Source: Opitutales bacterium
Lineage (GTDB): Bacteria; Verrucomicrobiota; Verrucomicrobiia; Opitutales; JABDGR01
Reading direction: 5' to 3'
Length of the DNA: 62,017 nt
Assembly (NCBI GenBank): GCA_035546135.1
Contig: DASZWY010000136.1
Coordinates: forward strand, 1 to 62,017
Shown: positions 1 through 62,017 of the stretch, piece after piece
How positions within the stretch are numbered: the first letter of the stretch is position 1
Layout of the letters: each line of letters starts with the position of its first letter
Program-made: the position numbers and the translations under genes
Notes under the pieces: generated by a model
What the model saw: only the letters and a program-made list of their open reading frames with translations
What the model was told of the DNA's origin: nothing
Databases searched by the model: none

Positions 1-1
1 C

Positions 2-475
2 GCGAAGGGCTATCATGAATTTTTCCGCAACAGCGATATTTTCTACATGGCCAACTACGCGCAGACGGTGAACGTCATCGGCGCCATCAAGACCACGCCC
101 ACCGCCGCTGCTTTCGACGCCACCGCGCTGCCGCAGGTGCTCTATCGCAACCATTTCGGCACGATTCCGATCGAGGTGCCGCAGCAGCCCAATGGCCTCG
201 ATGTGTCCGCCGCCTGGACGGCCGACAAAAAGGCCATCACCATCGCCATCGTCAACCCGCAGACCACGCCGGACGAACTCGCGCTCAACCTTGGCCAGAC
301 TGCGGTCAAGGACCAGGCCACGCAATGGCTCATCACCGGCACTGACCCGGATGAATACAACGAGCCGGGCAAGCCCGCCAACCTGACCATCCAGGAGAAA
401 CACTTCACCCTAAACGAGGGCAAGCTTGCCGTGCCCGCCCTCAGTGTCGTGATGTACCGCTTGGATTTGCGTTGA
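2..475 (+). CDS. alpha-L-arabinofuranosidase-like glycoside hydrolase, C-terminal fragment (5' end outside window)
   Basis: The frame is open from base 2 into listed ORF 47..475. FFRNSDIFYMANYAQTVNVIGAIKT and the beta-rich tail resemble the C-terminal part of GH51 arabinofuranosidases (recalled, not searched). Confidence 0.65.
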   Translation, partial: AKGYHEFFRNSDIFYMANYAQTVNVIGAIKTTPTAAAFDATALPQVLYRNHFGTIPIEVPQQPNGLDVSAAWTADKKAITIAIVNPQTTPDELALNLGQTAVKDQATQWLITGTDPDEYNEPGKPANLTIQEKHFTLNEGKLAVPALSVVMYRLDLR

Positions 476-512
476 ACAACCCGCCGGATTTCCTACTAAA
501 TAGACCTTCCCC

Positions 513-1511
513 ATGAAACTCCCCTCGTTCCTCCATTCCCGCCTCGCGCTCGGCCTGGCGGCCGGCCTTTTCCTCGCTGCCTGCTCCAAATCGGACAACA
601 CGGCGGAATCCTCGTCCTCCTCATCGTCCAGCGCGGCGAAAAAGCCCATCGTAGTCGGCTTTGCCCAAACGGGCGCCGAGAGCCAGTGGCGCACCGCCAA
701 CACCAAGTCCCTGCAGGACGAGGCCAAGGCCCGCGGCATCACGCTCAAGTTTGTGGACTGCCAGAGCAAGCCGGAGAACCAAATCAAGGCCGTGCACGAT
801 TTCATCACCCAGAAAGTCGATGCCATCGTCATCGCGCCCATCAAGTCCACCGGGTGGGACGAAGCCCTGCAGGACGCCAAGTCTGCCGGCATTCCCGTCA
901 TCGTCGAGGACCGCAACGTGGACGCCGACAAGTCCCTTTATAAATGCTTCATCGGTTCCAACTTTACCAAGGAAGGCCAGATGGTCGCCGATTGGCTGAT
1001 TAAAAAGACCGGTGGCAAAGGCAATATCATCGAACTTTACGGCGAGCCCGGCTCCGCCGCCGCCGAAAACCGCCATAAGGCCTTCGCTGACGAAATCGCC
1101 AAGACCGACCTCAAAATCATTGATTCGCAAACCGGCATGTTCCAGCGCGACAAGGGCAAGGAGGTCATGGAAGCCATGCTGAAGGCCCACCCCAAGGGCA
1201 GTTTTGACATCGTTTACGCCCACAACGACGACATGGCCCTCGGCGCCATCCAGGCCATCGAGGCCGCCGGATTCAAGCCGGGCACCGATATCATGGTTGT
1301 GTCCATCGACGGCGAAAAGGAAGCCGTGCAGGCCGTGGCCGACGGCAAAATCAACTGCGTCGTCGAGTGCAACCCGATGGTGGGCCCGCTCGTGTTTGAC
1401 GCCGTGGAGAACGTGCTCGCCGGCAAGGAGGTCGCCCCGGTGACGTACAACACCGACCACGTCTTCGACAGCACCAACGCCGCGGCGGAAGCCCCCAAGC
1501 GGCCTTATTAA
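513..1511 (+). CDS. ytfQ: periplasmic sugar (galactofuranose-type) ABC transporter substrate-binding lipoprotein
   Basis: Lipoprotein-type signal (LAACS). VVGFAQTGAESQWRTANTKSLQDEAKARGITLKFVDCQSKPENQIKAVHDFITQKVDAIVIAP closely resembles E. coli YtfQ. First gene of a 4-gene ABC operon. Confidence 0.85.
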   Translation: MKLPSFLHSRLALGLAAGLFLAACSKSDNTAESSSSSSSSAAKKPIVVGFAQTGAESQWRTANTKSLQDEAKARGITLKFVDCQSKPENQIKAVHDFITQKVDAIVIAPIKSTGWDEALQDAKSAGIPVIVEDRNVDADKSLYKCFIGSNFTKEGQMVADWLIKKTGGKGNIIELYGEPGSAAAENRHKAFADEIAKTDLKIIDSQTGMFQRDKGKEVMEAMLKAHPKGSFDIVYAHNDDMALGAIQAIEAAGFKPGTDIMVVSIDGEKEAVQAVADGKINCVVECNPMVGPLVFDAVENVLAGKEVAPVTYNTDHVFDSTNAAAEAPKRPY

Positions 1512-1528
1512 TCGCGACGGGATTCCGC

Positions 1529-3070
1529 ATGGCCGCCGCCGAGTCGTCACCCTTGCCGCCGCTGCTCGCCATGCGTGGCATCGGGAAGAAATTTCCCGGG
1601 GTGACCGCCCTTGCCGGCGTAGACTTCACCGTCCGCGCGGGCGAAATCCACGCGCTGCTCGGCGAAAACGGCGCGGGCAAGTCCACGCTCATCAAATTAT
1701 TGACCGGCGTCTATACGCCGGATTCGGGTGAGGTGCGTTTTGCGGACACGGTCATCCGCCCGGCTTCGCCGCGCGACGCCGAGCGCGCCGGCATCAGCAC
1801 TGTGTATCAGGAGGTGAATCTGATTCCGTCGCTCTCGGTTGCCGAAAACATCGGCCTTGGCCGCCAGCCGGGCAAGTTCGGCTTTCTGAATTGGCGGGCA
1901 CTGCGCCGCCATGCCAAGGCCGCGCTCGCCCGGCTGGAAATCGATCTCGACGTGGACGCCGAACTGGGCTCACTTCCGCTGGCGCTGCAACAAATGGTCG
2001 CCATCGCCCGCGCGCTCGATTTGCAAGCGAAGCTGCTGGTGCTCGACGAACCCACCGCGAGCCTCGACGAAAACGAGGTCGCCGAACTGTTCAAAATCAT
2101 GCGCCAGTTGCGCGCCGCCGGACTCGGCATTGTTTTCGTCACGCACTTTCTCGACCAGGTCTACGCCGTCACCGACCGCATCACGGTGTTGCGCAACGGC
2201 GAACTGGTCGGCGAGTATGCGACGGCGGAATTGGGCCGGCTCCAACTCGTCAGCAAAATGCTGGGCCGTGAAGTCAGCGACGAGGAGGGCCACGGCCAGG
2301 GAGGCGGGGTGGCCGCAAAGGAATCCTCTGGCGGCATTCCGCTGCTCGAGGCCACGCAATTGGGCCGCCGTGGCGCGGTGCATCCGTTTGATTTGCAATT
2401 GCGCCAGGGCGAAGTCACCGGCTTGGCAGGCTTGCTCGGCTCCGGCCGTACGGAGACCGCCCGGTTGCTTTTCGGCATCGACCGTGCGGATTCCGGCCAG
2501 ATCCAATGGCGCGGGCAGCCGGTGAAAATTTCCTCCCCGCGCGCCGCCGTGCGTTTCGGCCTGGCGTTCTGCTCCGAGGACCGCAAAACGGAAGGCATTT
2601 TGCCCAACCTCTCGGTGCGCGAGAACATCATCTTTGCCCTCCAGGCCAAGCGCGGGGCGTGGCGGACGATTTCCCGCGCCGAACAGGACCAGCTTTGTGC
2701 GCACTATATCTCCGCGCTGCGCATCAAAACGGGCAGCCCCGAGACACCGATTAAAAATCTTTCCGGTGGCAATCAGCAAAAAGCCCTGCTCGCGCGCTGG
2801 CTCGCCACCCAGCCCGAACTCATCATTGTCGACGAGCCGACGCGCGGCATCGACATCGGCGCGAAAGCCGAGATTGAGGCGCTGGTGGCCAAGTTGCGCG
2901 CCGACGGGGTGGCGGTGCTCTTTATTTCCTCGGAAATCGAGGAGGTTGTGCGCAACAGCACGCGCATCGCCGTCCTGCGCGAACGCCGCAAGGTTGCCGA
3001 ACTCACCGGCGGCGAAATCGAACTGCACCGCCTGCTGCACGAGATGGCGGGCGTGCCGCCGAAACCATGA
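1529..3070 (+). CDS. ytfR: sugar ABC transporter ATP-binding protein (two fused ABC cassettes)
   Basis: Walker A GENGAGKST, Walker B LLVLDEPT and LIIVDEPT, signature LSGGNQQK. 513 aa, typical of fused ribose/galactofuranose-type ATPases. Confidence 0.85.
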   Translation: MAAAESSPLPPLLAMRGIGKKFPGVTALAGVDFTVRAGEIHALLGENGAGKSTLIKLLTGVYTPDSGEVRFADTVIRPASPRDAERAGISTVYQEVNLIPSLSVAENIGLGRQPGKFGFLNWRALRRHAKAALARLEIDLDVDAELGSLPLALQQMVAIARALDLQAKLLVLDEPTASLDENEVAELFKIMRQLRAAGLGIVFVTHFLDQVYAVTDRITVLRNGELVGEYATAELGRLQLVSKMLGREVSDEEGHGQGGGVAAKESSGGIPLLEATQLGRRGAVHPFDLQLRQGEVTGLAGLLGSGRTETARLLFGIDRADSGQIQWRGQPVKISSPRAAVRFGLAFCSEDRKTEGILPNLSVRENIIFALQAKRGAWRTISRAEQDQLCAHYISALRIKTGSPETPIKNLSGGNQQKALLARWLATQPELIIVDEPTRGIDIGAKAEIEALVAKLRADGVAVLFISSEIEEVVRNSTRIAVLRERRKVAELTGGEIELHRLLHEMAGVPPKP

Positions 3071-4074
3071 GCGCCCCGGTCCAACGGCGATGGCGCGGCG
3101 CGGCGGCTCTCTGGCCGCTCGCGGGCATTCTGCTGCTCGCGCTGGCCAACCTGATTTACAACCGCCAGTTTTTTTCCCTCACGGTCAAGGACGGCCATTT
3201 ATCCGGCGCGGTGGTGGATATTTTTGAAAACGGTTCGGTGTGCATGGCGCTCGGCTTGGGCATGACGCTCGTCATCGCCACTGGCGGCATTGACCTGTCG
3301 GTCGGTTCGGTCATGGCGATTGTCGCCGCGGTCGCCGGCGTGCTGATGCAGCAGGGCTACTCGATGACGGTGGCGATTGCCGCGGGCCTCGGCGCGGGCT
3401 TGCTCTGCGGCCTCGTCAACGGCCTGCTCGTCGCCTGGGCGCGGATCCAGCCGATTGTCGCCACGCTGGTGCTCATGGTCGCGGGGCGCGGCATCGCCCA
3501 GCTTATCACCGGCGGCTTTCAGGTGAAGATCAACAACGCGCCGTACAATTATATCGGCAACGGCTTCTTTCTCGGCCTGCCCCTCATGCCGATTATTGCG
3601 ACCGCACTGTATCTTGCGGCGTGGCTGTGGCTGCGCCGCAGCGCCACCGGGCTTTTTGTCGAGGCCACCGGCGACAATGAAACCGCGAGCCGCTTTGCCG
3701 GGCTGGCCGCGGGCCGGGTGAAATGCCTCGCCTATGTCGTCTGCGGGCTGTGCGCCGCGGTCGCCGGCATTTTCGCCTCCGCGAACATCACCAACGCCAA
3801 CCCGCTGCACGACGGCCTCGACATGGAGCTCGACGCCATTTTTGCCGTGGTGCTCGGCGGCACGGCGCTGAGCGGGGGCCGCTTCAACCTCCTCGGCACC
3901 TACCTTGGCGCCATCATGCTGCAAACCTTGACGCAGACGATGTATTACGTCGGAGTGAAGTCAGCGGTGGCGCCCGTGCCCAAGGCGGTGCTCATTATTC
4001 TCGTCTGCCTGCTGCAATCGGAAACCACGCGCCGCTGGCTGGGCGGCCTGCGCCGAAAAAAGGCCCGCGCATGA
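3067..4074 (+). CDS. ytfT: sugar ABC transporter permease
   Basis: Multi-TM hydrophobic protein of the ribose-type permease family. Its ATG overlaps the ytfR stop (ATGA at 3067-3070). Confidence 0.8.
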   Translation: MSAPVQRRWRGAAALWPLAGILLLALANLIYNRQFFSLTVKDGHLSGAVVDIFENGSVCMALGLGMTLVIATGGIDLSVGSVMAIVAAVAGVLMQQGYSMTVAIAAGLGAGLLCGLVNGLLVAWARIQPIVATLVLMVAGRGIAQLITGGFQVKINNAPYNYIGNGFFLGLPLMPIIATALYLAAWLWLRRSATGLFVEATGDNETASRFAGLAAGRVKCLAYVVCGLCAAVAGIFASANITNANPLHDGLDMELDAIFAVVLGGTALSGGRFNLLGTYLGAIMLQTLTQTMYYVGVKSAVAPVPKAVLIILVCLLQSETTRRWLGGLRRKKARA

Positions 4075-5042
4075 ACACCGCCCTCCGCCAGCGTCTGCCG
4101 CAAATGGTCACCGCGGCCATCTTTGTCCTGCTGTTCGCCGCCGCGGGCGCGCGCTACGCGAACTTTGCCTCGGCGGCGAATTTCGCGAACCTCTTCATCG
4201 GCAATGCCTGCACGGGCATCACCGCGATCGGCATGACGCTGGTGATTTTTTCCGGCGGCATCGACCTCTCCGTTGGTGCGGTGGCGGCGTTTACGAACAT
4301 TTTTGTGGCCGTCGCCGTCGAGCAGCACGGCGTCCACCCGCTGGCCGCGGCGCTGGCGGGCCTGGCGATTGGCACCGGCTTTGGCGCGGCGATGGGCGCG
4401 CTCATCCATTATTTCAAGCAACCGCCTTTTCTTATCACCCTCGCCGGCATGTTTTTTGCGCGCGGCTGCGCCCATTGGATCAGCACCGACAGCATTGACA
4501 TCAAAAACGGTTTCTTTCTCCAGTTCTCGCGGTATGCGGCGAAAATCGGCGGCGTGCCCGTCCATCCGCTGCCGGCGTATGTTTTCCTCGCCGTGTTTGC
4601 GGTGGGCTACCTCCTCGCGCAGCACACGCGCTTTGGGCGCAACCTGCTCGCCATCGGCGGCAGCGAGCAATCCGCGCTGCTCATGGGCCTGCCCGTCGGC
4701 GCGTCCAAAATCGCCGTCTATGCCCTTTGCGGCGCGTGCGCGGCGCTCGCGGGGTTGGTCAGCACGCTCGTTTCCGGCGGCGATTCCACCTACGGCATCG
4801 GCATGGAGCTTGACGCCATCGCCATCGTGGTGATTGGCGGCACCCTGCTCACCGGCGGGCGCGGGCACATGTTCGGCACGCTCTGCGGCTTTCTCATCAT
4901 TGGCACCATCCAGGCTGCGATCACCTTCGACGGTTCGCTCAGTTCGTGGTGGACGCGCATCATCACCGGCGCGCTGCTGCTGGCGTTCATCTTTTTCCAG
5001 CGCCTGCTCCTGCGCGCCACGCAAAAGCGGCTGTCCGCCTAG
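4071..5042 (+). CDS. yjfF: sugar ABC transporter permease (second subunit)
   Basis: ATG 4071 overlaps the ytfT stop (ATGA). Multi-TM sequence MNTALRQRLPQMVTAAIFVLL... The track start at 3723 would overlap ytfT by 350 nt and encodes Arg-rich low-complexity sequence. Confidence 0.8.
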   Translation: MNTALRQRLPQMVTAAIFVLLFAAAGARYANFASAANFANLFIGNACTGITAIGMTLVIFSGGIDLSVGAVAAFTNIFVAVAVEQHGVHPLAAALAGLAIGTGFGAAMGALIHYFKQPPFLITLAGMFFARGCAHWISTDSIDIKNGFFLQFSRYAAKIGGVPVHPLPAYVFLAVFAVGYLLAQHTRFGRNLLAIGGSEQSALLMGLPVGASKIAVYALCGACAALAGLVSTLVSGGDSTYGIGMELDAIAIVVIGGTLLTGGRGHMFGTLCGFLIIGTIQAAITFDGSLSSWWTRIITGALLLAFIFFQRLLLRATQKRLSA

Positions 5043-5069
5043 GGGCGCAGACTGGCGACGCCCGCGCTT

Positions 5070-6026
5070 TCACCCATCCCGCGCGCAGCGGAATCCGGTG
5101 TTGCCCGTCGAGCTGTCCGGCGTATTGCCGATGCGCGCGGCCACCCGGTAGCGGTTGCAGTACGAGTGGTGGCAGAGATAACTCCCGCCGCGCACGACCC
5201 GGCGTTCGCCTGCGGGCGGGCCGACGGGGTCGGTGCGCGGGCCAGTGGCATGAAAATCGCGGCTGAACCAGTCGTGGCACCATTCCCAGACATTGCCCGC
5301 CATGTTGTAGAGGCCGTAGCCATTGGCCGGAAAGCTCTTCGCCGGCGCGGTGCCGCGGTAGCCGTCCTCGGCGGTGTCGAGGGTGGGGAAGGTGCCCTGC
5401 CAGATATTGCACCGGTGCTTGCCGCCCGGCGTCAGCTCGTCGCCCCAGGCGTAGCGCTTTTGCACCAGCCCGCCGCGCGCCGCGGCTTCCCACTCGGCCT
5501 CGGTCGGCAGGCGCTTGCCCGCCCACGCGCAATAAGCCCGCGCGTCGGCCCACGACACATGCACGACCGGGTGGCTCCAGCGCTTTTTGATGTTCGTGCC
5601 CGGCCCTTCCGGATGCCGCCAATATGCCCCGGCGACCTTGCACCACCATTCGCTGCCCGCCACGCGCTCGGTCACCTGCGCCAGCAGGTCGCGTTCGAGA
5701 AAAAGATGAAACACGAACGACCAGCCGAATTTCTCGGCGTCAGTCTTATACCGCGTGGCGTTGACGAAATCGTTGAACTGCTCATTGGTCACGCAGCAGG
5801 CATCGAGGTAAAACGGCTGGAGCGTCACCGCGCGCACCGGCCCCTCGCCGTCATCCGGCCAGCATTCCGGCCCCTCCGCGCCCAGAAGAAATTCTCCGCC
5901 GGGAATCAGGCGCATCCCTGAGGGCGAACCGGCATTTATCCGCGCAAATTCAGCCTCGGAACCCGGCGCGGGAGTCAAATTCACGCCCGGCGCCCGCGAA
6001 GGGGTGCAGCAGGAATCGCCGTTCAT
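5070..6026 (-). CDS. formylglycine-generating enzyme (SUMF1/FGE family, sulfatase maturation)
   Basis: RVVRGGSYLCHHSYCNRYRVAARIGNTPDSSTGNTGFRCA is the hallmark FGE C-terminal motif. ATG 6026 is preferred over the GTG at 6071, which would run through the repeat hairpin 6059-6127. Confidence 0.85.
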   Translation of the reverse strand: MNGDSCCTPSRAPGVNLTPAPGSEAEFARINAGSPSGMRLIPGGEFLLGAEGPECWPDDGEGPVRAVTLQPFYLDACCVTNEQFNDFVNATRYKTDAEKFGWSFVFHLFLERDLLAQVTERVAGSEWWCKVAGAYWRHPEGPGTNIKKRWSHPVVHVSWADARAYCAWAGKRLPTEAEWEAAARGGLVQKRYAWGDELTPGGKHRCNIWQGTFPTLDTAEDGYRGTAPAKSFPANGYGLYNMAGNVWEWCHDWFSRDFHATGPRTDPVGPPAGERRVVRGGSYLCHHSYCNRYRVAARIGNTPDSSTGNTGFRCARDG

Positions 6027-6044
6027 GAGGATAGGAGGTAGAGG

Positions 6045-6127
6045 CACTGAGGCACTTGGACACTGAGGCACTGAGGTAGCGAAAATTACCAGGGTTGATT
6101 TGCTCAGTGCCTAAGTCCCTCAGTGTC
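6045..6127. repeat. cluster of CACTGAGG / CCTCAGTG 8-mers forming a compound stem-loop just downstream of tRNA-Asn
   Basis: CACTGAGG at 6045, 6061 and 6069. Complements are at 6103 (7/8 match) and 6118. GACACTGAGG (6059-6068) pairs with CCTCAGTGTC (6118-6127), and CACTGAG (6069-6075) pairs with CTCAGTG (6103-6109). Possible tRNA terminator, but there is no U-tract. Confidence 0.4.
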
Positions 6128-6139
6128 TGCTCAATAAAA

Positions 6140-6214
<75 letters not shown>

Positions 6215-6453
6215 ACGAGAAAAGGTAACGCGGAAAGAGGAGGATAGCCAATTCCCCTCGGGCACAGCAAGCAAAAAGGCATTTCCCGAGGGAAAACGCG
6301 CGGCGGAACGAATGGGGATGGCCACAAAAAGGAAGCGGAATCGCGCCAGTCGACCGGTTTGCAATGTGCCGTTTAGTGCCGTTTTGAAACCTTGGCAACC
6401 GTATGAAAAACCGTATTGATTTTTGGGCAACCGGTGGCATATTAGGGGTTATC

Positions 6454-7683
6454 ATGAAAAAGACCGACATCAAACTGGGCCAGTATCTCACGCGCCGGGG
6501 CAAGAAAGGCATCCTGGTGTTCCGCTTCTGGCACGAGAACACGGAATACCTGCGCAGCACGGGCACCGACCTGGCGGACGTGGCCCGCGACCGGGCCTGG
6601 GCGATTTACAACGACATCGTGAACCCGCAGGCCGGCCAGACCCCGCAGCCGCTCTTGCGCAACACGCACGCGACCGCCGGGCAGGTGGCGGACCTGTACC
6701 TCGCGGGCATTTGCCAGCGCGCCACCATCAGCCCGAAATCGGCGGCGCACAACGTGGCGAAGCTGGCGCGGCTCATCACCGAAACGGAGGGGTTTGCCGG
6801 CAAACAGGAGTGGCGCGACGTGCGGGTGAACCAACTGGATGAAGACTTTGTGAACCGCTGGCGGGCGCTCCGCTACGCCGCCAAGGGCCACGCCGGCCCG
6901 GCCAGGGCCGACCTTTGGCTGAACGGCACGCTGAACTCGACGCTGGCGCAGGCCCGCAGCCTTTTTTCGCGCGACGCGTGGAAGCTCTACGAAAAGCTGA
7001 AGATGCCGCCGCGGGACCAGCTGCTCTACGCGCCCCGCCTGGCCGAGCCGGATTACACCTTCGAGGAAATCCCGGCGCACGTGGACGCACGGATGCAATA
7101 CCTCGCGCGGGCGGCGCTCGACGGCAAGCCGGAAGCGGAATCCCCGAGCCAGGCGGTGGCGGTCATTTTCGAGCTGGCGCGGTTTTACGGCCTCACCGGC
7201 TACGAAATGCTGCATGCGCGCTGGGACTGGATGGAGGAGCAGCCGGACGGCTCCCTGGTGCTGGCCATCAAGGCGCGGCCGGCGCGGGACGGCATTCCCG
7301 CCTTCACCACGAAGCGCAACGCGAAGAACCGGCGGCTGGGCCTGAACCGCAGCCAGGTCGAACGTTGGAAAAGGGCGCCCCTCAGTCCATTATGCGCCGC
7401 CAAAGCAGCCAAGAAGAACCGCCAGCCGGACGCCGGCGGTTATATTATCCCCGGCCTGAACCGCGCCGACCGCGAGAGGACGCTGCAACGGGAGGCGAGC
7501 CAATGGGTACGGAAGTTTCTGCCGAACCAGACCAAGACACTGCACGCGCTGCGCGCCCAGGGCGGCAGCGAAGTGCTCAAAAAGTACGACCTCAACACCG
7601 CCGCCGACTGGCTAGGCGACCGCATCGAGACGGCGAAGAAATTCTACCTAGCGCGGCAAGTCGTGGCGGCGCTGGGGGCGTAG
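6454..7683 (+). CDS. int: tyrosine-type site-specific integrase
   Basis: Adjacent to att/tRNA. The C-terminal catalytic signature is visible: LHALRAQGGSEVL (HxxR box) and AKKFYLAR (catalytic Tyr region). ATG 6454 (MKKTDIKLGQYL) is preferred over ATG 6403, which lies inside a 21-bp repeat. Confidence 0.85.
   Translation: MKKTDIKLGQYLTRRGKKGILVFRFWHENTEYLRSTGTDLADVARDRAWAIYNDIVNPQAGQTPQPLLRNTHATAGQVADLYLAGICQRATISPKSAAHNVAKLARLITETEGFAGKQEWRDVRVNQLDEDFVNRWRALRYAAKGHAGPARADLWLNGTLNSTLAQARSLFSRDAWKLYEKLKMPPRDQLLYAPRLAEPDYTFEEIPAHVDARMQYLARAALDGKPEAESPSQAVAVIFELARFYGLTGYEMLHARWDWMEEQPDGSLVLAIKARPARDGIPAFTTKRNAKNRRLGLNRSQVERWKRAPLSPLCAAKAAKKNRQPDAGGYIIPGLNRADRERTLQREASQWVRKFLPNQTKTLHALRAQGGSEVLKKYDLNTAADWLGDRIETAKKFYLARQVVAALGA
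6792..6805. repeat. GTTTGCCGGCAAAC palindrome, perfect copy (inside int, read as GFAGKQ)
   Basis: Read directly from the sequence. Confidence 0.95.
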
Positions 7684-7745
7684 TCTTGGTGGTTTGTCAG
7701 CAAACAGGCTTGACCAAAGAAGCGTAGGCGACAAAAACGCGTAGC

Positions 7746-8033
7746 ATGCAACCACGACTTGCCGACTTGGTGACGCCGCCAATCTATGTCATCAACAATG
7801 ACAACATGGTTATTGTGGTTATTGTGTGTGCGATTGCTCTATTGGCGGCTTTTAGCTTAGGGTGGTATAAGGGTCCAAGCGCGATCTCATGGCTCAAATA
7901 CTGCTGGGTAATCGGATTGCTTTGGACGGGCTGGGTGGCGATTGTGAATGATGTCCATTTTTTGCTCTGCTGGCTTTGGCTAGGCCTCTGCAGCTGGCTG
8001 TTATGCAAAATAGGGAAAAGACAAGGACGGTAA
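7746..8033 (+). CDS. small hydrophobic membrane protein (moron candidate)
   Basis: 95-aa ORF with about three hydrophobic segments (IVVIVCAIALLAAF, VIGLLWTGWVAIV, LLCWLWLGLCSWLL). It lies in a visibly AT-richer island between int and the repressor-like gene. Confidence 0.5.
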   Translation: MQPRLADLVTPPIYVINNDNMVIVVIVCAIALLAAFSLGWYKGPSAISWLKYCWVIGLLWTGWVAIVNDVHFLLCWLWLGLCSWLLCKIGKRQGR

Positions 8034-8052
8034 AAGCGGCGAATAATAGCAA

Positions 8053-8514
8053 TTAATTTTTCCCGGTTTTGTCTTCGGCTACACGCTGAAGTGGCTTACC
8101 TAAAATTTTATAAGGAATTTTCCCGGCCGTCATTTCCTCACGGGCAATACGGGCCATGGATTTGAGGGCGCCGGCGAGGTCGGGATGCTTGAGGAGATAT
8201 TCGCGAAGGGTGACGAGGTCCTTGTCCAGGCTGGGGCCGGGAAGCTCGCCAGGGAGAAGCACTTCGACGTCCTCGGCGGAGAACCCCGCGCGGCGAACTT
8301 CGTCGCGGAGGTAGGCCCGGAGAATGTTGATACCGATTTCAGGACGGGGCCATTTGCTGACAAAGGCGCGGAGCAGCTTATCGTTGGGTTGACTGCCGCG
8401 GTTTAGACAATGATGAGCGGTGCGGTAGTTGACGCCTGCGGCCTCTGACCAGGCCCGAAAAGTGGTACCGGTCTCGTTCAAAGCCGCGTGAAATGCGTTC
8501 GCGAAGAGGCTCAT
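8053..8514 (-). CDS. HTH DNA-binding protein, candidate prophage repressor
   Basis: The only convincing minus-strand gene in the element, divergent from the early operon. HTH-like TFRAWSEAAGVNYRTAHHCLNRG. Its position between int and the early genes matches CI-type repressors. Function is inferred. Confidence 0.55.
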   Translation of the reverse strand: MSLFANAFHAALNETGTTFRAWSEAAGVNYRTAHHCLNRGSQPNDKLLRAFVSKWPRPEIGINILRAYLRDEVRRAGFSAEDVEVLLPGELPGPSLDKDLVTLREYLLKHPDLAGALKSMARIAREEMTAGKIPYKILGKPLQRVAEDKTGKN

Positions 8515-8603
8515 ACCCGAGGAACTATGACCATTTTGGTCAATAATGCAAACATATTATTGACATCGTGACAATTTTGAACATATATGTCCCTAAATGT
8601 CAC
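8515..8603. promoter_or_regulatory. divergent promoter/operator (genetic switch) region
   Basis: Perfect palindrome TGACCA-TTT-TGGTCA (8528-8542). Rightward promoter: TTGACA (8560-8565), 17 nt, ATATAT (8583-8588). Leftward promoter: TTGCAT (complement of 8546-8551), 16 nt, CATAGT (complement of 8524-8529), leaving almost no leader before the repressor ATG at 8514. Inverted GTGACA (8568-8573) and TGTCAC (8598-8603). Confidence 0.45.
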
Positions 8604-8806
8604 AGAACAGCGCAATCGCCAGTTCAGTCGAAGAGGTCCGAAATTACATTCTGGACTGCCTCCGCTTTCAGCAGCGCGCGTCCCGTTCGCGCGAGATCCG
8701 CGAAGCGGCCTTCCAATTTGAGGAGATCATCAAGACGGCCAAGGTGGACCCGGCGCAAGAGGTGTTGCCGCTGGGGCGCACGGGCACGGAAGGGAGCTCG
8801 TCGTGA
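8597..8806 (+). CDS. hypothetical protein (first early gene)
   Basis: 69-aa ORF directly downstream of the rightward promoter candidate. No motif recognised. Confidence 0.5.
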   Translation: MSQNSAIASSVEEVRNYILDCLRFQQRASRSREIREAAFQFEEIIKTAKVDPAQEVLPLGRTGTEGSSS

Positions 8807-9057
8807 GCGCGCTGCGACAAATGCCGGCGCGCGTGACACGGTGCCCATTGCGGGTACGGCTGGCGCGCTCGATTACAACGGCCATTCCTTTAAGCGAAAC
8901 GGAGCGCCTTGGACTGGCGTGGTGCGTGGCCGGTGGATTGGCGCTCTTGGGCGCCGGTTTGTTTTTCAGTGACCAGGTGACGGTGATTACAGGCGCGGGG
9001 ATATTGACGGTGGCGGCGTTGTTTGGCCTCGAAACGAGAACGGGAGGCCGGACATGA
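8803..9057 (+). CDS. hypothetical small membrane protein
   Basis: GTG start overlapping the upstream stop (GTGA). Hydrophobic segments LAWCVAGGLALLGAGLFF and ITGAGILTVAALFGL. Confidence 0.5.
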   Translation: MSALRQMPARVTRCPLRVRLARSITTAIPLSETERLGLAWCVAGGLALLGAGLFFSDQVTVITGAGILTVAALFGLETRTGGRT

Positions 9058-9512
9058 ATTTTCCGGCGCACATCCTCACGCAGGCCCAGAAGGGCGCGCG
9101 GCGCGTGGCGCACTGGAAGCGGACGTGCGGCCAGCTCGACGACGTGGGGCTGCTGGAGCAGCTCGAGGCGTGCGCGCCGGAGGAACTGGCGGCCGTCGTC
9201 CTGGAACTGGCGGCGTGCGCGTGCGCGATGCACCGCGACCGCGACCAGCGGCGCGAGAAGCGGGGCGAGGCGAACGTGGTGCTGGGCTGGCTGCGGCGCC
9301 GGCTGAACGACGTGACGACGGCGCGGCGGAATTTTTTGGCGGAACAGCCGGAGGTGCAGGCCGCGAACACGTTTCACCGGCTCGTGCACGCGGAACAGGG
9401 CGGCATGGGCGAATCCCACTTTGACCCGAACGGCGAATTTCCGGCGCCGGTTTCCGCTTTGGACACATCCCCAGGCAGCCCAGACCAATCGGTCGCAGAG
9501 ATTGGTGCTTAA
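9054..9512 (+). CDS. hypothetical protein
   Basis: ATGA-coupled to the upstream ORF. 152 aa. No motif recognised. Confidence 0.5.
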   Translation: MNFPAHILTQAQKGARRVAHWKRTCGQLDDVGLLEQLEACAPEELAAVVLELAACACAMHRDRDQRREKRGEANVVLGWLRRRLNDVTTARRNFLAEQPEVQAANTFHRLVHAEQGGMGESHFDPNGEFPAPVSALDTSPGSPDQSVAEIGA

Positions 9513-9553
9513 CCAAACCAGCCCAGCGCGCACACCCCTTTATTTTTTCTGCC

Positions 9554-9784
9554 ATGCCTCACGCCATCGACGAGCAGCCAGCCGAAGCCACCTGGACCAT
9601 CAGCGAAATCGCGGCGATGTTCAAGAAGGCAACCAAGACGGTTCGCGAATGGAAGGATGCCGGCGAGTTCAGTGAGGAAGGCGGCTACTTCATTCTGCCT
9701 GGCGGCGACTTTGCCATCACCGACAGCGCCCTGCGCGCGTTCATGCGCAAACGGCGCGTGCGAAAAGCCGCAAAGGGGGCGTGA
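9554..9784 (+). CDS. small HTH protein, excisionase/AlpA-like
   Basis: 76 aa. TWTISEIAAMFKKATKTVREWKDAGEF resembles the short HTH of excisionase/MerR-like (HTH_17) proteins. Confidence 0.55.
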   Translation: MPHAIDEQPAEATWTISEIAAMFKKATKTVREWKDAGEFSEEGGYFILPGGDFAITDSALRAFMRKRRVRKAAKGA

Positions 9785-9797
9785 TTTTTTTGCAAAA

Positions 9798-10547
9798 ATG
9801 AACAGCGCGCCGCCATCTTCCAATACCGGGCAAGCCCTGGTCATCACCGCCCCGAACGGGGGTGGCCGTGAGGGGGAATTTTTTATCGGCACCAAGGGCG
9901 AACGCGTGCAGCAATTGACGTTGTTAACGCTAGAGATGGCTAATGAGGTTGAGGCGCTGGAAAAAAGCCGGGCCATCTACACCGCCGACAGGTTATTGAG
10001 CGAGCGTCCCAAGGTTGCCCAATGGTGTCTCACGATGATTGCTGGCGACGTGCCGTGGCGCGTCATCACCGAGCTTACGCACGTCCACCATTACACGCTC
10101 GACGAGCTGGCCCGGCGGTTTCCGGCCGCTGTTGCTGACGAAAGGGCCTCCCTGGGGCGCAGATTTCGACTTGGGGCGCGCATCGCCCTCGAAAGGCTCA
10201 TCGACCGCCTGCCGCACATCCCCATCGAGGAGAGCGCGGACGCGCAACGGATGTCCATTGTGGCCGAAAAGCTGGCGGAAAAGGGGGAGTTACTTTTGGG
10301 CGGAGTGACGCAGCGAACAGAATCTGTCGTGGTCGATGAATGGCGCGAGCTGGCCGCTGTGCTGAAAGAGTTGCCTCGCGCGAATTCAATCGAAGCGCAA
10401 ATCGTCACAGAGACTGGTTCGTGCGGCCAAAAAAGCGCGCCCATTGTGGCGAACGCAGCGGGTCCGGTCCCCAACCTGGGCGGCGACGGTTTGCCGGCAA
10501 ACAAAACCGCGCAGGTGATTGATAATCAACCGGAAATCAATCGTTAA
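9798..10547 (+). CDS. hypothetical protein
   Basis: ATG 9798 (MNSAPPSSNTG) within track ORF 9657..10547. Possible HTH WRVITELTHVHHYTLDELARRF. Function unknown. Confidence 0.5.
   Translation: MNSAPPSSNTGQALVITAPNGGGREGEFFIGTKGERVQQLTLLTLEMANEVEALEKSRAIYTADRLLSERPKVAQWCLTMIAGDVPWRVITELTHVHHYTLDELARRFPAAVADERASLGRRFRLGARIALERLIDRLPHIPIEESADAQRMSIVAEKLAEKGELLLGGVTQRTESVVVDEWRELAAVLKELPRANSIEAQIVTETGSCGQKSAPIVANAAGPVPNLGGDGLPANKTAQVIDNQPEINR
10489..10502. repeat. GTTTGCCGGCAAAC palindrome, perfect copy (read as GLPAN)
   Basis: Read directly from the sequence. Confidence 0.95.
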
Positions 10548-10763
10548 TCATTGAATACCAATGACTTTTATTTACTCAATACGGTTTTTAATACGGTCAC
10601 ACCCCCGAATGCAGGCCGCGTGGCTATACAGGCGTGCAGCATTGTCTCGGTTCCTGGCCGAGGCTCAACAGAGGGGGGGAGGGGGTCGCCAAAACGCGCG
10701 CGGGGGGCGCGAATGCCCACGACCCACCGCCCGAAAAAAATTTACTCAAATGGGAGTCCGGCC

Positions 10764-11294
10764 ATGAACACACCAAACGACATTTCCGAAAAGGACCTCG
10801 CGGCGCTCCTCGGGATGCCGCGCAAAAAGCTGGCCGAGGCACGCACGAAGCTGACCAGCATAACGCACTACCGGCAACAAGGCCGGCTTATCATCTACAC
10901 CCCGGAAGGACAAGCCGCAGTGCAGGCCGCCCTGGTCAAGCCGAGCGAAAACAACACCCCCGCCGCGCCAGCCGACCCCGCCCAGGCGACCCCGCGCGCC
11001 GAAGCCACCGCGCCGCCACGGCTGCTCGTGAAGCCGACCGCAGGGCCGCGCCGCGCACAACTGACCTGCCTACGCACCTTCACCACGAACGAACGAATCC
11101 TCGAAGCCACGGAAGCCGGCAGCGCGACTGTCCTGCGCGTGCGCGTGCGCTCGAACAAGCAATTTCGACCCGGGATGCAATTCAGGGCGGTGCATCTCGA
11201 CGGCACCCTGTGGGCCCTCGACCAGGACTTGCCCCGCAGTCCGCGCGACAACCGTTTTTGGCCGAAAAAAACCACCCCGACGACTTCACCGTGA
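10764..11294 (+). CDS. hypothetical protein, possible N-terminal DNA-binding domain
   Basis: ATG 10764 (MNTPNDISEKDLAALLGMPRKKLAEARTKL) within track ORF 10551..11294. The upstream 216 bp look non-coding (AT-rich repeats). Confidence 0.5.
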   Translation: MNTPNDISEKDLAALLGMPRKKLAEARTKLTSITHYRQQGRLIIYTPEGQAAVQAALVKPSENNTPAAPADPAQATPRAEATAPPRLLVKPTAGPRRAQLTCLRTFTTNERILEATEAGSATVLRVRVRSNKQFRPGMQFRAVHLDGTLWALDQDLPRSPRDNRFWPKKTTPTTSP

Positions 11295-12013
11295 TTCTTA
11301 AAACCAGCTTCCCCAATCACCGCAAAGTTCGCGCCCTGCGCCGCATCACCGGCCGGGACGACAGCGTATTGTGCCTCCTCCGCTTATGGGCGTACGCCGA
11401 AGACAATTTGCGGCTGGAGTTCGACCTGACGCCGGACCAGCTGGAGGACATCTGCGAATGGGAAGGACAGGCCGGGGCGTTTTTCCGGGCGCTGGAACAG
11501 TGCGGCTGGATCGACGTGGATCCCGATGGGCGCTATTGGAGCGTGCATGCCTTCGCCGAGCACAACGGCCGGATGGTCGCCAACTGGACGCGCAACCCCA
11601 ACGGGCGACGCGGAACCCAAGGCGAAGCCAAAGAGAACCCACCCGGAACCCAAGGCGAAGCCACCCTGAACCCAAGGCGAAGCGGTTATATAGGTGATAG
11701 GGGTGATTTAGGAAAGGGATTAGGGGGATTGGGGCCGCAAGGCGGCAAAAAACGCTTTGTTCCCCCGACCCTTCAGGAATGGCGCGCTGAGGCTGTCCTG
11801 GTCGGCTGGAACAGCCCGAGCGACGTTAACGCAGCGTTTCACAGCTTCACCTCGAAGGGCTGGAAGGTCGGGCGTTCGCCGATGGTGAACTGGAAGTCGG
11901 CGGTGTGCACCTGCTTTGAACGTTGGCGCGGGGAAGGTGGGGTTGCGCAAAAAAACAGCCCCCCGACCGCAGAGCCAGGCACCGCCGCCGCCTTCGCCCA
12001 CACCGCGGACTGA
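11291..12013 (+). CDS. replication initiator/organizer-like protein (inferred)
   Basis: GTG start overlapping the upstream stop (GTGA). FPNHRKVRALRRITGRDDSVLCLLRLWAYAEDN and the C-terminal FHSFTSKGWKVGRSPMVNWKSAVCTCFERW resemble phage replisome-organizer/DnaD-like proteins (recalled). Its central linker carries the iteron cluster. Confidence 0.5.
   Translation: MILKTSFPNHRKVRALRRITGRDDSVLCLLRLWAYAEDNLRLEFDLTPDQLEDICEWEGQAGAFFRALEQCGWIDVDPDGRYWSVHAFAEHNGRMVANWTRNPNGRRGTQGEAKENPPGTQGEATLNPRRSGYIGDRGDLGKGLGGLGPQGGKKRFVPPTLQEWRAEAVLVGWNSPSDVNAAFHSFTSKGWKVGRSPMVNWKSAVCTCFERWRGEGGVAQKNSPPTAEPGTAAAFAHTAD
11612..11683. repeat. three in-phase iterons GAACCCAAGGCGAAGC (candidate phage origin)
   Basis: GGAACCCAAGGCGAAGCCA at 11612-11630 and 11645-11663. 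GAACCCAAGGCGAAGC at 11668-11683. The spacings are 33 and 22 bp. A locally AT-rich stretch with GGTGAT repeats follows (11686-11750). Confidence 0.6.
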
Positions 12014-12050
12014 CCGCATTTTTCCCAACCCACCGAACCCAAACAACACC

Positions 12051-13673
12051 ATGACCACCGCTACCCAGTCAGCCCCGCCCGCCGAGAATGCCAGCCGTTT
12101 GCCGGCAAACGCGGCGAAAAAAAGTCCGCCCCCCGCGCCGCAACTGCGGCAGATCCCGCTCGACTGCATCAAGCGGTCGCGCCTGAACCCGCGCAAGGAC
12201 TTCGACAAGGCCGCGCTCCAGGAGCTGGCCGACAGCATCCAGGCCAACGGCGTGTTGCAGCCCATCGTCGTGCGGCGCACCGAGAAGGGCGCGGAGTTCT
12301 ACGAAATCGTCATGGGCGAGCGCCGCCACCGCGCGGCGGAACTGGCCGGGCTGAAGGCGCTGCCGGCGGTGGTGCACGAGGAACTGGCCGACGCGGCCGC
12401 GCTGGAGATGGCGCTGGTGGAAAACTTGCAGCGGCGCGACATGAACGCGATGGAGGAGGCTGAAGGCTTCGCGCGCCTGCAAGAACTCATGGCGAAGGAG
12501 AGCGGCAAGAAGGTGACGCACGACGATTTGGCGGAACGCGTCGGCAAGGCCAGGCCCACGGTGACGAATGCCCTGCGCCTGACCGAATTGTCCGAGGACG
12601 TGCGCGAAACCATCCGCACCGGCAAATTGACCGCGGCGCACGGCCTGGCCTTGTTGAAGTTCAACGCGTGGCCCAAAGTGGTTCAGCTCATTGCCAAACT
12701 CATTTTGACGGAGCACGTCACCGCGGGCCAACTGGAAAAAAATCTGCCTTACGACGTGCGCCGGGCGCTGGACCAGTCGAGGCTGCTATTTGACTGCAAC
12801 GGTTACGAATTCGAAGACCATGACTGGGTAGCCGCGCAAAAGAAAAATCCGGAGAAATTCATTTCGCTGGGCGACACGCTCTATTGCGCCGACGTTCCGT
12901 GGGGCAAACAGCAGATGGCGGAGGCGGAAAAGGCGCGCGCGGCCGCCGCAAAAGCCGCGGCGGAAAAACTCGGTAAGGAAACAGGCAAAAAGGGGAAAGT
13001 CCTCGACCTAGACAAGCTTGAATATGCCGACCGGAAAAAGTGGACCGCTTTGTCGGAGGTGCCCGGCAATTTGCGCGGAGAAATTCCCGTGGAGGTCAAA
13101 TGCGCGGCGACCGAACAATACACCAATAGCGGGAAACCGTTTACGGTCATTCCAACCGGTCTAGCCAATACATTAAAGGCAAAGGCCAATCGCGCCAAAA
13201 CCGGCAAGTTGCGGGCGGAGTCCCAGGTCGTTTTTGCCTGCATTGAAAAGACCTGGGGCGCGACAACGATTTTCGATGGCGCTGCCGCGCTGAAGGACAG
13301 CGCCCTGGTGGTCATGGCGCATGAAATCCTCGGACGCTACTCCGGCAAAATGATCGAAACGGCGGCGGGTGAACTCGGCTTGACGGTCGAACGCGCCGTG
13401 ACAAGCGCGGGCTATGCCTCGGGTGCATACGGCGGCGAAAACAAAGTCCTCGATGCGTTGATGAAACTGGGCGGCCGCAACGCGGTTCGCCTGGCACTAC
13501 GGGTCGTGTTCAACAAGGAAGTCAGCAACGCGCTGGCCTACAAACATGAAAAAATGCCCGCGCGCGTGGAATGGTTCACGGCGAAGGCCGGCGCGGCGCG
13601 CTACCGCAAGGAAGCGGAAAAGCAAGTAAGCGACATCCTCGATTCCGCCAAGAAAGGGGCGAAGAAAAAATGA
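12051..13673 (+). CDS. ParB-family (ParB/Noc/KorB-like) DNA-binding protein, orphan (no ParA)
   Basis: Box I LQELADSIQANGVLQPIVV. Box II EIVMGERRHRAAELAG (GERRxRA CTP-binding motif). HTH THDDLAERVGKARPTVTNALRLTEL. ATG 12051. The ~340-aa C-terminal extension has no motifs I recognise. Confidence 0.85.
   Translation: MTTATQSAPPAENASRLPANAAKKSPPPAPQLRQIPLDCIKRSRLNPRKDFDKAALQELADSIQANGVLQPIVVRRTEKGAEFYEIVMGERRHRAAELAGLKALPAVVHEELADAAALEMALVENLQRRDMNAMEEAEGFARLQELMAKESGKKVTHDDLAERVGKARPTVTNALRLTELSEDVRETIRTGKLTAAHGLALLKFNAWPKVVQLIAKLILTEHVTAGQLEKNLPYDVRRALDQSRLLFDCNGYEFEDHDWVAAQKKNPEKFISLGDTLYCADVPWGKQQMAEAEKARAAAAKAAAEKLGKETGKKGKVLDLDKLEYADRKKWTALSEVPGNLRGEIPVEVKCAATEQYTNSGKPFTVIPTGLANTLKAKANRAKTGKLRAESQVVFACIEKTWGATTIFDGAAALKDSALVVMAHEILGRYSGKMIETAAGELGLTVERAVTSAGYASGAYGGENKVLDALMKLGGRNAVRLALRVVFNKEVSNALAYKHEKMPARVEWFTAKAGAARYRKEAEKQVSDILDSAKKGAKKK
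12097..12110. repeat. GTTTGCCGGCAAAC palindrome, perfect copy (codons 16-20 of the ParB-like gene, RLPAN)
   Basis: Read directly from the sequence. Confidence 0.95.
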
Positions 13674-14047
13674 ACGGCCTGGCCAAACAGTTGAAGCTGC
13701 AGCGGCTGCGCCTGATGGACCCGGCGCGGGCGGTGGAACGCGTCACCGAGTTGCAGGACGGCGTGGCGGAATTGGAAATGCTGGCCGCCCTGGCGAAGAA
13801 GGCGAACAAGCGCATGGCGGCGATGCTGCGGGCGCGGCGCGTGGCCGCGGGCATCAGCGAGTCGCAGTTCTGCCAGGTGTTGGGCCTGACGCGCGAGCAG
13901 CTCCACGCGCTGGAATTTGGCGCGGAGGCATGGACGCCGAGCGCGGCGCGAATGTACGCGCAGGCCTGCGAGGCCAACTACCGCCCGAAAATCCGCAAAA
14001 CGCCGGAGGCCGCGCCGGCCCCGGCCATCCAGGAGGGCGCAGCATGA
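13670..14047 (+). CDS. XRE-like HTH protein
   Basis: ATGA overlap with the ParB-like stop. ISESQFCQVLGLTREQLHALEFG is an XRE-type HTH. Confidence 0.55.
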   Translation: MNGLAKQLKLQRLRLMDPARAVERVTELQDGVAELEMLAALAKKANKRMAAMLRARRVAAGISESQFCQVLGLTREQLHALEFGAEAWTPSAARMYAQACEANYRPKIRKTPEAAPAPAIQEGAA

Positions 14048-14205
14048 ATCCCCTGAGAGAATGCAGCACAGGCGCAATGATAGTATTATTGCCCTATCAC
14101 GAGAGCGTAAACTCGAGCGTAAGCCTTTACGGGCTACCTAGGCGGCCGGCACGCAGCACAGAAGGCAAAACGCAGGCGCGTACTACTGCATTCTCTCAGG
14201 GGATT
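14047..14205. repeat. 159-bp element bounded by a perfect 20-bp inverted repeat
   Basis: AATCCCCTGAGAGAATGCAG (14047-14066) is the exact reverse complement of CTGCATTCTCTCAGGGGATT (14186-14205). The 119-nt interior is AT-richer, with small internal hairpins and a duplicated GCAGCACAG. It fills the largest non-coding gap of the replication module. Confidence 0.7.
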
Positions 14206-14228
14206 TGTGAGCAAGAAAGGAGCCGCGC

Positions 14229-14636
14229 ATGAAAGGCCTTTCCGTCAGACAGCCCTGGGCGACGTTGATTCTGCGCGCCGGGAAAGATATCGAAAACCGC
14301 ACGTGGCCAACGAGGGCGCGGGGTTGGGTGCTGTTGCACGCGTTCCAGGACGCCGGTGATTTCATGGCCATGCACTGTCTTTCATGGTGCGGACTCGCGC
14401 CAGTTGAATTTCCGAAAGGCGCGATTCTGGGCGCAATGAAGATTGACGGCTGCGTTACTGAGTCGAAGTCGCCGTGGTTTGTCGGCCCCTATGGCTACAT
14501 CATCGCCGAGACGCGTATTTTTGCCAAGCCGATCCCCTATACCGGCGCACTTGGCTTTTTCAACGTCGAGCTTTCGCCCGAACTCGGCGTCCAGATTCAA
14601 CTCGCCAATCTTCACAACATCAGGTGGGCCGCATGA
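14229..14636 (+). CDS. ASCH (PUA-like) domain protein
   Basis: LSVRQPWATLILRAGKDIENRTW is the N-terminal ASCH signature. AAGGAG Shine-Dalgarno at 14217-14222. Confidence 0.75.
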   Translation: MKGLSVRQPWATLILRAGKDIENRTWPTRARGWVLLHAFQDAGDFMAMHCLSWCGLAPVEFPKGAILGAMKIDGCVTESKSPWFVGPYGYIIAETRIFAKPIPYTGALGFFNVELSPELGVQIQLANLHNIRWAA

Positions 14637-14848
14637 AAACGAAAAAGCGCAAACGGATTTGCTCTGCCTGCGGCGTCAAGGAAGCCCAGGGGAAAGGCTT
14701 TGCCTACGCGCATTTGTGCCTGAGGTGCCGCAACACCGAGGAGGAGCTGGACGGCCAGCGGCGCGAACACTTCGTGCCCAAAGACGACTTTTCGGCCACC
14801 GGCTGTTACCACACCAAAAAATTTCAACTCCAGGAGGATGCTCGGTGA
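14633..14848 (+). CDS. small zinc-ribbon protein
   Basis: ATGA overlap with the ASCH stop. Two CxxC pairs (CSAC and CLRC). 71 aa. Confidence 0.5.
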   Translation: MKTKKRKRICSACGVKEAQGKGFAYAHLCLRCRNTEEELDGQRREHFVPKDDFSATGCYHTKKFQLQEDAR

Positions 14849-15096
14849 AAAATCCACGACTGGCCGAATTCTACCGACAGCTCCGCGCGCGCGGGGAAAC
14901 GACGGCGACGCTCGCGGCCAAAATCGGCCGCAGCCGGGTGCACCTGACGCACATTTTCAACGGCAGCAAGCGCGGGCGCTTCACGTGGCAGGTGCTGTAT
15001 CCGTTGCTCACCGAAAAAGAGTTGTCCCTTTTATTACAATGTTCCGCGTGGAACGGCACAGACGGCAAACCGCTTGCGCAAAAGGCCACACGATGA
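14845..15096 (+). CDS. small HTH protein
   Basis: GTGA overlap with the upstream stop. AGGAGGA lies 7 nt upstream. HTH-like TTATLAAKIGRSRVHLTHIFNG. The competing frame (ATG 14838) gives Arg-rich low-complexity sequence. Confidence 0.5.
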   Translation: MKNPRLAEFYRQLRARGETTATLAAKIGRSRVHLTHIFNGSKRGRFTWQVLYPLLTEKELSLLLQCSAWNGTDGKPLAQKATR

Positions 15097-17225
15097 TTTA
15101 CGACGCCAAAGAGGTCAACCGCCGGCTCGCGCAGGAAATTGCGCGGTTCTGTTTTGAATTTCTAAGTTCTGGGCGCCGGGAAGGGCGGCAATGGAAGGTG
15201 TGCGACGTGAGCAATTCACCGCAGCCGGGCAAGGGCAACGATTCATTGGTCATTGACCTGGAAGGCGGCAAGCAAGGCGTGTGGTGCGATTTCGGCAACA
15301 ACAACCAGACGGGCAGCCCGCTCGACCTGTGGATGGCCGTGCGCGGCTGCGATTTCAAAACGGCACTCCGGCAAGCGAAAGACTGGCTGGGCCTGAAGGA
15401 AACCGGCGACGCGCCCGGCGAATTTCACCGCGCCACGGCGCGGCCAACTGAGACCCCGGCGAGCGAGCCCAAGGCCATCCGCGAAGACTGGGCACCCATT
15501 AAAGAGGGCAGCCGCGCATGGAAATACCTCACAGAAGTGCGCGGGATTGCCGGTGCGGTGCTGAAAAAATACCGCGTCGGCGAGGGCGATTTCTGGTTCG
15601 GTGAGGTCAATGCCAGCGTGCCCGGCATCGCCTTTCCGGCCTACGATGCGAGCGGCAAACGGCTGCTGATGGTCAAGTACCTCGCGCTGGACCGGCCAGC
15701 CGGCAAAAAGATGACGCGGTCGAACAAGGACGCGGTGTACCACCTCATTGGCATGCACGCGTGCAACCCGAGCAAGGGCAAGCTGGTGCTGTGCGAAGGC
15801 GAGATCGACATGCTGACCGCCGCGACGGCGGGCTACGAAGCGGTGAGCGTGCCGTTTGGCGCGAAAGGCAACAGCCCGGATGGGCGCACCAACCGCGGCA
15901 ATGCGTGGATTGAGGTCGATTGGGACTGGCTCCAGCTTTGGAACGACATTCTGCTGGCCTACGACAACGACGAGCAGGGCCACGAGGCCGTGGCGGCCGT
16001 CAAAACGCGGCTGGGCGTGGACCGCTGCCTGTTCCTGGACTGGAGGGAAGTGGACGGCAAGGACCTCAACGAAGTGCATACCCGCAGCGAGGACGAACAC
16101 CTCGAACAGGGCAGCGATGTTAAAAAACTGCTGGAACGCGCCCGCGCCGAAGACCCGGAAGCGTTCAAGCGCACGCGCGATTATGAGGCGGATATTTGGG
16201 AGGAATTTTACCCGAGCAGCGGCCAGGAGCCGGGTTATGCGCCGCCGTGGGCGATGCCCTTCCGCTTCCGGCCCAACCAGGTGACGGTCTGGACCGGCTA
16301 CAGCAAGCACGGCAAGACCATTTGCCTCAGCTACGTGCTCGTTTACCTCGGCAGCCTGGGCGCGCGCGCGTGCATCTACAGCGGCGAAGTCAAGGCGCGG
16401 AAGACGCTCAAAAACGCCATGCGGCAAGTGATGGGCCGCGCCAAGCCGCAAAAACCAACGGCAGACGGCCAGGGCTTTGAACCCGACCGCGAACTGTTCG
16501 AGCGCGCGATAGCGTGGATGGACAACGTGTTTTTCATCTACGACCGCCTCGGCAGCGTGAAGCTCGATGACGTGCTCGCCGTATTCGGCTACGCCGCGCG
16601 GCGCTACGGCGTCACCCAGTTCGCCATCGACAGCCTGATGAAGCTGGACGACGTCCACGAGGACGACAACGACAGCCAGAAAATCGTCATGAACAAGCTG
16701 ACGGATTTTGCGGCGCGGTTTCCCGGCGCGCACGTCCACCTGGTGGCGCATTCGAAAAAGCCCGGCGAAAAGCGGCCGGAGACCCGGTATTGGCCGCAAA
16801 AGCACGACGTGCTCGGCAGCGTCCACATCACCAACCTGCCGCACAACGTGGTTTGCGTGTACCGCAACGTGAACAAGGAGATGCAGCTCGAACTCCCCAC
16901 CACGACCGAGGAGGAGCGCGAGGCCATTGCGAAACAATACGACGCGCTTTTCATCGTGCAGGCCCAGCGCGAAGGCGAGGGCGACCTGCCCATCCGGCAG
17001 CTGTGGTTCGATGTCGGCGCGAGCTGGCAGTATTTCGAGCGCGACGGCGAAAACCCGCGGGTCTTCTGCGACGGCGGCCAATTCCTGCCCGGCGCCGGCG
17101 CAAACCTCGCGCGCGCGGCGCTGGCCGCGCCGCCGCCGAAAGTGCACGGCCCCGCGAGCGCGCAGGCCGTGCTCGGCGGATTGGATGAGGCCGCGAAGAA
17201 AACCCCACGAACCTTCCAGCATTAA
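15093..17225 (+). CDS. bifunctional DNA primase (TOPRIM) / DnaB-like replicative helicase
   Basis: TOPRIM motifs LVLCEGEIDMLTA and LLAYDNDEQG. Helicase Walker A GYSKHGKT and Walker B FAIDSLMKLDD. Architecture is T7 gp4-like. ATG 15093 overlaps the upstream stop. Confidence 0.85.
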   Translation: MIYDAKEVNRRLAQEIARFCFEFLSSGRREGRQWKVCDVSNSPQPGKGNDSLVIDLEGGKQGVWCDFGNNNQTGSPLDLWMAVRGCDFKTALRQAKDWLGLKETGDAPGEFHRATARPTETPASEPKAIREDWAPIKEGSRAWKYLTEVRGIAGAVLKKYRVGEGDFWFGEVNASVPGIAFPAYDASGKRLLMVKYLALDRPAGKKMTRSNKDAVYHLIGMHACNPSKGKLVLCEGEIDMLTAATAGYEAVSVPFGAKGNSPDGRTNRGNAWIEVDWDWLQLWNDILLAYDNDEQGHEAVAAVKTRLGVDRCLFLDWREVDGKDLNEVHTRSEDEHLEQGSDVKKLLERARAEDPEAFKRTRDYEADIWEEFYPSSGQEPGYAPPWAMPFRFRPNQVTVWTGYSKHGKTICLSYVLVYLGSLGARACIYSGEVKARKTLKNAMRQVMGRAKPQKPTADGQGFEPDRELFERAIAWMDNVFFIYDRLGSVKLDDVLAVFGYAARRYGVTQFAIDSLMKLDDVHEDDNDSQKIVMNKLTDFAARFPGAHVHLVAHSKKPGEKRPETRYWPQKHDVLGSVHITNLPHNVVCVYRNVNKEMQLELPTTTEEEREAIAKQYDALFIVQAQREGEGDLPIRQLWFDVGASWQYFERDGENPRVFCDGGQFLPGAGANLARAALAAPPPKVHGPASAQAVLGGLDEAAKKTPRTFQH

Positions 17226-17252
17226 CCGTCCTGAGGACACAACCCAAACACC

Positions 17253-17564
17253 ATGAAAATCATCACCGCCGGCCACAAATACGAACTCGCCAATCTCGCG
17301 AGCGACACCACGCAAACGCTGCAATTCGTCGAGAAGCAACCCATTCCGGGCGACCCGTCCGGAAAATTGCAGACCGTCACGGACGGCACCACCAACGAGG
17401 AGGTGCTGCAAGTGCTGATTGACCGCATGAAATTCCTGCAAGGCAAAGTGGCCTGCCCGGAAAACGCCAAGGCCATCGGCGCGCTGGAGCAGGCGCTCTT
17501 GTGGCTGCGCAACCGCACCGCCCATCGGCAGGCGCGCAGCGTCGAAGGCACCAGCCGCGCCTAA
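17253..17564 (+). CDS. hypothetical protein (conserved-looking small phage protein)
   Basis: 103 aa. TTNEEVLQVLIDRMKFLQ and ALEQALLWLRNRTAHRQARSVEGT look like a recurrent phage family whose name I cannot recall. Confidence 0.6.
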   Translation: MKIITAGHKYELANLASDTTQTLQFVEKQPIPGDPSGKLQTVTDGTTNEEVLQVLIDRMKFLQGKVACPENAKAIGALEQALLWLRNRTAHRQARSVEGTSRA

Positions 17565-17583
17565 CTTTCAACCATTGCCCCCC

Positions 17584-18225
17584 ATGATACGTTTGCCGGC
17601 AAACCTAGTCGTCATTGACTGCGAAACGACCGGGCTGGACGCGGCCTGGCACGGCATCGTGTCCATCGGCGCGGTGGCACTCGATGGCAGCGAATTCCAC
17701 CAGGAATGCCAGCCAGGCGGCGAAGTAACCGACGTCGATGCGGAGGCCCTGGCCGTGTGCGGCATCGCCGACTTGCAGGCGCTCTACAGCCGGGAAATGG
17801 CCGCGGGGCCGGCGGTCTTGAAACTGTGCGAATGGCTGCGCGGCCTGCCGCGCGCCGGCCTGGCGCGCAAGGACAAGTTCATCCAGGGCGGCAAAAACCC
17901 GCACTTCGACCGCGAGTTCCTCGTGCGCGAATTGTCGCGCTGGCGGCGGGGGCAGACGCCGGAGGATTTCAAAGAGGAGCAGACGCTAGCCGGCCTGCGC
18001 AAATGGGCGGAAAACTGGCTGCCGCTGTCGCGCCGCCCGTTAAACGTGCATGACTGGGCTGTCGTGTGGGCGCTCCGGCGGGGCATCGCGGTGGACGCGC
18101 CCGGCTTTTCGGTGGCGCAGGTTTACCGGCAGCTGGGCTTTGCCGAGGAAGCGAAGCCGCACCACGCGCTGACGGGCGCGAAGCTGGCCCTGGAGAAATT
18201 CAAAAAACTCGCGGAGGAACTGTGA
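17584..18225 (+). CDS. DnaQ-like 3'-5' exonuclease
   Basis: Exo I LVVIDCETTGLD, Exo II GKNPHFDREFL, and a degenerate Exo III region PHHALTGAKLA. ATG 17584 is preferred to the TTG at 17575. Confidence 0.7.
   Translation: MIRLPANLVVIDCETTGLDAAWHGIVSIGAVALDGSEFHQECQPGGEVTDVDAEALAVCGIADLQALYSREMAAGPAVLKLCEWLRGLPRAGLARKDKFIQGGKNPHFDREFLVRELSRWRRGQTPEDFKEEQTLAGLRKWAENWLPLSRRPLNVHDWAVVWALRRGIAVDAPGFSVAQVYRQLGFAEEAKPHHALTGAKLALEKFKKLAEEL
17591..17604. repeat. GTTTGCCGGCAAAC palindrome, perfect copy (codons 3-7 of the exonuclease, RLPAN)
   Basis: Read directly from the sequence. Confidence 0.95.
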
Positions 18226-18227
18226 CC

Positions 18228-18575
18228 ATGAGCAACGCCCGAAACAACCATCCACCATGTTCGAATGAAGTGCTTCAGCAGCTTTTCGAGAAGCGCGAAC
18301 TAGTCAAACGCGCGCCCGGCGCGCTGGGCTACGAAGACGAGCAGACAGGCGGCCAACTGGCTAAAGGTGCAGCGTGTTATGCCATGACCGCCGCCGTCCA
18401 AATTGCCAATGGACACGACTTCACGCCGCCCTGCTACGTGCACAAGGACTGGCCGTTTAGACGCGAAGAATTTTTCCCGAACAAACCGGCGCGGGAAAAT
18501 CTGATAAGCGCAGCCTTATTCATCATCGCCGAAATTGAGCGGCTGGACCGCGCAATTATGCGCAAGCGCAATTGA
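18228..18575 (+). CDS. hypothetical alpha-helical protein, paralog 1 of a pair (see 24912..25238)
   Basis: ATG 18228. Shares LAKGAACYA, DWPF and NLISAALFIIAEIERLDR with the 24912 protein. Confidence 0.6.
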   Translation: MSNARNNHPPCSNEVLQQLFEKRELVKRAPGALGYEDEQTGGQLAKGAACYAMTAAVQIANGHDFTPPCYVHKDWPFRREEFFPNKPARENLISAALFIIAEIERLDRAIMRKRN

Positions 18576-18578
18576 AAA

Positions 18579-20552
18579 ATGGACACTGTTGCTCAAACGC
18601 CTGTCACGCCCGCCGAAGGGCCGCCCCCGGAAGCGGCGGAAATGCTGCCGCCGTGGGTGGCGCGGCTGCAGGCGCAGTTTCCGGGGCAGCAGATTGTCAA
18701 CCCGGAGCGGCCAAACCATCCGCTGCTACCGTTTCCGGACGCGCTCGCGGCGAAGCTCATCCATGAAGGCGGCCTGGACAGGTTCAACGACTACTCGATG
18801 CGGCGCAACAGGCGGCTGCGGCTGGAGAGGGTGAATCCGCTGGAGTATGGCTTCGAGTGCGTGAGCTGGAAACTGGCGGACGTGCTGTGGGGCTGGATAA
18901 CGTGGGACCAATTCTGCGCCGACCCGGACGTGCCCGACCGGTGGAAAACGGAAGCGTGCAAACAGCTCGCGGCGGAGCGGCGCAACCTCATCCTGGTGCT
19001 GGGCGGCTGGCGCGCGAGCAAGACCGAATACATGATCAAGCGCGCGGTGCAGTGCGCGCTGAAGTATCCGGAGGCGCGAATCTGGCTGTTGCACGAGAAC
19101 CAGGCGCAATCCGTGCAATATCATCACCGCGGCGTGTACAAATATCTGCCCGCAGACCAGCGCGACCTGGGACGCGGCAAGGTGGAATACGTGGCCTTCA
19201 CCTGGAAAAATGGCTTCACGGCAAACAACCTGGTGCTCCGGAACAAATCCACCATCGAGTTCAAAACCTACGAACAGTATGCGGCGAAGGACACGGCCTT
19301 CGAGGGCGCGGAACTCGGGGACAATGAGCGGCGCCCCTGCCTGGGCGCGCTGGCGGACGAACTCATCCCGTTCAACGCCTGGGATGCGTTGCGCGCGCGC
19401 CTCACCACTCGCAGCGCAACCGGCCTCACCGGCTTCTACCCGAAGCACGGCTACAATGAAACCGTGGCGGCCTTTCTCCAGGGCGCAACGCTGTTGCTCT
19501 CAGAGCCGGTGGACGGAGTCATCGCCAAAAAAGGCGACCGCGTGGACGACGTGGTGATAAGCGAGGAGCGAGTGGTTGAGAGCGACCTGCTGCTGCGCGG
19601 AGGCGACAGCCGCCGCGCCATCGTGCATTTTTTCTCCAAGTTCAATCCTTTCGGCAATTACCCGCAGTTGCTGGTAAATTTTGCCGGCGAATCGCTGGAG
19701 GGCAAGCTGGCGACCTTGGCGGGGCGCGCGTTCAAAACCATCAAGGCGCAATTTCCGAAGTTTAAAGACAGCATCCACCTGGCGGACCCCGGCGCCATCC
19801 CGCTGCATGGCACCAACTGGCTCATCATCGACCCGGCCGGAACCAAAAACTGGTTCATGCTGTGGATCCGGGTGGACCTGTACAAACGCTTCTGGGTCTA
19901 CCGCGAATGGCCATGCAAAAAAATCCATATTCCCGGCATCGGCTATCCGGAGCCGTGGGCGATCCCCGGCGCGGAGGGCGGCATGCTCGGCGGCGGCGCG
20001 CGCAGCTTTGGCTTCACGCTCGCCAACTACAAAAATGAAATCGCACGGCTGGAAGGCTGGGGAGACTTTGTGGAAGGCAAGCTCGCTATGGATGACTGGG
20101 ACGACCTGAACGGGGCCGCCGAACGCGTGCGCGCCCGCATCCTCGACCACCGGTATTGCGAGACGACGCAACAGAACTCGAAGGGCAACACCAACCTGCT
20201 GATGGAGCTGCTGAAACTGAAAGTGCGCGCCATTCCAGGGCCGGCGATGAATATCGACCCGGGCGTGCAGCTCATCAATGACCGCCTCGGCTACACCGAC
20301 AAATGGCTGATGGCCGCGCCAAAGGACCGGCTGGTAAATGAGGGGCCGAAATTGTTCATTTCGCGCGACTGCGAAAACCTGATTTTCGCGCTGAAGACAT
20401 GGACGCGCGTGGGCGGCGCGGACGAGCCCACCAAAGACCCCATCGACGCGCTCCGCTATGCGTGCCAGCACCAAATTTTCTACGCCGAGGAGCCGGACGC
20501 GAGCACGGCGGCCCGCGCCCACGGCTACGGACTGCCAAGGAGGGCAACCTAA
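18579..20552 (+). CDS. terL: terminase large subunit
   Basis: Walker A-like GGWRASKTE, Walker B LGALADELIP, nuclease-like WLIIDPAGTKNWFMLWIRVD. 657 aa, just upstream of the portal-size gene. Confidence 0.75.
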   Translation: MDTVAQTPVTPAEGPPPEAAEMLPPWVARLQAQFPGQQIVNPERPNHPLLPFPDALAAKLIHEGGLDRFNDYSMRRNRRLRLERVNPLEYGFECVSWKLADVLWGWITWDQFCADPDVPDRWKTEACKQLAAERRNLILVLGGWRASKTEYMIKRAVQCALKYPEARIWLLHENQAQSVQYHHRGVYKYLPADQRDLGRGKVEYVAFTWKNGFTANNLVLRNKSTIEFKTYEQYAAKDTAFEGAELGDNERRPCLGALADELIPFNAWDALRARLTTRSATGLTGFYPKHGYNETVAAFLQGATLLLSEPVDGVIAKKGDRVDDVVISEERVVESDLLLRGGDSRRAIVHFFSKFNPFGNYPQLLVNFAGESLEGKLATLAGRAFKTIKAQFPKFKDSIHLADPGAIPLHGTNWLIIDPAGTKNWFMLWIRVDLYKRFWVYREWPCKKIHIPGIGYPEPWAIPGAEGGMLGGGARSFGFTLANYKNEIARLEGWGDFVEGKLAMDDWDDLNGAAERVRARILDHRYCETTQQNSKGNTNLLMELLKLKVRAIPGPAMNIDPGVQLINDRLGYTDKWLMAAPKDRLVNEGPKLFISRDCENLIFALKTWTRVGGADEPTKDPIDALRYACQHQIFYAEEPDASTAARAHGYGLPRRAT

Positions 20553-20767
20553 TGCCGGGGAAGCCCAATACGACATTTGCGGCGCGCGGCACTATCATCG
20601 AGTGGGTGACCAGCGAAGGCGTGAGCGAGTTCGTGGCGAATAAAGCGCTGTCGAACAACAAAATCCCCTACGAAACTTTTGGCGCCAAAAAAAAATTTTT
20701 CTACGTCGACGCCGCCGAGCAATTCTTTTTCCCCGCCGCCGCCAAATCCACCACCAAACAAACATGA
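20552..20767 (+). CDS. hypothetical small protein
   Basis: Its ATG overlaps the terL stop (TAATG), and its stop overlaps the portal ATG (ATGA). 71 aa. Confidence 0.5.
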   Translation: MPGKPNTTFAARGTIIEWVTSEGVSEFVANKALSNNKIPYETFGAKKKFFYVDAAEQFFFPAAAKSTTKQT

Positions 20768-23076
20768 GCGACCTCAATCTAGCCATCAACACCGGCGAGG
20801 ATGCCGGCAACACCGCGCCGGAAATTCGCGCGGAAAACAATCCGTCCGCGCCCACGGCCACAGCTGACGGGATGCCCACGGTCAAAATGGTGCAGCGGCT
20901 CGCACGCGAGCTGCAAGACGCCATCGGCCAGGCCGGGGAATGGTACCGCGACATGAAATTGTCCGACGACCGGCGCTGGTGCATTTGGTTCGGGCAAACG
21001 GATTCCGGCGTGAAGGAAATGGTGGAGGGCGTGACGGAGCCCGAGCCGTGGGAGGGCGCGAGTGACACCCGCATCCGCCTGGTGGACGAAAAGGTCCGCG
21101 AGGCCGACCGGAAATGCGCCGCGGCTTTTGACCGGGGCCGGTGGAAGCTCGGCGGATTTCGCGACCAATCGGCGCGGCTCGCGGGCAAAACAACCCAGTT
21201 GTTGAAATGGATGTGGTACAGCCAAATGGAAGAGGAGGCGGACCGTGAAGCGAAACTCGCGCGGGACTGGCGCAACTCCTATGGGCTGGCCTTTACCTTT
21301 GTGGAATGGCACCGGCAGGAAGCATTGGAAGCCGTCCAGCTCGACGCCCACAAACTCGCGGAAATGATTGGCTTGAGCCACGTCACCGCCGCCGCCCAGG
21401 GTGACGTGCCCGGCTGGATTCAGAAGACGGAAATGGCGGCGAGCGCGCCGCAGCCCGCCGCGCAAACCCCGACACAGCTACAGCAGCAGCAACAAACGGT
21501 CGCGTTGCTTCGCCAGGTGAAGGATGCGTGGGACCTGCTGAACAACCCGGCGCGCGAGGACGAATTTGTCGAGCAGCTGCAAAAAGCCTTTCCGGAGGCA
21601 ACGCCCAAACGGCTGAAGCAGGCCGCGCGCGACCTGCGGAAAGACGGCAAAGCCACCCTGCCGCAGCCCATCACGCTTGAAAACCGCCCCCGCATCCGCG
21701 CGCTCAAACCATTCATTCACGCATTTTTCCCGACCGCGACCACCAACGTCATGAACGCGGAATGGTTCGCCGTCCGCGAATGGCTGACGGAAACGCAACT
21801 GGAGGAAAAGGCGAACCAGGGCTGGGACCCGAAATTCATCGAGGCGGCAAAAGGCACCAAGGGCAAGCCGACATCCACGCCCGCCATCGAGGAGAAGGGC
21901 CTGACCACGCTGGACACCAAGGACATGATCGAGGTGTTCCATTTCTTTCACCGCGAATGCGACGAAGACGGCGTTCCGGGCCTCTATCGCACCACCATTT
22001 CGCTGCATTTGCAGGGCAGCAACCAGCCGGAGGAAGCGGCGTTGTTTGCGCAGCACGAACTCTATGGCGCGGCGCGGATGAAAATGCCCTTTGTGGCGCA
22101 CGAATTTTTCACCGAGAGCGAGCGGCTGATTGACCAGCGCGGCATTCCCTACCTCATCCACACCTACCAGAACGAGAAGAAAAACGCGCGGGACATGCGC
22201 ATCGACCTGTCCACCATTTCCATTCTGCCGCAAGCCATCCGGCATGTTTCCGACCTGGACCGGGGCGCCAAAGTAAAGCCAAACACGCCGATTTACGAAA
22301 GCGTGGTCGGCTCCTTCCGCTGGGCCGAGCCACCGCACGGCCGCGCCGACCTCGGCATGGAAACCGAGGCGGCGGTGGACCGCGACGTGAACCGCCTACT
22401 GGGCTCGCCCGATGCGAACATCCCGGCGCCGCTCATCCAGTTGCACGACGACGTCCTGACCGGCGACTACACGAAGGAAATGGCGCGGGTGCTCTCGCGG
22501 ATGCTGGAGCTGATGCAGCAATACCTGGAGCCGGTGACGGTGACGCGCGTGACGGGCGAATTTCCCCAGGCGTTCCCGATGTCGGCGGACGAAATCCGCG
22601 GCGACTTCGACCTGCGCCTGATTTTCGACGCGCGCGAACTCGACTCGGACTTCGTCATGAAGAAGTTCGACATGCTCGGCAAAATCGCGGCCTACGACAA
22701 GACCGGCATCCTCGACTACAACCAAATCATCACGGCGATGCTGAACAATCTGGACCCCAGCTGGGCCGACGAGTTCATCCGCAGCAGCGACACGGCAACC
22801 AAGCAGGAAATCAAGGCGGCGATGGACGCCATCGGCTACGTGATGACCGGCCAGCAGCCGGAACTGCTCGACTCGCGCACGCCGGGCGTGAACTGGCAAC
22901 TGCGGCTTAACACGCTGCTGGGCGCAATCCAGAAAAGCCCGGTCATCCAGCAGGCCATCCGCGAAAATCCGGTCATCGCCAAACTGTTCCAGACGCTCCA
23001 GCAAAACTACGAGCAGGGCGTGGCCCAGGCGAACAACGCGCAAATCGGCCGGACGGGCGCGGCCCCGGCACTGTAA
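20764..23076 (+). CDS. portal protein (by size and position)
   Basis: 770-aa gene translationally coupled downstream of the terminase. No motif recognised by eye. Confidence 0.6.
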   Translation: MSDLNLAINTGEDAGNTAPEIRAENNPSAPTATADGMPTVKMVQRLARELQDAIGQAGEWYRDMKLSDDRRWCIWFGQTDSGVKEMVEGVTEPEPWEGASDTRIRLVDEKVREADRKCAAAFDRGRWKLGGFRDQSARLAGKTTQLLKWMWYSQMEEEADREAKLARDWRNSYGLAFTFVEWHRQEALEAVQLDAHKLAEMIGLSHVTAAAQGDVPGWIQKTEMAASAPQPAAQTPTQLQQQQQTVALLRQVKDAWDLLNNPAREDEFVEQLQKAFPEATPKRLKQAARDLRKDGKATLPQPITLENRPRIRALKPFIHAFFPTATTNVMNAEWFAVREWLTETQLEEKANQGWDPKFIEAAKGTKGKPTSTPAIEEKGLTTLDTKDMIEVFHFFHRECDEDGVPGLYRTTISLHLQGSNQPEEAALFAQHELYGAARMKMPFVAHEFFTESERLIDQRGIPYLIHTYQNEKKNARDMRIDLSTISILPQAIRHVSDLDRGAKVKPNTPIYESVVGSFRWAEPPHGRADLGMETEAAVDRDVNRLLGSPDANIPAPLIQLHDDVLTGDYTKEMARVLSRMLELMQQYLEPVTVTRVTGEFPQAFPMSADEIRGDFDLRLIFDARELDSDFVMKKFDMLGKIAAYDKTGILDYNQIITAMLNNLDPSWADEFIRSSDTATKQEIKAAMDAIGYVMTGQQPELLDSRTPGVNWQLRLNTLLGAIQKSPVIQQAIRENPVIAKLFQTLQQNYEQGVAQANNAQIGRTGAAPAL

Positions 23077-23119
23077 TTTTCCCCGCCGCAAGGCGGCCAA
23101 CCCAAAACCCGACGCTACC

Positions 23120-23317
23120 ATGAACAAGAAACGCAAAGTCCGCGCGCGTGCCCCCGGCATGACGCAAATCTCCATCAGCCTGCCCGAAGGGCTCGTCGGC
23201 AAAATCGACGAAATGGCCGATGCCGAAAACCGCAACCGCAGCAATTTCATTGCGACGGTGCTCGAAAGCCTCGCCGGCGAGCGCGGCGTGAAAGGCGGCA
23301 GGGAGGCCGGTGAATGA
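23120..23317 (+). CDS. ribbon-helix-helix (CopG/Arc-like) DNA-binding protein
   Basis: MTQISISLPEGLVGKIDEMADAENRNRSNFIATVLESL matches the beta-strand/helix/helix pattern of RHH proteins. Confidence 0.7.
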   Translation: MNKKRKVRARAPGMTQISISLPEGLVGKIDEMADAENRNRSNFIATVLESLAGERGVKGGREAGE

Positions 23318-23550
23318 CGGGCGCGATGCTCCGAGCCGAGGCATCCACGCTTTCTCTCATCTGCCAAATCCAGCGCCTTAACGGCGACAATTACCTCAAC
23401 CTGCTGGCGCGCGAAAAATTCAATTCCGGCAACTGGCGAAACCTGCCCGCGGCCGAACTTGAGCAAATCCGGGCCATTCTCCTTTCCCGGCGAGCCGCCA
23501 AAGAACGGGCGGCCCGCGAGGAAAAACAGCAATTAAAATTACCGTTCTGA
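23314..23550 (+). CDS. hypothetical protein
   Basis: ATGA-coupled to the RHH gene. 78 aa. No motif recognised. Confidence 0.5.
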   Translation: MTGAMLRAEASTLSLICQIQRLNGDNYLNLLAREKFNSGNWRNLPAAELEQIRAILLSRRAAKERAAREEKQQLKLPF

Positions 23551-23569
23551 AATCAAAAATAATACAACC

Positions 23570-23857
23570 ATGAAAAGCAAACACGTTATCATCCGCACCC
23601 GCTCCGCCGGCGTTTTCGCTGGCGAGCTCGACAACCTGAAGGACAACACCGCCGAACTCAAAAACGCCCGCCGCCTGTGGTATTGGGATGGCGCGGCGAC
23701 GCTGAGCCAGCTCTCGGTCGAGGGCACGAAGAAGCCGGGCAACTGCAAGTTTCCGTGCAAGGTGCCCAGCGTCATTCTGCCGGAGGTGATTGAGGTGCTC
23801 CCGCTCAGTGACGCGGCACGCGCCTCGATCGACGGCGTGCCGGTGTGGTCGGCGTAA
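23570..23857 (+). CDS. hypothetical protein
   Basis: 95 aa. RSAGVFAGEL and ARRLWYWDGAATLSQLS look like a recurrent phage family of unknown function. Confidence 0.55.
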   Translation: MKSKHVIIRTRSAGVFAGELDNLKDNTAELKNARRLWYWDGAATLSQLSVEGTKKPGNCKFPCKVPSVILPEVIEVLPLSDAARASIDGVPVWSA

Positions 23858-23909
23858 ATGCCGCCGCCGGCAAAAACTGAACAAAACAACCCTCAGCGGA
23901 CATCATAAT

Positions 23910-24116
23910 ATGAGCAAGCAAAACAACTCTGGCTATGGCTATGGCGATGGCTCTGGCTATGGCGATGGCTATGGCTATGGCTATGGCGATGGCTCTGGCG
24001 ATGGCTCTGGCTATGGCGATGGCTCTGGCGATGGCTCTGGCTATGGCGATGGCTCTGGCGATGGCTCTGGCTATGGCGATGGCTCTGGCGATGGCTCTGG
24101 CTATGGCTATGGCTAA
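23910..24116 (+). CDS. Gly/Tyr/Asp/Ser repeat micro-protein (GYGDGSGDGS)n
   Basis: ATG 23910 (MSKQNNSGYGYGDGSGYG...). 68 aa, almost entirely G/Y/D/S. Coding status is uncertain because all frames stay open across the tandem repeat. Confidence 0.45.
   Translation: MSKQNNSGYGYGDGSGYGDGYGYGYGDGSGDGSGYGDGSGDGSGYGDGSGDGSGYGDGSGDGSGYGYG
23979..24098. repeat. four perfect 30-bp tandem repeats
   Basis: The unit GGCTATGGCGATGGCTCTGGCGATGGCTCT starts at 23979, 24009, 24039 and 24069. Degenerate GGCTATGGC/GATGGCTCT units flank it from ~23931 to 24113. Confidence 0.95.
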
Positions 24117-24215
24117 AAAACCGGACGCGGGGGGGAGGGGCCGGGCGATAACGCGCCGACCCACTCCGCCGCGCAAGACCGGTACAATCCTCACTTCATC
24201 TAAACTCTTAATACT

Positions 24216-24770
24216 ATGGAAATTCCACTCTATTTCTGCCGGATTGTCTTCGGTGACACCAAGCGCGAAATCGCGCAGCACGAGGACAAAAAACGGCTGC
24301 TGGACACCGCCGAGCGCTGGCAAAAGCGCGCCGAGGACGCCAGCGCGGCCTTAAGCCGCTGCGAGGGAAATTTGCAGCAGGCCCAGCTCGAATACCAAAA
24401 ACTTGAGGCGCGGCGCGACGCGGACAGCCTCTACCGCGCCAGCCTGGACCGCCCCTACGCCGAGCAGCGCACCTGGCGGCAAATCCGCCTGGTGTTCAGC
24501 GGCCTGCGGCCGGACAACGCCATCCTGGGCGCCTGCGTCGCCATCGTGGACGACCGGCTGAAGGAGGCGCGCGCGATTGCCGAGCGGCCCGGTTTGCCTG
24601 CAAACGACCGCGAGCATGCGGCCGGGGGCGCGAGCTGGCTGGCCAACCTGCGCAAGGTGCTGCTGGACGCCCTGGCCGAGGCGCGCGGCGACGAGACCAC
24701 CAACCCGCAGGGGTTCGCCGGCAGCGCCACCAACGCCCAGGGCAGCCTGGGCACGCCCACCCAACCCTAA
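24216..24770 (+). CDS. hypothetical protein (coiled-coil-like centre)
   Basis: 184-aa ORF. It contains the variant palindrome at 24592. No motif recognised. Confidence 0.5.
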   Translation: MEIPLYFCRIVFGDTKREIAQHEDKKRLLDTAERWQKRAEDASAALSRCEGNLQQAQLEYQKLEARRDADSLYRASLDRPYAEQRTWRQIRLVFSGLRPDNAILGACVAIVDDRLKEARAIAERPGLPANDREHAAGGASWLANLRKVLLDALAEARGDETTNPQGFAGSATNAQGSLGTPTQP

Positions 24771-24911
24771 CCCTTTCGCCGGCGACGCGGTACAGCCCAT
24801 CGGTCCATTCAGTCAAAAAAGGCCATGAGCGGCCCGGGGTAACAACCAAGCAGCGCAATGGACACAGGCCCAGGCCGCCGAGCCGGCGATTCAAAATCAA
24901 AATTATCATCC

Positions 24912-25238
24912 ATGAAAACGGGAGCTGAAATCATCGCAGAAGAACGCCAGCGGCAGATTGCTGTCGAGGGCTGGACGGCGGAACATGACGACACGCATGA
25001 GGGTGGCGAACTGGCATTGGCCGCCCTGGGCTATTGTTTCCACGCGGCCATGCAGACAACGGCGGAAGATGAAGGCATGGGCGTTGAAACGGATTATCGC
25101 CCGGATTGGTGGCCGTTTGAGCGCCGCCTTTGGAAGCCCTCCGCCAGCCGCGTCCGCAATCTTGCCATCGCCGGCGCGCTTATCGCCGCCGAGATTGACC
25201 GCCTTCAGCGCGCCGAAAAAAGCGAGGTGGCCCCATGA
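24912..25238 (+). CDS. hypothetical alpha-helical protein, paralog 2 of the pair (see 18228..18575)
   Basis: EGWTAEHDDTHEGGELALAALGYCF, DWWPFERRLWKP and NLAIAGALIAAEIDRLQR align with the 18228 protein. Confidence 0.6.
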   Translation: MKTGAEIIAEERQRQIAVEGWTAEHDDTHEGGELALAALGYCFHAAMQTTAEDEGMGVETDYRPDWWPFERRLWKPSASRVRNLAIAGALIAAEIDRLQRAEKSEVAP

Positions 25239-25519
25239 GCGCTCCTTCCGGAAAACGATTCTCCCCCGACGAGATGAAGGCGCTGGAGACCGCCATGGAT
25301 ATCCTGATGAGCCGGTTCGACCTGGCGATCATCCATATCCTCTCACCCGGTGGCGCGGCGGCGAGCTTCATGCCGATCAAGCGGGAACTGCCGCTCGAGG
25401 TCATCCGCGACCTCAACGACAAGGGCCGCAATTGCATCCAGCAGACGTTGAACTTGCCCCGGGGCGCCATATCCACCGGCACCGCCACGGCTGCCGCCGA
25501 GGAATCAACCAAGCACTAA
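25235..25519 (+). CDS. hypothetical protein
   Basis: ATGA-coupled. 94 aa. Confidence 0.5.
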   Translation: MSAPSGKRFSPDEMKALETAMDILMSRFDLAIIHILSPGGAAASFMPIKRELPLEVIRDLNDKGRNCIQQTLNLPRGAISTGTATAAAEESTKH

Positions 25520-25545
25520 ACACCAAGCACCAAGGCAACCTTCCC

Positions 25546-26016
25546 ATGACCTTCACCGACGAACACCTCGACAGCCAGGATTGCTACCTGCGGATGCGGC
25601 GCGCGCTCAAGCGCATGGTGGGCAACCCCAGGCCGATTCTCTCGCGCATTTGCGAGACCAACGACATCGACCTGCCGGAATTGCTGGCCTTCATGAAGCG
25701 GCGCCTCGGCCGCACGGACGGCTGCAACGCCGAGCAGCTCGACGCGGTGGACGCTTATTTCACCGGCGGCCAGGAGGTATCGGCGGCCGCCGCTGCGGGC
25801 GAGAAGAAGCGCCCGCGGCGCGGGCTGGCGGAGCGCACGTCCATTATCGTCGCCGAGGCGCTGGCGCGCAAGACGGGTAAGCCCAAACCCGAGCCCCCGC
25901 CAGCCAAGAAAGGCCGGCCCAACTTTGGCCGCGGCCCGCGGTCGCTGGCTGGTACATCGGCCGCTTTGGCGAACAACGCGGCCGGGAATTGTTTGCCGCC
26001 AAACAGGGCGGGATGA
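25546..26016 (+). CDS. hypothetical protein with basic, AT-hook-like tail
   Basis: ATG 25546 (MTFTDEHLDSQDCYL) within track ORF 24958..26016. The C-terminus KKGRPNFGRGPR is AT-hook-like. Confidence 0.45.
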   Translation: MTFTDEHLDSQDCYLRMRRALKRMVGNPRPILSRICETNDIDLPELLAFMKRRLGRTDGCNAEQLDAVDAYFTGGQEVSAAAAAGEKKRPRRGLAERTSIIVAEALARKTGKPKPEPPPAKKGRPNFGRGPRSLAGTSAALANNAAGNCLPPNRAG

Positions 26017-26193
26017 ACGATAACCCGGATCCAGTCCAACCCGCGCGCCGGCAGATTCAGACGCCCGCGCCAGCCGTCGGCCAAATTCACTTTAGCACGC
26101 CGGCGCCGATGACGGTGCCGGTCAACTTGCTCATCACGGTGACCGTGCGCATCGCGAGCTAGCGATTTAAAAATCTTAAACCCATTACTTAGA

Positions 26194-26529
26194 ATGAAAA
26201 CGTACAAGTATAATGATGCCGTTCTGACGCATGGAACGTGGAAGTGGCACGACTACGGAACGGCTTATCACGTCAACATAGACAACGAATACGCACAGCC
26301 AATCGGAAAATTGATTATGAGTCGCGACGCGCGCGCCCTATGCCAATTGAAGCCTGCGCTGCGGGCATTGTGGGCTTACGTCTTAGAGATAGCTCGCGGG
26401 GAATTCTTTGTTGAGGAATCCTCGGGCGAGGATTCGTTTTCGATAGATCAGGGCAAATCATTGTCATCAATGATTCCCGAGCTTCAAATTTTGCTCGATT
26501 CAGGCGTGGTTACGGAGGTGGAGTCGTGA
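26194..26529 (+). CDS. hypothetical protein (AT-richer island)
   Basis: 111-aa ORF in a visibly lower-GC segment. Confidence 0.5.
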   Translation: MKTYKYNDAVLTHGTWKWHDYGTAYHVNIDNEYAQPIGKLIMSRDARALCQLKPALRALWAYVLEIARGEFFVEESSGEDSFSIDQGKSLSSMIPELQILLDSGVVTEVES

Positions 26530-26768
26530 GCGCCTCCTTACAATGGATTCCCGCCAGCGTTAAGCCCAATTGCTGCGAAGTCTTTGTAATTGGGGGCAAG
26601 TATGCCGCCTGTCGTGCGTTATATATTCGCCATTACTCGAATTTAGAAAAAAACATTAAGGAGGGATTCTATCTTCCCCTTGGCGGCGGATTACTCGATA
26701 GACTTGATTGGGTTGAATGGTGGTCGCCGTATCCTGAAATGCCCAAAAAAGGCGAGGTGCAGTCGTGA
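26526..26768 (+). CDS. hypothetical protein (AT-richer island)
   Basis: GTG start in the GTCGTGAGCG junction, overlapping the upstream stop. 80 aa. Confidence 0.5.
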   Translation: MSASLQWIPASVKPNCCEVFVIGGKYAACRALYIRHYSNLEKNIKEGFYLPLGGGLLDRLDWVEWWSPYPEMPKKGEVQS

Positions 26769-27292
26769 GCGAAGACGCCACCGGCTCAAAGAACCGCCGC
26801 TGCCGCGTGTGCGGATGCACGGAGGACGACTGCCGGCAGTGCATCGCCAAGACAGGCCAGCCGTGCCATTGGGTCGAGCCAGACCTGTGCTCGGCGTGCG
26901 TGCAAGACCCGGAGGGCGACGCCGAGGAGGCCGCGGAAGAGCATGGCGAGCCAATCATGCTTGATTTCAAACCGAAGCCACGGCAGCCCATGCCCGCCAA
27001 CGCGCCAGCGGGCGCGGGAGAGGAAACGCCGGACGTGATTTGCGACGGCACCGGCAGGCCCGACCTGCTGCTGACACTGCAACACTTAATCGACACGATG
27101 GCTGAAAGCGCCGGCGCGCTGGAGCTGCACGCGCGCGACCTGAAAGCCCGGCGCGGCGGCCCGGATGAGTTCGCCGCCTACATTGCCACGGAAACCACCG
27201 CCGGCTGCACGCGCACATTTGCGGAGGTGCTGGCGGAAACCGTGAACGCCTGGAGGGCCGCTGCCCTCGCCTGGCAAAGGACGCCGCGATGA
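26765..27292 (+). CDS. Cys-rich (zinc-binding-like) protein
   Basis: Second GTCGTGAGCG junction. N-terminal CRVCGCTEDDCRQCIAKTGQPCHWVEPDLCSAC has eight Cys and one His in 33 residues. Confidence 0.55.
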   Translation: MSEDATGSKNRRCRVCGCTEDDCRQCIAKTGQPCHWVEPDLCSACVQDPEGDAEEAAEEHGEPIMLDFKPKPRQPMPANAPAGAGEETPDVICDGTGRPDLLLTLQHLIDTMAESAGALELHARDLKARRGGPDEFAAYIATETTAGCTRTFAEVLAETVNAWRAAALAWQRTPR

Positions 27293-27495
27293 AAATCGAC
27301 AACAAATTCGAATTGCGGCAGCGCGTGTATTCGCCGCTGGACCCCGACGCGCGCGGCATCGTCATTGCCATCACGGTGAATGGCGCGGGCGGCGTGCTTT
27401 ATACCGTGGCGTGGGAGGACAAGAGCGAACGCCAGCATTACGACTTCGAGCTGACCGCGGAACGCGTTTTTGGCGAAAAAGGCGAAGAAGACTGA
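27289..27495 (+). CDS. hypothetical protein
   Basis: ATGA-coupled. 68 aa. Confidence 0.5.
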   Translation: MKIDNKFELRQRVYSPLDPDARGIVIAITVNGAGGVLYTVAWEDKSERQHYDFELTAERVFGEKGEED

Positions 27496-27583
27496 AATCG
27501 TGTCAAATGAAATTTTTCCCGCAGGGGGCGCCGGCGCAAACCGTTGATGCTGGTGAAAAATTGAAAATATCAAAAATCGAGTG

Positions 27584-27592
27584 TGGTATATT
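27584..27592 (+). promoter_or_regulatory. extended -10 promoter candidate (TGgTATATT)
   Basis: TG-G-TATATT in an AT-rich 100-bp gap, upstream of 27599 and the structural module. No good -35 element. Confidence 0.3.
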
Positions 27593-27598
27593 ATAGGC

Positions 27599-27832
27599 AT
27601 GACCACCCTCGAAAAACCCATCACCCGAAAAGCGGCGCGCACGATTGTGCAGGGCCGCCCCCTGGTCGTCACGCTCCTGCCGGGCAAGGACGACGACATC
27701 ATTGAAGTGCGGCAGCACGGCCGCCGGACGCGCTACGCCATCACGGTGCGGTCGGCGTATTCGCTCGGCGCGAAGAACTTCGCGGCGACCACGCGCGAGG
27801 AGCGGAAAAAATCCCGCGGACGCCGCCGCTGA
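27599..27832 (+). CDS. hypothetical basic protein
   Basis: ATG 27599 (MTTLEKPITRKAART). 77 aa. Lys/Arg-rich C-terminus. Confidence 0.5.
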   Translation: MTTLEKPITRKAARTIVQGRPLVVTLLPGKDDDIIEVRQHGRRTRYAITVRSAYSLGAKNFAATTREERKKSRGRRR

Positions 27833-28012
27833 ACCGCGCATCATGTAGGTATTTTGCCCCGGTTTGGCCTGGTTGGGCGAGGTTTGCCCCGGATGGGAGC
27901 GCGGACGGTTGCGCGCGGAAACAATTTGGGCGAAGGGTGGGCTTTACCGACGCCCTTCCACGGATTCAGCGGCGGTCTCGCAACAGGAACCCGCGCCCAA
28001 CCAAACCCACTC

Positions 28013-29356
28013 ATGACAATCTTCCGATTGTTCTGCGGCATCCTCCGCGACCAGGCCGGCGACGGCCAAGGCGGGGGTGCAAACGGTTCCTCGGGATCCG
28101 CAAAACCCGTGCCCGGTGGTCCCGGCGCCGCTTCGCAAGCGCGCACAGGCCCCACGACAGAAGGCGACGTTCACGACGTGCTGGCCGCGCGTTTTGGACA
28201 AAGCCCGACTCAACCCAAACGATTCCAACCGAAGAAACCGACCGGGCAGCGCATAGCCGTGGCAGAGCCGCCGCCCGATTTGCAGCCGGCGGACGACGAC
28301 CAGCCCGGCGACGATTCCCCCGGGAATGACGCCGAAGGCCAGGACGAAGACCGGACGGAAGGCCAAGAACCGCCGCCAGACGACGCGCAACCGCCAGACG
28401 ACGCGCAACCGACGGACGACGACCAGCCCGACGACGACTCCCCCGGGGATGACGCCGAGAGCCAGGACGGCGACGCGGGAGACGGCGAGGATGAAGGCGT
28501 CGAGTTCAGCGAGGAGCAGCAGCGCGTGTTCAACAAGCGGCTGGGCAAGGAAGTGCGCAAGCGCAAGGAGGCCGAAAAACAGCTCGCGACCGTCCAGGCG
28601 GATGCTGAAAAGCACCTGCAGGCGGCGCAGCGGGCCGCGGCGGAATTGCAGCGCGTGGCCGCCCAGAAGCTCATCCCGGTGCCAACGCCCACGGTGCCAC
28701 TCACCAACGTCAGCAACCAGCAACAACTGGACCAACTGGCGGTGAGCGCCCGCGAGTTCAAGCGCTGGGCGCAACGCAACCCGGAAGGCGGCCCATGCCC
28801 GCTGCTGGGCGCGCAGAACGGCCAGCCGGTCGTGCTGACCGCCGACCAGGTGAGGGACAAGCTGCTGACGGCGGAGGATGTGCTGGAAATGGAAATTCCG
28901 GCGCGCAGCCGCTACCTGGCCGAAGAGGCCAAGTATGAGGCCATGGCCGCCGAATACCTGCCGGAGCTGAAAAACCCGGCCAGCGCGCTGTCCGCGCACG
29001 TCAACCAGGTCTACATCGCCTTCCCGCAAATCAAACTGCTGCCGCAGCACAAGATAGCGGCCGCGCAATCGGCGCTCGGCGCGATGCTGTTCCAAAAACT
29101 CGGCGCGGGCGCCTACGCCCACGTGGAGAAGCTAACGGCAGGCGGTTCGCCGGCAAACGGCCCGCGCACGCCCGGCAAAGGAAACGCGCCGGCGCGCACC
29201 AAGCCGCCGGCGGCGACCGGCACCCGGACGCTGGCGCGGCCCGCGAGCGGAAACCCCGGCCAGAAGCTGCAGGAAAAACTCGGTTCAGGAAATGCCAGCC
29301 GCGGAGACGTCCACACGGCGTTGAAGCAGCGGTTTGGGGCGAGGCGGACGGCCTGA
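28013..29356 (+). CDS. scaffolding-like protein (acidic repeats + coiled coil)
   Basis: Lies immediately upstream of the capsid gene. A highly acidic Asp/Pro/Gln tract has an internal 123-bp duplication. It is followed by a coiled-coil-like region (EEQQRVFNKRLGKEVRKRKEAEKQLATVQADAEKHLQAAQRAAAELQ). The start is uncertain: ATG 28013, or the TTG at 27854. Confidence 0.5.
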   Translation: MTIFRLFCGILRDQAGDGQGGGANGSSGSAKPVPGGPGAASQARTGPTTEGDVHDVLAARFGQSPTQPKRFQPKKPTGQRIAVAEPPPDLQPADDDQPGDDSPGNDAEGQDEDRTEGQEPPPDDAQPPDDAQPTDDDQPDDDSPGDDAESQDGDAGDGEDEGVEFSEEQQRVFNKRLGKEVRKRKEAEKQLATVQADAEKHLQAAQRAAAELQRVAAQKLIPVPTPTVPLTNVSNQQQLDQLAVSAREFKRWAQRNPEGGPCPLLGAQNGQPVVLTADQVRDKLLTAEDVLEMEIPARSRYLAEEAKYEAMAAEYLPELKNPASALSAHVNQVYIAFPQIKLLPQHKIAAAQSALGAMLFQKLGAGAYAHVEKLTAGGSPANGPRTPGKGNAPARTKPPAATGTRTLARPASGNPGQKLQEKLGSGNASRGDVHTALKQRFGARRTA

Positions 29357-29391
29357 TTCGGCCAACCACCAACACCCAACATCCGACCATC

Positions 29392-30417
29392 ATGCCAGAC
29401 ATTGCACAGCCCGGCATCGTCGGGGCCCGCGAGGACCTCTCCGATGTCATTTTCGCGATTGACCCTCAGAGCACACCGCTCCTGGCGGCAATCCCCAAGG
29501 GCAAAGCGCCCAAGGGTTATCTCCACGAGTCCCAAGCCGTCCTGCCGAAACGCGGGAAGAAAACCGGCGTGCCCGCCGGCGAACCACGCGGGGACCCGAA
29601 GCAAGCGTCCGTCCGCAAGCTCGTCTATTCCTGCCCGCACGAACTGCGGTGGGACTGGGGCGTGGCCAAGCAGACGATTGACGTCATGGGCGACAACGTC
29701 GCCGGCATCGCCGACCTCGTCGCCGATGAAATCATGTTTGCCATGGCCAACGTCAAGCGCATGCAGGATGAAATCCTGGGCGACACCGGCGACCTGGTGG
29801 ACGTGAACGACGGCCCGACGGAAACGCGCGGCGCGGGATCGGCCATCTCGAGCGCGCCGCAAGGCTCGCACCCGATCGACCCACTGTTCCTGCCCACCGC
29901 AGCGCAAATCTACACCGGCGACCTTTCAGCGCTAACGGAAGACACATTCCGCGACCTGATTTCGGCGTGCTGGATGCGCGGCAACACCGTGCGCCGCTAC
30001 ATGGGCGTTTGCGGCATGGCCATCAAGAAGACGGTGGGCACGTGGAGCATCCGCAAGGAAAACGTCGACGGCTTCACCAACGTCCGCCAATTCCAGCAAA
30101 GCGGCCTGCAAGACCGCGTACTGTCAAGCGTGGTGGATTCCCTGGAAACGGACGGCGGCACGGTCGAGCTGCATGTGTCCGGCAACCTGAACGTGCCGCG
30201 CACCAGCGACGACACCTTCGTGCCGGACTACAACCAGGCCAACTGCTGCTACATCTTCCCGATGGACGACCAGTACTGGGAAATGGGGCAGTCGCGGCCG
30301 ATGCGAAACGACGAGGCGCCCACCGACGTCGCCTCCCGCCAGGGCACCGTGAGCTGCATCTTCGACAACCGCATGCTGCCGACGTGCATGGCGAAAATTA
30401 ACGCGGCCAACGGCTAA
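29392..30417 (+). CDS. major capsid protein (inferred)
   Basis: 341 aa, after the scaffold-like gene. The N-terminus QPGIVGAREDLSDVIFAIDPQSTPLLAAIPKG resembles the SU10/P22-like (DUF5309-type) capsid family as I recall it. Confidence 0.65.
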   Translation: MPDIAQPGIVGAREDLSDVIFAIDPQSTPLLAAIPKGKAPKGYLHESQAVLPKRGKKTGVPAGEPRGDPKQASVRKLVYSCPHELRWDWGVAKQTIDVMGDNVAGIADLVADEIMFAMANVKRMQDEILGDTGDLVDVNDGPTETRGAGSAISSAPQGSHPIDPLFLPTAAQIYTGDLSALTEDTFRDLISACWMRGNTVRRYMGVCGMAIKKTVGTWSIRKENVDGFTNVRQFQQSGLQDRVLSSVVDSLETDGGTVELHVSGNLNVPRTSDDTFVPDYNQANCCYIFPMDDQYWEMGQSRPMRNDEAPTDVASRQGTVSCIFDNRMLPTCMAKINAANG

Positions 30418-30491
30418 GCAAGCGCAGGGACGCCGAAGTGACTAAGGCGCGCCTTTGACCATCCCACTTCCACCTCAACGAAAGCAAAACC

Positions 30492-30983
30492 ATGTCAGCA
30501 AGAATCTATCCACTCTCCGCACCGGAGCGGGCGAAACACCTCGCCACCCACATCGTCAAGTTGCAATACACCGACCTTATCGGCCTGACCGGCGCGTCAA
30601 CGGCGGCCACCGCCGTCGCCGCCGTGCTGTTTGCGGCCAAGGCGGGAACGCGCGTCGAATACCTGGGGCACCGGCTGGTGACGCCGTTTGCCAATGGCGC
30701 GGACGCCGCGTTCAACACCAACACGTCGAAAGTCGGTGACGGCACCGACGACGACCGTTTTGGTCTGTCGCAGGAATTGAACCTGAACGGCACCTACGTG
30801 CCGGTCGGACCGGTCAGCGCGCCGGCCACAACCCAGCCGTATCTTTACGGCGCGGACACGAACGTCCTGGCCACCATCGGCTCGATGACGGGCAAGAAAA
30901 TCAGCGACCTCACGCAAGGCGAGGTGCATTACTTGTTCCGCCTGACGAACCTGAAAAAGGTCTCGGACAGCGTGCCGGGCTAA
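30492..30983 (+). CDS. hypothetical virion-associated protein
   Basis: 163-aa ORF directly after the capsid gene, followed by strong hairpins. Confidence 0.5.
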   Translation: MSARIYPLSAPERAKHLATHIVKLQYTDLIGLTGASTAATAVAAVLFAAKAGTRVEYLGHRLVTPFANGADAAFNTNTSKVGDGTDDDRFGLSQELNLNGTYVPVGPVSAPATTQPYLYGADTNVLATIGSMTGKKISDLTQGEVHYLFRLTNLKKVSDSVPG

Positions 30984-30989
30984 AAGCTT

Positions 30990-31062
30990 CCCGGCCAGCC
31001 TACGGCGGCATGGCCGGGCAGGGTAGCAACGGGAGCGCCGCGCGGGAAAACGCGGCGCTCCC
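30990..31062 (+). terminator. two GC-rich hairpins downstream of the capsid-region genes
   Basis: CCCGGCCA (30990-30997) pairs with TGGCCGGG (31011-31018). GGGAGCGCCGCG (31031-31042) pairs with CGCGGCGCTCCC (31051-31062), with an 8-nt loop. No U-tract follows. Confidence 0.35.
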
Positions 31063-31080
31063 ACTTCCCCACCACACCAC

Positions 31081-31536
31081 ATGCACATCGGGCCCGTCAT
31101 CAGCCCCATTTTCGGCGACATCACCGCCATGGTTGAGGCCTCGCTGCGCCGCAAAATCCGCGCGCAACTCGACGCGCAGGCGCGGCGCGCGAAAGCCGCG
31201 CAGCGGCTGGTGGCGCGACTGGCCGGCCCCCGGCAAATCATCCGCGGGCTCGGGGAGCACAAGATGATGCTAGCGCCCGACGTGTACTGGCACTGGTTCC
31301 ACCGCGAGGGCGCGGACTGCTGGGGCGACAAAGGCTTCTGCCGCGACATCGCGCGCGACAATCCGGAAATCCTGGTGCGCAATGAAAAGCCGATGGACCG
31401 CGTGAGCCTCGCGGGATTGGACGTGCCCACAACGCGGCGCCGGCCGGAACCGACCCGCGCCCAACTCACCGCGGGCAAACATCCGCGGCAGCAGGCGGCC
31501 GCCATCCTCAACGCGCCCAACCGCGCCCTGACCTGA
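31081..31536 (+). CDS. hypothetical protein
   Basis: 151-aa ORF. No motif recognised. Confidence 0.5.
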   Translation: MHIGPVISPIFGDITAMVEASLRRKIRAQLDAQARRAKAAQRLVARLAGPRQIIRGLGEHKMMLAPDVYWHWFHREGADCWGDKGFCRDIARDNPEILVRNEKPMDRVSLAGLDVPTTRRRPEPTRAQLTAGKHPRQQAAAILNAPNRALT

Positions 31537-31538
31537 AA

Positions 31539-32489
31539 ATGCGCACGCTCCCGCTCAAACAGTTGCTCGCGCAAATCGCGGTGCTCGTCGGCACGCGCTG
31601 GCAGGATTTGCTCGCGGACGAAGCGTCGCGGTGGACGGACGCGCTGAACCTGCGCATCGAGAGCGCGTGGCAGGCCTTTCACTGGCCGGAACTGCGCGTC
31701 ATCGAGCAGCGGTACTTCTACGACGGACTGTGGAAGGCCGGCAGCTACGCCGCGGGCAAAATCAAATACCACGCGCCGACGCAAAAATACTGGCAGGCGG
31801 CGGTGGCCACGAGCGCGACGCCCGGCGCGAACGACGACTGGACGGAACTGGCGGAGCCACTGTACCGCATCGTGCCCTGGGACCAGGACGACCAGCCGCC
31901 GCTCGGCGACCTCTACAGCGTGCACGCGGAAGACCCGCGCCCGCACCGGAGCGCGCGCGAGCTGGCCTTCGACCTGAACGGCGACGGCGCGCGCATCCTG
32001 CCACCGCACCACCAGCCGCTCAGCGCCTGGGTGCAGTACCGCCAAGTTTGCCCGAGGTTTGCCGGCGAACCGTACCAGGACGGCCAGGAATCGGCCCCTG
32101 GTGAAATCTATTATTACGCGCCGGCCGGGGAGTGCTACCTGTGCCTGGTCCCGACAACGAGCGTGCCGGCGGATAGCGTGCCCTTTGGCACGGAGGGCGG
32201 CGACATCATCGGCGACGAAAGCGGCAACTGGTTCGCGACAGATATCGCGCACTGGCAGCGCCAGCCGATTCCGGCATTTTTGCAGCGCGCGCTCGCGCGC
32301 GGCATCTACGCGGACCTATTGCGCGGCGACGGCCTGGAAGACGAAGCGAACGACGCCGAACAGCTTTACCAGCAGGCGCTCCAGCAGCAAATGAAGCGCA
32401 TCGTCCATCAAAACAATCAACTGCCGGAAATGCGCGTATTCCCGGGCCGGCGGCCACGCCAGCCCAGCCGCTGCCGGCTCACCGCCTAA
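31539..32489 (+). CDS. hypothetical structural protein (head-tail adaptor candidate by position)
   Basis: 316-aa ORF between the capsid and tail-fibre genes. It contains the variant palindrome at 32057. Confidence 0.5.
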   Translation: MRTLPLKQLLAQIAVLVGTRWQDLLADEASRWTDALNLRIESAWQAFHWPELRVIEQRYFYDGLWKAGSYAAGKIKYHAPTQKYWQAAVATSATPGANDDWTELAEPLYRIVPWDQDDQPPLGDLYSVHAEDPRPHRSARELAFDLNGDGARILPPHHQPLSAWVQYRQVCPRFAGEPYQDGQESAPGEIYYYAPAGECYLCLVPTTSVPADSVPFGTEGGDIIGDESGNWFATDIAHWQRQPIPAFLQRALARGIYADLLRGDGLEDEANDAEQLYQQALQQQMKRIVHQNNQLPEMRVFPGRRPRQPSRCRLTA

Positions 32490-32501
32490 ACCCCACATGC
32501 C

Positions 32502-32828
32502 ATGTACATCCGGCTAGCCACCATCGCCCGCGCCCTGCGCGTCAATGACACGGACAACCACGTGCCGGCACCCGCCAGCGCCGACAGCCGCCCGGCCACG
32601 CCGGCCCAGCCGGATTCACCCATCACCGTGCCGGGCACCGCCGCCGAACCGCCCTGGTGCGCCATCACGGCGTTGGCCGACGCCGTGTTCGACACGCTGA
32701 CGGCGAGCAACTGGAACGGCGGCACGCAACAGACCAGCGTGCCATTGCCGGCGGGCACAACCATCTACGGGAACTTCACCCAATTTCAACTCGCGAGCGG
32801 CGACATCATTGCCTACTGCGCGCGCTAA
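32502..32828 (+). CDS. hypothetical protein
   Basis: 108-aa ORF. Confidence 0.5.
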   Translation: MYIRLATIARALRVNDTDNHVPAPASADSRPATPAQPDSPITVPGTAAEPPWCAITALADAVFDTLTASNWNGGTQQTSVPLPAGTTIYGNFTQFQLASGDIIAYCAR

Positions 32829-32834
32829 ACCGCC

Positions 32835-34592
32835 ATGCCACCTCCCGCCGTCATCCGTCCCACAGCATTCCCTTCGGCGAGCAGCATCGCCGACTCCGAC
32901 GTCATCCCGATCGACGGAGCGGACGGCGTGCGCAAAATGACAATCGCTCAGGCCGCGACGCGCTTTGGCGGCGGAGGCGGGAGCGGGACGGTGACCAGCG
33001 TGGCGCTGAGCCTGCCCGGTATTTTCAGCGTGAGTGGTTCGCCCGTGACGGACGCCGGCACGCTGGCGGCGACATTGGCTAATCAGAACGCCAACCTGAT
33101 TTTTGCGGGACCAAGCAGCGGCAGCGCGGCCGCACCGACCTTTCGCGGGCTGGTTTCGGCGGACATTCCCGCCAGCGTCGCACTAAGCGGCACGCCGACC
33201 GCGCCCACGGTGGGGACGGCGACAGACAGCACGACGAAGATTGCGACGACAGCGTTTGTGCAGGCGGCGATTGCGGCCGCGGGCGGCGGCGGGGGCGGCG
33301 GCGCGTGGGGCAGCATCACAGGCACGCTGGCTGACCAAACCGATTTGAGCACGGCGCTGGCGGCGAAAGCGCCGCTGGCCTCGCCGACGTTCACCGGCAC
33401 GATGACGATTCCGACGGTGGCGGGAACGTCAGACAATTCCACCAAGGCGGCGAGCACGGCGTTTGTGCAAGCGGTGGTCGCGGCCATTCCAACAGTGCCG
33501 GCGGTAAGTGGTGGCACGTCGGGAAAAATTCTCTCGAATAACGGCACGACGGTTTCCTGGGCCTCGCCGGGCTTTTTCGTCGATGGAGACGGCAACACCA
33601 TTTTCAACGGCACAACGCCGATATCCGTGCAGTACGGCGACGGCTCGGTAAACGCGAATTTCAACGTTTACGGTTGCGTGGCCGCCTATTCCACCACGGG
33701 GCTGCATAAAATCGTTTATGACGCGGACAACACGTTGGACGTGCTGCTGATCCAAAAAAACGGCTTAAAGGTAGACGGGGTGACGCCCAACGGCCAGAGC
33801 GCGATTGATTTTCTTTCCAATGCAGACATCGGAGATGACTACGACGGAACGGGCTTCATCAAACACGATGCAATTTACGGCGCAATGGGCTTCGACCCTT
33901 CGCTTTCCTCGAATGTCCCGAGCAACGGGCGGATGTATCTTTCCTTCAGCCCCGGGTTTCAGGCGCCAGATTTCGACCTGCCGACGACCGGCGTTGGCGC
34001 GTTTGTGCTGCAGCAGGAAGGCGTCATCGGCGGCGTTTACAAGGCGGGTTACGCCTGGGCCTGCAACAATGACTGGTCCATCTCGCGCACGGACCCGAAC
34101 CGCAATGAGCAGTTCCGAATGTATGGCGTCGGCGACAGTGGTTACTACGATACAAACTGGACGCAAGTGGACGACTCCAACCACTACTGGGGCACGACGC
34201 CCATGGGCGTGACCATTCGGCAGACCAGCCATGAGAGCAAAGAAGTGGTCATCGGCATCCGCTCGAGCAATTTCACAACGGCGGGCTATGAGGTTTTCGG
34301 GCCGTCGAAAGGCTTTGTCGGCACCACCGCCGGGAATGGGCTTTCGCTTTATGCGTCCGCCGGACCGATGATGTTCACCACCGGCGGATTTGCCGCCGCA
34401 AACGAACGCTTCCGCATTGATTCGTCGGGCAACTTCATCGCCTCGAATGTGGTGACGAGCGACCTCTCCGCCACGCTGGCGAACAGCCAGTATCAGTTCA
34501 CCGTTTACGACAACGCCGGCACGGCCGTCTTTAAAATCCGTTACAAGGACGGCAGCGGCACGGTGAAAACCGGCACGGTGGCCCTCACTTAA
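32835..34592 (+). CDS. tail fibre protein
   Basis: Duplicated N-terminal module (GTPTAPTVGTATDSTTKIATTAFVQAAIAA and PTFTGTMTIPTVAGTSDNSTKAASTAFVQAVVAA), typical of phage fibre shafts. Gly run. 585 aa. Confidence 0.65.
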   Translation: MPPPAVIRPTAFPSASSIADSDVIPIDGADGVRKMTIAQAATRFGGGGGSGTVTSVALSLPGIFSVSGSPVTDAGTLAATLANQNANLIFAGPSSGSAAAPTFRGLVSADIPASVALSGTPTAPTVGTATDSTTKIATTAFVQAAIAAAGGGGGGGAWGSITGTLADQTDLSTALAAKAPLASPTFTGTMTIPTVAGTSDNSTKAASTAFVQAVVAAIPTVPAVSGGTSGKILSNNGTTVSWASPGFFVDGDGNTIFNGTTPISVQYGDGSVNANFNVYGCVAAYSTTGLHKIVYDADNTLDVLLIQKNGLKVDGVTPNGQSAIDFLSNADIGDDYDGTGFIKHDAIYGAMGFDPSLSSNVPSNGRMYLSFSPGFQAPDFDLPTTGVGAFVLQQEGVIGGVYKAGYAWACNNDWSISRTDPNRNEQFRMYGVGDSGYYDTNWTQVDDSNHYWGTTPMGVTIRQTSHESKEVVIGIRSSNFTTAGYEVFGPSKGFVGTTAGNGLSLYASAGPMMFTTGGFAAANERFRIDSSGNFIASNVVTSDLSATLANSQYQFTVYDNAGTAVFKIRYKDGSGTVKTGTVALT

Positions 34593-34690
34593 CTTTCAAC
34601 CCATTCCCCCTATAACGGCCTGCCTTGCCCACTGTTCAAATCGCGCGCGATTTCCAGCCAACAGAGGCAGGCCACCTTTCCCCCAACACC

Positions 34691-35110
34691 ATGAAGCTCC
34701 CCTACAAAAAAATCATCTTAATCCGCGCGGCGCTCAACGCCCTGGATGGCCGCGAAAAAACCGTCGAAGTCAAAGGCCAGACGAGCGTCATCGTCAAGCC
34801 GTTCAAGTTTTCCGGCAAGACGCGCCTGAAAATCGCGCGCAACCTGCGGGCGGTCGAGGGCGCGTTTCAGGATTATGACACGGCGCGCATCGGCCTCGTG
34901 CGGGAAAACGCGAAGCCGGAGGAAGACCGCGTGGCCGACGACAAGCTGGCGCAATTTAACAAGCAGCACGAGGAACTGCTGGAGAGCACGGCGGAAGTGA
35001 CGCTCGACCCGCTGGCCGAAGGGGACCTCAACCTCGATGACAACGAGATCCCGCACGGCGCGCTGGCGGTGCTGCTGGAATTTCTCATCCCGCCCGCGGC
35101 GGCAAATTAA
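34691..35110 (+). CDS. hypothetical protein
   Basis: ATG 34691 (MKLPYKKIILIRAALNALDG). The track start at 34625 is a TTG. Confidence 0.5.
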   Translation: MKLPYKKIILIRAALNALDGREKTVEVKGQTSVIVKPFKFSGKTRLKIARNLRAVEGAFQDYDTARIGLVRENAKPEEDRVADDKLAQFNKQHEELLESTAEVTLDPLAEGDLNLDDNEIPHGALAVLLEFLIPPAAAN

Positions 35111-35146
35111 AACCCCTTCACCCTCTATTAAGACCCTTTCACCCTC

Positions 35147-36190
35147 ATGAAACTCTACGGATACTACAACCAAGAACGCCTGCGCGAGAAACCGACCAAG
35201 ACGGAACTCGGCATTTTCTTTGCCGTCATGTTTTTGACGGTGGCATTATTCGCGCTGCTGTGCTTTGCCGGATGCAGCGCGCCGGCGCTGCCCGGCCAGA
35301 CGGCCAGCGAGGTGAAGCTGGACCGGGCGCAGGACGCGCAACTGAGCCACGCGGCGGCGGCGGTGCAGGCGGCGCAGACGGCCAACCAGGCGAACCCGGA
35401 GGGATTGCCGAAGACGGCGACCGCGGGCGAACTGGGCGTGGCGAACGCGAATTTGCCGGAGCCGAAACCGGAAGACGCGCGCGAGGCGCTCGCGCGGGTG
35501 AACGCGGCCCTGACCGGCCAGCTCGCCACGGCGCAGGCGGCCTGGGCGAAAGCCGAAGCGCAGGGCAACGCGCTCCAGGGCAAGATTGACGATCTGCAAA
35601 AACAAGTGGCGGCGGAGAAGGCGGCGGCGGCGGCCAACGAAAAGAAGGCCAACGACCGGCTGTGCATCATCGCGGCGCTCATCATCGGCGGAGGGTTCAG
35701 CCTCGGCGCGGGCCTCAGCCTGGCGGCGGGATTGTACTTCGCGCTGCCGAAGCTGGAATACGGCGCGGCGGGGCTCGGGCTGGCGGGCGGCCTGGCGTTC
35801 TTTGCAGCGACGCAAGTCGGCACGACGCATTTCAACCTGCTGGCGACGGGCATCATTTTGGCCGGGCTGGCGGCGGCCGCCTACACAGTCTGGCACAGCT
35901 TTGCCGCGGGCAACACGCTCACGACCAAGGCGGACGGCCTGGACAGCGCGATGAGCGCGCTGAAGACCTTTGCGGCGCACGCGGCCGCGGACGTGGAAGT
36001 GGGCGCAAAAGACCTGGGCCATTTTCTCGAAAAGGAATTTGACTGGGCGGAAACAAAAGTGGCGGACGGCTGGGACTTCATCATCGGCGCGCTAAAAGGG
36101 CTGGTGAAGAAGCCGCTGCCGACCGCCGGTTTGCCGGCAAACAACGCGGTTCCGGCCGCCACGCCCGCCTTCCCGCCCACCGCGCGCTGA
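35147..36190 (+). CDS. lipoprotein-like multi-pass membrane protein
   Basis: Lipobox-like LLCFAGCSAP. An Ala/Gln-rich coiled-coil region is followed by about four hydrophobic segments (IIAALIIGGGFSLGAGLSLAAGLYF, GLGLAGGLAFFAA, LLATGIILAGLAAAAY). It contains a perfect palindrome copy. Confidence 0.55.
   Translation: MKLYGYYNQERLREKPTKTELGIFFAVMFLTVALFALLCFAGCSAPALPGQTASEVKLDRAQDAQLSHAAAAVQAAQTANQANPEGLPKTATAGELGVANANLPEPKPEDAREALARVNAALTGQLATAQAAWAKAEAQGNALQGKIDDLQKQVAAEKAAAAANEKKANDRLCIIAALIIGGGFSLGAGLSLAAGLYFALPKLEYGAAGLGLAGGLAFFAATQVGTTHFNLLATGIILAGLAAAAYTVWHSFAAGNTLTTKADGLDSAMSALKTFAAHAAADVEVGAKDLGHFLEKEFDWAETKVADGWDFIIGALKGLVKKPLPTAGLPANNAVPAATPAFPPTAR
36129..36142. repeat. GTTTGCCGGCAAAC palindrome, perfect copy (GLPAN)
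   Basis: Read directly from the sequence. Confidence 0.95.
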
Positions 36191-36223
36191 GCGCTCCGCC
36201 CACACCCCGAACGCCCTTCGCCA

Positions 36224-36562
36224 ATGACACCGCCGGAAGTCATGAAAGCCATCCAGGACGCGACGGACAAGCTGTCGGCGAACATGACGCCAAACTACGA
36301 AATCGCGCTGCTGTTCATCCTGCTGTGCACCGTGGGCGCCGGCATCGTGGTGTTCCTCATCATGCAATACAACCGGCTGGCGGCCATCGCAAACAAGACG
36401 AACGAGCGGCTGCTGAGCCTGCATGAGGAAAACACCACCACGCTGATGAAAGTGGTGAGCGCGAACACCGTGGCCACCGAGGAAAACTCGCGCCTGATGG
36501 GCGCGGTCACCCGGCACCTCGAAGACACCCGCAGCGCGTACCTCAAAAGTTTCCACGGCTGA
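36224..36562 (+). CDS. single-pass membrane protein
   Basis: One TM segment (IALLFILLCTVGAGIVVFLIM) followed by a helical tail. 112 aa. Confidence 0.5.
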   Translation: MTPPEVMKAIQDATDKLSANMTPNYEIALLFILLCTVGAGIVVFLIMQYNRLAAIANKTNERLLSLHEENTTTLMKVVSANTVATEENSRLMGAVTRHLEDTRSAYLKSFHG

Positions 36563-36566
36563 ACCC

Positions 36567-38363
36567 ATGCGCCCGCACGCCACCTACCCGAACGAAGAAG
36601 GCCCGACGATCGACGGCGACGCGGGCTGGAGCGGCGTGGACCTGCGGCGCGACCCGGGCATCCTGCCGCAAGGGCTGGCGAGCGCCGCGCAAAATCTCGA
36701 GTTCCGCCAGGGCGGCGCGGAGACGCGGCCCAGCTTCGAGACGAAGGCGTGGGGGCAGGACTACGCGCTCGCCAACCTGGAAGACCCGGCGCTGGACTGC
36801 GACGACATTGACTTCGACTTGCCGTGGGGCTTTGGCGAGGTGCTGGGCGCGGAGGATTTCAGCAATCCGAACGGCCAGGACATGGTGCTGTTGGCGGTGA
36901 AAAACGGCGTCTGGAAAATCGTGCCGCACGCGCCACCCGACCTCATCAAAATTGAGGACGGCACAGGCATCCTGACCGGCCCGGTGGAATTCGTGCAATG
37001 CTTCGACCGCGTGGTGATGCTGCGCGGCGAGGGGCTGCCGGATTTGGTGTGGAACCCGGCCCTGGATTTCACCGCCGGCCTCGACGCGTTCCGGCCGGTC
37101 AGCCAGACGGACGCGCGCAATCCGGACCCGGCGAACACGTTTGGCGACGGCACGCAGCCCATTCCGCCCTCGACTTGCGGCGCACTGCTGGGCTCGCGCC
37201 TGTGGTTGGACTTTGCCGGGGACCAGCTCGGCGTGTCGGACATCCTGGACTACACGCGCTTCAGCGCGGCGGAAAGCCAGCTCAGGGCCAATGCCGGCAA
37301 GGCGGACAGCATCGTGGCGCTGCGGCCGCTGGCGGAACAGCAAATGGTGGTGTTCTGCGACGACTCGATTTTCCTGTTCCAGAACGCGGTGGGCGACCTG
37401 TCGACGCTGGTGCAGGCGGTGCTCACCCGGCAGCACGGCCTGGCCGCGCGGCACGCGGTGGCGCAATGGGGCAACGACCTCTGGTTTTTGGCCGGGCGCA
37501 GCCGCGGAGTGTATTCGCTGGGGGCGACGGCGCAGGGCCTGATTCAAGCCGGCGCGGACCCGGTGAGCGCGCCCATCGACCCGCTGCTGCAGCGCGTGAA
37601 CTGGGGCGCGATTGGCGGGGCGTGCGCGGAGTCGCACGACGGCCGCTTCTACCTGGCCGTGCCGCTGGACGGCGCGACGCACAACAACGCGCTGCTGGTT
37701 TACGACGGCCTCAACCAGGCGTGGGCGGGGCTGTGGAACGCGGACTTTCTCGACGTGTACCGGTTTGTGAAAGTGAAAGTCGGCGGCAGCTGGCGGCTGG
37801 CCTGGGTGACGGGCAACAGCAACGCCAACCGCCAATGGCACGGCGCGCTGGTGCACCTCGGCGACGACCTGCAGGATTGGGCGTTTGGCGCGGCGCAGCC
37901 GATTGTCAGCACGCTGACGACGCGCGGCTACGGCGGAGTGCTCAGCGGCAGCCCGGAATGGAAGCGCTTCCTGGCGGCGGACGTCGAGGTGGAGACTTTC
38001 TACCCGCGGCTGACGCTCACCCTGACGGCCAGCGGCCAGCGCGCGCAGACGCTGCTGGACGGCGCGACGCCGAACCGGACCGCCAGCGTGAAGTTTGCCG
38101 GCAAACCGGTGAGCCTCGACAACCACGACGGCCGGCTGGGCTGCGCCGACCGGGCAGACTACGCGGTGCTGACGGGCGACTTTCCGCTGACCTTCGGCGG
38201 CGGCGTGGCCCTCGGGCGCTTCCGCCGCCAAACCCTGCGGCGGCGCGTGCGGGCGCGGGGGCGCTACGCGCAGGTGGCGCTGACCTGCGACCGCGGCGCC
38301 ATGCGGGTGCGCGGCGCCAACCTGCAATTCATCATCACCGACCGGGAGGACGTCTCGCGATGA
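36567..38363 (+). CDS. large virion structural protein (tail tube/nozzle-like by size and position)
   Basis: 598-aa ORF in the tail region. No motif recognised. It contains a perfect palindrome copy. Confidence 0.5.
   Translation: MRPHATYPNEEGPTIDGDAGWSGVDLRRDPGILPQGLASAAQNLEFRQGGAETRPSFETKAWGQDYALANLEDPALDCDDIDFDLPWGFGEVLGAEDFSNPNGQDMVLLAVKNGVWKIVPHAPPDLIKIEDGTGILTGPVEFVQCFDRVVMLRGEGLPDLVWNPALDFTAGLDAFRPVSQTDARNPDPANTFGDGTQPIPPSTCGALLGSRLWLDFAGDQLGVSDILDYTRFSAAESQLRANAGKADSIVALRPLAEQQMVVFCDDSIFLFQNAVGDLSTLVQAVLTRQHGLAARHAVAQWGNDLWFLAGRSRGVYSLGATAQGLIQAGADPVSAPIDPLLQRVNWGAIGGACAESHDGRFYLAVPLDGATHNNALLVYDGLNQAWAGLWNADFLDVYRFVKVKVGGSWRLAWVTGNSNANRQWHGALVHLGDDLQDWAFGAAQPIVSTLTTRGYGGVLSGSPEWKRFLAADVEVETFYPRLTLTLTASGQRAQTLLDGATPNRTASVKFAGKPVSLDNHDGRLGCADRADYAVLTGDFPLTFGGGVALGRFRRQTLRRRVRARGRYAQVALTCDRGAMRVRGANLQFIITDREDVSR
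38093..38106. repeat. GTTTGCCGGCAAAC palindrome, perfect copy (KFAGKP)
   Basis: Read directly from the sequence. The frame was checked against the CDS. Confidence 0.95.
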
Positions 38364-38893
38364 GCTTTCTCGACACTCCGCGCGACCTGCCGCAATTAGG
38401 CGTGACCCGCGCCGACTTCTACCGGCAGATCGAAAACGCGACGCCGGGCGCGGACTTTGCCGGGCCGACCATCAAGGTCGCGGGCGGCGCGGTCAACATC
38501 GCGGACAGCGTGCCGCGCTGGATCAAGGTCACGAAGGGCTACGCCGATTTCGCGGCGGGGGCAACCACGAATGACATTGAAGTCCTGCTGCTGCCGCCCA
38601 ACGGCGTCATCCAAGCGGTCGCCTACCAGCATGGCGCGGCCTTTGGCGGCGGCGGCCTGAGCGCGCTGACGATTTCAGTCGGGGTAACGGGCAACGCGAC
38701 GAAATACGGCGCGGCCCGCGACGTGGTCGCCGCGCCGAACACGCTGAACACCCTGGGCGGCGGGGGCACCGAATCAAACGCGGCCTCCGCCAGCATCCGG
38801 GCGTTTGCGAGCGCCACCGGCGACAACCTCAACGCAGCCACCACCGGCAGCATCGACATCTGGATTTGCTACGCGGTGCTGCCCAGCAGCTAA
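38360..38893 (+). CDS. hypothetical structural protein
   Basis: ATGA-coupled to the upstream gene. 177 aa. Confidence 0.5.
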   Translation: MSFLDTPRDLPQLGVTRADFYRQIENATPGADFAGPTIKVAGGAVNIADSVPRWIKVTKGYADFAAGATTNDIEVLLLPPNGVIQAVAYQHGAAFGGGGLSALTISVGVTGNATKYGAARDVVAAPNTLNTLGGGGTESNAASASIRAFASATGDNLNAATTGSIDIWICYAVLPSS

Positions 38894-38895
38894 CC

Positions 38896-39753
38896 ATGAG
38901 CGGAGAACTCGACATCACGCCAGGCTTTCAGATTTCCGGCGACGGAAACACGCCGGTGACCGTGGGCATGCTGAACCAGCTGGTGCAGGGCATCCTGGCG
39001 CGCGTGGCCAAGGCGGCGATTACGGCCCGCGAACTGGCGGACGGCAGCATTTCCCTGGACAAGCTTTCCGCGGACATCAGCGCGCAACTGTCCGCCGGAC
39101 TGGCGGACGGTTCGGTCACGGCGAACAAGCTGGCGGTCAACGCGGTCGCGACGGCGAAGCTCCAGGACGGCGCGGTAACGCTGGCGAAGCTGGACAGCGG
39201 GCAAGGCTGGCTGCCGGCCATGTATGTCATTTATCCCGGCACGACGCTGGCCGGGTTTCTGCGGTGCGAAGGGCAGGCCGTCAGCCGGACGACGTATGCG
39301 GCGCTGTTCGCGGTGCTCGGCACGACGTTTGGCGCGGGCGACGGCACAACGACGTTCAATTTGCCGGACGCGCGGGGCGGCGTGCCATACATCGCCGGCG
39401 ACCCCGGTGTCACCGACGTGCTGGCAAAGACGCTCGGGCAGGTCCTGGGCCCCGACAAGCATACGCACGCGATGACCGGCAACGTCGGGGACACGGCGCT
39501 GACGCAGGCCCAACTGCCCGCGGTGCTGACGGGCCTCACGTTCAACTTCGACAACGGCTCCGGCAACGGGGGATTTGCCCCGGAGCGATTGCAGGTGGGG
39601 AACTCAGGCACGGTCTCCGCCTCGGGCACAGGAAGCCTCGCCAACCCCGGCGGCGGCCAGACGCACAACCACGGCCCGGGCACGCTCGCCTCGGACAAAC
39701 AAGCCCACACGCCGCGCGGCGTGGTGCTGGGCTACCTTTTCGTGAAAACATGA
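38896..39753 (+). CDS. tail fibre protein with tail-collar domain
   Basis: TYAALFAVLGTTFGAGDGTTTFNLPDARGGVP is the phage tail-collar (MdpB-like) motif. N-terminal repeats DGSISLDKLSA, DGSVTANKLAV and DGAVTLAKLDS. Confidence 0.75.
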   Translation: MSGELDITPGFQISGDGNTPVTVGMLNQLVQGILARVAKAAITARELADGSISLDKLSADISAQLSAGLADGSVTANKLAVNAVATAKLQDGAVTLAKLDSGQGWLPAMYVIYPGTTLAGFLRCEGQAVSRTTYAALFAVLGTTFGAGDGTTTFNLPDARGGVPYIAGDPGVTDVLAKTLGQVLGPDKHTHAMTGNVGDTALTQAQLPAVLTGLTFNFDNGSGNGGFAPERLQVGNSGTVSASGTGSLANPGGGQTHNHGPGTLASDKQAHTPRGVVLGYLFVKT

Positions 39754-40118
39754 CGCCCATCCAACAAGCCGTGAAAGCCTACGAAAGCCTCGGGCGCAAC
39801 TTTGCCGAGGACCATGGCGCGTATCTGGAATTCGGCTACGTCGTCAGCACGCCGAACTGGTTTGTGATGGCGCGGCCCGTCAACCTCGCGCAGCCGGCGA
39901 GATGGCTGACGGTGGACGACCTCAACTCCACGTTTCCCAACTGCCCGGAGGCGGAGGCGTGGTACGTGCAATTTGCCTGCGGCCGCGGCGCGTTGCGCCG
40001 GTTCATGCAGCACCTGCCCTTCTGGCTGCCGAAAATTTGCTGGAAGCGCAGTTTGAAAAAGCCGCACAGCCCGCTGCGCATCTACCGCCTCGACCGGCTG
40101 GCCGGCCTCATCTCCTAA
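39750..40118 (+). CDS. hypothetical protein (fibre-associated by position)
   Basis: ATGA-coupled to the fibre gene. 122 aa. Confidence 0.5.
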   Translation: MTPIQQAVKAYESLGRNFAEDHGAYLEFGYVVSTPNWFVMARPVNLAQPARWLTVDDLNSTFPNCPEAEAWYVQFACGRGALRRFMQHLPFWLPKICWKRSLKKPHSPLRIYRLDRLAGLIS

Positions 40119-40122
40119 TTTT

Positions 40123-41073
40123 ATGGCACCGGATCCTCCATCGCCGCCCCCGGCACCCAATATTGGCGCGGAAACGCGCGACACGCTACAGGCGCAAATC
40201 GACCTCGCGCCGCAGCAATACGCGGCCACGGCGACGTACCAGCCGCAATACACGCAGCTGCAAACGCAGGAACTGGAAAACGCCACGAACCAACTGCTGC
40301 CCTGGTACCAGCAGACGGTTTACCCGCAGGTGTCGAACCTGACGCAGACGGCCACGACAGCGCAGCGCCAAGCGGACATCAACGACGTGGCCAACCTGGG
40401 GCCGGAGGCGACCGCGGCTTACCAGGCGGCGAATCCCCAGCTGACGAAATCGCTGGACCAACTGACGGCCACGGCGACCAACACCGGCCCCGACCTGCTG
40501 ATGCAGCGGCTCAGCCAAAGCGCGAACGACAACCTGACCGCCAACGGCCAGCTGACGCCGAGCGACCAACGCATGGCGACGCAGCAGGCGCGCGCGGCCT
40601 TCGCGGCGCGCGGCACGGAAATGAGCAATCCGGCGGTGCTGGCCGAACTGGAAAATTCGACGAACCTGCAACAGCAGCGGCTCGCGCAAGCCACCCAAAC
40701 CGCGGCGGCCGTGGAATCGCTCGGACAGAACCAGACGAACGCCACGCGCAGCTTTCTCAGCAGCCTGCCGGCCATCTACGCCGGCGCGAGCCTCGACCCC
40801 TTTCAGGCGATTCTCGGCCGCAGCGTGGTCGCGCCGGGCGTGGCCAACTCGACGGTGGGAACCGCGGGCAGCGCGATTGCCGGCGCGGGACCGGCCCAGC
40901 AGTTCAATCCGTTCAACTCCTACGCCTCCGACCTGTACAACACGCAATACAACGCGCAGGCCGCCGCGAACATCGGGTCCGCCAACCAGAGCGCCGGGCT
41001 CTTTGGCTCGATTTTTGGCGGCCTCGGCGGCCTGGGCGGCGGCTTGCTCAGCAATCCTTATTTATTCATGTAG
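40123..41073 (+). CDS. Gln/Ala/Thr-rich virion protein, internal/ejection-protein candidate
   Basis: 316 aa. Low-complexity and helical, with a Gly-rich hydrophobic C-terminus (LFGSIFGGLGGLGGGLL). First of three terminal genes of increasing size. Confidence 0.45.
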   Translation: MAPDPPSPPPAPNIGAETRDTLQAQIDLAPQQYAATATYQPQYTQLQTQELENATNQLLPWYQQTVYPQVSNLTQTATTAQRQADINDVANLGPEATAAYQAANPQLTKSLDQLTATATNTGPDLLMQRLSQSANDNLTANGQLTPSDQRMATQQARAAFAARGTEMSNPAVLAELENSTNLQQQRLAQATQTAAAVESLGQNQTNATRSFLSSLPAIYAGASLDPFQAILGRSVVAPGVANSTVGTAGSAIAGAGPAQQFNPFNSYASDLYNTQYNAQAAANIGSANQSAGLFGSIFGGLGGLGGGLLSNPYLFM

Positions 41074-41075
41074 CC

Positions 41076-42275
41076 ATGCCCTACGCACCCGGAGTTTCCT
41101 ACGAAGGCGGCCAGCTCATCGGCCAAGGCATCCAGGCTTTCGGCCAGAGCCTCGGCGCCGGCATGCAGCAGGGCGAGGCCCTGGCCGAGCGGCTGAAGCA
41201 GTTCCAGCAACAGCAAAAGGAATACGACGACCAGCTCGGCGAGCGCACGGACAAGGCGCGCGCGTTCGCGACAGACTTCCTCGGCGTGCCGGACGGGCAG
41301 GCGGCGGCGATGAGCCTCGGCCAGCTCGAAGGATTGCACGACGCCTACGTGACCCAGGCCGCGCAAAAACTCCAGCAACAGCAAGGCGCGGAAGCGGACG
41401 CCAACACCGCGCTGCTGCAACAGCGGCTGAACCAAAACAACACGGACCAGCAGGCCGTCCAGGACGCCGCCGCCAGCTTTACCGGCGACGGGGACGCCTT
41501 CGTGCAGCGATTGTTGATGGCCGGCTACGACCCGGCCAAGGCGGCGCTGATGCAGGAGCATTTTGACCGGGCGGGCGACCACAATTTCAAGCCGAGCGCG
41601 GGCGCGGTGACGCTGCCGGACGGCTCCAGCGTGCCGTACGTGATGCAGAACCGCGGGCAGGCGCAATTCCTGCCGCCGAAGCCCGCAGCCGCGCAACTGC
41701 CGCCCATCGGCCACACCATCACCGCGGGCGACGGCACCAGCCTGGTGTTCGCGGGCCGCACCGACCCGAAGACGGGGCTGCCCACCTACGAAACCGTGCG
41801 GGAAAACGCGAAGCCGCTGGACCCGCAGGCCGCGCAAATGCTCGGCGGGCAGTACCAGGCGGCGCTGGCGGACGTGCAAAAACTCCAGCAGGCCGGGCCG
41901 CCGCAAAAGGGCATGTTGGGCAGCTGGACCGACGCGGGGCTGGAAAAGGCGACCACCGACTACAACCAAAAGCTGACGGCGGCGAAGTTCAAGGCCAACC
42001 AGCTCGCGGACAGCCTGCAATTCAAAGCGCCCTTTCCGGAGGCGCAACCCCCGACGGCCAAGGGCGGCAAAACGGCGGCGAGCCCGGGCGGTTTGCCGGC
42101 AAACCAAGGCGCGGCCGCGCCGGCCAAGCTCTACCAGGTCACGCCGCAGGGCGTGCAGTTCGCGCCCGGCACGAAGCCGGTGGACGCGCTTCAGCAAATG
42201 GTGGACGACGGCGTCATCTCGCAGGCCGCCGCGCTCCAGCAGCTCCAGCAAATGGGCTACAAGGTCAAGAAATAG
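41076..42275 (+). CDS. Gln/Ala-rich virion protein, internal/ejection-protein candidate
   Basis: 399 aa. It contains a perfect palindrome copy. Function is inferred from position only. Confidence 0.45.
   Translation: MPYAPGVSYEGGQLIGQGIQAFGQSLGAGMQQGEALAERLKQFQQQQKEYDDQLGERTDKARAFATDFLGVPDGQAAAMSLGQLEGLHDAYVTQAAQKLQQQQGAEADANTALLQQRLNQNNTDQQAVQDAAASFTGDGDAFVQRLLMAGYDPAKAALMQEHFDRAGDHNFKPSAGAVTLPDGSSVPYVMQNRGQAQFLPPKPAAAQLPPIGHTITAGDGTSLVFAGRTDPKTGLPTYETVRENAKPLDPQAAQMLGGQYQAALADVQKLQQAGPPQKGMLGSWTDAGLEKATTDYNQKLTAAKFKANQLADSLQFKAPFPEAQPPTAKGGKTAASPGGLPANQGAAAPAKLYQVTPQGVQFAPGTKPVDALQQMVDDGVISQAAALQQLQQMGYKVKK
42091..42104. repeat. GTTTGCCGGCAAAC palindrome, perfect copy (GLPAN)
   Basis: Read directly from the sequence. 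Confidence 0.95.
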
Positions 42276-42278
42276 CCG

Positions 42279-45200
42279 ATGCCCCAACTCGCGGACATGG
42301 TCGAAGCGCCGCCGCGCCTGGCCGACCAGGTGGAGGCGCCCCCATCGCTGGCCGAGGAAGTGACCGCGCCGGATCAACTGCCCGAAAACCCGCAACCGCG
42401 CGTGCTGGTGAAGGCGGCCTACAACGACCCGAACGCGGTGACAAGCTACCAGATGGACAGCGAAGACGTGCCGCACAGCGTGGACAACAGCACGCCGGCC
42501 ATCTACCGCCCGCTCTACGACCAGGCCACGGAGCAAATGCTGGCAGACTGGAAAGCGGGAAAAAAACCGATTGACTGGAGCAAGCTGGACGGCGCGGGCG
42601 TGCTGGGGATGGCGGGATTGCTGATGCAGGCCTACCCCGACGACGCGGCGAAAATCAGCGAGGAGGCGCGGCCCTATGCAAAAGCGATTCTGACCGCGCG
42701 CGGCTTTCCGGATGAGGACGCCAGCACGCTCGCCGGCACCACGCGGCGCTTTGAGGACTTTGCCGGGGCGGCGGGCGGCAGCGCGCTCACCGACCTGGCA
42801 CAAAAGGCCGACCAACTCGCCACCGGCGCGACGCCGCAGGAAGCGGACGAGGCAATGGCGAACGCGTCGATGCTCGCGCGGCAGAACCGCGCGCTGTCCG
42901 CGCTGCAAAACGACGGCGACACCAACTGGCTGAAAACCGCGGGCGTCCTTTTGAGCTGGGCGGCCGGCGCAAACGCCGTGGCGCGCGGGCAGCTGGGCCT
43001 CCGGACCATGGCCGCGCTCGATGCGAGCGGCGCGCCCGTGCTGACCGAAGCCGGCACACCGCTGATGGTGCGCGCGCCGTTTCAATACGCCGTGGATCCA
43101 CTGTCCCTCCAAGGCATCCTGCGCAATGCAGGATTTTCAGCGGCGTACGCGGGCGCGCAGGGGCCAGAATACGTGCCCTCGATGCTGGCGCAAACCTTTG
43201 GCCTGCCGCAGGACCGCGTGAAGTCGGCGTTGGAGGCGGGGGGCCTCGACCTCGTGTTTGGCACGATCCTGCGCGGGCTGCACGGCGGCAGCCAGCTCGA
43301 CCAATGGCGGAAGGCGCCGGCATTTTCCGACCTGGCGGACCTGAACGACAAAGATTTCCAAGCGGCGGCCACGAAACGGGTGCAGGGCGCGCTGGCGGAC
43401 GAACTGGAACGACGCGCCGCTGCGGCGCGACCACCCGGAGCAGCCCCAGCGGACGCTCCCAAGCTCGCCGACCTCGCCGAAGCGCCCGAGGAAGCCACCA
43501 CGCCCGCCGAAGCCCCCGCGCCGGCCGCGGGCGATGCCGAGGCGCAATTCCTCGCCAAGGCCGCGCCGCCGCCCACCGAACCGCCGCCGACCGGCGGCGA
43601 AGCGGACGTGAACCAGTTTTACGATCTGGAGTCCATCACCGACCCGGAAGGCTTCGCCAAGCGACAGGACGTGCAAAAATTGCTGGGCGACTACGGCCTG
43701 ACGGAAGACGAAGTCGCGCGCACCACGGCGGACCGGCGCGCCGAACTGCTGAAGCTGGCGCCGGACGAAGTGAAGCAGCTCTACGCCGCGCAGCGCGAAA
43801 CGGACGCCCAAGAGGCCCTCGCGCGCCAGGCGCGCAGCGACGCGGCCCGCGCCGAATGGGAGCAGCAACAAGCGGCGCAGGCGCAACTCCGCAAGACCGC
43901 CGGCCTCCGGGCGGCCGCCGAGGCCCGCGCGGCCCAAGCCGACGCCGCCGCCAGCCAGGCGGCAAAGGAGGAGGCCTGGCAGCAACAGCAAGACGCGCGC
44001 GCGCAGGCCAGCGAGCCGTTTCACGCAATCCCCGAAGAAGAAATCAGCGACCGGATGGAATACCTGCAGTCCACCGAGCCGGAACACCTGGACGACGCAG
44101 CGCTGCAATGGGGCGCGAACCACGGGCTGGATTGGGCGGCCCAGGCCTTGCGCGAGCGCACGCTGCAAGACCCGATTGTGCGCGCGCAGATGCAGCAGGA
44201 ACACGACGCGGCAGAGCAGGAAAGCGGGGCGGTAGACCTGCTGACCGCCTTGCGCCGCGCGGGCCGCAAACTGCCGAGCCCCCAGCTCGCGCGCGCCCAG
44301 GGCGACCCGATGGCGGGCGAATTGCAAGACCTTTCCGACAGCCTGACTTTCGGCCAGCGGCAGCAAATCTTCGACTACAACCGCTACACCGACCCGGACC
44401 GGGTGCGCGAATCGCTGACGGAAGAAGGCTTCCGCTATGAGACGCCGGCAGAACTGCTGGCCGACGCGATTGACAACGCGCGCGGCTTCGCCCGCACCCA
44501 GGCCGCGCCGATGCTGATGCGGGAGGCCGCGGCGCCCCTTGACGAAACGGCAGAACGTGGTAATATAGGCAGCGATGAACGGCCAACACAGCAAGAACTC
44601 GCCCTGGGCGCGCAGGCCGTCGAGACATTGGGCCACGGTGCGAATGGGCCAACGGAAACGCGGATTGTCCCTGCAACTGGACACGGAATCCACCTGTCTG
44701 AGGGTGAGCCGGCGCGGCCAGGTGCTCACCTTGGCGGGCCCGGCTGGCGCGACGCGCTGCCCTCGTCCATAAAGTGGAAGGGCTACGGACTGGCGCGGCG
44801 GCTGATTGGCGACGGCGTCATCACGTTTACCGGCGAACCAATTCACGGGTGGGACGACCTGGCCGCGCGCGCGCAGGTGTTGCGCAACCCGCTGTTCGAG
44901 ACCTTCTACGCGCTGTTTTTCAAGGACGATACCTTGGCGGGAGTCTATGCCGTATCGAGCCGCGAGCCGTCCATCACGCGCACGCTCGCCCCAGGCGACA
45001 CGCCGGCGACGCTGAAGGCGATGAAGGCCAAGCTGGGCGCAAACGGCTACGCGTTTTTGCACAACCACCCCACGGGCGACGTGCGGCCGAGCCCGACAGA
45101 TGTCGAAACGTCGGAATGGCTGGCGGAGGAAATGGGCGACGGCTACCGCGGCCACATCGTCATCAACCACACGAAATACGCCATCATTTTTCCGAAAGAG

Positions 45201-48200
45201 GACGCGGAAATCGCCATTGAAGTGCGGGCGCTGCCCGGCGCGCGCGGCCGCGACCCGCTGCGGCAGCCGGAAATCAAGCATCCGGCGCTCGGACAAGTGA
45301 TGGCGTTTCCCGACCAAATCGCGCAAGCCGGCAAAGCGATGGAAAGCGGCGGAGACACGGTGACGGCGTTCCTCTTGAACAAGCGCAAGGTCATCAACGC
45401 GGTGGTGCAACTCGCGGTGGACGACCTGACGCGGCCCGGCACTTTTATAGACCTCGGCATGGCGCTGCGCGAATCCGGCGCGCCCGGCGCGGCGCTTTAT
45501 TACGCCGGCCCGCGCGGCGCGGAAGTCAAGCAGGCGGCGCACGACCTGATGCAGCGCGGGTACGTGCACGATTATGCGATTAAAAATGCCGACGGCACGA
45601 TGGATTTTCCCGGCCACGAGGAGTCGCAAAAAGCGGAGGAACGGCGAAACCGGCAGGCGGCAGAAACCACGAGCCTGCGCGTGCAGGAGGACGAAGACCC
45701 CGGCCAATTGGGCGAGTACCAAGCCAACGCGCCGTACCGCGTGGAAGTCAGCGACCAGAAGTGGGCGCCGCTCGAGCTGGGCCACCTGGAGAAGGTGCGG
45801 CCCGTGGAAATGCCGGAGCTGGTGCAGATGATTCGCGCGCTCACCGGCGACTTGCCGGAGCTGCGAAAACTGCCAAAGGCCGATGGGCTGTTCCGCGTCA
45901 GCCCGGCCGGCACGGCGCGCGTGGTGTTGGATCCCCGCATCTTCACGAACGCGGTGGACGCAAGCCGCACCGCGGCCCACGAGCTGGGGCACCTGGTGGA
46001 CTGGTTTCCGTCCGAGGCCGACCAGGGCAAGGGCACCTTGAGCCGGGGCAACATCCTCGGGCACCTGGCCGCGTTGCGGGGATACCTCAAAAACACGCTG
46101 GAGGCGATGCCGAGCGATGAGGCCAAACGGCTAACGCCGGAAGACCGGAAGTTTTTGCGCAACGCCGCAATGAAGAAAGCCGGGCCGCGACCGCCGGGCC
46201 GCCAGCCAGAATTTCTAAAGAGCTGGCAGGACAGGGCCGCGGCGATTTACCGCAGTCTCCTCGAACAAGCCGCCGAAAAACGCGGGCTGCTGCAACGCGA
46301 GGCGGTGACGGAGGAGCTGAAAACCATCACGGAATGGTGGCGGCCCTTCGAGCCGGAGAACGTGCCGGCGTCCTACCTCAAATACCGCTACAGTGCGAAA
46401 GAACTCTACGCCGACGCGCTCTCCGTGCTGTTCAACAGCCCCCAAGACCTCGCGCAGAAAGCGCCGAAGTTCTGGAAATCGTTTTTTGCCTACCTCGACA
46501 AGCGGCCCCAGGCCAAGGCACAACTGTTCGAAACGTGGGAGCTGCTGAACCGCGGCCAGCGGGCCGTGCTGGCGGAGCGCGAACGGATGATCCGGGGCAT
46601 GTTTGCCAGCGGCGAAGAACTGTTCATGCGCAAGTTCGAGGAACGCCGACTGCGGCACAACTCGCTGGCGGGCTGGAAAAGCCGCCTGAAACAGGAATTT
46701 TGGGACCACTATGCGCCCGTGATTGACCGCGCGCGGCAAAAATACGGACACGAACTGGACCAAGTGGGCCAGCCGGCCAAGTTTTACGACGACCCGCGCT
46801 GGATATTTGACGCGCATCCCCTCGCCGCCGGCAACCGCGAGTACATCTTCAGCAGCCGGCTGTTCCACCGCATCGTGCGGCCGCTGGAACGCAGCGGCCT
46901 GACCACACAGCAGCTCGGCGAGTTCATGCTGCACAACCGCATCCTCAACGAAGCCTACGCAGACCAGGCGGGCAACGCCGGCGGCCGCGCGAACCTCGCC
47001 AATCCCCTCGGCCTGACGCCGCTGCAGGCGCGGCAGCACCTGCTGAAGCTGCGGCTCGATTTGGGGATGGAGAAGATGACGGCGCTCGAACGCGCCGCGC
47101 GCGATTTTCAAGACCTGACCTTTGCGGCGACGCGCGAAGCGGTGGACGTGGGCAGCTACCACCGCGAGACCTTCGCCAAAATCGTCGAGCCCAACCGGCG
47201 CAACTACGCCACCTTCGCGGTGCTCGACGGGCTGGAAAACAATCCGCACATCCCCGCCGGCATCCGCGCGCAAACCGGCACGCTGAAGGACATCGCCAAC
47301 CCCTTCACCGCGCAGGTGCTGAAAACCATCACGCTGCTGCGGCTGAACGAACTGCAGCGGGCGAAGAACGCGATGCTCGATGGTTTGGCGGCAAACTTTC
47401 CGGGCGACTTTGCCCGGGCGGAAGTGACGCGGGACGCCACCGGGCGCGCGACGCCGCGGCCGCCGCCGGACGGGCGCGAGCAGCTCATGCGGCTGGTGGA
47501 CGGCCAGCCGGAATACTGGAACACCGACCCCTACATCGCGCGCGCGTTCGAGCGGCTGGTGCCGGCGCAGGCCTCCGCCGCGCTCCAAGCGCTCAACCTG
47601 CCCTGGCAAAAAATCTTTTACCCGCTCGCCATCAAATACAATCCGGCGTTCATGCTGTGGACGGCGCTCTACCGGCATTACATCCAATCGGCGCGCAACC
47701 TCGGCGCGGTGACGCAGGGCCGGGCCGGATTCTGGAAGCTGGCGGGCGCCTACCTGCGCAACTACCAGGCGGCGGCGGCCTATGCGGACGGCAAGGCCCT
47801 GGAAACGGCGGGGGCCGGCATCGTCAACGACATGATGCACAACCAGGCCATCGGCACGCCGCTGGACACGCAGATTTACACCGACGCGCGCAACGACCAC
47901 CTGGAACAATTGCTGGAACGCGCACGCGTGCTGCCCGAGCGCAAGTCGCCGTGGCAGGAGCACAACCTGTTCCGCACGCTGACCTGGCTGCCCCGGCAAA
48001 TCGCGCGGCAGGGGTCCATCCTCGCCGTGCTGCCCAAAGTGGGCGCGTACGACGTTCTCACGAACGAGCTCGGCATGCCGCGCGGGCTGGCGGCAAACGT
48101 GGTGCGAAACTACATCGGCATCCCCAACACGCGGAAGAAAGGCACGTACACCAATATCGCGGCGGTCATCCAGCCGTTTCTCAATGTGGCAATGAAAGGC

Positions 48201-49184
48201 TACGCAGCCGACGCGGCCCTGGCCACCCACCCCAAGACGGCGGCAGGCTGGTGGTATCGGTACGCCATGAGTGACGGCCTGATGCAAATACTGCTGGCCC
48301 TGGCCGCCGCCGGCGTGTTCGGCAAGGCGCTGGAGGAAATGAGCCAAGGCATCGGCGGCCGCGACAAGATGAATTACGCGGCGCTCCCGCTCGGCACCAC
48401 GGAAGGCGGCGAATACGGCCACAAGACCACCGAACTGCGCCTGCCGATGGATCCGAGCGCGAAGGCGATTTCAGGACTGCTGTACTGGACGACCTACAAG
48501 GCGGCGATGACGGCGCAGGGCCGAGCCAGCGCGGCCACACCGCTGCCCAACGCGCTGAATTTCCTGACGGAACAACTGCCGGGCGAAAACCCGACCCTGA
48601 AAATCGCGCAAGCGTGGAAACAATATCTGGGCGGCCAGAACCCGATTGACGACTACCGCGGGCAGCCGATTCTGACCGACAACGAATTTCTGGCCGGCGG
48701 ATGGGACAGCCTGAAACCGATGCTGGCCTGGACCGCCGACGAGGGCGGCGCCAGCTCGTTCTTCCGCTACGACCCGCGGGCAAACACCACGACGGAAACG
48801 GTCGTGGGCGGCGCACCGGTGCTCAGCAGCATCCTCAAATTCACCGACCAGGGTTACCGCGAGCAGCAACAGGCGCAGCAGCTCGCGGATGAAAGCGCCC
48901 ACGCGCGCGCCGTGCTCGATTTGCCGGCCGGCGTGCAGGCGCTTATCCACGAATACGAATACCTCGACCGGGTGAAGGCCGCCGACCGCACGCCGGCGCA
49001 GCAAGAACGCTTCGCGGAACTGGCGGCCTGGCATCACGCGCTCTACGACCGCAGCGGCGGCGGCCCATCGCTGATGCAGCACTACGTGCAGGCGCACAGC
49101 AGCGGCGACACGACCGCGGCGCAGGAGCAGGCCCAGAACCTCGCCGCGTTCAGCGCGGGCTATTTCCCGCAATCCGCACATTGA
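42279..49184 (+). CDS. giant polyvalent virion protein (2301 aa) with JAB/RadC-like and zincin HExxH modules
   Basis: Uninterrupted 6.9-kb ORF. The JAB/MPN-RadC motif FLHNHPTGDVRPSPTDVETS has its first His at residue 928 (nt 45060). The metallopeptidase motif AAHELGHLVDW is at residues 1234-1238 (nt 45978-45992). N-terminal short repeats (LADMVEAPP / LADQVEAPP). A Gln/Ala coiled-coil tract lies near 43800-44000. Confidence 0.8.
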   Translation: MPQLADMVEAPPRLADQVEAPPSLAEEVTAPDQLPENPQPRVLVKAAYNDPNAVTSYQMDSEDVPHSVDNSTPAIYRPLYDQATEQMLADWKAGKKPIDWSKLDGAGVLGMAGLLMQAYPDDAAKISEEARPYAKAILTARGFPDEDASTLAGTTRRFEDFAGAAGGSALTDLAQKADQLATGATPQEADEAMANASMLARQNRALSALQNDGDTNWLKTAGVLLSWAAGANAVARGQLGLRTMAALDASGAPVLTEAGTPLMVRAPFQYAVDPLSLQGILRNAGFSAAYAGAQGPEYVPSMLAQTFGLPQDRVKSALEAGGLDLVFGTILRGLHGGSQLDQWRKAPAFSDLADLNDKDFQAAATKRVQGALADELERRAAAARPPGAAPADAPKLADLAEAPEEATTPAEAPAPAAGDAEAQFLAKAAPPPTEPPPTGGEADVNQFYDLESITDPEGFAKRQDVQKLLGDYGLTEDEVARTTADRRAELLKLAPDEVKQLYAAQRETDAQEALARQARSDAARAEWEQQQAAQAQLRKTAGLRAAAEARAAQADAAASQAAKEEAWQQQQDARAQASEPFHAIPEEEISDRMEYLQSTEPEHLDDAALQWGANHGLDWAAQALRERTLQDPIVRAQMQQEHDAAEQESGAVDLLTALRRAGRKLPSPQLARAQGDPMAGELQDLSDSLTFGQRQQIFDYNRYTDPDRVRESLTEEGFRYETPAELLADAIDNARGFARTQAAPMLMREAAAPLDETAERGNIGSDERPTQQELALGAQAVETLGHGANGPTETRIVPATGHGIHLSEGEPARPGAHLGGPGWRDALPSSIKWKGYGLARRLIGDGVITFTGEPIHGWDDLAARAQVLRNPLFETFYALFFKDDTLAGVYAVSSREPSITRTLAPGDTPATLKAMKAKLGANGYAFLHNHPTGDVRPSPTDVETSEWLAEEMGDGYRGHIVINHTKYAIIFPKEDAEIAIEVRALPGARGRDPLRQPEIKHPALGQVMAFPDQIAQAGKAMESGGDTVTAFLLNKRKVINAVVQLAVDDLTRPGTFIDLGMALRESGAPGAALYYAGPRGAEVKQAAHDLMQRGYVHDYAIKNADGTMDFPGHEESQKAEERRNRQAAETTSLRVQEDEDPGQLGEYQANAPYRVEVSDQKWAPLELGHLEKVRPVEMPELVQMIRALTGDLPELRKLPKADGLFRVSPAGTARVVLDPRIFTNAVDASRTAAHELGHLVDWFPSEADQGKGTLSRGNILGHLAALRGYLKNTLEAMPSDEAKRLTPEDRKFLRNAAMKKAGPRPPGRQPEFLKSWQDRAAAIYRSLLEQAAEKRGLLQREAVTEELKTITEWWRPFEPENVPASYLKYRYSAKELYADALSVLFNSPQDLAQKAPKFWKSFFAYLDKRPQAKAQLFETWELLNRGQRAVLAERERMIRGMFASGEELFMRKFEERRLRHNSLAGWKSRLKQEFWDHYAPVIDRARQKYGHELDQVGQPAKFYDDPRWIFDAHPLAAGNREYIFSSRLFHRIVRPLERSGLTTQQLGEFMLHNRILNEAYADQAGNAGGRANLANPLGLTPLQARQHLLKLRLDLGMEKMTALERAARDFQDLTFAATREAVDVGSYHRETFAKIVEPNRRNYATFAVLDGLENNPHIPAGIRAQTGTLKDIANPFTAQVLKTITLLRLNELQRAKNAMLDGLAANFPGDFARAEVTRDATGRATPRPPPDGREQLMRLVDGQPEYWNTDPYIARAFERLVPAQASAALQALNLPWQKIFYPLAIKYNPAFMLWTALYRHYIQSARNLGAVTQGRAGFWKLAGAYLRNYQAAAAYADGKALETAGAGIVNDMMHNQAIGTPLDTQIYTDARNDHLEQLLERARVLPERKSPWQEHNLFRTLTWLPRQIARQGSILAVLPKVGAYDVLTNELGMPRGLAANVVRNYIGIPNTRKKGTYTNIAAVIQPFLNVAMKGYAADAALATHPKTAAGWWYRYAMSDGLMQILLALAAAGVFGKALEEMSQGIGGRDKMNYAALPLGTTEGGEYGHKTTELRLPMDPSAKAISGLLYWTTYKAAMTAQGRASAATPLPNALNFLTEQLPGENPTLKIAQAWKQYLGGQNPIDDYRGQPILTDNEFLAGGWDSLKPMLAWTADEGGASSFFRYDPRANTTTETVVGGAPVLSSILKFTDQGYREQQQAQQLADESAHARAVLDLPAGVQALIHEYEYLDRVKAADRTPAQQERFAELAAWHHALYDRSGGGPSLMQHYVQAHSSGDTTAAQEQAQNLAAFSAGYFPQSAH

Positions 49185-49215
49185 TTTGGCCTCGACGGGC
49201 GGCAAAAATCAACGG

Positions 49216-49229
49216 GTTTGCCGGCAAAC
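49216..49229. repeat. GTTTGCCGGCAAAC palindrome, perfect copy (intergenic, 32 bp after the last phage gene)
   Basis: Read directly from the sequence. Confidence 0.95.
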
Positions 49230-49321
49230 GAATACCAGCGCACGCGCAGTGACACGGTGTCACCCGCTCGCAAAATTATTCCGGAAAATATTCCTCAGGA
49301 CGCGGCTTTCAAAACCGGATT

Positions 49322-49344
49322 AAAAACCGTAGCAGGCGGTTTTT
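49322..49344. terminator. AT-rich hairpin with flanking T/A runs (possible bidirectional terminator at the prophage right end)
   Basis: AAAAACCG (49322-49329) pairs with CGGTTTTT (49337-49344), with a 7-nt loop, followed by AGGTTTTT. The stem is weak. Confidence 0.3.
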
Positions 49345-49406
49345 AGGTTTTTCGCAAATTGCTATAAATCAGATAATTGCCGTTAATTTTAAGACCTTCC
49401 GGCTAC

Positions 49407-49446
<40 letters not shown>

Positions 49447-49590
49447 TTGGGGGAACTGCCAAAAGGGAGATAATTGGGATTTTCCCTCCTTCCGGCAAGC
49501 TAAAATGGCGCCGAAAAATTAAACTATGAATGCTACAGAGGACGGATAAAGAAACCAAAAACCCGCGCCATTCGTGGAATCCGTGGTTGC

Positions 49591-51390
49591 CTATAACCGC
49601 GACAGCAGCAGTTCGCGCTCGAAGATCATTTCCTTGGGGAGGTGGTCGAAGAGGGAGATGAAGAGTTCCTCGTGGGCGAGGGTTTGGAGGGCGGTGCGGG
49701 GGCGGTCGAAGGCCATCAGCTCGCCCCACTTGGCGCGGGGGTAGTCGAGGCCGCGCCAGTCGATGTCCTCATAGCGCGGGAGCCAGCCGAGCGGGCTTTC
49801 CTTGGCGAAGGCGCGGCCATTGGCGCGTTCGACAATCCAGCGCAGCACACGCATGTTTTGCCCGTAGCCCGGCCACATGAATTTGCCCTCCGCGTCCTTG
49901 CGGAACCAGTTGACGTGGAAAATGCGCGGCGCCACTTCGAGGTGCTTGCCGACCTTGAGCCAGTGCCGGAAATAGTCGGCCATGTGATAGCCGCAGAACG
50001 GCAGCATGGCCATCGGGTCGCGCCGCAGCGCGCCGACCTTGCCTTCCGCCGCCGCGGTTTGCTCGGAGCCCATCGTCGCGCCGAGGTAAACGCCGTGGCT
50101 CCAGGTGAACGCCTGATAGACCAGCGGCACATCGCTCATGCGCCGCCCACCGAACACAAAGGCCTTGATGGGCACGCCCGCCAGATTGTTCACCTCGGAG
50201 TCGAGGCAGGGGCAATTGGCGATGGGCGCGGTGAAGCGCGAATTCGGGTGCGACGAAGGCTGCCCGCAGCCGGGGGTCCAGTCCTGGCCCTGCCAGTCAA
50301 TCAAGTGCGCGGGTGATTCCTTGGTGAGACCCTCCCACCAGACATCGCCGTCATCGGTCAGGGCGACATTGGTGAAAATGGTGTCCTTGGCGCACGAGGC
50401 CAGGGCGTTCGGGTTCGTCTCCGCCGAGGTGCCGGGGGCGACGCCGAAGAAACCATTCTCCGGATTAATGCCGTAGAGCCGCCCGTCCGCCCCGGGTTTG
50501 ATCCATGCGATGTCGTCGCCGACGGTGGTGACCTTCCAGCCCTTCATTTCCTTGGGCGGGATGATCATGGCGAAATTCGTCTTGCCGCAGGCGCTGGGGA
50601 ATGCCGCCGCGACGTAGGTCTTTTCGCCCTCCGGATTTTCAACGCCAAGGATGAGCATGTGCTCCGCGAGCCAGCCGTGGTCGCGCGCCATGACCGAGGC
50701 GATGCGCAGGGCGAGGCATTTCTTGCCCAGGAGCGCGTTGCCGCCGTAGCCCGAGCCGTAGGAGACGATGCTGCGCTCCTCGGGAAAATGCACGATGTAG
50801 GTGTTCTCCGGGTTGCACGGCCACGGCACGTCCTTTTGCCCGGGCTTGAGCGGCTGGCCGACGGAGTGGATGCACGGCACGAAAAATCCGTTGTCGCCCA
50901 GCACGTCGAGCACCGCCGGGCCCACGCGCGCCATGATGCGCATGTTGACGACGACGTAGGGCGAGTCCGTCACCTGCACGCCGATTTGCGCGAGCGGCGA
51001 GCCAACCGGGCCCATCGAGTAGGGGATGACATACATCGTGCGCCCCGCCATGCAGCCGGTGAACATGTCGGTGAGCTTGTGGCGCATCGCGCGCGGCTCC
51101 TCCCAATTGTTCGTCGGCCCGGCGTCATCCTTGCTGACCGAGCAGATGAACGTGCGCTTCTCGACGCGGGCGACGTCGCGCGGGTCGGAACGGAATAAAT
51201 AACAATTGGGCCGCTTGGCTGGGTTGAGCTTGATGGCCATCCCGCTCTGGACCATGCCGGCGAACAATTCCTCGGCTTCCACCGCCGAGCCGTCGCACCA
51301 GCGCACGGCCTGCGGCTGGCACATCTCGGTCATTTTACCGATCCATTTTAAGAGGGCGGAGTGGGTGGTCTTGGGTTGGTAGGCGCTCAT
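49591..51390 (-). CDS. pckG: phosphoenolpyruvate carboxykinase (GTP)
   Basis: 599 aa. Hallmark [18 protein letters not shown] kinase motif, with full-length resemblance to GTP-PEPCK. Confidence 0.9.
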
Positions 51391-51437
51391 GAGCTTGCTT
51401 TAATTATCGGTCTGGCGCCGGCGATGCCAAGCCGTGT

Positions 51438-52859
51438 TTAGTGACGGTGTCGTGACGATGACGACGAGTCCGAGGATCGGGAACCGGAATGTCGTCGCGA
51501 GGATTTGGACGAGGAGGAAGACGAGGAGGGGCCGGACGACGACGAATGAAAGTGCCGGTGCCGGCGGCGGCGGCGCTCATATTCCTCGCGTTCGGCCTTG
51601 GGTGGCGGCCGCAGAATCGCGAGGCCCACCAACGCCAACAGACCCGCGCCCGCGCCCCAGCCGGCGGCCCGGGCGCCCAGCTTGGCCCACGGCAAGGGGT
51701 CCGCCGTATCCGGCGGGTCGGCCTTGGCAAGCAGGGCGTAAATGGGGTCCGTCAGGTTGAACTGCGTTTCCGCATCGGCGACCGTCACGCGCAATTGGTT
51801 CAGCACCTGGTTTTCGGTCTCATATTTTTTGCGCAGGCCGTCATAGGTGCCGCGGGCGGCCGTCAGATCCTGGTTTTTGCTTTGCATGTCCTGGAGGCGC
51901 TTGCTGGCCTGAAGGTAATTATTCTGTGCTTCCTGCAAGTCTGCGCTCAGTTGCCGCACCACCGATTCGGTGGCGGAGGTCAGGGCGTTGACGGCGGTGT
52001 CCATGCGGGCCTTGGCGTCCGTCATCGCCGGGGATTCGGGTTGAAAGCCTTGGTTTTGCAAATTCTGGACGTTGATCGCCGCGTCCTGCGCCGCTTGGTA
52101 TAAATCGGCAATGTGCAACTGGCCGCGGACGAAATCGAGGTCCCAGACTGGTTTTTTCGCCGCGGTCTGGTCGACCACCTGCTGCCGGCGCAAGTCGAGC
52201 GAGTCGAGCCGGCTCTTCAAGTCAATGACCTGCTTGTTCATGTCCGCGATGGCTTGCAGGTAAACGGTGTCCGAGCCGGTGTTGAAATTCGTCATGTCAT
52301 ATTGCGCGCTCAGGTCCTGCATTTGCTTTTGCAGGCCTGCGACTTTTTTTTCCTCCCCGGTCAGTTTCGCCCGCAAATCGCCCAGGCTCTTGGTTTCGCG
52401 GTCGCTCTTGGCGGCATTGCACTCCGCCACAAATTCCGCGGCCATCGCGTTGGCGATTTGCGCCGCCACCTTGGGGTCGGGGTGCCGGAAGCCCACGTCC
52501 ACGAGCCGGTCTGTCGCCGTGATGGTGCGGCCGCTCATTAAAATCTCCACCGCGCCGCTGCCGGCGCTCCATTGGAACCAGTGCTGGTAGGGCGCCAGCA
52601 GGTTGCGCCGGTCGGTTTCGCTCAGGCCCGCCGCCACCTTGCGCAGGAGACCGTCGGAATACAGCGGTGAGAGATACATCGCCAGCGCCTCCCGCGACGT
52701 GACCTGCCCGGCCGAGCGCGCGTTGTAGTCCGAGACCTGCGCATAGGCCGTGTAAACGCGCCCGAAAATCGCCGACCAACCAAGGTAAATGGCCGCGACC
52801 GCCACGAAAATCCCGAGCAGCGCGCGGCGGCGCTGGCGCATGACATACAGGAGATTCAT
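51438..52859 (-). CDS. polysaccharide co-polymerase (Wzz/GumC-like) protein with Ser/Arg-rich C-terminal tail
   Basis: N-terminal TM (LLGIFVAVAAIYLGW), a long coiled-coil periplasmic region and a C-terminal TM (AGWGAGAGLLALVGLAIL). ATG 52859 (MNLLYVMRQRRR) is preferred to 53084. Confidence 0.6.
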   Translation of the reverse strand: MNLLYVMRQRRRALLGIFVAVAAIYLGWSAIFGRVYTAYAQVSDYNARSAGQVTSREALAMYLSPLYSDGLLRKVAAGLSETDRRNLLAPYQHWFQWSAGSGAVEILMSGRTITATDRLVDVGFRHPDPKVAAQIANAMAAEFVAECNAAKSDRETKSLGDLRAKLTGEEKKVAGLQKQMQDLSAQYDMTNFNTGSDTVYLQAIADMNKQVIDLKSRLDSLDLRRQQVVDQTAAKKPVWDLDFVRGQLHIADLYQAAQDAAINVQNLQNQGFQPESPAMTDAKARMDTAVNALTSATESVVRQLSADLQEAQNNYLQASKRLQDMQSKNQDLTAARGTYDGLRKKYETENQVLNQLRVTVADAETQFNLTDPIYALLAKADPPDTADPLPWAKLGARAAGWGAGAGLLALVGLAILRPPPKAEREEYERRRRRHRHFHSSSSGPSSSSSSSKSSRRHSGSRSSDSSSSSRHRH

Positions 52860-53143
52860 GGGGGTTTTTTCACCCCGAGGCCGGGGCGAAGGGCAGATAA
52901 TGGACGAGATTGCCCGGTTAATCAAGACCGCGCGTTTCCCGCTTTGGTCCGGTAATGTCTCACTTTGGGCCGTCGCAAGCGACACCCCTACAGTTTTTGT
53001 CCCTGTTGCTGTAGGGGCGCCGCTGGTCGGCGGCCCTTCTGTAAGTTCAAACTGAGACCCGACCACAGCTCTGGGGGCGTTCATCTGTCGCCGTGATTTT
53101 TAGCTTCATTCATGCAAACGCCTCCTTCATCCTGCTCTTTCTC

Positions 53144-54127
53144 ATGAAATACCGCGAACTGGGCCGCACGGGCTGGAAAATCTCCACAGTCAGTTTTGGC
53201 GCGTGGGCCATCGGCAGCATGTGGGGCGATGTCCGCGACGAGGATTCCCTGGCCGCCTTGCACCGCGCCCTCGACCTCGGCGTCAACTTCTTCGACACCG
53301 CCGACGTTTACGGCGACGGCCACAGCGAGCGCCTCATTGCCCGGCTGCGCCGCGAACGCTCCGAGCCCTTTTACGTCGCCACCAAGGCCGGCCGCCGCCT
53401 CAACCCCCATGTGGCCGACGGCTACAACCGCGCAAATCTCACCGCTTTTGTCGAGCGCAGCCTGAAAAATCTCGAGGTGGACACGATTGACCTGCTCCAG
53501 CTCCATTGCCCGCCGACGGACGTCTATTACCGTCCCGAGACCTTCGCGGCCCTCGATGGCCTCGTCAAAGCCGGCAAGCTGCGCCACTACGGCGTCAGCG
53601 TCGAGCGCGTCGAGGAGGCCCTGAAGGCCATCGAATACCCCGGCGTGCAATCGGTGCAGATTATCTTCAACATTTTCCGCCAGCGGCCCGCCGATTTGTT
53701 TTTTGCGCAGGCCAAAAAGAAAAAAGTCGGCATCCTCGCGCGCCTCCCCCTGTCCTCCGGCATGTTGTCCGGCAAGATGACGAAGCAGAGCCAGTTTGCG
53801 AAAGACGACCACCGCGCCTTCAACCGCCACGGCGAGATGTTTGACCGCGGCGAGACATTCTCCGGCGTGGACTACAACGTGGGCCTCTCGGTCGTGGAGC
53901 AGCTTCGTCCCCTGGTGCCCAAGGGGATGACAATGGCGCAGTTCGCCCTGCGCTGGATTCAGATGCACCCGGCGGTGACCTGCTCCATCCCCGGCGCCAA
54001 ACGGCCCGACCAAGTCGAGCAAAACGCCCTCGCCGCCGACCTGCCGCCCATCACGAAAAATAAAATGGCCGCCATCCAGAAAATTTACGACACCCGCGTC
54101 AAGCCCCTGGTGCAGCCCTATTGGTAA
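53144..54127 (+). CDS. aldo/keto reductase
   Basis: MKYRELGRTGWKISTVSFGAWAIG, then DTADVYGDGHSERLI, then IPGAKRPDQVEQN: typical AKR motifs. Confidence 0.85.
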   Translation: MKYRELGRTGWKISTVSFGAWAIGSMWGDVRDEDSLAALHRALDLGVNFFDTADVYGDGHSERLIARLRRERSEPFYVATKAGRRLNPHVADGYNRANLTAFVERSLKNLEVDTIDLLQLHCPPTDVYYRPETFAALDGLVKAGKLRHYGVSVERVEEALKAIEYPGVQSVQIIFNIFRQRPADLFFAQAKKKKVGILARLPLSSGMLSGKMTKQSQFAKDDHRAFNRHGEMFDRGETFSGVDYNVGLSVVEQLRPLVPKGMTMAQFALRWIQMHPAVTCSIPGAKRPDQVEQNALAADLPPITKNKMAAIQKIYDTRVKPLVQPYW

Positions 54128-54151
54128 ACTCCGATTCCTTTTTTCCACCCC

Positions 54152-55774
54152 ATGAAAATCGGCTTCGAACCCAGCGCCGCCCTGGCTGCGTTTGTCCTGC
54201 TTGGTTCATCTTTGCCACTCAGGGCGTTGGACCCTTCCACGATGCCTGATTTACTGACTTTGCAGGCTGCATCCCAGGCAACGCAAAAAAAGCTGCAAGA
54301 CGGCGCCGCTGCCAACTGGACGACGATCATCACCAAACCCGGTGGGGCGCCCATTACCATCAATGTCATCCGCGAGGGGGACCGGTTCAGCTATTCCTTT
54401 CGCATTCCCGATGGTTCATCCACCACGGAAGTCACGCGAGTGGTTCAGCGTGACGGGGTTTGGTATGTGACGGACCTAGATCAACGGGGAAAATACCGTC
54501 CCTACGAGTGCCCGTTCCAAATTCCCTCCATCGCCGTTTTATTGCCGCGCGCCAATTTTCTTACCGTGGATCGGCCGACGGAAAAACCGCTGGGAGATTT
54601 GCAGGGAGTGAGCAATAATATCGCGACTTTTCACAAGCCGCTGCCGTCCGCGACGAGGGTTGCCCTGCAAGGGGCCAAAAAGCAGGGCCTCGATAGGTTG
54701 GCGGCGGACCCCGCGAATCCCAAGGCCGGCGCGCTCCGGCAGCAAATCGCGCAAATCGACGAATTGCTCAAGAATGGCTTTACCTACCGGGTTGATTTGT
54801 CGAACGGCATCATCATCGACTTCAGCGATGCGCAAATGCAGTTGCAGGTACGCGACTTTCACTGGCTTAGCGTCGCCCCGCCCGCCACCTGGGTGGTGGC
54901 CAGTGGCCGGTGGCCGGATTACACCGCGCCGCCACTGCCCAATGACCGTTCCCAATTCGCGCTGATTCTTGGCAACGCCTCGTGGCGCCCTGGCCTGGGC
55001 AGTGATTACGACTTGAAGCTCTTGGATTTGAACACCGGCGACTTCCGCCGCGTGCCCTATCACGGCGAATCGGCCATGGATGGGGCTTTTTTCGACAACC
55101 GGTCAAAAGTCGTTGTCACGGCGCTAGACGCGATGGCCGGTACGAGCGGGGTTTACACCATTGATTTGGCGACGGGCGAAAACCGTCCGCTCGTGACGGG
55201 CGCAATCAGCGACGCGCTTTTTTACGATCCCGCAGTGTCACCGGATGGAAAATCTGTCGCCGTGACACGGACTGTGCCCGGAGGCGACCTGCTCAAGCAC
55301 CAGGTGGTGATTATCGATTTGGCCACCGGCCAGTCCCACGACGTGGGCAGGCCGGGTGATTACGCCTTCTTGTCCTGGCGGCGCGACGGCAAGGGTCTGA
55401 TCATGCATCGGATTGAGCCTGGTTCGCCCAACCAAATCACGCCACGCAACATTGTCTCCTTGGATTTGCAGGGCACTCTTGCGGTCCTCCACCGGGGAGA
55501 TACTCCGACCGTGCTCGGCGATGGCCGGATTCTTTTCCAGGATGACACCGACAACCTCTGGAAGACCTGCGACGTGCAGGGCCGCAACCCGCAGGTGTTT
55601 GCCGACGGCTTGGCCAAGCACCTATTTGCTTCCGCCGGGCCCGATGGTGCGCATATTTTGTTTATCCGCAAGGAAGACAACCAGACCATGCAGCCGGTCA
55701 TTGTCGATCTCCAAGGCCACGAGAATCTTGTGCCGGTTCCAGCGGCATTATGGACCAATCCTTCTTGGGAGTAG
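54152..55774 (+). CDS. secreted protein with TolB-like beta-propeller repeats
   Basis: Signal-like N-terminus. Repeats of the SPDGKSVAV / SWRRDGKGLI type in the C-terminal half. Confidence 0.5.
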   Translation: MKIGFEPSAALAAFVLLGSSLPLRALDPSTMPDLLTLQAASQATQKKLQDGAAANWTTIITKPGGAPITINVIREGDRFSYSFRIPDGSSTTEVTRVVQRDGVWYVTDLDQRGKYRPYECPFQIPSIAVLLPRANFLTVDRPTEKPLGDLQGVSNNIATFHKPLPSATRVALQGAKKQGLDRLAADPANPKAGALRQQIAQIDELLKNGFTYRVDLSNGIIIDFSDAQMQLQVRDFHWLSVAPPATWVVASGRWPDYTAPPLPNDRSQFALILGNASWRPGLGSDYDLKLLDLNTGDFRRVPYHGESAMDGAFFDNRSKVVVTALDAMAGTSGVYTIDLATGENRPLVTGAISDALFYDPAVSPDGKSVAVTRTVPGGDLLKHQVVIIDLATGQSHDVGRPGDYAFLSWRRDGKGLIMHRIEPGSPNQITPRNIVSLDLQGTLAVLHRGDTPTVLGDGRILFQDDTDNLWKTCDVQGRNPQVFADGLAKHLFASAGPDGAHILFIRKEDNQTMQPVIVDLQGHENLVPVPAALWTNPSWE

Positions 55775-55789
55775 GCGGGCTGTGGGTAT

Positions 55790-56839
55790 TCAATCAATCA
55801 CGCGGGCGACTTGCCCGCGGACATAGGCCGCCAGTTCCAGCAGCCGCGCCGTCGCGGGCAAACCGTCCCATTGCGCCAGCGCGTCCTCGCCCTTGCGCAA
55901 TTCGGTCTCGAAGCGCTCACGCACGGAAGTCAGGACGCCATGCTGCTTCATGCGCTGGGCCAGGTCCTTGACATTGGCCATGCCGGCCAGCACGTCGCGG
56001 CGCAGTTCGGCGGCCTCAGTCTCCGGCAGGCGCTCGATAAGGCAGAGCAGCGGCAGCGTGAACTTTCCGCTGGCCAAATCCGTGCCGAGGGTCTTGCCGA
56101 TTTTGCCTTCGTCGCCGCAAAAATCCGCGATGTCGTCAAAAAGCTGGTAGGCGATGCCCAATTGCAGGCCGAAGCGGCTGGCGGCCTCCAGGTATTCGTC
56201 CGGATGCCCGGCCACGCGCGCGCCGAGCAGGCACGACACGCCGAACAACTCCCCGGTCTTCATCGCGATGACTTCGAAGTACTCGTTCACCGAAAAGCGC
56301 GGGTTGCCGCGTTCGAGGGTTTGGTGAATTTCGCCCGCGCACACCCGCTGGGTGGCCCGCGCCATCGCCCGGCATACTTCGGTGGAAAGAAAGTCCGCGG
56401 CAATTTTCAGCGCCTGGGCCAGGAGGGCATCGCCCAGCAGCACGGCCACCGGCGCGCCGTATTTGCGCCCGACGGTCGGCACCTGGTGCCGCAGCGCCGC
56501 GCCGTCGAGCACGTCGTCGTGCACCAGCGTGGCGAGGTGGATGAGTTCCACAACCGCCGCCGCGCGCACATGGTCCGGCAGCACGCGTCCGTCCGTCCAC
56601 CCGCTGCAAAAGACCAGGGTGGGGCGGATGCGCTTGCCGTGGCCGTCGAGGGTGTAGCGCGCCAGTTCGCGCAGGGGAGGCTCAAAGGTCTCGATCTCCG
56701 CGGTGAAGAACCGCTCCAATTCTGCCAAATGCGGCTGGATTTCCGACGGCAGCCCCGGCGGTTTGGCCGAGGTGGCGGGCTGTCGGCGTGCGATGGGTGC
56801 CAGCATGGGCGTAAGGTTTCGGGAGATTTGGTTGGACAA
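55790..56839 (-). CDS. polyprenyl diphosphate synthase (IspB-like)
   Basis: First Asp-rich motif LATLVHDDVLDG. Second motif YQLFDDIADF. Confidence 0.85.
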   Translation of the reverse strand: MSNQISRNLTPMLAPIARRQPATSAKPPGLPSEIQPHLAELERFFTAEIETFEPPLRELARYTLDGHGKRIRPTLVFCSGWTDGRVLPDHVRAAAVVELIHLATLVHDDVLDGAALRHQVPTVGRKYGAPVAVLLGDALLAQALKIAADFLSTEVCRAMARATQRVCAGEIHQTLERGNPRFSVNEYFEVIAMKTGELFGVSCLLGARVAGHPDEYLEAASRFGLQLGIAYQLFDDIADFCGDEGKIGKTLGTDLASGKFTLPLLCLIERLPETEAAELRRDVLAGMANVKDLAQRMKQHGVLTSVRERFETELRKGEDALAQWDGLPATARLLELAAYVRGQVARVID

Positions 56840-56931
56840 CCCTCCGCCGGGCGGGCAAACCGCCGAAGGAGCAATGGATTGGCCGTTCGCCCGGCATTAG
56901 CCGGGTGCAGCAGCCAATCTAACCCAGGCCC

Positions 56932-57564
56932 ATGAGTCAAGCGAGTCAAGACAGCCCCCTTTTGCTGGCCGCCTTTGCCGGGGCCGCGGGCTACGTCTTT
57001 TCCGTCTGGCTGGGCGACCTGCGGCATGGCCGCACCGGGCCGGGGTCATTCCCGGGGGCGACCTACTGCTCGAAGGCCGCCGTGCTTGCGGCCATCACCG
57101 GGGCGCTCGTGCTGCTCGGGCTTGAAACCGGCGGCGAATACGCCCTGGGTGTTTCGGCCCAGCAAAGCGACATCACCGCGCTCTACCTCGTCGCCATGGT
57201 CGGCGCCGCGTTTGGCGAGGAATTGATTTTTCGCGGTTACCTCGTCGTCACTCACCATGGCCGGGCAATGCTGCTGGCGGGCATTCTCGGCTTTTCCGCG
57301 CTCTTTGCGCTGCTGCATCCGTTTTTGTGGGACTGGAAAAGCCCCGCCACGGGCCAACCCGCGCAACTGGTTTTCGATTTTTCCCTCAAGGCCTGGTGGA
57401 GCACCGCGATGGTCGCGCTCTTTTCCCTGTGGCTCTATGCGATGCGCTTTTCAAAACTAAACCCGTCGCGCTCGTTGATTCCGTGTTTTTCCGCGCATCT
57501 CGCCAAGAACCTCGGCGTCTTCGCCATCAAACTCATCCAAGGCCACGTCACGTCATGGTGGTGA
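56932..57564 (+). CDS. CPBP family intramembrane metalloprotease
   Basis: Motifs EELIFRGYL, FALLHP and HLAKN in a multi-TM protein. Confidence 0.7.
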   Translation: MSQASQDSPLLLAAFAGAAGYVFSVWLGDLRHGRTGPGSFPGATYCSKAAVLAAITGALVLLGLETGGEYALGVSAQQSDITALYLVAMVGAAFGEELIFRGYLVVTHHGRAMLLAGILGFSALFALLHPFLWDWKSPATGQPAQLVFDFSLKAWWSTAMVALFSLWLYAMRFSKLNPSRSLIPCFSAHLAKNLGVFAIKLIQGHVTSWW

Positions 57565-57572
57565 AGGCTATT

Positions 57573-58745
57573 TCAGCCGAGGCACCGCACTGCCAGTTCG
57601 CGCATGATGGACTCTTCCTCCGCGGCGCCGCGCTTGAGCAAATCCTCGAACGCGCCGACGAACGCCGTCTGAAAATCAATCAGCTTCTTTAACGGCAGTC
57701 CCTTTGCCTTTTCGCCGAGTTTGCCGAGATACCACACGTTTTGGGTGAAAACATTGAAGGTGGACTTGTCCTCCAGCCCGCCGAAATGCCGCGCATACGC
57801 CCGGCGCGCGGATTCGAACGAGCCTTTGTCAATGCCGCCGTAGCCGAAGCGCAGTTCGCCGGCGTCCAGCAGCACCCGCAATTGAATCATCAGCCGGTTG
57901 CGTCCTTGCAGACTCGACAGCAGTGGCCGCGCCGAATGGCCGGCAAAGAAATACCGCTTTTGCGCTTCGAGCGTCCAGGTCAGGTCGAGGGAAAAGAAGG
58001 CCTGCGCTGGTTCAAAGAAATCGCCCTCGCCAAAGTCCGGCACCAAGTCGCGCACCAGCGTTTCGGTGATGGTTCCGCCCTTGGCTCCGAGATACGTCGC
58101 CAGCTTGCGGGTCTCCTCCAGCGCAAGGCGCGTGTGCCCGTTGACTTTCGCGGTCAGAAACTCCAGCGCCCCGGGCGCGAACGCCACGCCCATTTCCTTT
58201 GCCGCCTGCTGGGCCAGCCCGGCCAAGGCCTCGCCGGCCCCTTCGCCGCCGAGAAATTCAAATTCACCCGCTTTTTGCAGCCATTTGAACTCGCTGCGCC
58301 GCCGATCCACCGGGCAGGCCGTGATGAGCACCGCGACAGCGGCGGGGTCCACGGTTTCGAGCAGCGCCTGCAAGTCCGCCACCAGCGTTTTGGCGCCCTC
58401 GCTGCGCCCGGTCACGGTGTCGGCGAGAAAATTGACATCTTTGAGCCACACCGCCTTGCGGTCACCGAAGAGCGACAGGGTCTGCACGGCGGCGCGGAAA
58501 CGCCCGACCACCGCCTCCAGCTCGTCGAGGTTCTGCGCCGTGCCTTCGATAATTTCGCGGGAAAATTCGTCCGTAAGCCCGGCGGACATTTCCGTGAAAA
58601 GTTCCCGGCCGCGGCGCGAGACGAGAAAATCATCGTCGCCGCAGATAAACGTGAAAGCTTTGGTGGCGGCGGAGGGCACGGATGGCGGTCGTAATGGGCC
58701 GGTTGCGGGTAACGTGCCGATTTTTTTCCAAGTTGCAACCCGCAA
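57573..58745 (-). CDS. holA: DNA polymerase III delta subunit-like
   Basis: FICGDDDFLVSRRGRELF, SLFGDRKAVWLKD and the overall helical C-terminus resemble HolA. The start is uncertain. Confidence 0.55.
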   Translation of the reverse strand: MRVATWKKIGTLPATGPLRPPSVPSAATKAFTFICGDDDFLVSRRGRELFTEMSAGLTDEFSREIIEGTAQNLDELEAVVGRFRAAVQTLSLFGDRKAVWLKDVNFLADTVTGRSEGAKTLVADLQALLETVDPAAVAVLITACPVDRRRSEFKWLQKAGEFEFLGGEGAGEALAGLAQQAAKEMGVAFAPGALEFLTAKVNGHTRLALEETRKLATYLGAKGGTITETLVRDLVPDFGEGDFFEPAQAFFSLDLTWTLEAQKRYFFAGHSARPLLSSLQGRNRLMIQLRVLLDAGELRFGYGGIDKGSFESARRAYARHFGGLEDKSTFNVFTQNVWYLGKLGEKAKGLPLKKLIDFQTAFVGAFEDLLKRGAAEEESIMRELAVRCLG

Positions 58746-58748
58746 CCT

Positions 58749-60494
58749 TTATCTTCCACGCGCGCCGCGCTTGCCGGCCTCCGCCAGCGTCAGCAGCAAG
58801 TCATTGCGCGAGAGCGTGCCCACGAGCCTGTCCGTGCCGCTTTCGACGATGGGCAGTTCCTGTTCGTGCTCGTGGGTGAATTTGACCAGCGCCTCCGGGA
58901 GGGGCGTGCGGGGGTCGAGGGCCGGCGAATTTTCCCGCGCGATGTCGCCGGCGATGAATGCCGCGGCCAGGCCGACGCTGTGCAAATGCTCGGTCATATC
59001 TTCGAGGCAGACCACCCCGAGCAGTTTCCCGCCCTTGCCCACGAGGTATTGCCGGTCCAGGCCGCCGGCCACAAATTTCCGCGCCACTTCGCCAAAACTC
59101 GCCTCCGGGCGGACGGTGTGCGGCTGCTTCTGCATGATGTCGGCGACGGTGAGGGTTTCGAGCGGGCGGCTGAACAAATCATAGGCGTCCGGCGCGGCAT
59201 GGTAAAGCGAATGCATCTTCAGGCTGCGGAAGGTGTAGTAGCCGATAACGCTCGCGAGCATCAGCGGGATCATAATCTCGTAGCTGAGGGTCATCTCGAA
59301 AATCATCAAAATGGACATGAACGGCGCCTGCGTCGCCGCCGCCAGCACCGCGCCCATGCCGATGGTCGCAAAGCCGGCCTGGTCAAGCCGCAAATCGGGA
59401 AACAGCGCCGCAAACCCCTGCCAACACAGGAACCCCGTGCAACTGCCGACCACGAGCGTCGGCGTAAACACGCCGCCCACGGCACCCGAGCCAAACGATG
59501 CCGAGGTCGCCAGCATTTTCGCCACGAGCGTCACAATCACGACCTGCCAGACCCATTTCTCCTGGACCAGCGATTTGACGACCTCATAGCCGTTGCCCGT
59601 CACGTCCGGATGCGCCATCGCGATAATGCCCACGGCCAGCCCGCCCAGCGCCATGCGCAACGGCAGCGGCCCCGGCACGCCCTGAAACCACTTCTTGAGG
59701 TAATTGAGCATCGTCAGGAACAGCCCCGCCATCAGCCCGCAGGCCACGCCCAGCACGCCGAAGCACAGCAGCTCCCCGGGCCGCGGCATCGCGAAACTGC
59801 CCAGGCGATAAAGCGGGCCGGCGTCGGAAAAGATGTGCACGGTCACAATGCTCGTCACCGAGGCAAAGATGAGCGGCCCGAGGCTTTCCATGGTCAGCGA
59901 GCCCACCGTGATTTCCGAAACGAACAGTGCCCCGGCAATCGGCGCGTTATACGCCGCCGCAATGCCCGCCGCCGCGCCGCTGGCGACAATCAGCCGCCGG
60001 CGGGCGGGCGGAAAATTTCGCCACTCGCCCATGATTGAACCGCCCAGCGCCGCCAGTTGCACCATCGGGCCCTCGCGCCCGATGGACGCGCCCGTGGCGA
60101 TGGAGAACAACGCTGCCAGCGAACGGTACAGGCTCGATTTTATCGGCAGCTTCCCATCGCCCAGCATGATGGCTTCCATGTAGTCCGCGTTTTTTTGCCG
60201 GAAAAATTTGTGCCCGTACAGCAGCACCAGCCCCGCCACCAGGCCGCCCAGCGTCGGCACCACCAGCTTGGCCCAGTCCGGCAGGGTGGCAAAGGCGCGG
60301 ACGCCGCTCTCGTGGCCCTGCGTCAACCATTGCTGCAGCGTGATGGTCGCCCCGCGAAACAACAGGCCGAGCACCGCGCCCGTCCCACCCACCGCCGCCG
60401 CCATCACCAGGTTCCACTGCGCCTCCGTTGGCTGCATCTGGCGGCGCAGCCACAGCCACGCGCGCAACAGGATGAGCAGGTTTTTGTCTTTCAT
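58749..60494 (-). CDS. ClC family chloride channel/transporter with C-terminal CBS pair
   Basis: Selectivity motifs GREGPMVQL and GAVGGVFTPTL. The C-terminal ~140 aa are CBS-like. Confidence 0.85.
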   Translation of the reverse strand: MKDKNLLILLRAWLWLRRQMQPTEAQWNLVMAAAVGGTGAVLGLLFRGATITLQQWLTQGHESGVRAFATLPDWAKLVVPTLGGLVAGLVLLYGHKFFRQKNADYMEAIMLGDGKLPIKSSLYRSLAALFSIATGASIGREGPMVQLAALGGSIMGEWRNFPPARRRLIVASGAAAGIAAAYNAPIAGALFVSEITVGSLTMESLGPLIFASVTSIVTVHIFSDAGPLYRLGSFAMPRPGELLCFGVLGVACGLMAGLFLTMLNYLKKWFQGVPGPLPLRMALGGLAVGIIAMAHPDVTGNGYEVVKSLVQEKWVWQVVIVTLVAKMLATSASFGSGAVGGVFTPTLVVGSCTGFLCWQGFAALFPDLRLDQAGFATIGMGAVLAAATQAPFMSILMIFEMTLSYEIMIPLMLASVIGYYTFRSLKMHSLYHAAPDAYDLFSRPLETLTVADIMQKQPHTVRPEASFGEVARKFVAGGLDRQYLVGKGGKLLGVVCLEDMTEHLHSVGLAAAFIAGDIARENSPALDPRTPLPEALVKFTHEHEQELPIVESGTDRLVGTLSRNDLLLTLAEAGKRGARGR

Positions 60495-60961
60495 GACGAG
60501 GCCGGCAAGCTGGCGGAAAGTTCGCCGTCCAGTTCCAGCAGCTTGAGGAACTTGTCCGGTTCCGTGGCGGACATCAACTCCGCTCGCACCAATGGCAACC
60601 GGAGCCGGCGCAACAGCAGTTTGCTGAATTGCAAATACGCGCTGATGTCCGCCCGCGGACAGCCCACCATCACGATGAGATGCGCCAGGTCGCGCTTTGG
60701 GCCAAAGGGCACGCCGGCGGGGCTGCGGCCGACCGCCACCACGCGCGATTTCACGGCGTCCGTGCGCGCATGGGGCAGCGCCACGCCTTCGCCGACATAC
60801 GTCGTCAAAATATTTTCGCGCATTTGAATGTCCACGACGAGCCGTGCGGGGTCAATCACCCCCGGCTCACCGGCTAGACCGCGCGCCAGCAGCTCGATGG
60901 CCTCCACCGCATCGGCCGCTGCCAGGTCAAGATTCACAAAGACCCCCATTCCGATAGACAT
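60491..60961 (-). CDS. PTS EIIA type-2 (PtsN/EIIA-Ntr-like) domain protein
   Basis: GEGVALPHARTDAV active-site His region. ATG 60961 is preferred. Its stop overlaps the ClC start codon. Confidence 0.7.
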   Translation of the reverse strand: MSIGMGVFVNLDLAAADAVEAIELLARGLAGEPGVIDPARLVVDIQMRENILTTYVGEGVALPHARTDAVKSRVVAVGRSPAGVPFGPKRDLAHLIVMVGCPRADISAYLQFSKLLLRRLRLPLVRAELMSATEPDKFLKLLELDGELSASLPASS

Positions 60962-61204
60962 AAACCAATTGGCACGGGAGAAAAAGCAAAAACCGTGCGG
61001 AGCCGATTTCACAGCCCGTCCAAATACCCTAAGACGCGGCATCGGGATTCTTCGCCAGCGCCGCCAAATAAGCCGCCATCCACTCGGCACGGTTTCGTTG
61101 CACCAAGCCGTTCAAAAGTACGCGAATCAGCGACTTCGGGTCGGGAAAATCCGTAATGCCGCTGGTGAGCTTCGGGGTACCATGGCTGGGCATCGTGAAT
61201 GGAT

Positions 61205-62017
61205 TCAGGCCGCCTTGGTCGCGGCCGGGATGGGCGCGGCGAGGGCGGGGCGGGGGAATTCTTTTGCCCGATACTGTGCCACGAGGTCCGCCATTTTCTT
61301 CGCGACGTCCGCGTACTTCGGGTCGTGGGCGAGGTTTTTCAACTGGTGTGGATCGTTGACCATGTCGAGGAGCATCGGGCCGCCGAGGTCGTATTCCGCG
61401 TAGCGCCAGTTTTCGACGCGCACGCCGATGCCGGTGAGGGCGTTGCCGTTTTCCTTCCAGACTGTGAAGGCCGGGTAATTCCAGTCCGCCATGGGATTGT
61501 CGAGCAGTTTCGTCATGCTGCGGCCTTCCTGACCCACCGGCGCGGGGAGACTGCACAGTTCGGCGAGGGTCGGGTAAAGGTTAAGGGTCTCGACAATGCG
61601 TTGGCAGACCTGGCCGTTGCCTTTGGCCTGCGGCGCGGCGATGAACATCGGGATGCGCGCGCCTTCCTCCCAGAGCGAACCGGCTTTCGACCACTTGCCT
61701 TTTTCACCGAGCTGGTAACCATGGTCGGCGCTGAAGCAGATGATGGTCTTGTGCCGGAGGTTTAGGCGGTCGAGTTCGGCAATGACGCGGCCAATGTTCC
61801 AGTCCGTCCACGCCACGGAGGCGAGGTAGGCTTGGATGACTTCCTTGGCGGTTTCGGGCGTCGAGTCGCGGCCAATAAACAAGTCCGCATTGCGCGGGCG
61901 CAGGCAGCCTTCAGGAAAGCCCTCGGGCACCGTGCGGCGGGGCGCGTAGTCCACGGGCAACTGGATTTTATCCAGCGGCATCAGGTCAAAGAAACGCTCC
62001 GGCGCGGTGGGCGGGCT
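61205..62017 (-). CDS. sulfatase, C-terminal part (5' end outside window)
   Basis: FSADHGYQLGEKGKWSK is the conserved sulfatase C-terminal motif. The frame stays open to the window end. Confidence 0.8.
   Translation of the reverse strand, partial: SPPTAPERFFDLMPLDKIQLPVDYAPRRTVPEGFPEGCLRPRNADLFIGRDSTPETAKEVIQAYLASVAWTDWNIGRVIAELDRLNLRHKTIICFSADHGYQLGEKGKWSKAGSLWEEGARIPMFIAAPQAKGNGQVCQRIVETLNLYPTLAELCSLPAPVGQEGRSMTKLLDNPMADWNYPAFTVWKENGNALTGIGVRVENWRYAEYDLGGPMLLDMVNDPHQLKNLAHDPKYADVAKKMADLVAQYRAKEFPRPALAAPIPAATKAA

Follow-up and report, generated by a model that had tools for sequence, protein, structure and literature searches.

KorB of plasmid RK2, a ParB-family CTPase clamp with a helix-turn-helix (HTH) domain, reads a short palindrome (the operator OB, TTTAGCSGCTAAA) that is dispersed in about a dozen copies over a mobile element of 40-60 kb, rather than concentrated in one centromere. 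The protein is plasmid-borne and has a ParA partner (IncC), an IncC-interacting peptide, KorB-specific domains and a clamp lock (KorA); RK2 has 12 KorB binding sites. Noc, a host cell-division factor in Firmicutes, is a ParB paralogue that acts as an orphan, with no ParA. It nucleates in a CTP-dependent manner at many dispersed sites (NBS, ATTTCCCGGGAAAT, a parS derivative changed at a few positions), and requires an N-terminal membrane-targeting helix. Chromosomal ParB (Spo0J), on the other hand, uses a few parS sites (GTTTCACGTGAAAC) near oriC. Among phages, several separate palindromes (IR1-4) are bound by the type Ia protein SopB in N15, a linear extrachromosomal plasmid-prophage that needs partition and encodes SopA. 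Cluster A mycobacteriophages carry 13-14-bp stoperator words dispersed through the temperate genome, also within genes; these are asymmetric, orientation-biased, bound by the immunity repressor, and block transcription in the lysogen. A survey (PNAS 2025, PMC12704722) flagged prophage orphan proteins with the ParB-CTPase fold and without ParA as common and of unknown role, and cognate DNA sites are not described in the accessible part of this survey. Phage thymine dioxygenases have ParB activators (PNAS 2026, PMC13229309) that pair with a 5mYOX enzyme and lack a DNA-binding domain, and that differ from the protein described below, in which the HTH is intact; no dioxygenase family was found in Pfam scans of the ORFs tested. 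No earlier description of a plasmid-like arrangement of ParB and dispersed sites in integrating phages was found in the literature.

The window analyzed here (62,017 nucleotides) makes up a whole contig of an Opitutales MAG, and contains a prophage of 43.3 kb with tRNA-Asn and a 40-nt att repeat at its boundaries: the attL core (6175-6214) is an exact repeat of the 5' half of the tRNA-Asn gene (6140-6214, minus strand), and the attR core (49407-49446) is its second copy. The tRNA and att repeats supported the integration proposed in the original prediction, while the 'integrase' label given to ORF 6403-7683 stays putative, this ORF having no match in Pfam, PHROG, or NCBIfam and no meaningful sequence match in the PDB. 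The palindrome GTTTGCCGGCAAAC was present in eight exact copies (none in 100 shuffles), and 15 sites with two or fewer mismatches were detected against 0.65 expected, spanning 6792-49229 and all within the prophage. Using the family consensus GTTYGCCGGCRAAC, 14 prophage sites lay within one mismatch versus 0.14 expected (P=8e-24, first-order Markov), and in an unbiased scan for palindrome families the GTTTGCCGGCAAAC word had 13 members, compared with a maximum of two in simulations. The conserved unit was exactly 14 bp with no conservation in the flanks, and the spacing was approximately one site per 3 kb (largest gap, 7 kb). The word was absent, as originally noted, from the host flank of 18,745 bp to which the host count is limited (no GTTTGCCGGCAAAC site with up to two mismatches); a density equal to that of the prophage would give approximately 6.5 sites there (P(0) ~0.0015 by our own arithmetic).

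The eight perfect copies were located exactly where originally listed: 6792-6805 (inside ORF 6403-7683, FAGK frame), 10489-10502 (near the 3' end of ORF 9657-10547, LPAN frame, 132 bp 5' of a replication-initiator-like gene), 12097-12110 (parB codons 16-20, in a region modelled as disordered), 17591-17604 (at codon 6 of the gene for a DnaQ-like exonuclease, 17575-18225), 36129-36142 (near the 3' end of ORF 35147-36190), 38093-38106 (ORF 36567-38363, which weakly matched a head-closure protein in PHROG), 42091-42104 (near the 3' end of ORF 41076-42275), and 49216-49229 (intergenic, 32 bp past the last gene, with attR 178 bp further on). The five variants in the original list were correct: 7692-7705 (GTTTGTCAGCAAAC, two mismatches; intergenic, just past the stop of ORF 6403-7683), 24592-24605 (GTTTGCCTGCAAAC, one mismatch; in ORF 24216-24770), 29145-29158 (GTTCGCCGGCAAAC, matching the consensus GTTYGCCGGCRAAC; in ORF 27854-29356, 5' of the major capsid gene), 32057-32070 (GTTTGCCGGCGAAC, also matching this consensus; in ORF 31539-32489), and 47383-47396 (GTTTGGCGGCAAAC, one mismatch; in an ORF of 2301 aa). 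However, that list missed two sites: 25991-26004 (GTTTGCCGCCAAAC, one mismatch; 12 bp from the 3' end of ORF 24958-26016) and 44825-44838 (GTTTACCGGCGAAC, two mismatches to GTTTGCCGGCAAAC and one to the consensus; also in the 2301-aa ORF). The proposed relics at 19679 and 48085 had three mismatches each, and the 'spacer variant' at 34389 (TTTGCCGCCGCAAAC) was weak. In the excised circle, the sites at 49216, 6792, and 7692 would cluster in ~1.7 kb around attP.

Selection acts on the word as DNA, because the intragenic copies were read in two frames and rare codons were used for LPAN. This peptide occurred six times in the prophage (0.35 expected), and five of the six used the rare-codon form TTG-CCG-GCA-AAC, the probability of which, given the peptide, is 0.0044 each. 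The frames and gene positions agreed with the original prediction, as did its view that the DNA word, not a peptide, is conserved; approximately eight of the 13 intragenic sites were in the terminal 15% of the gene (binomial P ~0.02, our own arithmetic). It is extremely improbable that no protein reads the word and that it is instead a repeat found throughout the host, a recurring peptide motif, or a hairpin formed in the long plus-strand transcripts. Although the predicted phage genes, with a single exception, share one strand, so that the word is transcribed, and the host DNA examined is the 18.7-kb flank, this flank had no copies, and neither two frames nor rare codons fit a peptide motif. 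Unrelated phages sampled elsewhere also contained this word, which even lay within a minus-strand gene (L122, 4458). Variation at half-site positions 4 and 11 was independent (C/A 6, C/G 6, T/G 5, T/A 13), as expected if a dimer reads two half-sites; it showed no compensatory pattern of the kind a hairpin would leave, C/A being as frequent as C/G, and the predicted stem was only 5 bp.

The orphan ParB (540 aa; 12051-13673, plus strand) consists of ParB_N (the CTPase fold; Pfam, 2e-31) and HTH_ParB (2e-19) domains, followed by a unique C-terminal region of ~310 aa that ends in a Lys-rich tail. TIGR00180 gave 153 bits versus a cut-off of 58, and Noc, ParB, and KorB were all matched by fold. The closest PDB sequence was M. 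xanthus ParB (E=4e-38), far nearer than KorB (4e-12), and the N-terminal half (N-terminal and HTH domains) was 40-55% identical to chromosomal ParBs. The CTP-binding motifs were intact: GERRHRA at residues 89-95 and ENLQR at 124-128 (GERRxRA and ENLQR are invariant). On these matches, the 12051-13673 product is a genuine ParB of the chromosomal type, and it keeps R173, N178, K171, and G170 of ParB/Spo0J; its recognition residues R168/A174/E179/A196 correspond to Caulobacter positions 173/179/184/201. It differs from chromosomal ParB in having Ala for G201 and Leu for R204, a DNA-contact residue conserved in ParB and Noc, and in lacking parA, the ParA-binding peptide, and the canonical C-terminal dimerization domain (PF23552), so that clamp formation would rest on some other dimerization module. 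No homologue of the C-terminal 316 residues was detectable among 1.84 billion representative proteins. The catalytic Gln (Q52 in M. xanthus) is Asn, and therefore, the CTP cycle may differ. The predicted orphan status held, since no ParA gene or Walker motif was present in the window and the ParA-activating peptide LG[KR]GL was absent from the protein.

Like Noc, this protein is an orphan with many dispersed sites, but has R/A/E/A in place of the Noc residues Q173/K179/K184/R201 and scored 169 with TIGR04285 (cut-off 315). Noc-like membrane tethering, which had been suggested, found no support in the N-terminus: residues 1-26 were Pro/Ala-rich and modelled as disordered, with pLDDT below 50 and no helix. 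Of its 14 bases, the phage site has 10 in common with parS, the differences being confined to positions 5 and 6 of the half-site, and, as in chromosomal systems, one site lies within the parB gene; in contrast to the few parS sites near oriC, the phage sites extend over the whole replicon.

All six other phage contigs with the same ParB signature (Arg173, ANALR, AHG[LIV]; ANVLR in place of ANALR in L305) carried GTTYGCCGGCRAAC, with one to five sites each (L004, 2; L122, 4; L125, 2; L126, 2; L129, 1; L305+L251, 5) and P between 1e-4 and 1e-7 for most. In L125 and L126, the word was predicted from the ParB helix before the DNA was inspected. The word co-occurred only with this recognition-helix class, in seven independent phage contigs including the present prophage. 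Among 68 ParB-encoding phage loci, the Arg-173 class had 28 G-initial and no A-initial words, the Gln-173 class had one G-initial and eight A-initial words (ATTYCGCGCGRAAT), and the other classes had neither; canonical parS was found in two loci, L132, which is of the chromosomal type, and L135, in which an HTH did not align. Since Arg173 bonds G1 and Gln173 bonds A1 (Jalal et al. 2020), this switch of the first base with residue 173 is what the published ParB/Noc code predicts. Relatives, too, had a site at the 5' end of parB or within it (L003, +13; L124, +12; L126, -34). Each of the 117 IMG/VR stretches containing the exact word had a single copy, and none encoded ParB; the background occurrence of the word is at the chance level.

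A different factor, such as a stoperator-like repressor, a restriction-modification enzyme or methyltransferase recognizing GCCGGC, or a host protein, could read the word with ParB as a fellow traveller. GCCGGC is a common restriction target, Cluster A mycobacteriophages do carry dispersed repressor sites of similar length, and four incomplete viral pieces (L196, L198, L205, and L250) had two or three copies of GTTCGCCGGCGAAC, a small excess over chance, with no ParB in view. This explanation is nevertheless very improbable: the 14-bp extent and the GTTY/RAAC arms fit the architecture of parS and NBS, the G1/A1 switch follows ParB residue 173, and ParB was the only protein common to all word-positive loci. 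Phages normally avoid, rather than accumulate, restriction sites, and the word is a perfect palindrome without orientation, unlike stoperators, and tracks ParB. The class co-occurrence, the G1/A1 switch, and the intact CTP motifs support the original prediction that the palindromes are putative sites at which this phage loads its own orphan ParB. Binding of GTTYGCCGGCRAAC by this ParB is very likely, and clamp spreading, once binding is granted, is probable; the two jointly are somewhat favored by the sequence evidence.

In Aval and VarioGold, two cultured integrative phages, a long ParB is encoded in the leftward early operon, no ParA is annotated in their records, and each has its own 16-bp palindromes, dispersed in five or six copies with one within parB. 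Judged from these genomes, ParB with dispersed palindromes and without ParA is a general arrangement, but not a universal one, because a Gordonia phage with a ParB-like gene had no palindrome family in the scan. These phages also bear on whether the sites are centromeres that segregate an episomal (unintegrated, pseudolysogenic, or replicating) phage by means of the host ParA or a different motor. In N15, SopB binds four separate IR centromere sites, and host partners might recognize a ParB so similar to chromosomal ParBs in its N-terminal half. We consider this very unlikely, since VarioGold has a tyrosine recombinase and an annotated attP, Aval has an integrase gene, the present element is integrated between att repeats at a tRNA, and neither a ParA gene or Walker motif in the window nor LG[KR]GL in the protein was found. 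Furthermore, fifteen sites are far above the need of a centromere, compared with four in N15.

The palindrome GTTYGCCGGCRAAC would thus act as a private parS-type nucleation site: a ParB dimer would read both half-sites, bind CTP, close as a clamp, and slide off, and the ~15 sites would load clamps on the whole phage genome and only there. The gene directly 5' of parB (10634-12013, plus strand) weakly matched a replication initiation protein in PHROG, and the primase/helicase gene (14838-17225, plus strand) puts parB within the early replication module. Because of this position, here and in the cultured relatives, loading may occur mainly after induction or infection, and a role in the lysogen is doubtful, since the gene belongs to the early lytic operon in these relatives. 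For the biological role, we infer either coating or compaction, or else KorB-like regulation. The suggested purpose, to organize or compact phage DNA and distinguish it from host DNA, is tentative, and self-regulation via the site within the parB 5' end is possible.

With the same binder, the clamps could instead slide to promoters and repress them, perhaps locked by a small partner, as a global regulator that silences the prophage or times early and late expression. Promoters at distances of up to 1.5 kb are repressed by KorB, itself a CTP clamp, the site density of one per 3 kb is near that of RK2, three sites cluster around attP and ORF 6403-7683 with another within the parB 5' end, and a weak HTH_31 ORF lies next to parB. 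Such regulation is unlikely, however: the sites showed no association with promoter-like sequences and none overlapped a promoter-like element, most lie within coding sequences, deep in late structural genes, and expression in the lysogen is unlikely for a gene in an early lytic/replication operon. The phage ParB also lacks the KorB-specific domain, and no KorA-like small partner was conserved among the word-positive loci. It differs from KorB, too, in having no ParA and in being encoded by an integrating tailed phage.

Two genes downstream were also observed. Directly 3' of parB is an ORF with a weak HTH_31 match. An ASCH-like small protein (14229-14636, plus strand; phrog_3193), which was also encoded on the ParB-encoding contigs L001-L004, L122/L123, and L126, is possibly an accessory and is not word-specific.

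All eight perfect copies of the 14-bp palindrome GTTTGCCGGCAAAC (the word) claimed in the original prediction were recovered in place, compared with 0 expected from shuffled sequences. When up to two mismatches were allowed, the number of sites increased to 15 (0.65 expected), and every one of them was located between 6792 and 49229. The earlier list of copies was correct in what it contained and incomplete, with sites at 25991-26004 (one mismatch) and 44825-44838 (two mismatches) having been overlooked. Since position 4 was T or C and position 11 was A or G among the sites of relatives, the family consensus was set as GTTYGCCGGCRAAC; a first-order Markov model predicted 0.14 window sites within one mismatch of this consensus, and 14 were present (P=8e-24). 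When palindrome families were sought without bias, 13 members were returned for the GTTTGCCGGCAAAC family and no more than two for any family in simulated sequences, and conservation was limited to exactly the 14 bp. The host flank was free of sites, as claimed: 0 in 18.7 kb versus ~6.5 at the density of the prophage (P ~0.0015). The frequency inside the element was 15 in 43 kb, or approximately one per 3 kb. Regular spacing was rejected, as the largest gap (7.0 kb) was near the estimate for random placement (~9.5 kb).

The window is a complete contig (62,017 bp) of an Opitutales MAG, and the 43.3-kb element in it is bounded by exact direct repeats of 40 nt (6175-6214 and 49407-49446) and borders on a tRNA-Asn gene (6140-6214, minus strand). 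Between 6140-7683 and 49394-49446, the att duplicate corresponded to the 5' half of tRNA-Asn (from the anticodon loop to the 5' end); therefore, the prophage adjoins the 5' side of this gene. Nearly all genes of the element are on the plus strand, and include those for a replication-initiator-like protein (10634-12013), an ASCH-like protein (14229-14636; phrog_3193, with a weak Pfam ASCH match), primase/helicase (14838-17225), a DnaQ-like exonuclease (17575-18225), an SU10-type major capsid protein (29392-30417), a tail-fibre-like protein, and a protein of 2301 aa. The label of integrase previously given to ORF 6403-7683 (426 aa) was not sustained by any match in Pfam, PHROG, or NCBIfam or by a meaningful sequence match in PDB; this ORF may encode a divergent or novel recombinase. 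A DNA search with the structural region revealed no near-identical cultured phage. Several internal repeats were also observed: a tandem duplication of 33 nt in the replication-initiator-like gene (11608-11673), a 114-nt repeat of 75% identity (28255-28491) within ORF 27854-29356, and a 12/18-nt periodic repeat (GGCTATGGCGATGGCTCT...) at 23894-24145, where ORF 23790-24116 encodes a small protein consisting nearly entirely of GYGDGS-type units.

P0001, the ParB protein of the window (ORF 12051-13673, 540 aa), contained ParB_N (PF02195; 2.4e-31) and HTH_ParB (PF17762; 2e-19) and passed TIGR00180 (153.4 bits; cut-off, 58.45). Residues 1-230 showed 40-55% identity to chromosomal ParBs, and the best sequence matches in PDB were ParBs from M. 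xanthus, T. thermophilus, and B. subtilis. The CTP-binding motifs were intact, GERRHRA at G89-A95 and ENLQR at E124-R128, and their columns were invariant across 16 sequences except for H93, L126, and Q127. The place of the catalytic glutamine of the M. xanthus enzyme (Q52) is occupied by N46 (12186-12188), as it is by asparagine in 12 of 12 aligned long homologues, and the CTPase cycle of P0001 may be slower or altered because of this substitution. The C-terminal 316 aa matched only itself among 1.84 billion representative proteins. In the AF2 model (mean pLDDT of 82.6), the C-terminal region was helical, its end consisting of one long helix with a Lys-rich tail; Foldseek of this model against PDB returned Noc, ParB, and KorB, with coverage of the N-terminal ParB part only.

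The claim that the phage has no ParA was confirmed in a six-frame scan of the window, in which neither KGGxGK[ST] nor a Walker A motif of ParA was detected, and no ParA family was matched in Pfam, PHROG, and NCBIfam scans. The ParA-activating peptide (L/F/I)G(K/R)G(L/F/I), which chromosomal homologues (P0006, for example) possess, was absent from the 540 aa of P0001, as was the C-terminal dimerisation domain (PF23552), only PF17762 and PF02195 being found. ParA-driven partition is disfavoured by the lack of these defining features, the ParA gene, the activating peptide, and PF23552. A class of ParB without HTH activates thymine dioxygenases (PMC13229309); this role was rejected for P0001 because those proteins are HTH-less and no dioxygenase family was found by Pfam in the ORFs tested.

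The word was associated with a particular type of ParB across loci. Among the contigs of the nearest long ParB homologues, two sites were found in L004 (the contig of homologue P0002) and four in L122/L123 (P0007), the two loci with a recognition helix similar to that of P0001, and 0 copies in L001-L003 and L124. On the basis of the helix alone, the contigs of P0008 and P0011 were predicted beforehand to contain the word and that of P0017 to lack it; the outcome was two sites in L125 (P=2e-4), two in L126 (P=4e-4), and 0 in L127. The full signature (Arg173, ANALR, and AHG[LIV]) was found in one of 55 IMG/VR loci with ParB relatives (L129), which had one single-mismatch site. A search directed by this signature led to L305, which together with L251 (the same 37-kb viral contig) carried five sites, one of them inside the N-terminal part of that parB. 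ParB was the sole protein common to all word-positive loci. Single-protein locus searches of genome and viral collections yielded two distant MAG loci and nothing else, and neither of the two had the word. Exact GTTTGCCGGCAAAC was found in 117 single-copy stretches of IMG/VR, none with ParB, and further copies were at the chance level; these stretches are chance background. Among the matches listed for GTTCGCCGGCGAAC in IMG/VR, a few stretches had two to three copies, a small excess over chance. L198 (1886, 7154, and 9270), L196, L205, and L250 each had two to three copies of GTTCGCCGGCGAAC, with no ParB in the fetched piece, and L205 and L250 are probably the same phage type because the distance between the two copies is exactly 2105 bp in each. 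The ASCH-like protein (phrog_3193) recurred on ParB contigs, word-positive and word-negative (L001-L004, L122/L123, and L126), and may be an accessory of ParB; ParB fusions to PUA-like domains are noted in a PNAS 2025 survey (PMC12704722).

In the specificity code of ParB/Noc (Jalal et al. 2020), Arg173 (Caulobacter numbering) forms a hydrogen bond to guanine 1 of parS, adenine 1 of the Noc-binding site (NBS) is read by Gln173, and position 6 is read by residue 201, while Q162, G170, K171, S172, N178, and R204 make general contacts. When P0001 was aligned with the ParBs of T. thermophilus and M. xanthus, its numbering was that of Caulobacter minus 5, and its recognition residues were R168, N173, A174, E179, A196, and L199. 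Relative to canonical parS (GTTTCACGTGAAAC), the word retained G1-T2-T3-T4 and C7 and was changed at positions 5 and 6; relative to parS-type ParB, P0001 retained Arg173 and was changed in the 201-204 segment. Among 68 ParB-encoding phage loci, the Arg-173 class (15 loci, 295 kb) contained 28 G-initial words and 0 A-initial words (ATTYCGCGCGRAAT), the Gln-173 class (16 loci, 241 kb) 1 and 8, respectively, and the other classes (37 loci, 574 kb) 0 of either. Canonical GTTTCACGTGAAAC was found in L132, with a chromosomal-type ParB (R173, G201, and R204), and in L135, with no HTH aligned. At the level of sequence, the predicted cognate site family was shown to co-vary with the recognition residues of a ParA-less chromosomal-type ParB. 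The original prediction that the word is the site of the phage's own ParB is backed by co-occurrence and by this covariation at residue 173, which support the predicted binding of P0001 to the palindromes. A rule is thereby offered that relates recognition residues to the site sequence, and the window and its relatives provide a concrete candidate DNA target for orphan prophage ParBs.

A-initial ATTYCGCGCGRAAT was observed in Gln-173 loci at 5953 and 10231 of L003, 1612 of L128, 5010 of L138, and 10011, 12345, and 12523 of L131, and a variant (ATTTCTCGTGAAAT) at 6056 of L124, also with a Gln-173-type ParB; a copy is often located at the start of parB in these phages. In several lineages, one site coincided with the 5' end of parB or lay slightly within it (+46 in the window, +13 in L003, +12 in L124, and -34 in L126). 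Chromosomal parB genes contain parS, and the position of these phage sites resembles it.

A peptide motif as the conserved unit was also considered. LPAN was found six times in the phage proteome versus 0.35 expected from amino-acid frequencies. As originally claimed, intragenic sites were read in two frames, of LPAN and FAGK/E types, and five of the six LPAN were spelled TTG-CCG-GCA-AAC (probability given the peptide, 0.0044), with TTG accounting for 12% of Leu codons and GCA for 8% of Ala codons; the peptide was rejected because of the two frames and rare codons. Approximately eight of 13 intragenic sites were within the first or last 15% of the gene (binomial P ~0.02), and the site inside parB fell in a segment modelled as disordered, a pattern that fits a DNA word placed where proteins tolerate insertion. 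A DNA-binding code can thus overlie coding sequence at the price of rare codons. An RNA hairpin was rejected because positions 4 and 11 showed no compensatory change; their independent variation favours a dimer reading two half-sites and disfavours a hairpin of RNA or DNA.

P0001 differed from known systems with dispersed sites. It failed the Noc model (TIGR04285; 168.7 bits versus a cut-off of 315), and R168/A174/E179/A196 are found in place of the specificity residues Q173/K179/K184/R201 of Noc. Noc-like membrane tethering, one of the roles originally suggested, was not borne out by the N-terminus: residues 1-30 were Pro/Ala-rich, and residues 1-26 had pLDDT of <50 and no helix. Stoperators are asymmetric, orientation-biased, and bound by an immunity repressor, whereas the window site is a perfect palindrome; a repressor site of this type was rejected, the site sequence tracking the ParB recognition residues. 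The main rival is transcriptional control as by KorB, which the approximately one dozen dispersed palindromes resemble (15 sites in 43 kb versus 12 of RK2). P0001 had no KorB match in Pfam and was closer in PDB to chromosomal ParB (4e-38) than to KorB (E=4e-12). The ORF after parB, a possible KorA-like partner with a weak HTH_31 match, was not conserved in relatives. A consensus scan for promoters and terminators (6.2-26.1 kb) revealed no association of sites with promoter-like elements, which is weak evidence, as the promoters of this host may differ from the consensus.

Collectively, the sequences point to a putative multi-site ParB system, in the style of KorB and Noc, on integrating tailed phages, with a site code that appears private and lineage-specific. 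By analogy with the established biochemistry of ParB, Noc, and KorB, ParB would nucleate at the palindrome, close as a clamp with CTP, and then slide. Loaded from sites ~3 kb apart (at most 7 kb), the clamps would be spread over the phage genome and little else, and may organise, compact, or mark phage DNA after induction or infection, the stage favoured because parB is in the replication/early module. If the sites load CTP-dependent clamps genome-wide, multi-site ParB biology of the KorB/Noc type would extend beyond plasmids and chromosomes to tailed phages, and the pairs would be a natural series of orthogonal ParB/parS for DNA labelling. A broader reading, which we regard as rather unlikely, is that many temperate tailed phages have a private ParB code, each with its own parS-like palindrome in 5-15 copies (GTTYGCCGGCRAAC, ATTYCGCGCGRAAT, and GTGCASACGTSTGCAC would be examples) and a ParA-less ParB-CTP clamp that, upon infection or induction, coats only phage DNA to form a ParB condensate. 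If true, viruses would be using the CTP switch in a new way, and the condensate would be a self-marked compartment for replication and packaging, or would protect against host nucleases and SMC-type defences. Orphan ParB-fold proteins are described as common on prophages and of unknown function in PMC12704722, and the literature searched yielded no account of ParB sites spread across the genomes of integrating phages.

Dispersed palindromes of 16 bp, GTGCA(C/G)ACGT(G/C)TGCAC, were found in two phages with a long ParB in a leftward early operon: GTGCACACGTGTGCAC in Acidovorax phage Aval (L307; five copies versus 0.08 expected, at 5488, 7662, 13369, 20625, and 38568) and GTGCAGACGTSTGCAC in Variovorax phage VarioGold (L308; six versus 0.17, at 5756, 15561, 21002, 29452, 31899, and 37753). 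In each, one palindrome was inside parB and another just 3' of the capsid gene. No ParA annotation was found in either record, and the palindromes go unmentioned in the VarioGold paper. Both phages are cultured, temperate, inducible, and integrative, making the idea directly testable there. No palindrome family was found in Gordonia phage Schnabeltier (ParB-like gp54), and the arrangement is therefore not universal to phage ParB-like genes. Near divergent ParBs, GTTYGCGCGCGAAC was observed twice in L306 (2203 and 6908) and CGGGCAATTGCCCG three times in L001 (5436, 5460, and 8457). Four copies of TCATCCGGATGA in 220 bp of L004 (4099-4318), within the gene directly upstream of parB, formed a cluster reminiscent of an iteron array or an origin of replication.

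Follow-up and report, generated by a model that had tools for sequence, protein, structure and literature searches.

In bacteriophage λ the replication origin lies inside gene O, and its iterons adjoin a 40-bp A+T-rich region (PMC5043065). The iterons of theta plasmids likewise adjoin an A+T-rich region; they are direct repeats in helical phase, to which a winged-helix initiator binds as a monomer, and disturbing their phasing inactivates the origin (PMC5043065). In phage SPP1, oriL, which combines direct repeats with an AT-rich DUE, lies within gene 38, and gp38 binds to it; gene 38 is followed by genes for a helicase loader and a DnaB-type helicase (PMC6316719).

Here we analyze a stretch of 62,017 nt (the window, by which we mean this stretch at its full length) from an uncultured Opitutales bacterium. 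The window contains a 43-kb prophage with att repeats at 6175 and 49407, and the integration site of this element is tRNA-Asn. Within an initiator-like gene of the prophage, in the part that codes for a linker between two domains, an array of short direct repeats is followed by a purine-rich tract. We put at about two in three the probability that positions 11613–11740 constitute the replication origin of the prophage, placed, in the style of λ and SPP1, where the initiator gene codes for the linker; that the initiator binds there, and that the origin fires, is what we infer.

An earlier note on this DNA had likened the repeats to the λ origin, a comparison that holds for their place in an initiator gene but neither for the kind of repeat nor for the protein family. 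As in λ, the putative origin occupies the part of the gene that codes for an interdomain linker and sets multiple candidate initiator sites beside an A+T-richer tract; we would expect DNA binding from the N-domain and recruitment of the helicase system from the C-domain; and in most members of the family the gene has the position of λ O, ahead of a helicase or loader gene. However, λ has four 19-bp iterons of inverted symmetry that bind O dimers, whereas the window has seven polar, direct 11-nt units, and the tract in the window is purine-rich and only moderately AT-rich. Furthermore, because Pfam yields no hit for the protein, we do not place it in the λ O family (Phage_rep_O). SPP1 oriL and its organizer G38P resemble the locus in having direct repeats and an AT-richer tract within the organizer's own gene, in that the fold of the window protein matches viral 'replisome organizer' models, and in a C-domain common to PF09681-bearing proteins. 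They differ from it in that the N-domain of the window protein is without a PF09681 match, in the sequence and period of the repeats, and in that SPP1 has a second copy of the origin (oriR), against a single array in each of the contigs that we searched. With the theta plasmids (P1, F, R6K, pSC101 and RK2) the locus shares helically phased direct repeats, and its 22-nt super-repeat has the length of a typical iteron; unlike this array, which is inside a gene, the iterons of plasmids are as a rule located outside coding sequence, next to the rep gene, and no family member was found among 72,556 plasmids.

Results

The initiator-like gene and its protein

The genes that bear on the argument are as follows.

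10764–11294, forward strand: gene without an assigned function, its translation coupled to that of the initiator gene (context only)
11291–12013, forward strand: initiator- or replisome-organizer-like gene, 240 aa (from the ORF, PHROG matches, AF2 model and BFVD folds)
12051–13673, forward strand: ParB-like protein with ParB_N and HTH_ParB and a long extension at its C-terminus (context only; as a neighbour not conserved in the family)
15093–17225, forward strand: primase-helicase with Toprim and AAA_25 (phrog_239 'DNA primase/helicase'), start codon inferred (context only)

The GTG start of the initiator gene overlaps the upstream stop codon (GTGA) and agrees with the N-terminus of the family, MIVxPDF. 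(An ORF at the position of the upstream gene in locus L002 looks similar by eye.) The protein comprises an N-domain (aa 1 to ~104), a disordered linker (~105–155) and a helical C-domain (~156–215), with AF2 pLDDT values of >90 for residues 1–100, <60 for 105–155 and ~90 for 156–215. In the AF2 model the N-domain has helices and a beta hairpin at 74–85 and appears winged-helix-like. PHROG 9474 'replication initiation protein' matches aa 7–115 (1.4e-8) and phrog_15768 matches aa 153–216, and the fold matches in BFVD include 'Replisome organizer', DUF4373, DnaD-domain and 'Replication initiator' entries (E 1.8e-6 to 1e-3, with low TM-scores). The top PDB fold matches are mostly winged-helix DNA-binding proteins (MarR, ArsR, a Rep–DNA complex and TubR); because none is significant (best E 0.06), a DNA-binding fold is only suggested by them, and a profile search of PDB sequences gave no match. 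A Pfam scan of the 240-aa protein returned only a sub-threshold JetA match, with no match to the PF09681 or DUF4373 models at E ≤ 0.1, and NCBIfam returned none. The C-domain, with its shared module RFxPPT...SKGWKVG..PM..WK, aligns at 42–49% identity with PF09681 and PF19808 proteins (P0003–P0007); further alignments are to DUF4373 and 'replication initiation protein' genes from phages of Vibrio and Porphyromonas.

A seven-unit array of 11-nt repeats read in different frames

The repeats and the tract that follows them are located as follows.

11613–11689, forward strand: seven-unit array, each unit GAA(C/G)CC plus 5 nt, putative initiator-binding iterons (from repeat register, uniqueness and family phasing)
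11613, 11635, 11646 and 11668, forward strand: the four (G)AACCCA family-core units, whose position and phasing match the ACCCA arrays of the family
11624 and 11657 (GAAGCCA) and 11679 (GAAGCGG), forward strand: alternating units
11613–11628, forward strand: exact 16-mer, copy 1, reading G-T-Q-G-E-A
11646–11661, forward strand: exact 16-mer, copy 2, reading G-T-Q-G-E-A
11668–11683, forward strand: third copy of the exact 16-mer, shifted to the +1 frame from that of copies 1 and 2, reading L-N-P-R-R-S
11684–11740, forward strand: purine-rich tract, putative unwinding element, with ~9-nt repeats GGTGATAGG, GGTGATTTA, GGGATTAGG and GGGATTGGG

As the earlier note had reported, GAACCCAAGGCGAAGC is present in exactly three copies in the 62-kb window, starting at 11613, 11646 and 11668, with steps of 33 and then 22 nt. 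The first two copies do extend beyond the 16-mer, to the 20-mer CGGAACCCAAGGCGAAGCCA at 11611 and 11644. The three copies are part of a longer array of seven consecutive units, each beginning GAA(C/G)CC, that reads, in an 11-nt register, GAACCCAAGGC / GAAGCCAAAGA / GAACCCACCCG / GAACCCAAGGC / GAAGCCACCCT / GAACCCAAGGC / GAAGCGGTTAT and contains the 22-nt super-repeat GAACCCAAGGCGAAGCCAnnnn. The spacing of the copies by multiples of ~11 bp is that of one unit per helical turn. The units are polar direct repeats in a single orientation and are not palindromic. The pattern GAASCC-N5-GAASC has six overlapping zero-mismatch matches in the array and none elsewhere in the window, and a three-unit pattern has no second zero-mismatch match across the 2.9-Mb assembly. 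In the early/replication module (8400–17300) the array is the sole substantial local family of direct repeats, there being besides it one 15-nt two-copy pair. A possible role of GGCGAAGCC, which is present in each unit, as a mini-hairpin of the GCGAAGC type was set aside.

The array codes for residues ~108–133 and so falls within the low-confidence AF2 linker (105–155), between two confidently modelled domains, where the repeats had been placed from the letters alone. The repeated GTQGEA that had been read there occurs twice only. Because the third 16-mer is translated one frame over, as LNPRRS, the repeat is a feature of the DNA and not of the peptide; the half copy at 11635 is translated E-N-P-P, and the four GAACCCA cores of the window are split two and two between reading frames. 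Judged from these readings, the repeats appear to be kept as DNA rather than as peptide.

The array recurs in a family of uncultured phages

The N-domain defines a family of 2162 representatives at E ≤ 0.001 (50% clustering), and it has no match in GenBank phages, Pfam or PLSDB (72,556 plasmids). From the sequences collected, this previously unstudied family appears to be known only from uncultured phages, and the same linker-array layout appears to recur throughout it. Among 34 non-redundant members used for array statistics, linkers with at least two cores are found in 31 for ACCCA and in 28 for AACCCA, the latter core being enriched 68-fold in linkers versus 164 kb of flanks. Of 87 spacings between adjacent cores, 51 are 11 nt and 13 are 22 nt, and 142 of the 204 pairwise distances between cores are 0 mod 11; the mean resultant length is 0.91 at a period of 11, as against 0.56 at 10 and 0.65 at 12. 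The cores lie predominantly on one strand (119 ACCCA vs 17 TGGGT in linkers) and are distributed over the codon phases 37/49/33, two or three frames being used by 30 of the 34 members. Phased clusters number 22 in linkers vs 2 elsewhere (207 kb, both strands), and all five phage contigs searched, three of which are at least 99% complete, have one array each. Members only 22–30% identical to the window protein keep the core, its phasing and its position.

The array accompanies the N-domain regardless of the C-domain or the neighbouring genes. More distantly related variants of the N-domain have other repeats in the same place: L002 has 22-mers that are 35 nt apart and in different frames, together with 3 × 15 nt; L109 and L110 have GCTAAGC at 12 nt; and L107 has 3 × 11 nt. 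L003, in which an unrelated N-domain is joined to the same C-domain, has 2.5 × 21-nt repeats. In IMG/VR we found no close relatives, either with the window protein or with a subfamily alignment, and a metagenome scan found distant C-domain loci only; the exact 16-mer has 17 single matches in IMG/VR, with no cluster, which looks like chance.

The array stretch is also constrained at synonymous sites. In three independent clusters of the family, the rates of synonymous difference in the linker vs the gene remainder are 0.055 vs 0.216, 0.055 vs 0.396 and 0.072 vs 0.335, such that synonymous changes are 4–7 times rarer in the array stretch, although synonymous constraint by itself cannot tell a function at the DNA level from one at the RNA level. 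Synonymous differences are fewer in the linker than in any other segment of the same size in the gene, and codon usage in the linker is shifted towards codons that spell the core.

These observations bear on two alternatives that dispense with a site in DNA. The first is that the repeats are a neutral coding minisatellite that arose through replication slippage, which a disordered linker would tolerate. The exactness of the copies does hint at a recent duplication, disorder is predicted for the linker, and in the one close relative (P0002, 75% identical) the segment that codes for the array is diverged and longer. We give this account the slightest of chances; it is already contradicted by copies in different frames, by a phasing, core and position that are conserved among proteins only 22–30% identical to that of the window, and by the 4–7-fold rarity of synonymous changes. 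The second is that the repeats act in the mRNA, for example as a series of sites bound by a translational regulator or as a structure governing expression of the downstream replication genes. Synonymous-site constraint and a strictly single orientation would suit an RNA element equally well, but a period of 11 nt corresponds to the helical pitch of B-DNA and has no evident significance for RNA, Rfam gives no match, and the element is tied to a DNA-binding type of N-domain and to a context of replication genes. Accordingly, an action in the mRNA strikes us as quite improbable.

A purine-rich tract adjoins the array

Directly beyond the array lies a tract in which the mini-repeats that the earlier note had described are present in a 9-nt register, GGTGAT at 11693 and 11702 and GGGATT at 11716 and 11725. 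The top strand of the tract is 71% purine. Its description as an AT-rich stretch stands only in relative terms (GC 0.48–0.50, and 0.48 at 11684–11735, vs ~0.63 around it); it is the GC minimum within the initiator gene but not within the prophage, where GC falls far below this at 10534, 27556 and elsewhere and where the non-coding gap 10548–10763 is much more AT-rich.

Tracts of the family are richer than background both in purine (0.71 vs 0.54; above background in 29 of 31 members) and in AT (0.55 vs 0.44; 30 of 31), and we propose that the tract in the window is the counterpart of the GATAGAGAA-type tract of the family. The peptide encoded by the tract, SGYIGDRGDLGKGLG, is almost unchanged in P0002. 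Taken over the family, the layout of array plus tract in the same place appears to be conserved under synonymous-site constraint. (By eye only, the family purine tract GATAGAGAAGAT resembles the purine-rich module TACAGAGAnTAC.) A reading of the purine tract as DnaA-trios was rejected, as the triplet pattern does not fit.

Neighbouring genes and other candidate sites

Among 32 family loci, the gene 3′ of the initiator is a DnaB-like helicase in 16, IstB/DnaC-like in 2 and λ-P-like in 1. In the window, the gene 3′ of the initiator is ParB-like and not a helicase. ORF scans at 17–30 kb found little besides a DnaQ-like exonuclease, the choice of ORFs in such GC-rich DNA being possibly imperfect.

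The downstream gene raises the question of whether the array is a partition (centromere-like) site, bound by a ParB-like protein or organized like ParR/parC or TubR/tubC. The ParB-like gene begins just 38 nt past the initiator gene, and TubR is among the weak fold matches; moreover, type II and type III centromeres typically consist of tandem 11–12-bp direct repeats, from which this explanation gains. Yet ParB lies downstream in only 1 of 32 family loci, that of the window, the units are not palindromic, unlike parS, the downstream neighbours lack an actin-like or tubulin-like partner, and the element integrates at tRNA-Asn. A partition site is, in our estimate, very improbable.

A less remote alternative, which we nonetheless regard as unlikely, is that the array is a true site for the phage's own protein but not an origin, serving autoregulation, copy control, titration or as a roadblock, with the origin situated in the gap at 10548–10763 or at 14047–14205. 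The region 10520–10600 is the most AT-rich near the replication genes (GC 0.28) and has short repeats of its own; a 20-bp inverted repeat closes the non-coding element 14047–14205; among the phage's genes is one for a T7-gp4-like primase-helicase; and in plasmids extra iteron arrays serve control (PMC5043065). Against this, neither 10548–10763 nor 14047–14205 has an iteron-like cluster of direct repeats or support at the level of the family, whereas the family array is paired with a purine/AT tract, occurs once per phage contig searched, and follows the N-domain whatever the C-domain or the neighbours.

Discussion

The array, which places one unit on each turn of the helix and is apparently kept by selection as DNA, is most likely the replication origin of the phage. 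The proposal that the initiator-like linker harbours a DNA-level element of the origin type, which had been made for the window alone, draws support from the reading frames, the array and tract of the family, the synonymous constraint, the single array per contig and the position of the gene. In the mechanism we envisage, monomers of the winged-helix-like N-domain (aa 1 to ~104) would occupy neighbouring units along a single helical face, and the resulting nucleoprotein complex on the array would strain and open the adjacent tract. The C-domain, a module common to PF09681 and DUF4373-type replisome organizers, would then recruit a helicase, probably either the phage primase-helicase encoded at 15093–17225 or host DnaB.

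Since 11 is not divisible by 3, the reading frame shifts from one unit to the next until all three have been used, and this three-frame reading yields the 11-residue pseudo-repeat NPxxTHGxPxx as a by-product. For the same arithmetical reason units could be gained or lost without breaking the gene only by threes (33 nt), and close relatives in the family do differ by a 33-nt, three-unit indel. We consider the chances about even that this family of uncultured phages (2162 representatives) generally writes its origin as an 11-nt, all-frame array in the linker, such that NPxxTHGxPxx is the shadow of DNA sites, length changes in steps of 33 nt, and the GATAGAGAA-type tract is a separate and widely shared origin-opening module.

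Were this correct, an 11-nt-step array of the ACCCA type together with a purine tract would constitute a rule for finding the origins of thousands of uncultured phages and prophages, with the array expected directly past the 'NWxNGxKGGRPK' end of the N-domain. To our knowledge, no replication system has been studied in phages of Verrucomicrobiota, to which the rule would reach. The locus would also represent a clear natural instance of dual coding, in which a DNA-binding array with a period not divisible by three imposes an 11-residue repeat on the peptide and restricts the ways in which the gene can become longer or shorter. Finally, the initiator and its origin would form a compact cassette, which might serve as a replicon in genetic tools for Opitutales and their relatives.

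Results

An 11-nt repeat array within a putative initiator gene

Within the window, a prophage of 43 kb lies between two perfect copies (at 6175 and 49407) of a 40-nt sequence that forms the 5' portion of a tRNA-Asn gene. Its host is an uncultured Opitutales bacterium (Verrucomicrobiota), since the flanking GTP-dependent PEP carboxykinase is 85–93% identical to homologues from Opitutales/Verrucomicrobiota MAGs. The array and the gene that contains it are located in the early/replication block of the prophage, whose features, in order, are:

10764-11294: unknown gene
11291-12013, + strand: initiator-like gene; its GTG start overlaps the stop of the upstream gene
11613-11689, within the initiator-like gene: array of seven 11-nt units
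11684-11740, within the initiator-like gene: purine-rich, AT-richer tract
12051-13673: ParB-like gene (ParB_N and HTH_ParB domains)
after the ParB-like gene: HTH gene
between the HTH and primase-helicase genes: ASCH gene
about 15093-17225: T7-gp4-like primase-helicase gene

The ~300-residue extension of the ParB-like protein matched no Pfam family. Between the HTH and ASCH genes, 14047-14205 is non-coding and bounded by the arms of a perfect 20-bp inverted repeat; it holds no direct-repeat cluster. Downstream of the primase-helicase gene lies a DnaQ/RNase T-like exonuclease gene (17575-18222), followed by larger ORFs of our own calling (18579-20549 and 20764-23073) that matched neither Pfam nor PHROG families, and a small Gly/Tyr/Asp/Ser-rich ORF holds a long tandem array (23930-24115; period 12/18/30 nt, up to 15 copies).

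The window contains exactly three copies of GAACCCAAGGCGAAGC, with starts at 11613, 11646 and 11668, which reproduces the count and positions given in the earlier note; the extension that the note described for the first two copies is also present, its full length being 20 rather than 19 nt. Read in an 11-nt register, the array consists of seven consecutive units, each with a GAA(C/G)CC start.

Units of the array, 5' to 3'
GAACCCAAGGC, GAAGCCAAAGA, GAACCCACCCG, GAACCCAAGGC, GAAGCCACCCT, GAACCCAAGGC, GAAGCGGTTAT

The unit pattern has no other zero-mismatch match in the window or in the 2.9-Mb assembly, and the array is the sole real local direct-repeat family within 8400-17300. Copies 1 and 2 translate as G-T-Q-G-E-A, the linker repeat previously proposed, but that description fails for copy 3, which lies 22 nt downstream, is shifted by one frame and reads L-N-P-R-R-S, and for a half copy at 11635, which reads E-N-P-P. 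The repeat is thus a feature of the DNA and not of the peptide, because its letters are perfect while its translation changes between copies. Each full unit (11621-11629, 11654-11662, 11677-11683) also contains GGCGAAGCC or GCGAAGC, which may correspond to d(GCGAAGC), a very stable mini-hairpin motif that has been reported at some replication origins.

The encoded protein matches PHROG 9474, "replication initiation protein" (residues 7-115, 1.4e-8), and an unnamed PHROG (residues 153-216); Pfam and NCBIfam searches gave no match. In an AlphaFold2 model built from 34 family sequences, residues 1-100 are confident, with helices and a beta hairpin at 74-85, and may resemble a winged helix; residues 156-215 are confident and helical, and the repeats fall in the part that codes for the disordered residues 105-155. 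A fold search against solved structures returned no significant match, winged-helix DNA binders making up most of the top hits, and predicted viral structures gave significant matches (E 1.8e-6 to 1e-3) to proteins named replisome organizers, DUF4373 proteins, DnaD-domain proteins and replication initiators. The C-domain module is common to PF09681 and PF19808 proteins and is also present in Vibrio and Porphyromonas phages, in genes named "replication initiation" or DUF4373.

The array is kept across a large protein family

An exhaustive, profile-free search identified 2162 representative proteins at E<=0.001 (141 at E<=1e-10), most of which have the N-domain (MIVxPDFxDHWKT ... RLWAHCQ ... NWxNGxKGGRPK) fused to varied C-domains. 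We found no cultured or characterised member, since the N-domain had no match among 50,697 GenBank phage records or 72,556 plasmids. From 80 IMG/VR loci and prophage loci of the same phylum, clustering at 70% identity yielded 34 representatives. The family occupies the place of lambda O, because the downstream neighbour is a DnaB-like helicase in 16/32 loci, an IstB/DnaC-like ATPase in 2/32 and a lambda-P-like protein in 1/32; it is Toprim-bearing in 2/32. A reading of the array as a centromere is made less likely by the fact that the ParB-like gene is no conserved partner of the array: it stands next to a family member in the window only (1/32 loci).

In nearly all members, copies of an (A)ACCCA core lie directly 3' of the N-domain code: AACCCA, enriched 68-fold over 164 kb of flanking DNA, is present at least twice in 28/34 members, and ACCCA at least twice in 31/34. 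The window's cores, at -5, +17, +28 and +50 from the end of the N-domain model, agree with those of other members. Adjacent cores (n=87) are spaced by 11 nt in 51 cases, 22 nt in 13 and 12 nt in 9; pairwise distances are multiples of 11 in 142/204, and the periodicity measure has a sharp maximum at period 11 (0.91, versus 0.56 at 10 and 0.65 at 12). Codon phases of the core are 37/49/33, with two or three frames used by 30/34 members. Because three 11-nt units span 33 nt, or 11 residues, and the core is read in three frames (AAC-CCA as N-P, ACC-CAy as T-H or T-Q, xxA-CCC-Axx as x-P-x), a peptide pseudo-repeat, NPxxTHGxPxx, results. The arrays of the family are polar (ACCCA 119 versus TGGGT 17), phased clusters number 22 in the linker versus 2 elsewhere (207 kb, both strands), and each of five phage contigs searched, three of them at least 99% complete, holds a single array. 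An element acting in the mRNA is a rival reading of these repeats.

Members without ACCCA carry other cores in an 11–12-nt register, and distant N-domain variants have quite different repeats at an unchanged position. Two HDWxxHCP-type variants (L109 and L110) have GCTAAGC cores every 12 nt in the linker after the N-domain, in frame, so that the peptides repeat AKLE/AKLQ or AKxx; core and period differ, and position does not. L107 has three 11-mers at the linker position. L002, a prophage in a same-order genome with an N-domain homologue 33% identical, carries at 1889-2015 a 22-mer twice, 35 nt apart and in different frames, followed by three identical 15-mers (GTGTGATGAGGTGAG) and an AT-richer stretch; by eye, the genes upstream resemble those of the window. 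In prophage locus L003 (gene 1063-1992), the C-domain is as in the window protein and the N-terminal domain is unrelated and winged-helix-like; its linker (1401-1453) contains a 21-nt sequence, CGATCAGACAAATTGTCCGAA, tandemly repeated 2.5 times without mismatch, and looks like another candidate for an origin within a gene.

The neighbouring tract and synonymous constraint

The tract has a GC content of 0.48–0.50 versus about 0.63 around it, a top strand that is 71% purine, and repeats of about 9 nt (GGTGATAGG, GGGATTAGG and similar). The locally AT-rich stretch noted earlier is AT-rich relative to its surroundings, and is the GC minimum of the initiator gene but not of the prophage. Among 31 members, the tract 3' of the array exceeds its surroundings in purine in 29 and in AT in 30 (means 0.71 versus 0.54 and 0.55 versus 0.44). 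Its usual form, ACCGATAGAGAAGATAGAGAAGA, has a 9- or 5-nt period and encodes TDREDRED; the window's counterpart, GGTGATAGGGGTGATTTAGG...GGGATTAGGGGGATTGGGG, looks like a GC-shifted variant. In P0002, the only close relative (75% identical), the best-conserved part of the linker is the peptide encoded by the window's tract. A 12-nt module, TACAGAGAnTAC, is similar to GATAGAGAAGAT as judged by eye alone.

We compared same-residue codons within three clusters of related loci.

Fraction of same-residue codons that differ
Cluster L065: array and start of tract, 0.055; rest of gene, 0.216
Cluster L023: array and start of tract, 0.055; rest of gene, 0.396
Cluster L041: array and start of tract, 0.072; rest of gene, 0.335

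Elsewhere in the cluster genes, no window of this length was as low; the trough falls on the array plus the tract's first half. Bootstrap intervals overstate independence because the clustered sequences are related; that such a trough recurs in three separate clusters is the weightier argument, and the constraint is established for family clusters, that is, for lineages other than the window's own. Linker codon usage is shifted to codons that spell the core (CCA 0.38 versus 0.18, ACC 0.64 versus 0.47, AAC 0.78 versus 0.60), and an insertion of exactly 33 nt, or three units, sets one cluster apart from its relatives; no other step size keeps the reading frame. Neutral slippage, which might otherwise generate such repeats, is contradicted by copies in different frames, by family-wide core phasing and by the low synonymous differences in the array.

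Discussion

The array and tract are best read as a replication origin inside the initiator gene. Within the limits of computation, our analyses support the earlier proposal of a phage origin in the linker: the array is a DNA-level, helically phased and polar feature, one per contig searched; the neighbouring purine/AT tract is conserved; and both are linked to a single N-domain and a helicase-recruiting gene neighbourhood. The N-domain would bind the units, binding would open the tract, and the C-domain would bring in the helicase.

Alternatively, the array may serve autoregulation or control, with the origin elsewhere. Such a position is offered by 10541-10600, which at GC 0.28 is the AT-richest spot near the replication genes; it sits in a 216-nt gap before the gene at 10764, has AATACGGT repeated 12 nt apart, and may instead function as a promoter/operator or as an Int arm site.

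An origin within the initiator gene, with repeats beside an AT-richer tract, would resemble ori-lambda inside gene O, where iterons adjoin a 40-bp A+T-rich region (PMC5043065), and SPP1 oriL inside gene 38, where gp38 binds direct repeats with an AT-rich DUE (PMC6316719). Plasmid iterons, direct repeats in phase with the helix and bound by monomers (PMC5043065), come closer to the geometry of the window's array. What sets the present case apart is an 11-nt period translated in three frames, together with the size of a family that is uncharacterised.

What the first reader, a model, noticed from the sequence alone, without database searches (positions are those of the whole stretch)
14047..14205. 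159-bp non-coding element closed by a perfect 20-bp inverted repeat between the HTH gene and the ASCH gene
AATCCCCTGAGAGAATGCAG (14047-14066, starting on the last base of the upstream stop codon) is the exact reverse complement of 14186-14205. The interior is 119 nt, AT-richer than its surroundings, with small hairpins (GCAAT...ATTGC, CGTAA...TTACG) and a duplicated GCAGCACAG. The right arm ends 11 nt before the AAGGAG Shine-Dalgarno of the ASCH (predicted RNA-binding fold) gene.

A perfect 20-bp stem is far beyond chance. I cannot tell which of these it is:
- a structured RNA or RNase III processing site inside the early polycistron, as between T7 early genes;
- a MITE-like insertion with terminal inverted repeats;
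- a replication or recombination site next to the primase-helicase operon.
Basis: seen in the sequence. Interest (0 to 1): 0.6.

Follow-up and report, generated by a model that had tools for sequence, protein, structure and literature searches.

The report
Orphan inverted-repeat insertion bridging two prophage genes
A 159-base stretch closed by a perfect 20-base inverted repeat is most likely a single stray miniature mobile element that landed exactly where two coupled prophage genes overlapped; it is a tidy but fairly ordinary kind of genomic parasite, not a demonstrated RNA device.

Summary
AATCCCCTGAGAGAATGCAG (14047-14066) is the exact reverse complement of 14186-14205, with 119 nt between; about 8e-5 such repeats are expected by chance in the window.

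All the excess folding energy lies in that terminal stem. The interior folds no better than shuffled sequence, and no Rfam family matches.

The element is a true orphan. It is single-copy in its own 88%-complete MAG. It was not found in 60 relatives, 400 further genomes of the phylum, GTDB representatives, IMG/VR, JGI metagenomes, GenBank phages or PLSDB plasmids.

Three facts point to an insertion:
- Every gene junction from ParB to the primase-helicase is a 4-nt ATGA/GTGA overlap, except this one.
- The element is flanked by TG/TG. Joining the flanks makes the HTH gene end in a TGA that overlaps the ASCH ATG.
- ASCH overlaps its upstream gene in this way in 4 of 6 contigs of distant relatives.

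The stretch is not strictly non-coding. A 62-codon frame (14044-14232) runs through it and overlaps both neighbours as ATGA, but it has no coding signature.

Best reading (about 0.5): a solo MITE/RPE-like insertion, tolerated because it preserves translational coupling. Its RNA stem may be cut by host RNase III, as with Correia elements.

The scan has noted MITEs in prophages before, on other DNA.

The parts
14047..14066 (+). Left terminal inverted repeat, AATCCCCTGAGAGAATGCAG. Its first base supplies the A of the HTH stop codon TGA.
14186..14205 (+). Right terminal inverted repeat, the exact reverse complement of the left arm.
14067..14185 (.). 119-nt interior with GC 0.55. It has no excess secondary structure, no Rfam match and no strong sigma-70-like promoter on either strand. 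It holds short direct repeats: GCAGCACAG x2, GAGCGTAA x2 and CAGGCGC x2.
   Evidence: sequence read.
14045..14046 (.). TG, the left copy of the putative 2-bp target-site duplication. It is also part of ATG 14044-14046 and TGA 14045-14047.
   Evidence: TG is the only flank length from 1 to 6 at which both sides match.
14206..14207 (.). TG, the right copy of the putative 2-bp target-site duplication.
14043..14209 (+). Full RNA stem on the + strand. It has 20 Watson-Crick pairs plus 4 outer pairs (C-G, A-U, U-G, G-U) and encloses the interior.
   Evidence: -75.7 kcal/mol, z -6.19; pair probabilities 0.96-1.0 within a 550-nt context.
14044..14232 (+). 62-codon bridging frame. Its ATG overlaps the HTH stop as ATGA, and its TGA overlaps the ASCH ATG as ATGA. 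The element makes up codons 2-54. It has no coding signature, no homologues and a low-confidence fold.
13670..14047 (+). Upstream HTH gene (125 aa; HTH_31/HTH_3, below the Pfam cut-offs). It has no homologues in the large protein collection. The empty-site model makes it 133 aa, ending ...AACEQERSRA.
14217..14222 (+). AAGGAG Shine-Dalgarno sequence of the ASCH gene, 6 nt before the ATG and outside the stem.
14229..14636 (+). Downstream ASCH-like gene (135 aa; phrog_3193, E 1.7e-41). It is followed, through 4-nt overlaps, by a Zn-finger ORF (14633-14848), a small HTH gene (14845-15096) and the primase-helicase (15093-17225).

Best explanation
The element is a solitary, non-autonomous, MITE-like insertion, built like Correia elements and Rickettsia palindromic elements. 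It is 159 bp long, with perfect 20-bp terminal inverted repeats and no transposase.

It landed at a TG inside the last codons of the HTH gene, where that gene's stop originally overlapped the ASCH start codon as ATGA. This is in the early replication operon of a prophage integrated next to tRNA-Asn; the host is probably Verrucomicrobiota.

Consequences read directly from the sequence:
- The HTH gene is cut short by 8 codons, and its new stop (TG+A) borrows the element's first base.
- The target's ATG, the element's length of exactly 53 codons and its one stop-free frame together create a 62-codon bridging frame. That frame overlaps HTH and ASCH as ATGA on both sides.
- The unbroken chain of 4-nt overlaps from ParB to the primase-helicase is therefore kept.

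Inferred:
- The insertion was tolerated because it kept ribosomes flowing towards the replication genes. Translation of the bridge has not been shown.
- On the operon mRNA the two arms pair into a stem of 20 Watson-Crick pairs plus 4 outer pairs. Whenever the stem is not melted by translating ribosomes, it could serve as a substrate for the host's RNase III, as shown for Correia elements in Neisseria mRNAs. A cut there would separate the ParB-HTH message from the ASCH-primase message, which keeps its own AAGGAG ribosome-binding site.
For: Repeat and structure:
- The perfect 20-bp inverted repeat is far beyond chance.
- All excess folding energy lies in the terminal stem, as expected for TIRs rather than an evolved RNA (z -6.19 with the arms, +0.36 and +0.65 without).
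- The stem forms with probability about 1.0 in transcript context, and the host encodes RNase III.

Foreign character:
- GC is 0.54 against 0.64-0.70 nearby.
- GC by codon position is flat (0.51/0.57/0.55), against about 0.6/0.45/0.8 in real genes.
- The codon-usage score is -0.78 in every frame, like the wrong frames of real genes.

Insertion geometry:
- TG/TG is the only matching flank length. Joining the flanks gives a 133-aa HTH whose TGA overlaps the ASCH ATG.
- ParB/HTH, ASCH/ZnF, ZnF/HTH2 and HTH2/primase are all 4-nt overlaps; only this junction has a 181-nt gap.
- In 4 of the 6 contigs of distant ASCH relatives the upstream gene overlaps ASCH by 4 nt (ATGA or GTGA). The closest relative (56% identity) has a 35-nt gap, too small to hold such an element.

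Bridging frame:
- It was called as a gene in an independent assembly, but it has no homologue among 1.84 billion representative proteins, no Pfam family and pLDDT 53.

Literature:
- The MITE criteria of size, TIR and TSD are met (PMC11602168).
- RNase III cleaves at Correia TIRs, and RPEs of about 150 bp insert in frame (PMC2649163, PMC10969869).
Against: - No second copy, parent IS or empty site was found anywhere. The element is single-copy in its own MAG under sensitive blastn. It was not found in 60 relatives or 400 genomes of the phylum. The exact arm and the relaxed two-arm pattern gave nothing meaningful in GTDB representatives, IMG/VR or JGI metagenomes. Phages and plasmids gave no match.
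- No DDE_Tnp_1, rve or DDE_3 transposase is detectable in the MAG.
- A 2-bp flank match has a 1-in-16 chance. The empty-site argument as a whole is worth roughly p = 0.04-0.05.
- No close relative of the prophage exists to show presence or absence directly. The HTH gene has no homologues, so its original C-terminus cannot be checked.
- The MAG is 88% complete, and repeats are often lost from MAGs, so the copy number is a lower bound.
Confidence: 0.5

Rival explanations
1. The stem is an RNA processing or regulatory site that evolved in place. It would be a long-range RNase III target inside the early polycistron, like the T7 early-region sites or the stems that flank rRNAs. It would separate the regulatory genes (ParB, HTH) from the replication genes and set their relative expression.
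For: - The stem forms with probability about 1.0 in a 550-nt context. It is extended by 4 pairs, two of them G-U, which pair only on the + (mRNA) strand.
- The host has RNase III.
- The position is between functional modules of a co-directional operon.
- The ASCH gene keeps its own Shine-Dalgarno sequence outside the stem.
Against: - There is no Rfam match.
- The interior has no excess structure.
- Twenty of 20 Watson-Crick pairs, with no wobble or bulge, is typical of a DNA-level copy rather than a long-evolved RNA helix.
- No related phage has anything similar at this or other junctions.
- This reading does not explain the TG/TG flanks or the restored ATGA overlap.
- No other such stem exists in the prophage, whereas T7 uses several.
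Confidence: 0.17
2. It is a DNA-level site. Candidates are a pair of inverted protein-binding sites (for the HTH or ParB-like protein), a replication-initiation or primase-loading hairpin beside the primase-helicase gene, or a small invertible switch.
For: - Two identical 20-bp sites lie in inverted orientation, 139 bp centre to centre.
- An AT-richer core with short direct repeats lies between them.
- DNA-binding and replication genes are adjacent.
Against: - The arms are not themselves palindromic and occur nowhere else in the prophage.
- There are no iterons in the arms. A related phage's likely origin looks quite different, with nested iteron arrays (L027:7304-7558). A separate iteron cluster was noted at 11612-11750 (e1-3928946, untested).
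- No serine recombinase was found in the MAG, and no Pfam-detectable tyrosine recombinase on this contig.
- No strong promoter-like site lies inside the element on either strand.
- Protein-binding sites rarely need 20 of 20 identity.
Confidence: 0.12
3. The 62-codon frame (14044-14232) is a genuine small protein gene of the operon, and the inverted repeat inside it is incidental or tunes its translation.
For: - It has ATGA overlaps at both ends, as at the other junctions of this gene chain.
- It was called as a gene in the Logan assembly.
- It is the only one of six frames without a stop.
Against: - It shows no codon-position GC periodicity, and its codon-usage score (-0.78) resembles non-coding frames.
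- It has no homologue among 1.84 billion representatives and no Pfam family.
- pLDDT is 53 and pTM 0.16, with almost no secondary structure.
- An open frame has about a 0.07 chance, given the arms and the length class.
- This reading leaves the 20-bp repeat (about 8e-5 expected by chance in the window) unexplained.
Confidence: 0.08
4. It is an assembly artefact.
Against: An independent Logan assembly gives the identical 5,599 bp. The element lies in the middle of a 62-kb contig, with unique sequence on both sides and a unique interior.
Confidence: 0.02

Closest known systems
Correia repeat-enclosed elements (CREE/NEMIS) of Neisseria
   Same: - The size is almost the same (154-157 bp against 159 bp).
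- Both have terminal inverted repeats of 20-26 bp, a 2-bp target duplication and no coding capacity of their own.
- Both occur in or next to operons and in prophage regions.
- When transcribed, the paired repeats of a Correia element form a hairpin that RNase III binds or cleaves (PMC2649163, PMC10969869).
   Different: - Correia elements number in the hundreds per genome, are specific to Neisseria, duplicate TA (rarely CA), and often carry an IHF site and promoter halves.
- This element is single-copy, lies in a probable Verrucomicrobiota prophage and is flanked by TG.
- I saw no IHF-consensus site by eye, and the scan found no promoter-like site.
- No sequence relationship is claimed.
Rickettsia palindromic elements (RPE)
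   Same: - Both are palindromic insertions of about 150 bp.
- Both stay open in one frame, so the host's reading frames are not destroyed (PMC10969869).
- Here the element is exactly 53 codons long and open only in the frame that links the two neighbouring genes.
   Different: - RPEs form multi-copy families and make in-frame fusions inside genes.
- This single copy splits off the last 8 codons of a gene and creates a separate stop-start (ATGA) bridge rather than a fusion.
RNase III processing sites of the phage T7 early region, and the stems flanking rRNA
   Same: Both are double-stranded RNA stems placed between genes of a phage early polycistron. A stem of at least 20 bp, closing a longer insert, resembles the rRNA processing stalks. 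The host enzyme is present.
   Different: - T7 sites are compact hairpins of about 60 nt with internal loops. Several occur per operon and they are conserved among relatives.
- Here there is one perfect long-range stem, with no relatives and no evidence of cleavage.
MITEs reported in viral genomes (vMITEs; PMC11602168)
   Same: It is a small TIR-bounded non-coding element inside a phage genome, a situation reported for only about 0.01% of viral sequences.
   Different: Those vMITEs were mostly linked to host copies at 95% identity or more. No host or other copy was found for this one.

Membership tests
MITE (miniature inverted-repeat transposable element) | Small size (50-800 bp in prokaryotes) | tested here: met
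   159 bp; criterion from PMC11602168.
MITE (miniature inverted-repeat transposable element) | Terminal inverted repeats of at least 10-15 bp | tested here: met
   20 of 20 bp are complementary.
MITE (miniature inverted-repeat transposable element) | Target-site duplication of 2-10 bp | tested here: inconclusive
   TG/TG flanks the element. A 2-bp match has a 1-in-16 chance. It gains weight only because the joined flanks restore an ATGA gene overlap.
MITE (miniature inverted-repeat transposable element) | No transposase of its own | tested here: met
   Its only open frame is 53 codons, with no Pfam or PHROG hit and no homologues.
MITE (miniature inverted-repeat transposable element) | Several copies, or presence/absence polymorphism showing mobility | tested here: not met
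   - One copy in its own MAG (88% complete).
- None in 60 relatives or 400 genomes of the phylum.
- None in GTDB representatives, IMG/VR or JGI metagenomes by arm patterns.
- None in phages or plasmids.
- An empty site is only inferred.
MITE (miniature inverted-repeat transposable element) | A partner autonomous IS with matching terminal repeats | tested here: not met
   The arm occurs nowhere else in the MAG. The 18-mer hits in GTDB genomes lack a second arm. No DDE_Tnp_1, rve or DDE_3 transposase was found in the MAG. ISfinder was not available.
Correia element (CREE) | TA (rarely CA) target duplication, in a Neisseria host | tested here: not met
   The flanks are TG/TG. The relatives of the phage genes are from Verrucomicrobiota. 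The resemblance is in architecture only.
RNase III processing site | Double-stranded RNA stem of about two helical turns in a transcribed region, with the host enzyme present | tested here: met
   A stem of 20 Watson-Crick pairs plus 4 outer pairs forms with probability about 1.0. The RNase III gene is on contig C230. Transcription is inferred from the co-directional operon.
RNase III processing site | Demonstrated cleavage or discrete RNA ends at the stem | not testable with these tools
Any described RNA family (Rfam 15) | Covariance-model match at or near the gathering score | tested here: not met
   The best hit was 16 bits against a 50-bit cut-off, E = 3, to an unrelated snoRNA model.
Invertible promoter switch (inverton) | Inverted repeats flanking a promoter, plus a nearby invertase | tested here: not met
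   Repeats are present, but no promoter-like site lies inside the element. No serine recombinase was found in the MAG and no Pfam tyrosine recombinase on the contig. Orientation variants could not be sought in reads.
Retron msr-msd | a1/a2 repeats enclosing a structured ncRNA, next to a reverse transcriptase | tested here: not met
   No RVT_1 match in the genome. The interior has no long msd-type hairpin.

The most novel reading that the evidence does not exclude
The element may have been domesticated as a translation-sensing switch. While ribosomes reinitiate at the ATGA and read the 62-codon bridge, they keep the left arm single-stranded and pass coupling on to the replication genes. When upstream translation drops, the 20+4-pair stem forms and RNase III cuts the operon mRNA in two. 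This would uncouple the ASCH and primase-helicase genes from the ParB and HTH genes. It would be a single-copy TIR element acting as a module boundary in a phage operon.
Probability: 0.1. Interest if true: 0.6.

Novelty: new member of a known kind. Interest (0 to 1): 0.3.

Why it matters
If the reading is right, this is a clean example of how a tightly coupled phage operon can absorb a parasitic insertion. The element sits exactly on a stop-start overlap and, through its length and one open frame, rebuilds the overlap on both sides.

MITE-type elements are reported in only about 0.01% of viral sequences (PMC11602168), and an orphan with no detectable family is unusual.

It also gives a simple experimental handle, the stem and the bridging frame, for asking how translational coupling and RNase III shape expression of phage replication genes in the little-studied Verrucomicrobiota. 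It does not open a new class of system.

Tried and rejected
**Searches that found nothing**
- Rfam at a permissive threshold gave only noise. tRNA and tmRNA scanning found nothing at the site.
- Searches for copies found none: own genome, 60 relatives (16), 400 genomes of the phylum (66), GenBank phages and plasmids. The exact 20-mer was absent from IMG/VR (17) and JGI metagenomes (25).
- The MITE census paper has no supplementary sequences held as text.

**Pattern hits that proved to be chance**
- The relaxed two-arm pattern gave 0 hits in GTDB genomes and IMG/VR. It gave 3 metagenome hits that share only the 11-nt cores the pattern demanded and belong to other elements.
- The 18-mer arm in GTDB genomes gave 6 hits, below the roughly 17 expected by chance. 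None has a second arm or extended similarity.

**Attempts to find a close relative of the prophage**
- The nearest ASCH relative is 56% identical.
- The HTH gene has no homologues.
- The nearest primase-helicase relative is 49% identical.
- Single-protein locus searches in IMG/VR found nothing.
- 300 genomes of the order gave only distant ASCH hits.

**Hypotheses considered and rejected**
- Retron: no reverse transcriptase.
- Inverton: no recombinase or promoter.
- Iteron-type origin or parS: no iterons or palindromic site in the arms.
- Intrinsic terminator: no T-run.
- IS10-like end: an 11-nt resemblance to the IS10 terminus, recalled from memory, extends into the flank and there is no 9-bp duplication, so I treat it as chance.
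- Translational bypass: no matching take-off and landing codons.

**Errors and blocked routes**
- My first frame for the small HTH2 gene was wrong. It was corrected to GTG 14845, in agreement with the Logan gene calls.

Full report
**1. The observation**

The sequence is as described. AATCCCCTGAGAGAATGCAG at 14047-14066 is the exact reverse complement of 14186-14205, with 119 nt between. No other copy with up to 3 mismatches exists in the 62-kb window, and none appeared in 100 shuffles.

From base composition, 8e-5 perfect 20-bp inverted repeats with a 20-400 nt spacer are expected in the window and 0.004 in the 2.9-Mb genome. A scan of the whole genome found 12 repeats of 20 bp or more. Most of the others belong to unrelated REP-like host families.

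An independent Logan assembly of run SRR12170516 is identical over 5,599 bp, including the element. The feature is therefore not an artefact of one assembler.

**2. Context**

The window is one whole contig of an 88%-complete MAG. It holds a prophage between two identical 40-bp copies of part of tRNA-Asn, at 6175-6214 and 49407-49446 (note e1-3928945, verified; tRNA).

The element lies in a long co-directional early operon with this gene order:
- ParB-like gene (ends 13673)
- HTH gene (13670-14047)
- the element
- ASCH-like gene (14229-14636; phrog_3193)
- Zn-finger ORF (14633-14848)
- small HTH gene (14845-15096)
- primase-helicase (15093-17225)
- exonuclease and further genes

The closest primase relatives, at about 49% identity, come from Verrucomicrobiota such as Ruficoccus.

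**3. Structure**

As + strand RNA, the region folds at -75.7 kcal/mol with z = -6.19. The minus strand is similar.

The 119-nt interior alone folds no better than shuffles (z +0.36 and +0.65). The whole signal is therefore the terminal stem.

In a 550-nt context the 20 pairs, plus four outer pairs (C-G, A-U, U-G, G-U), have pairing probabilities of 0.96-1.0. No Rfam family matches: the best hit is 16 bits against a 50-bit cut-off. No promoter-like or terminator-like site lies inside the element.

**4. Copy number and relatives**

The element is an orphan. The searches gave:
- one copy in its own genome, even with word-size-7 blastn
- none in 60 relatives, including 6 of the same genus, or in 400 genomes sampled from the phylum
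- no match in GenBank phages or PLSDB plasmids
- no exact arm in IMG/VR or JGI metagenomes

A relaxed pattern (11-nt cores of both arms, interior length varied by 15 nt either way) found nothing in GTDB representatives or IMG/VR. It found three metagenome contigs that share only the cores the pattern demanded. My estimate is that about 3 such hits are expected by chance.

The outer 18-mer found six GTDB contigs, fewer than the roughly 17 expected by chance. None has a second arm or any extended similarity.

The MAG shows no DDE_Tnp_1, rve or DDE_3 transposase.

**5. Evidence for an insertion**

The genes from ParB to the primase-helicase are joined by 4-nt overlaps:
- ATGA at 13670-13673
- ATGA at 14633-14636
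- GTGA at 14845-14848
- ATGA at 15093-15096

The only exception is the 181-nt gap that holds the element.

The element is flanked by TG (14045-14046) and TG (14206-14207), the only flank length from 1 to 6 at which both sides agree. Joining the flanks with one TG gives a 133-aa HTH gene (...AACEQERSRA). Its TGA overlaps the ASCH ATG as ATGA (junction printed).

ASCH relatives (45-56% identity) provide the only outside comparison:
- In L026, L027, L028 and L030 the upstream gene overlaps ASCH by exactly 4 nt (ATGA, ATGA, ATGA, GTGA).
- L029 has an 82-nt gap.
- The closest relative has a 35-nt gap.

L027 even shares the order ParB, X, ASCH, then primase. None of these loci, nor three primase-relative loci, holds a comparable inverted repeat or any sequence like the element.

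I put the chance that TG/TG and the restored overlap arise together without an insertion at about 0.04-0.05 (and reasoning).

**6. The bridging frame**

The exhaustive protein search with the element's one open frame returned only a 62-aa ORF from this same locus. It comes from the Logan assembly.

Its ATG (14044-14046) overlaps the HTH stop (14045-14047) as ATGA. Its TGA (14230-14232) overlaps the ASCH ATG as ATGA. The element is exactly codons 2-54. With this ORF counted, six consecutive junctions are 4-nt overlaps.

Yet the stretch carries no coding signature:
- GC at codon positions 1/2/3 is 0.51/0.57/0.55, against about 0.6/0.45/0.8 in the neighbours.
- The codon-usage score is -0.78, which matches the wrong frames of real genes.
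- It has no homologue, no Pfam family and a poor fold (pLDDT 53, pTM 0.16).

Given the arms, a stop-free interior has a chance of 0.20, and a length divisible by three has a chance of 1/3. The bridge is therefore either a coincidence of about 2-7% or, more plausibly, the reason this particular insertion survived upstream of essential replication genes.

**7. Mechanism**

Shown:
- the anatomy of the element
- its uniqueness and foreign composition
- the operon's coupling architecture
- the stability of the stem
- the presence of host RNase III

Inferred:
- insertion with a TG duplication
- truncation of the HTH gene by 8 codons
- continued ribosome flow through the bridge
- formation of a 24-pair duplex (20 Watson-Crick pairs plus 4 outer pairs) when the bridge is not being translated, which RNase III could cut

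RNase III cleavage is documented for Correia elements (PMC2649163, PMC10969869). Such a cut would leave the ASCH-primase message with its own AAGGAG site.

**8. Rivals**

- An RNA processing site evolved in place remains possible (0.17). It does not explain the flanks, the perfect Watson-Crick arms or the lack of any relative.
- DNA-site readings (operator pair, origin, inverton) lack iterons, a recombinase and a promoter; I put them at 0.12.
- A true small gene is unlikely (0.08).
- An artefact is very unlikely (0.02).
- A retron is excluded, because no reverse transcriptase was found.

**9. Comparison and novelty**

In architecture the element is closest to Correia elements in size, TIRs, 2-bp duplication and RNase III hairpin. 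It is closest to Rickettsia palindromic elements in being about 150 bp long and open in frame.

It meets the MITE criteria of size, TIR and lack of a transposase (PMC11602168). It fails the criteria of copy number and a partner IS, so I describe it as MITE-like rather than as a proven member. MITEs are rare in viral genomes (0.01%; PMC11602168).

Earlier notes of this scan describe an IS630-type MITE in a P2-like prophage (e1-169979) and in-frame palindromic insertions in Parcubacteria (e1-1557522), both on other DNA. I did not test those notes.

**10. Limits**

No reads could be laid to look for empty sites, inversion or RNA ends. That is the decisive missing test.

Noticed in passing
window 14845-15096: A small 83-aa HTH gene (HTH_31, E 9e-4; phrog_925). 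It starts at a GTG that overlaps the Zn-finger ORF's stop and ends in an ATGA overlap with the true primase-helicase start at 15093. The long 795-aa ORF from 14838 therefore overstates the primase gene.
   Followed up: partly
window 6403-7683: The 426-aa ORF next to attL, taken to be the integrase, has no Pfam or PHROG match. The best is DUF2390 at E 0.67. A six-frame search finds no Phage_integrase or Resolvase domain anywhere on this contig. The integrase may be of an unrecognised type, or the frame may be mis-called.
   Followed up: partly
L027:7304-7558: This distant phage shares the ParB, X, ASCH and primase gene order. It has nested perfect inverted repeats of 28 and 30 bp, built from GCGACGGTA(A)G iterons, just after its DUF5906 primase-like gene. 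This is a likely replication origin, lying inside a called 93-aa ORF.
   Followed up: no
L011:7380-7620 and L013:1-200: Two contigs of metagenome Ga0272448 carry a different palindromic element. Terminal inverted repeats of about 40 bp (TTAATTGCTCAAGGGGGC...CCCCCTGAGAGACCCCCC) enclose an AT-rich core of about 100 nt, and the whole is nested in further inverted flanks.
   Followed up: no
G000 contigs C58:14298-15087, C193:9878-9955, C13:2538-2613, C256:428-499, C185:13217-13286, C82:18844-18915: The host genome has at least three REP-like repeat families with perfect inverted arms of 21-32 bp, for example CGGGCGCAGCAAGACTGCGCCCCTAC. They are unrelated to the element studied.
   Followed up: no
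L014:4543-4677 and L017:4581-4598: Two Bacillota MAGs hold a repeated element (GTCATTCTGAGGGCGCATCGCGCCC...GAATCCCCTGAGAGAATGCCGTTATT...). By chance it contains 19 nt of the arm. L014 has two tandem copies 117 nt apart.
   Followed up: no
window 14229-15096: The ASCH, Zn-finger and small HTH genes have lower GC3 (0.69-0.72) than the flanking HTH (0.90) and primase-helicase (0.82) genes. This suggests the three-gene block is a more recent acquisition.
   Followed up: no
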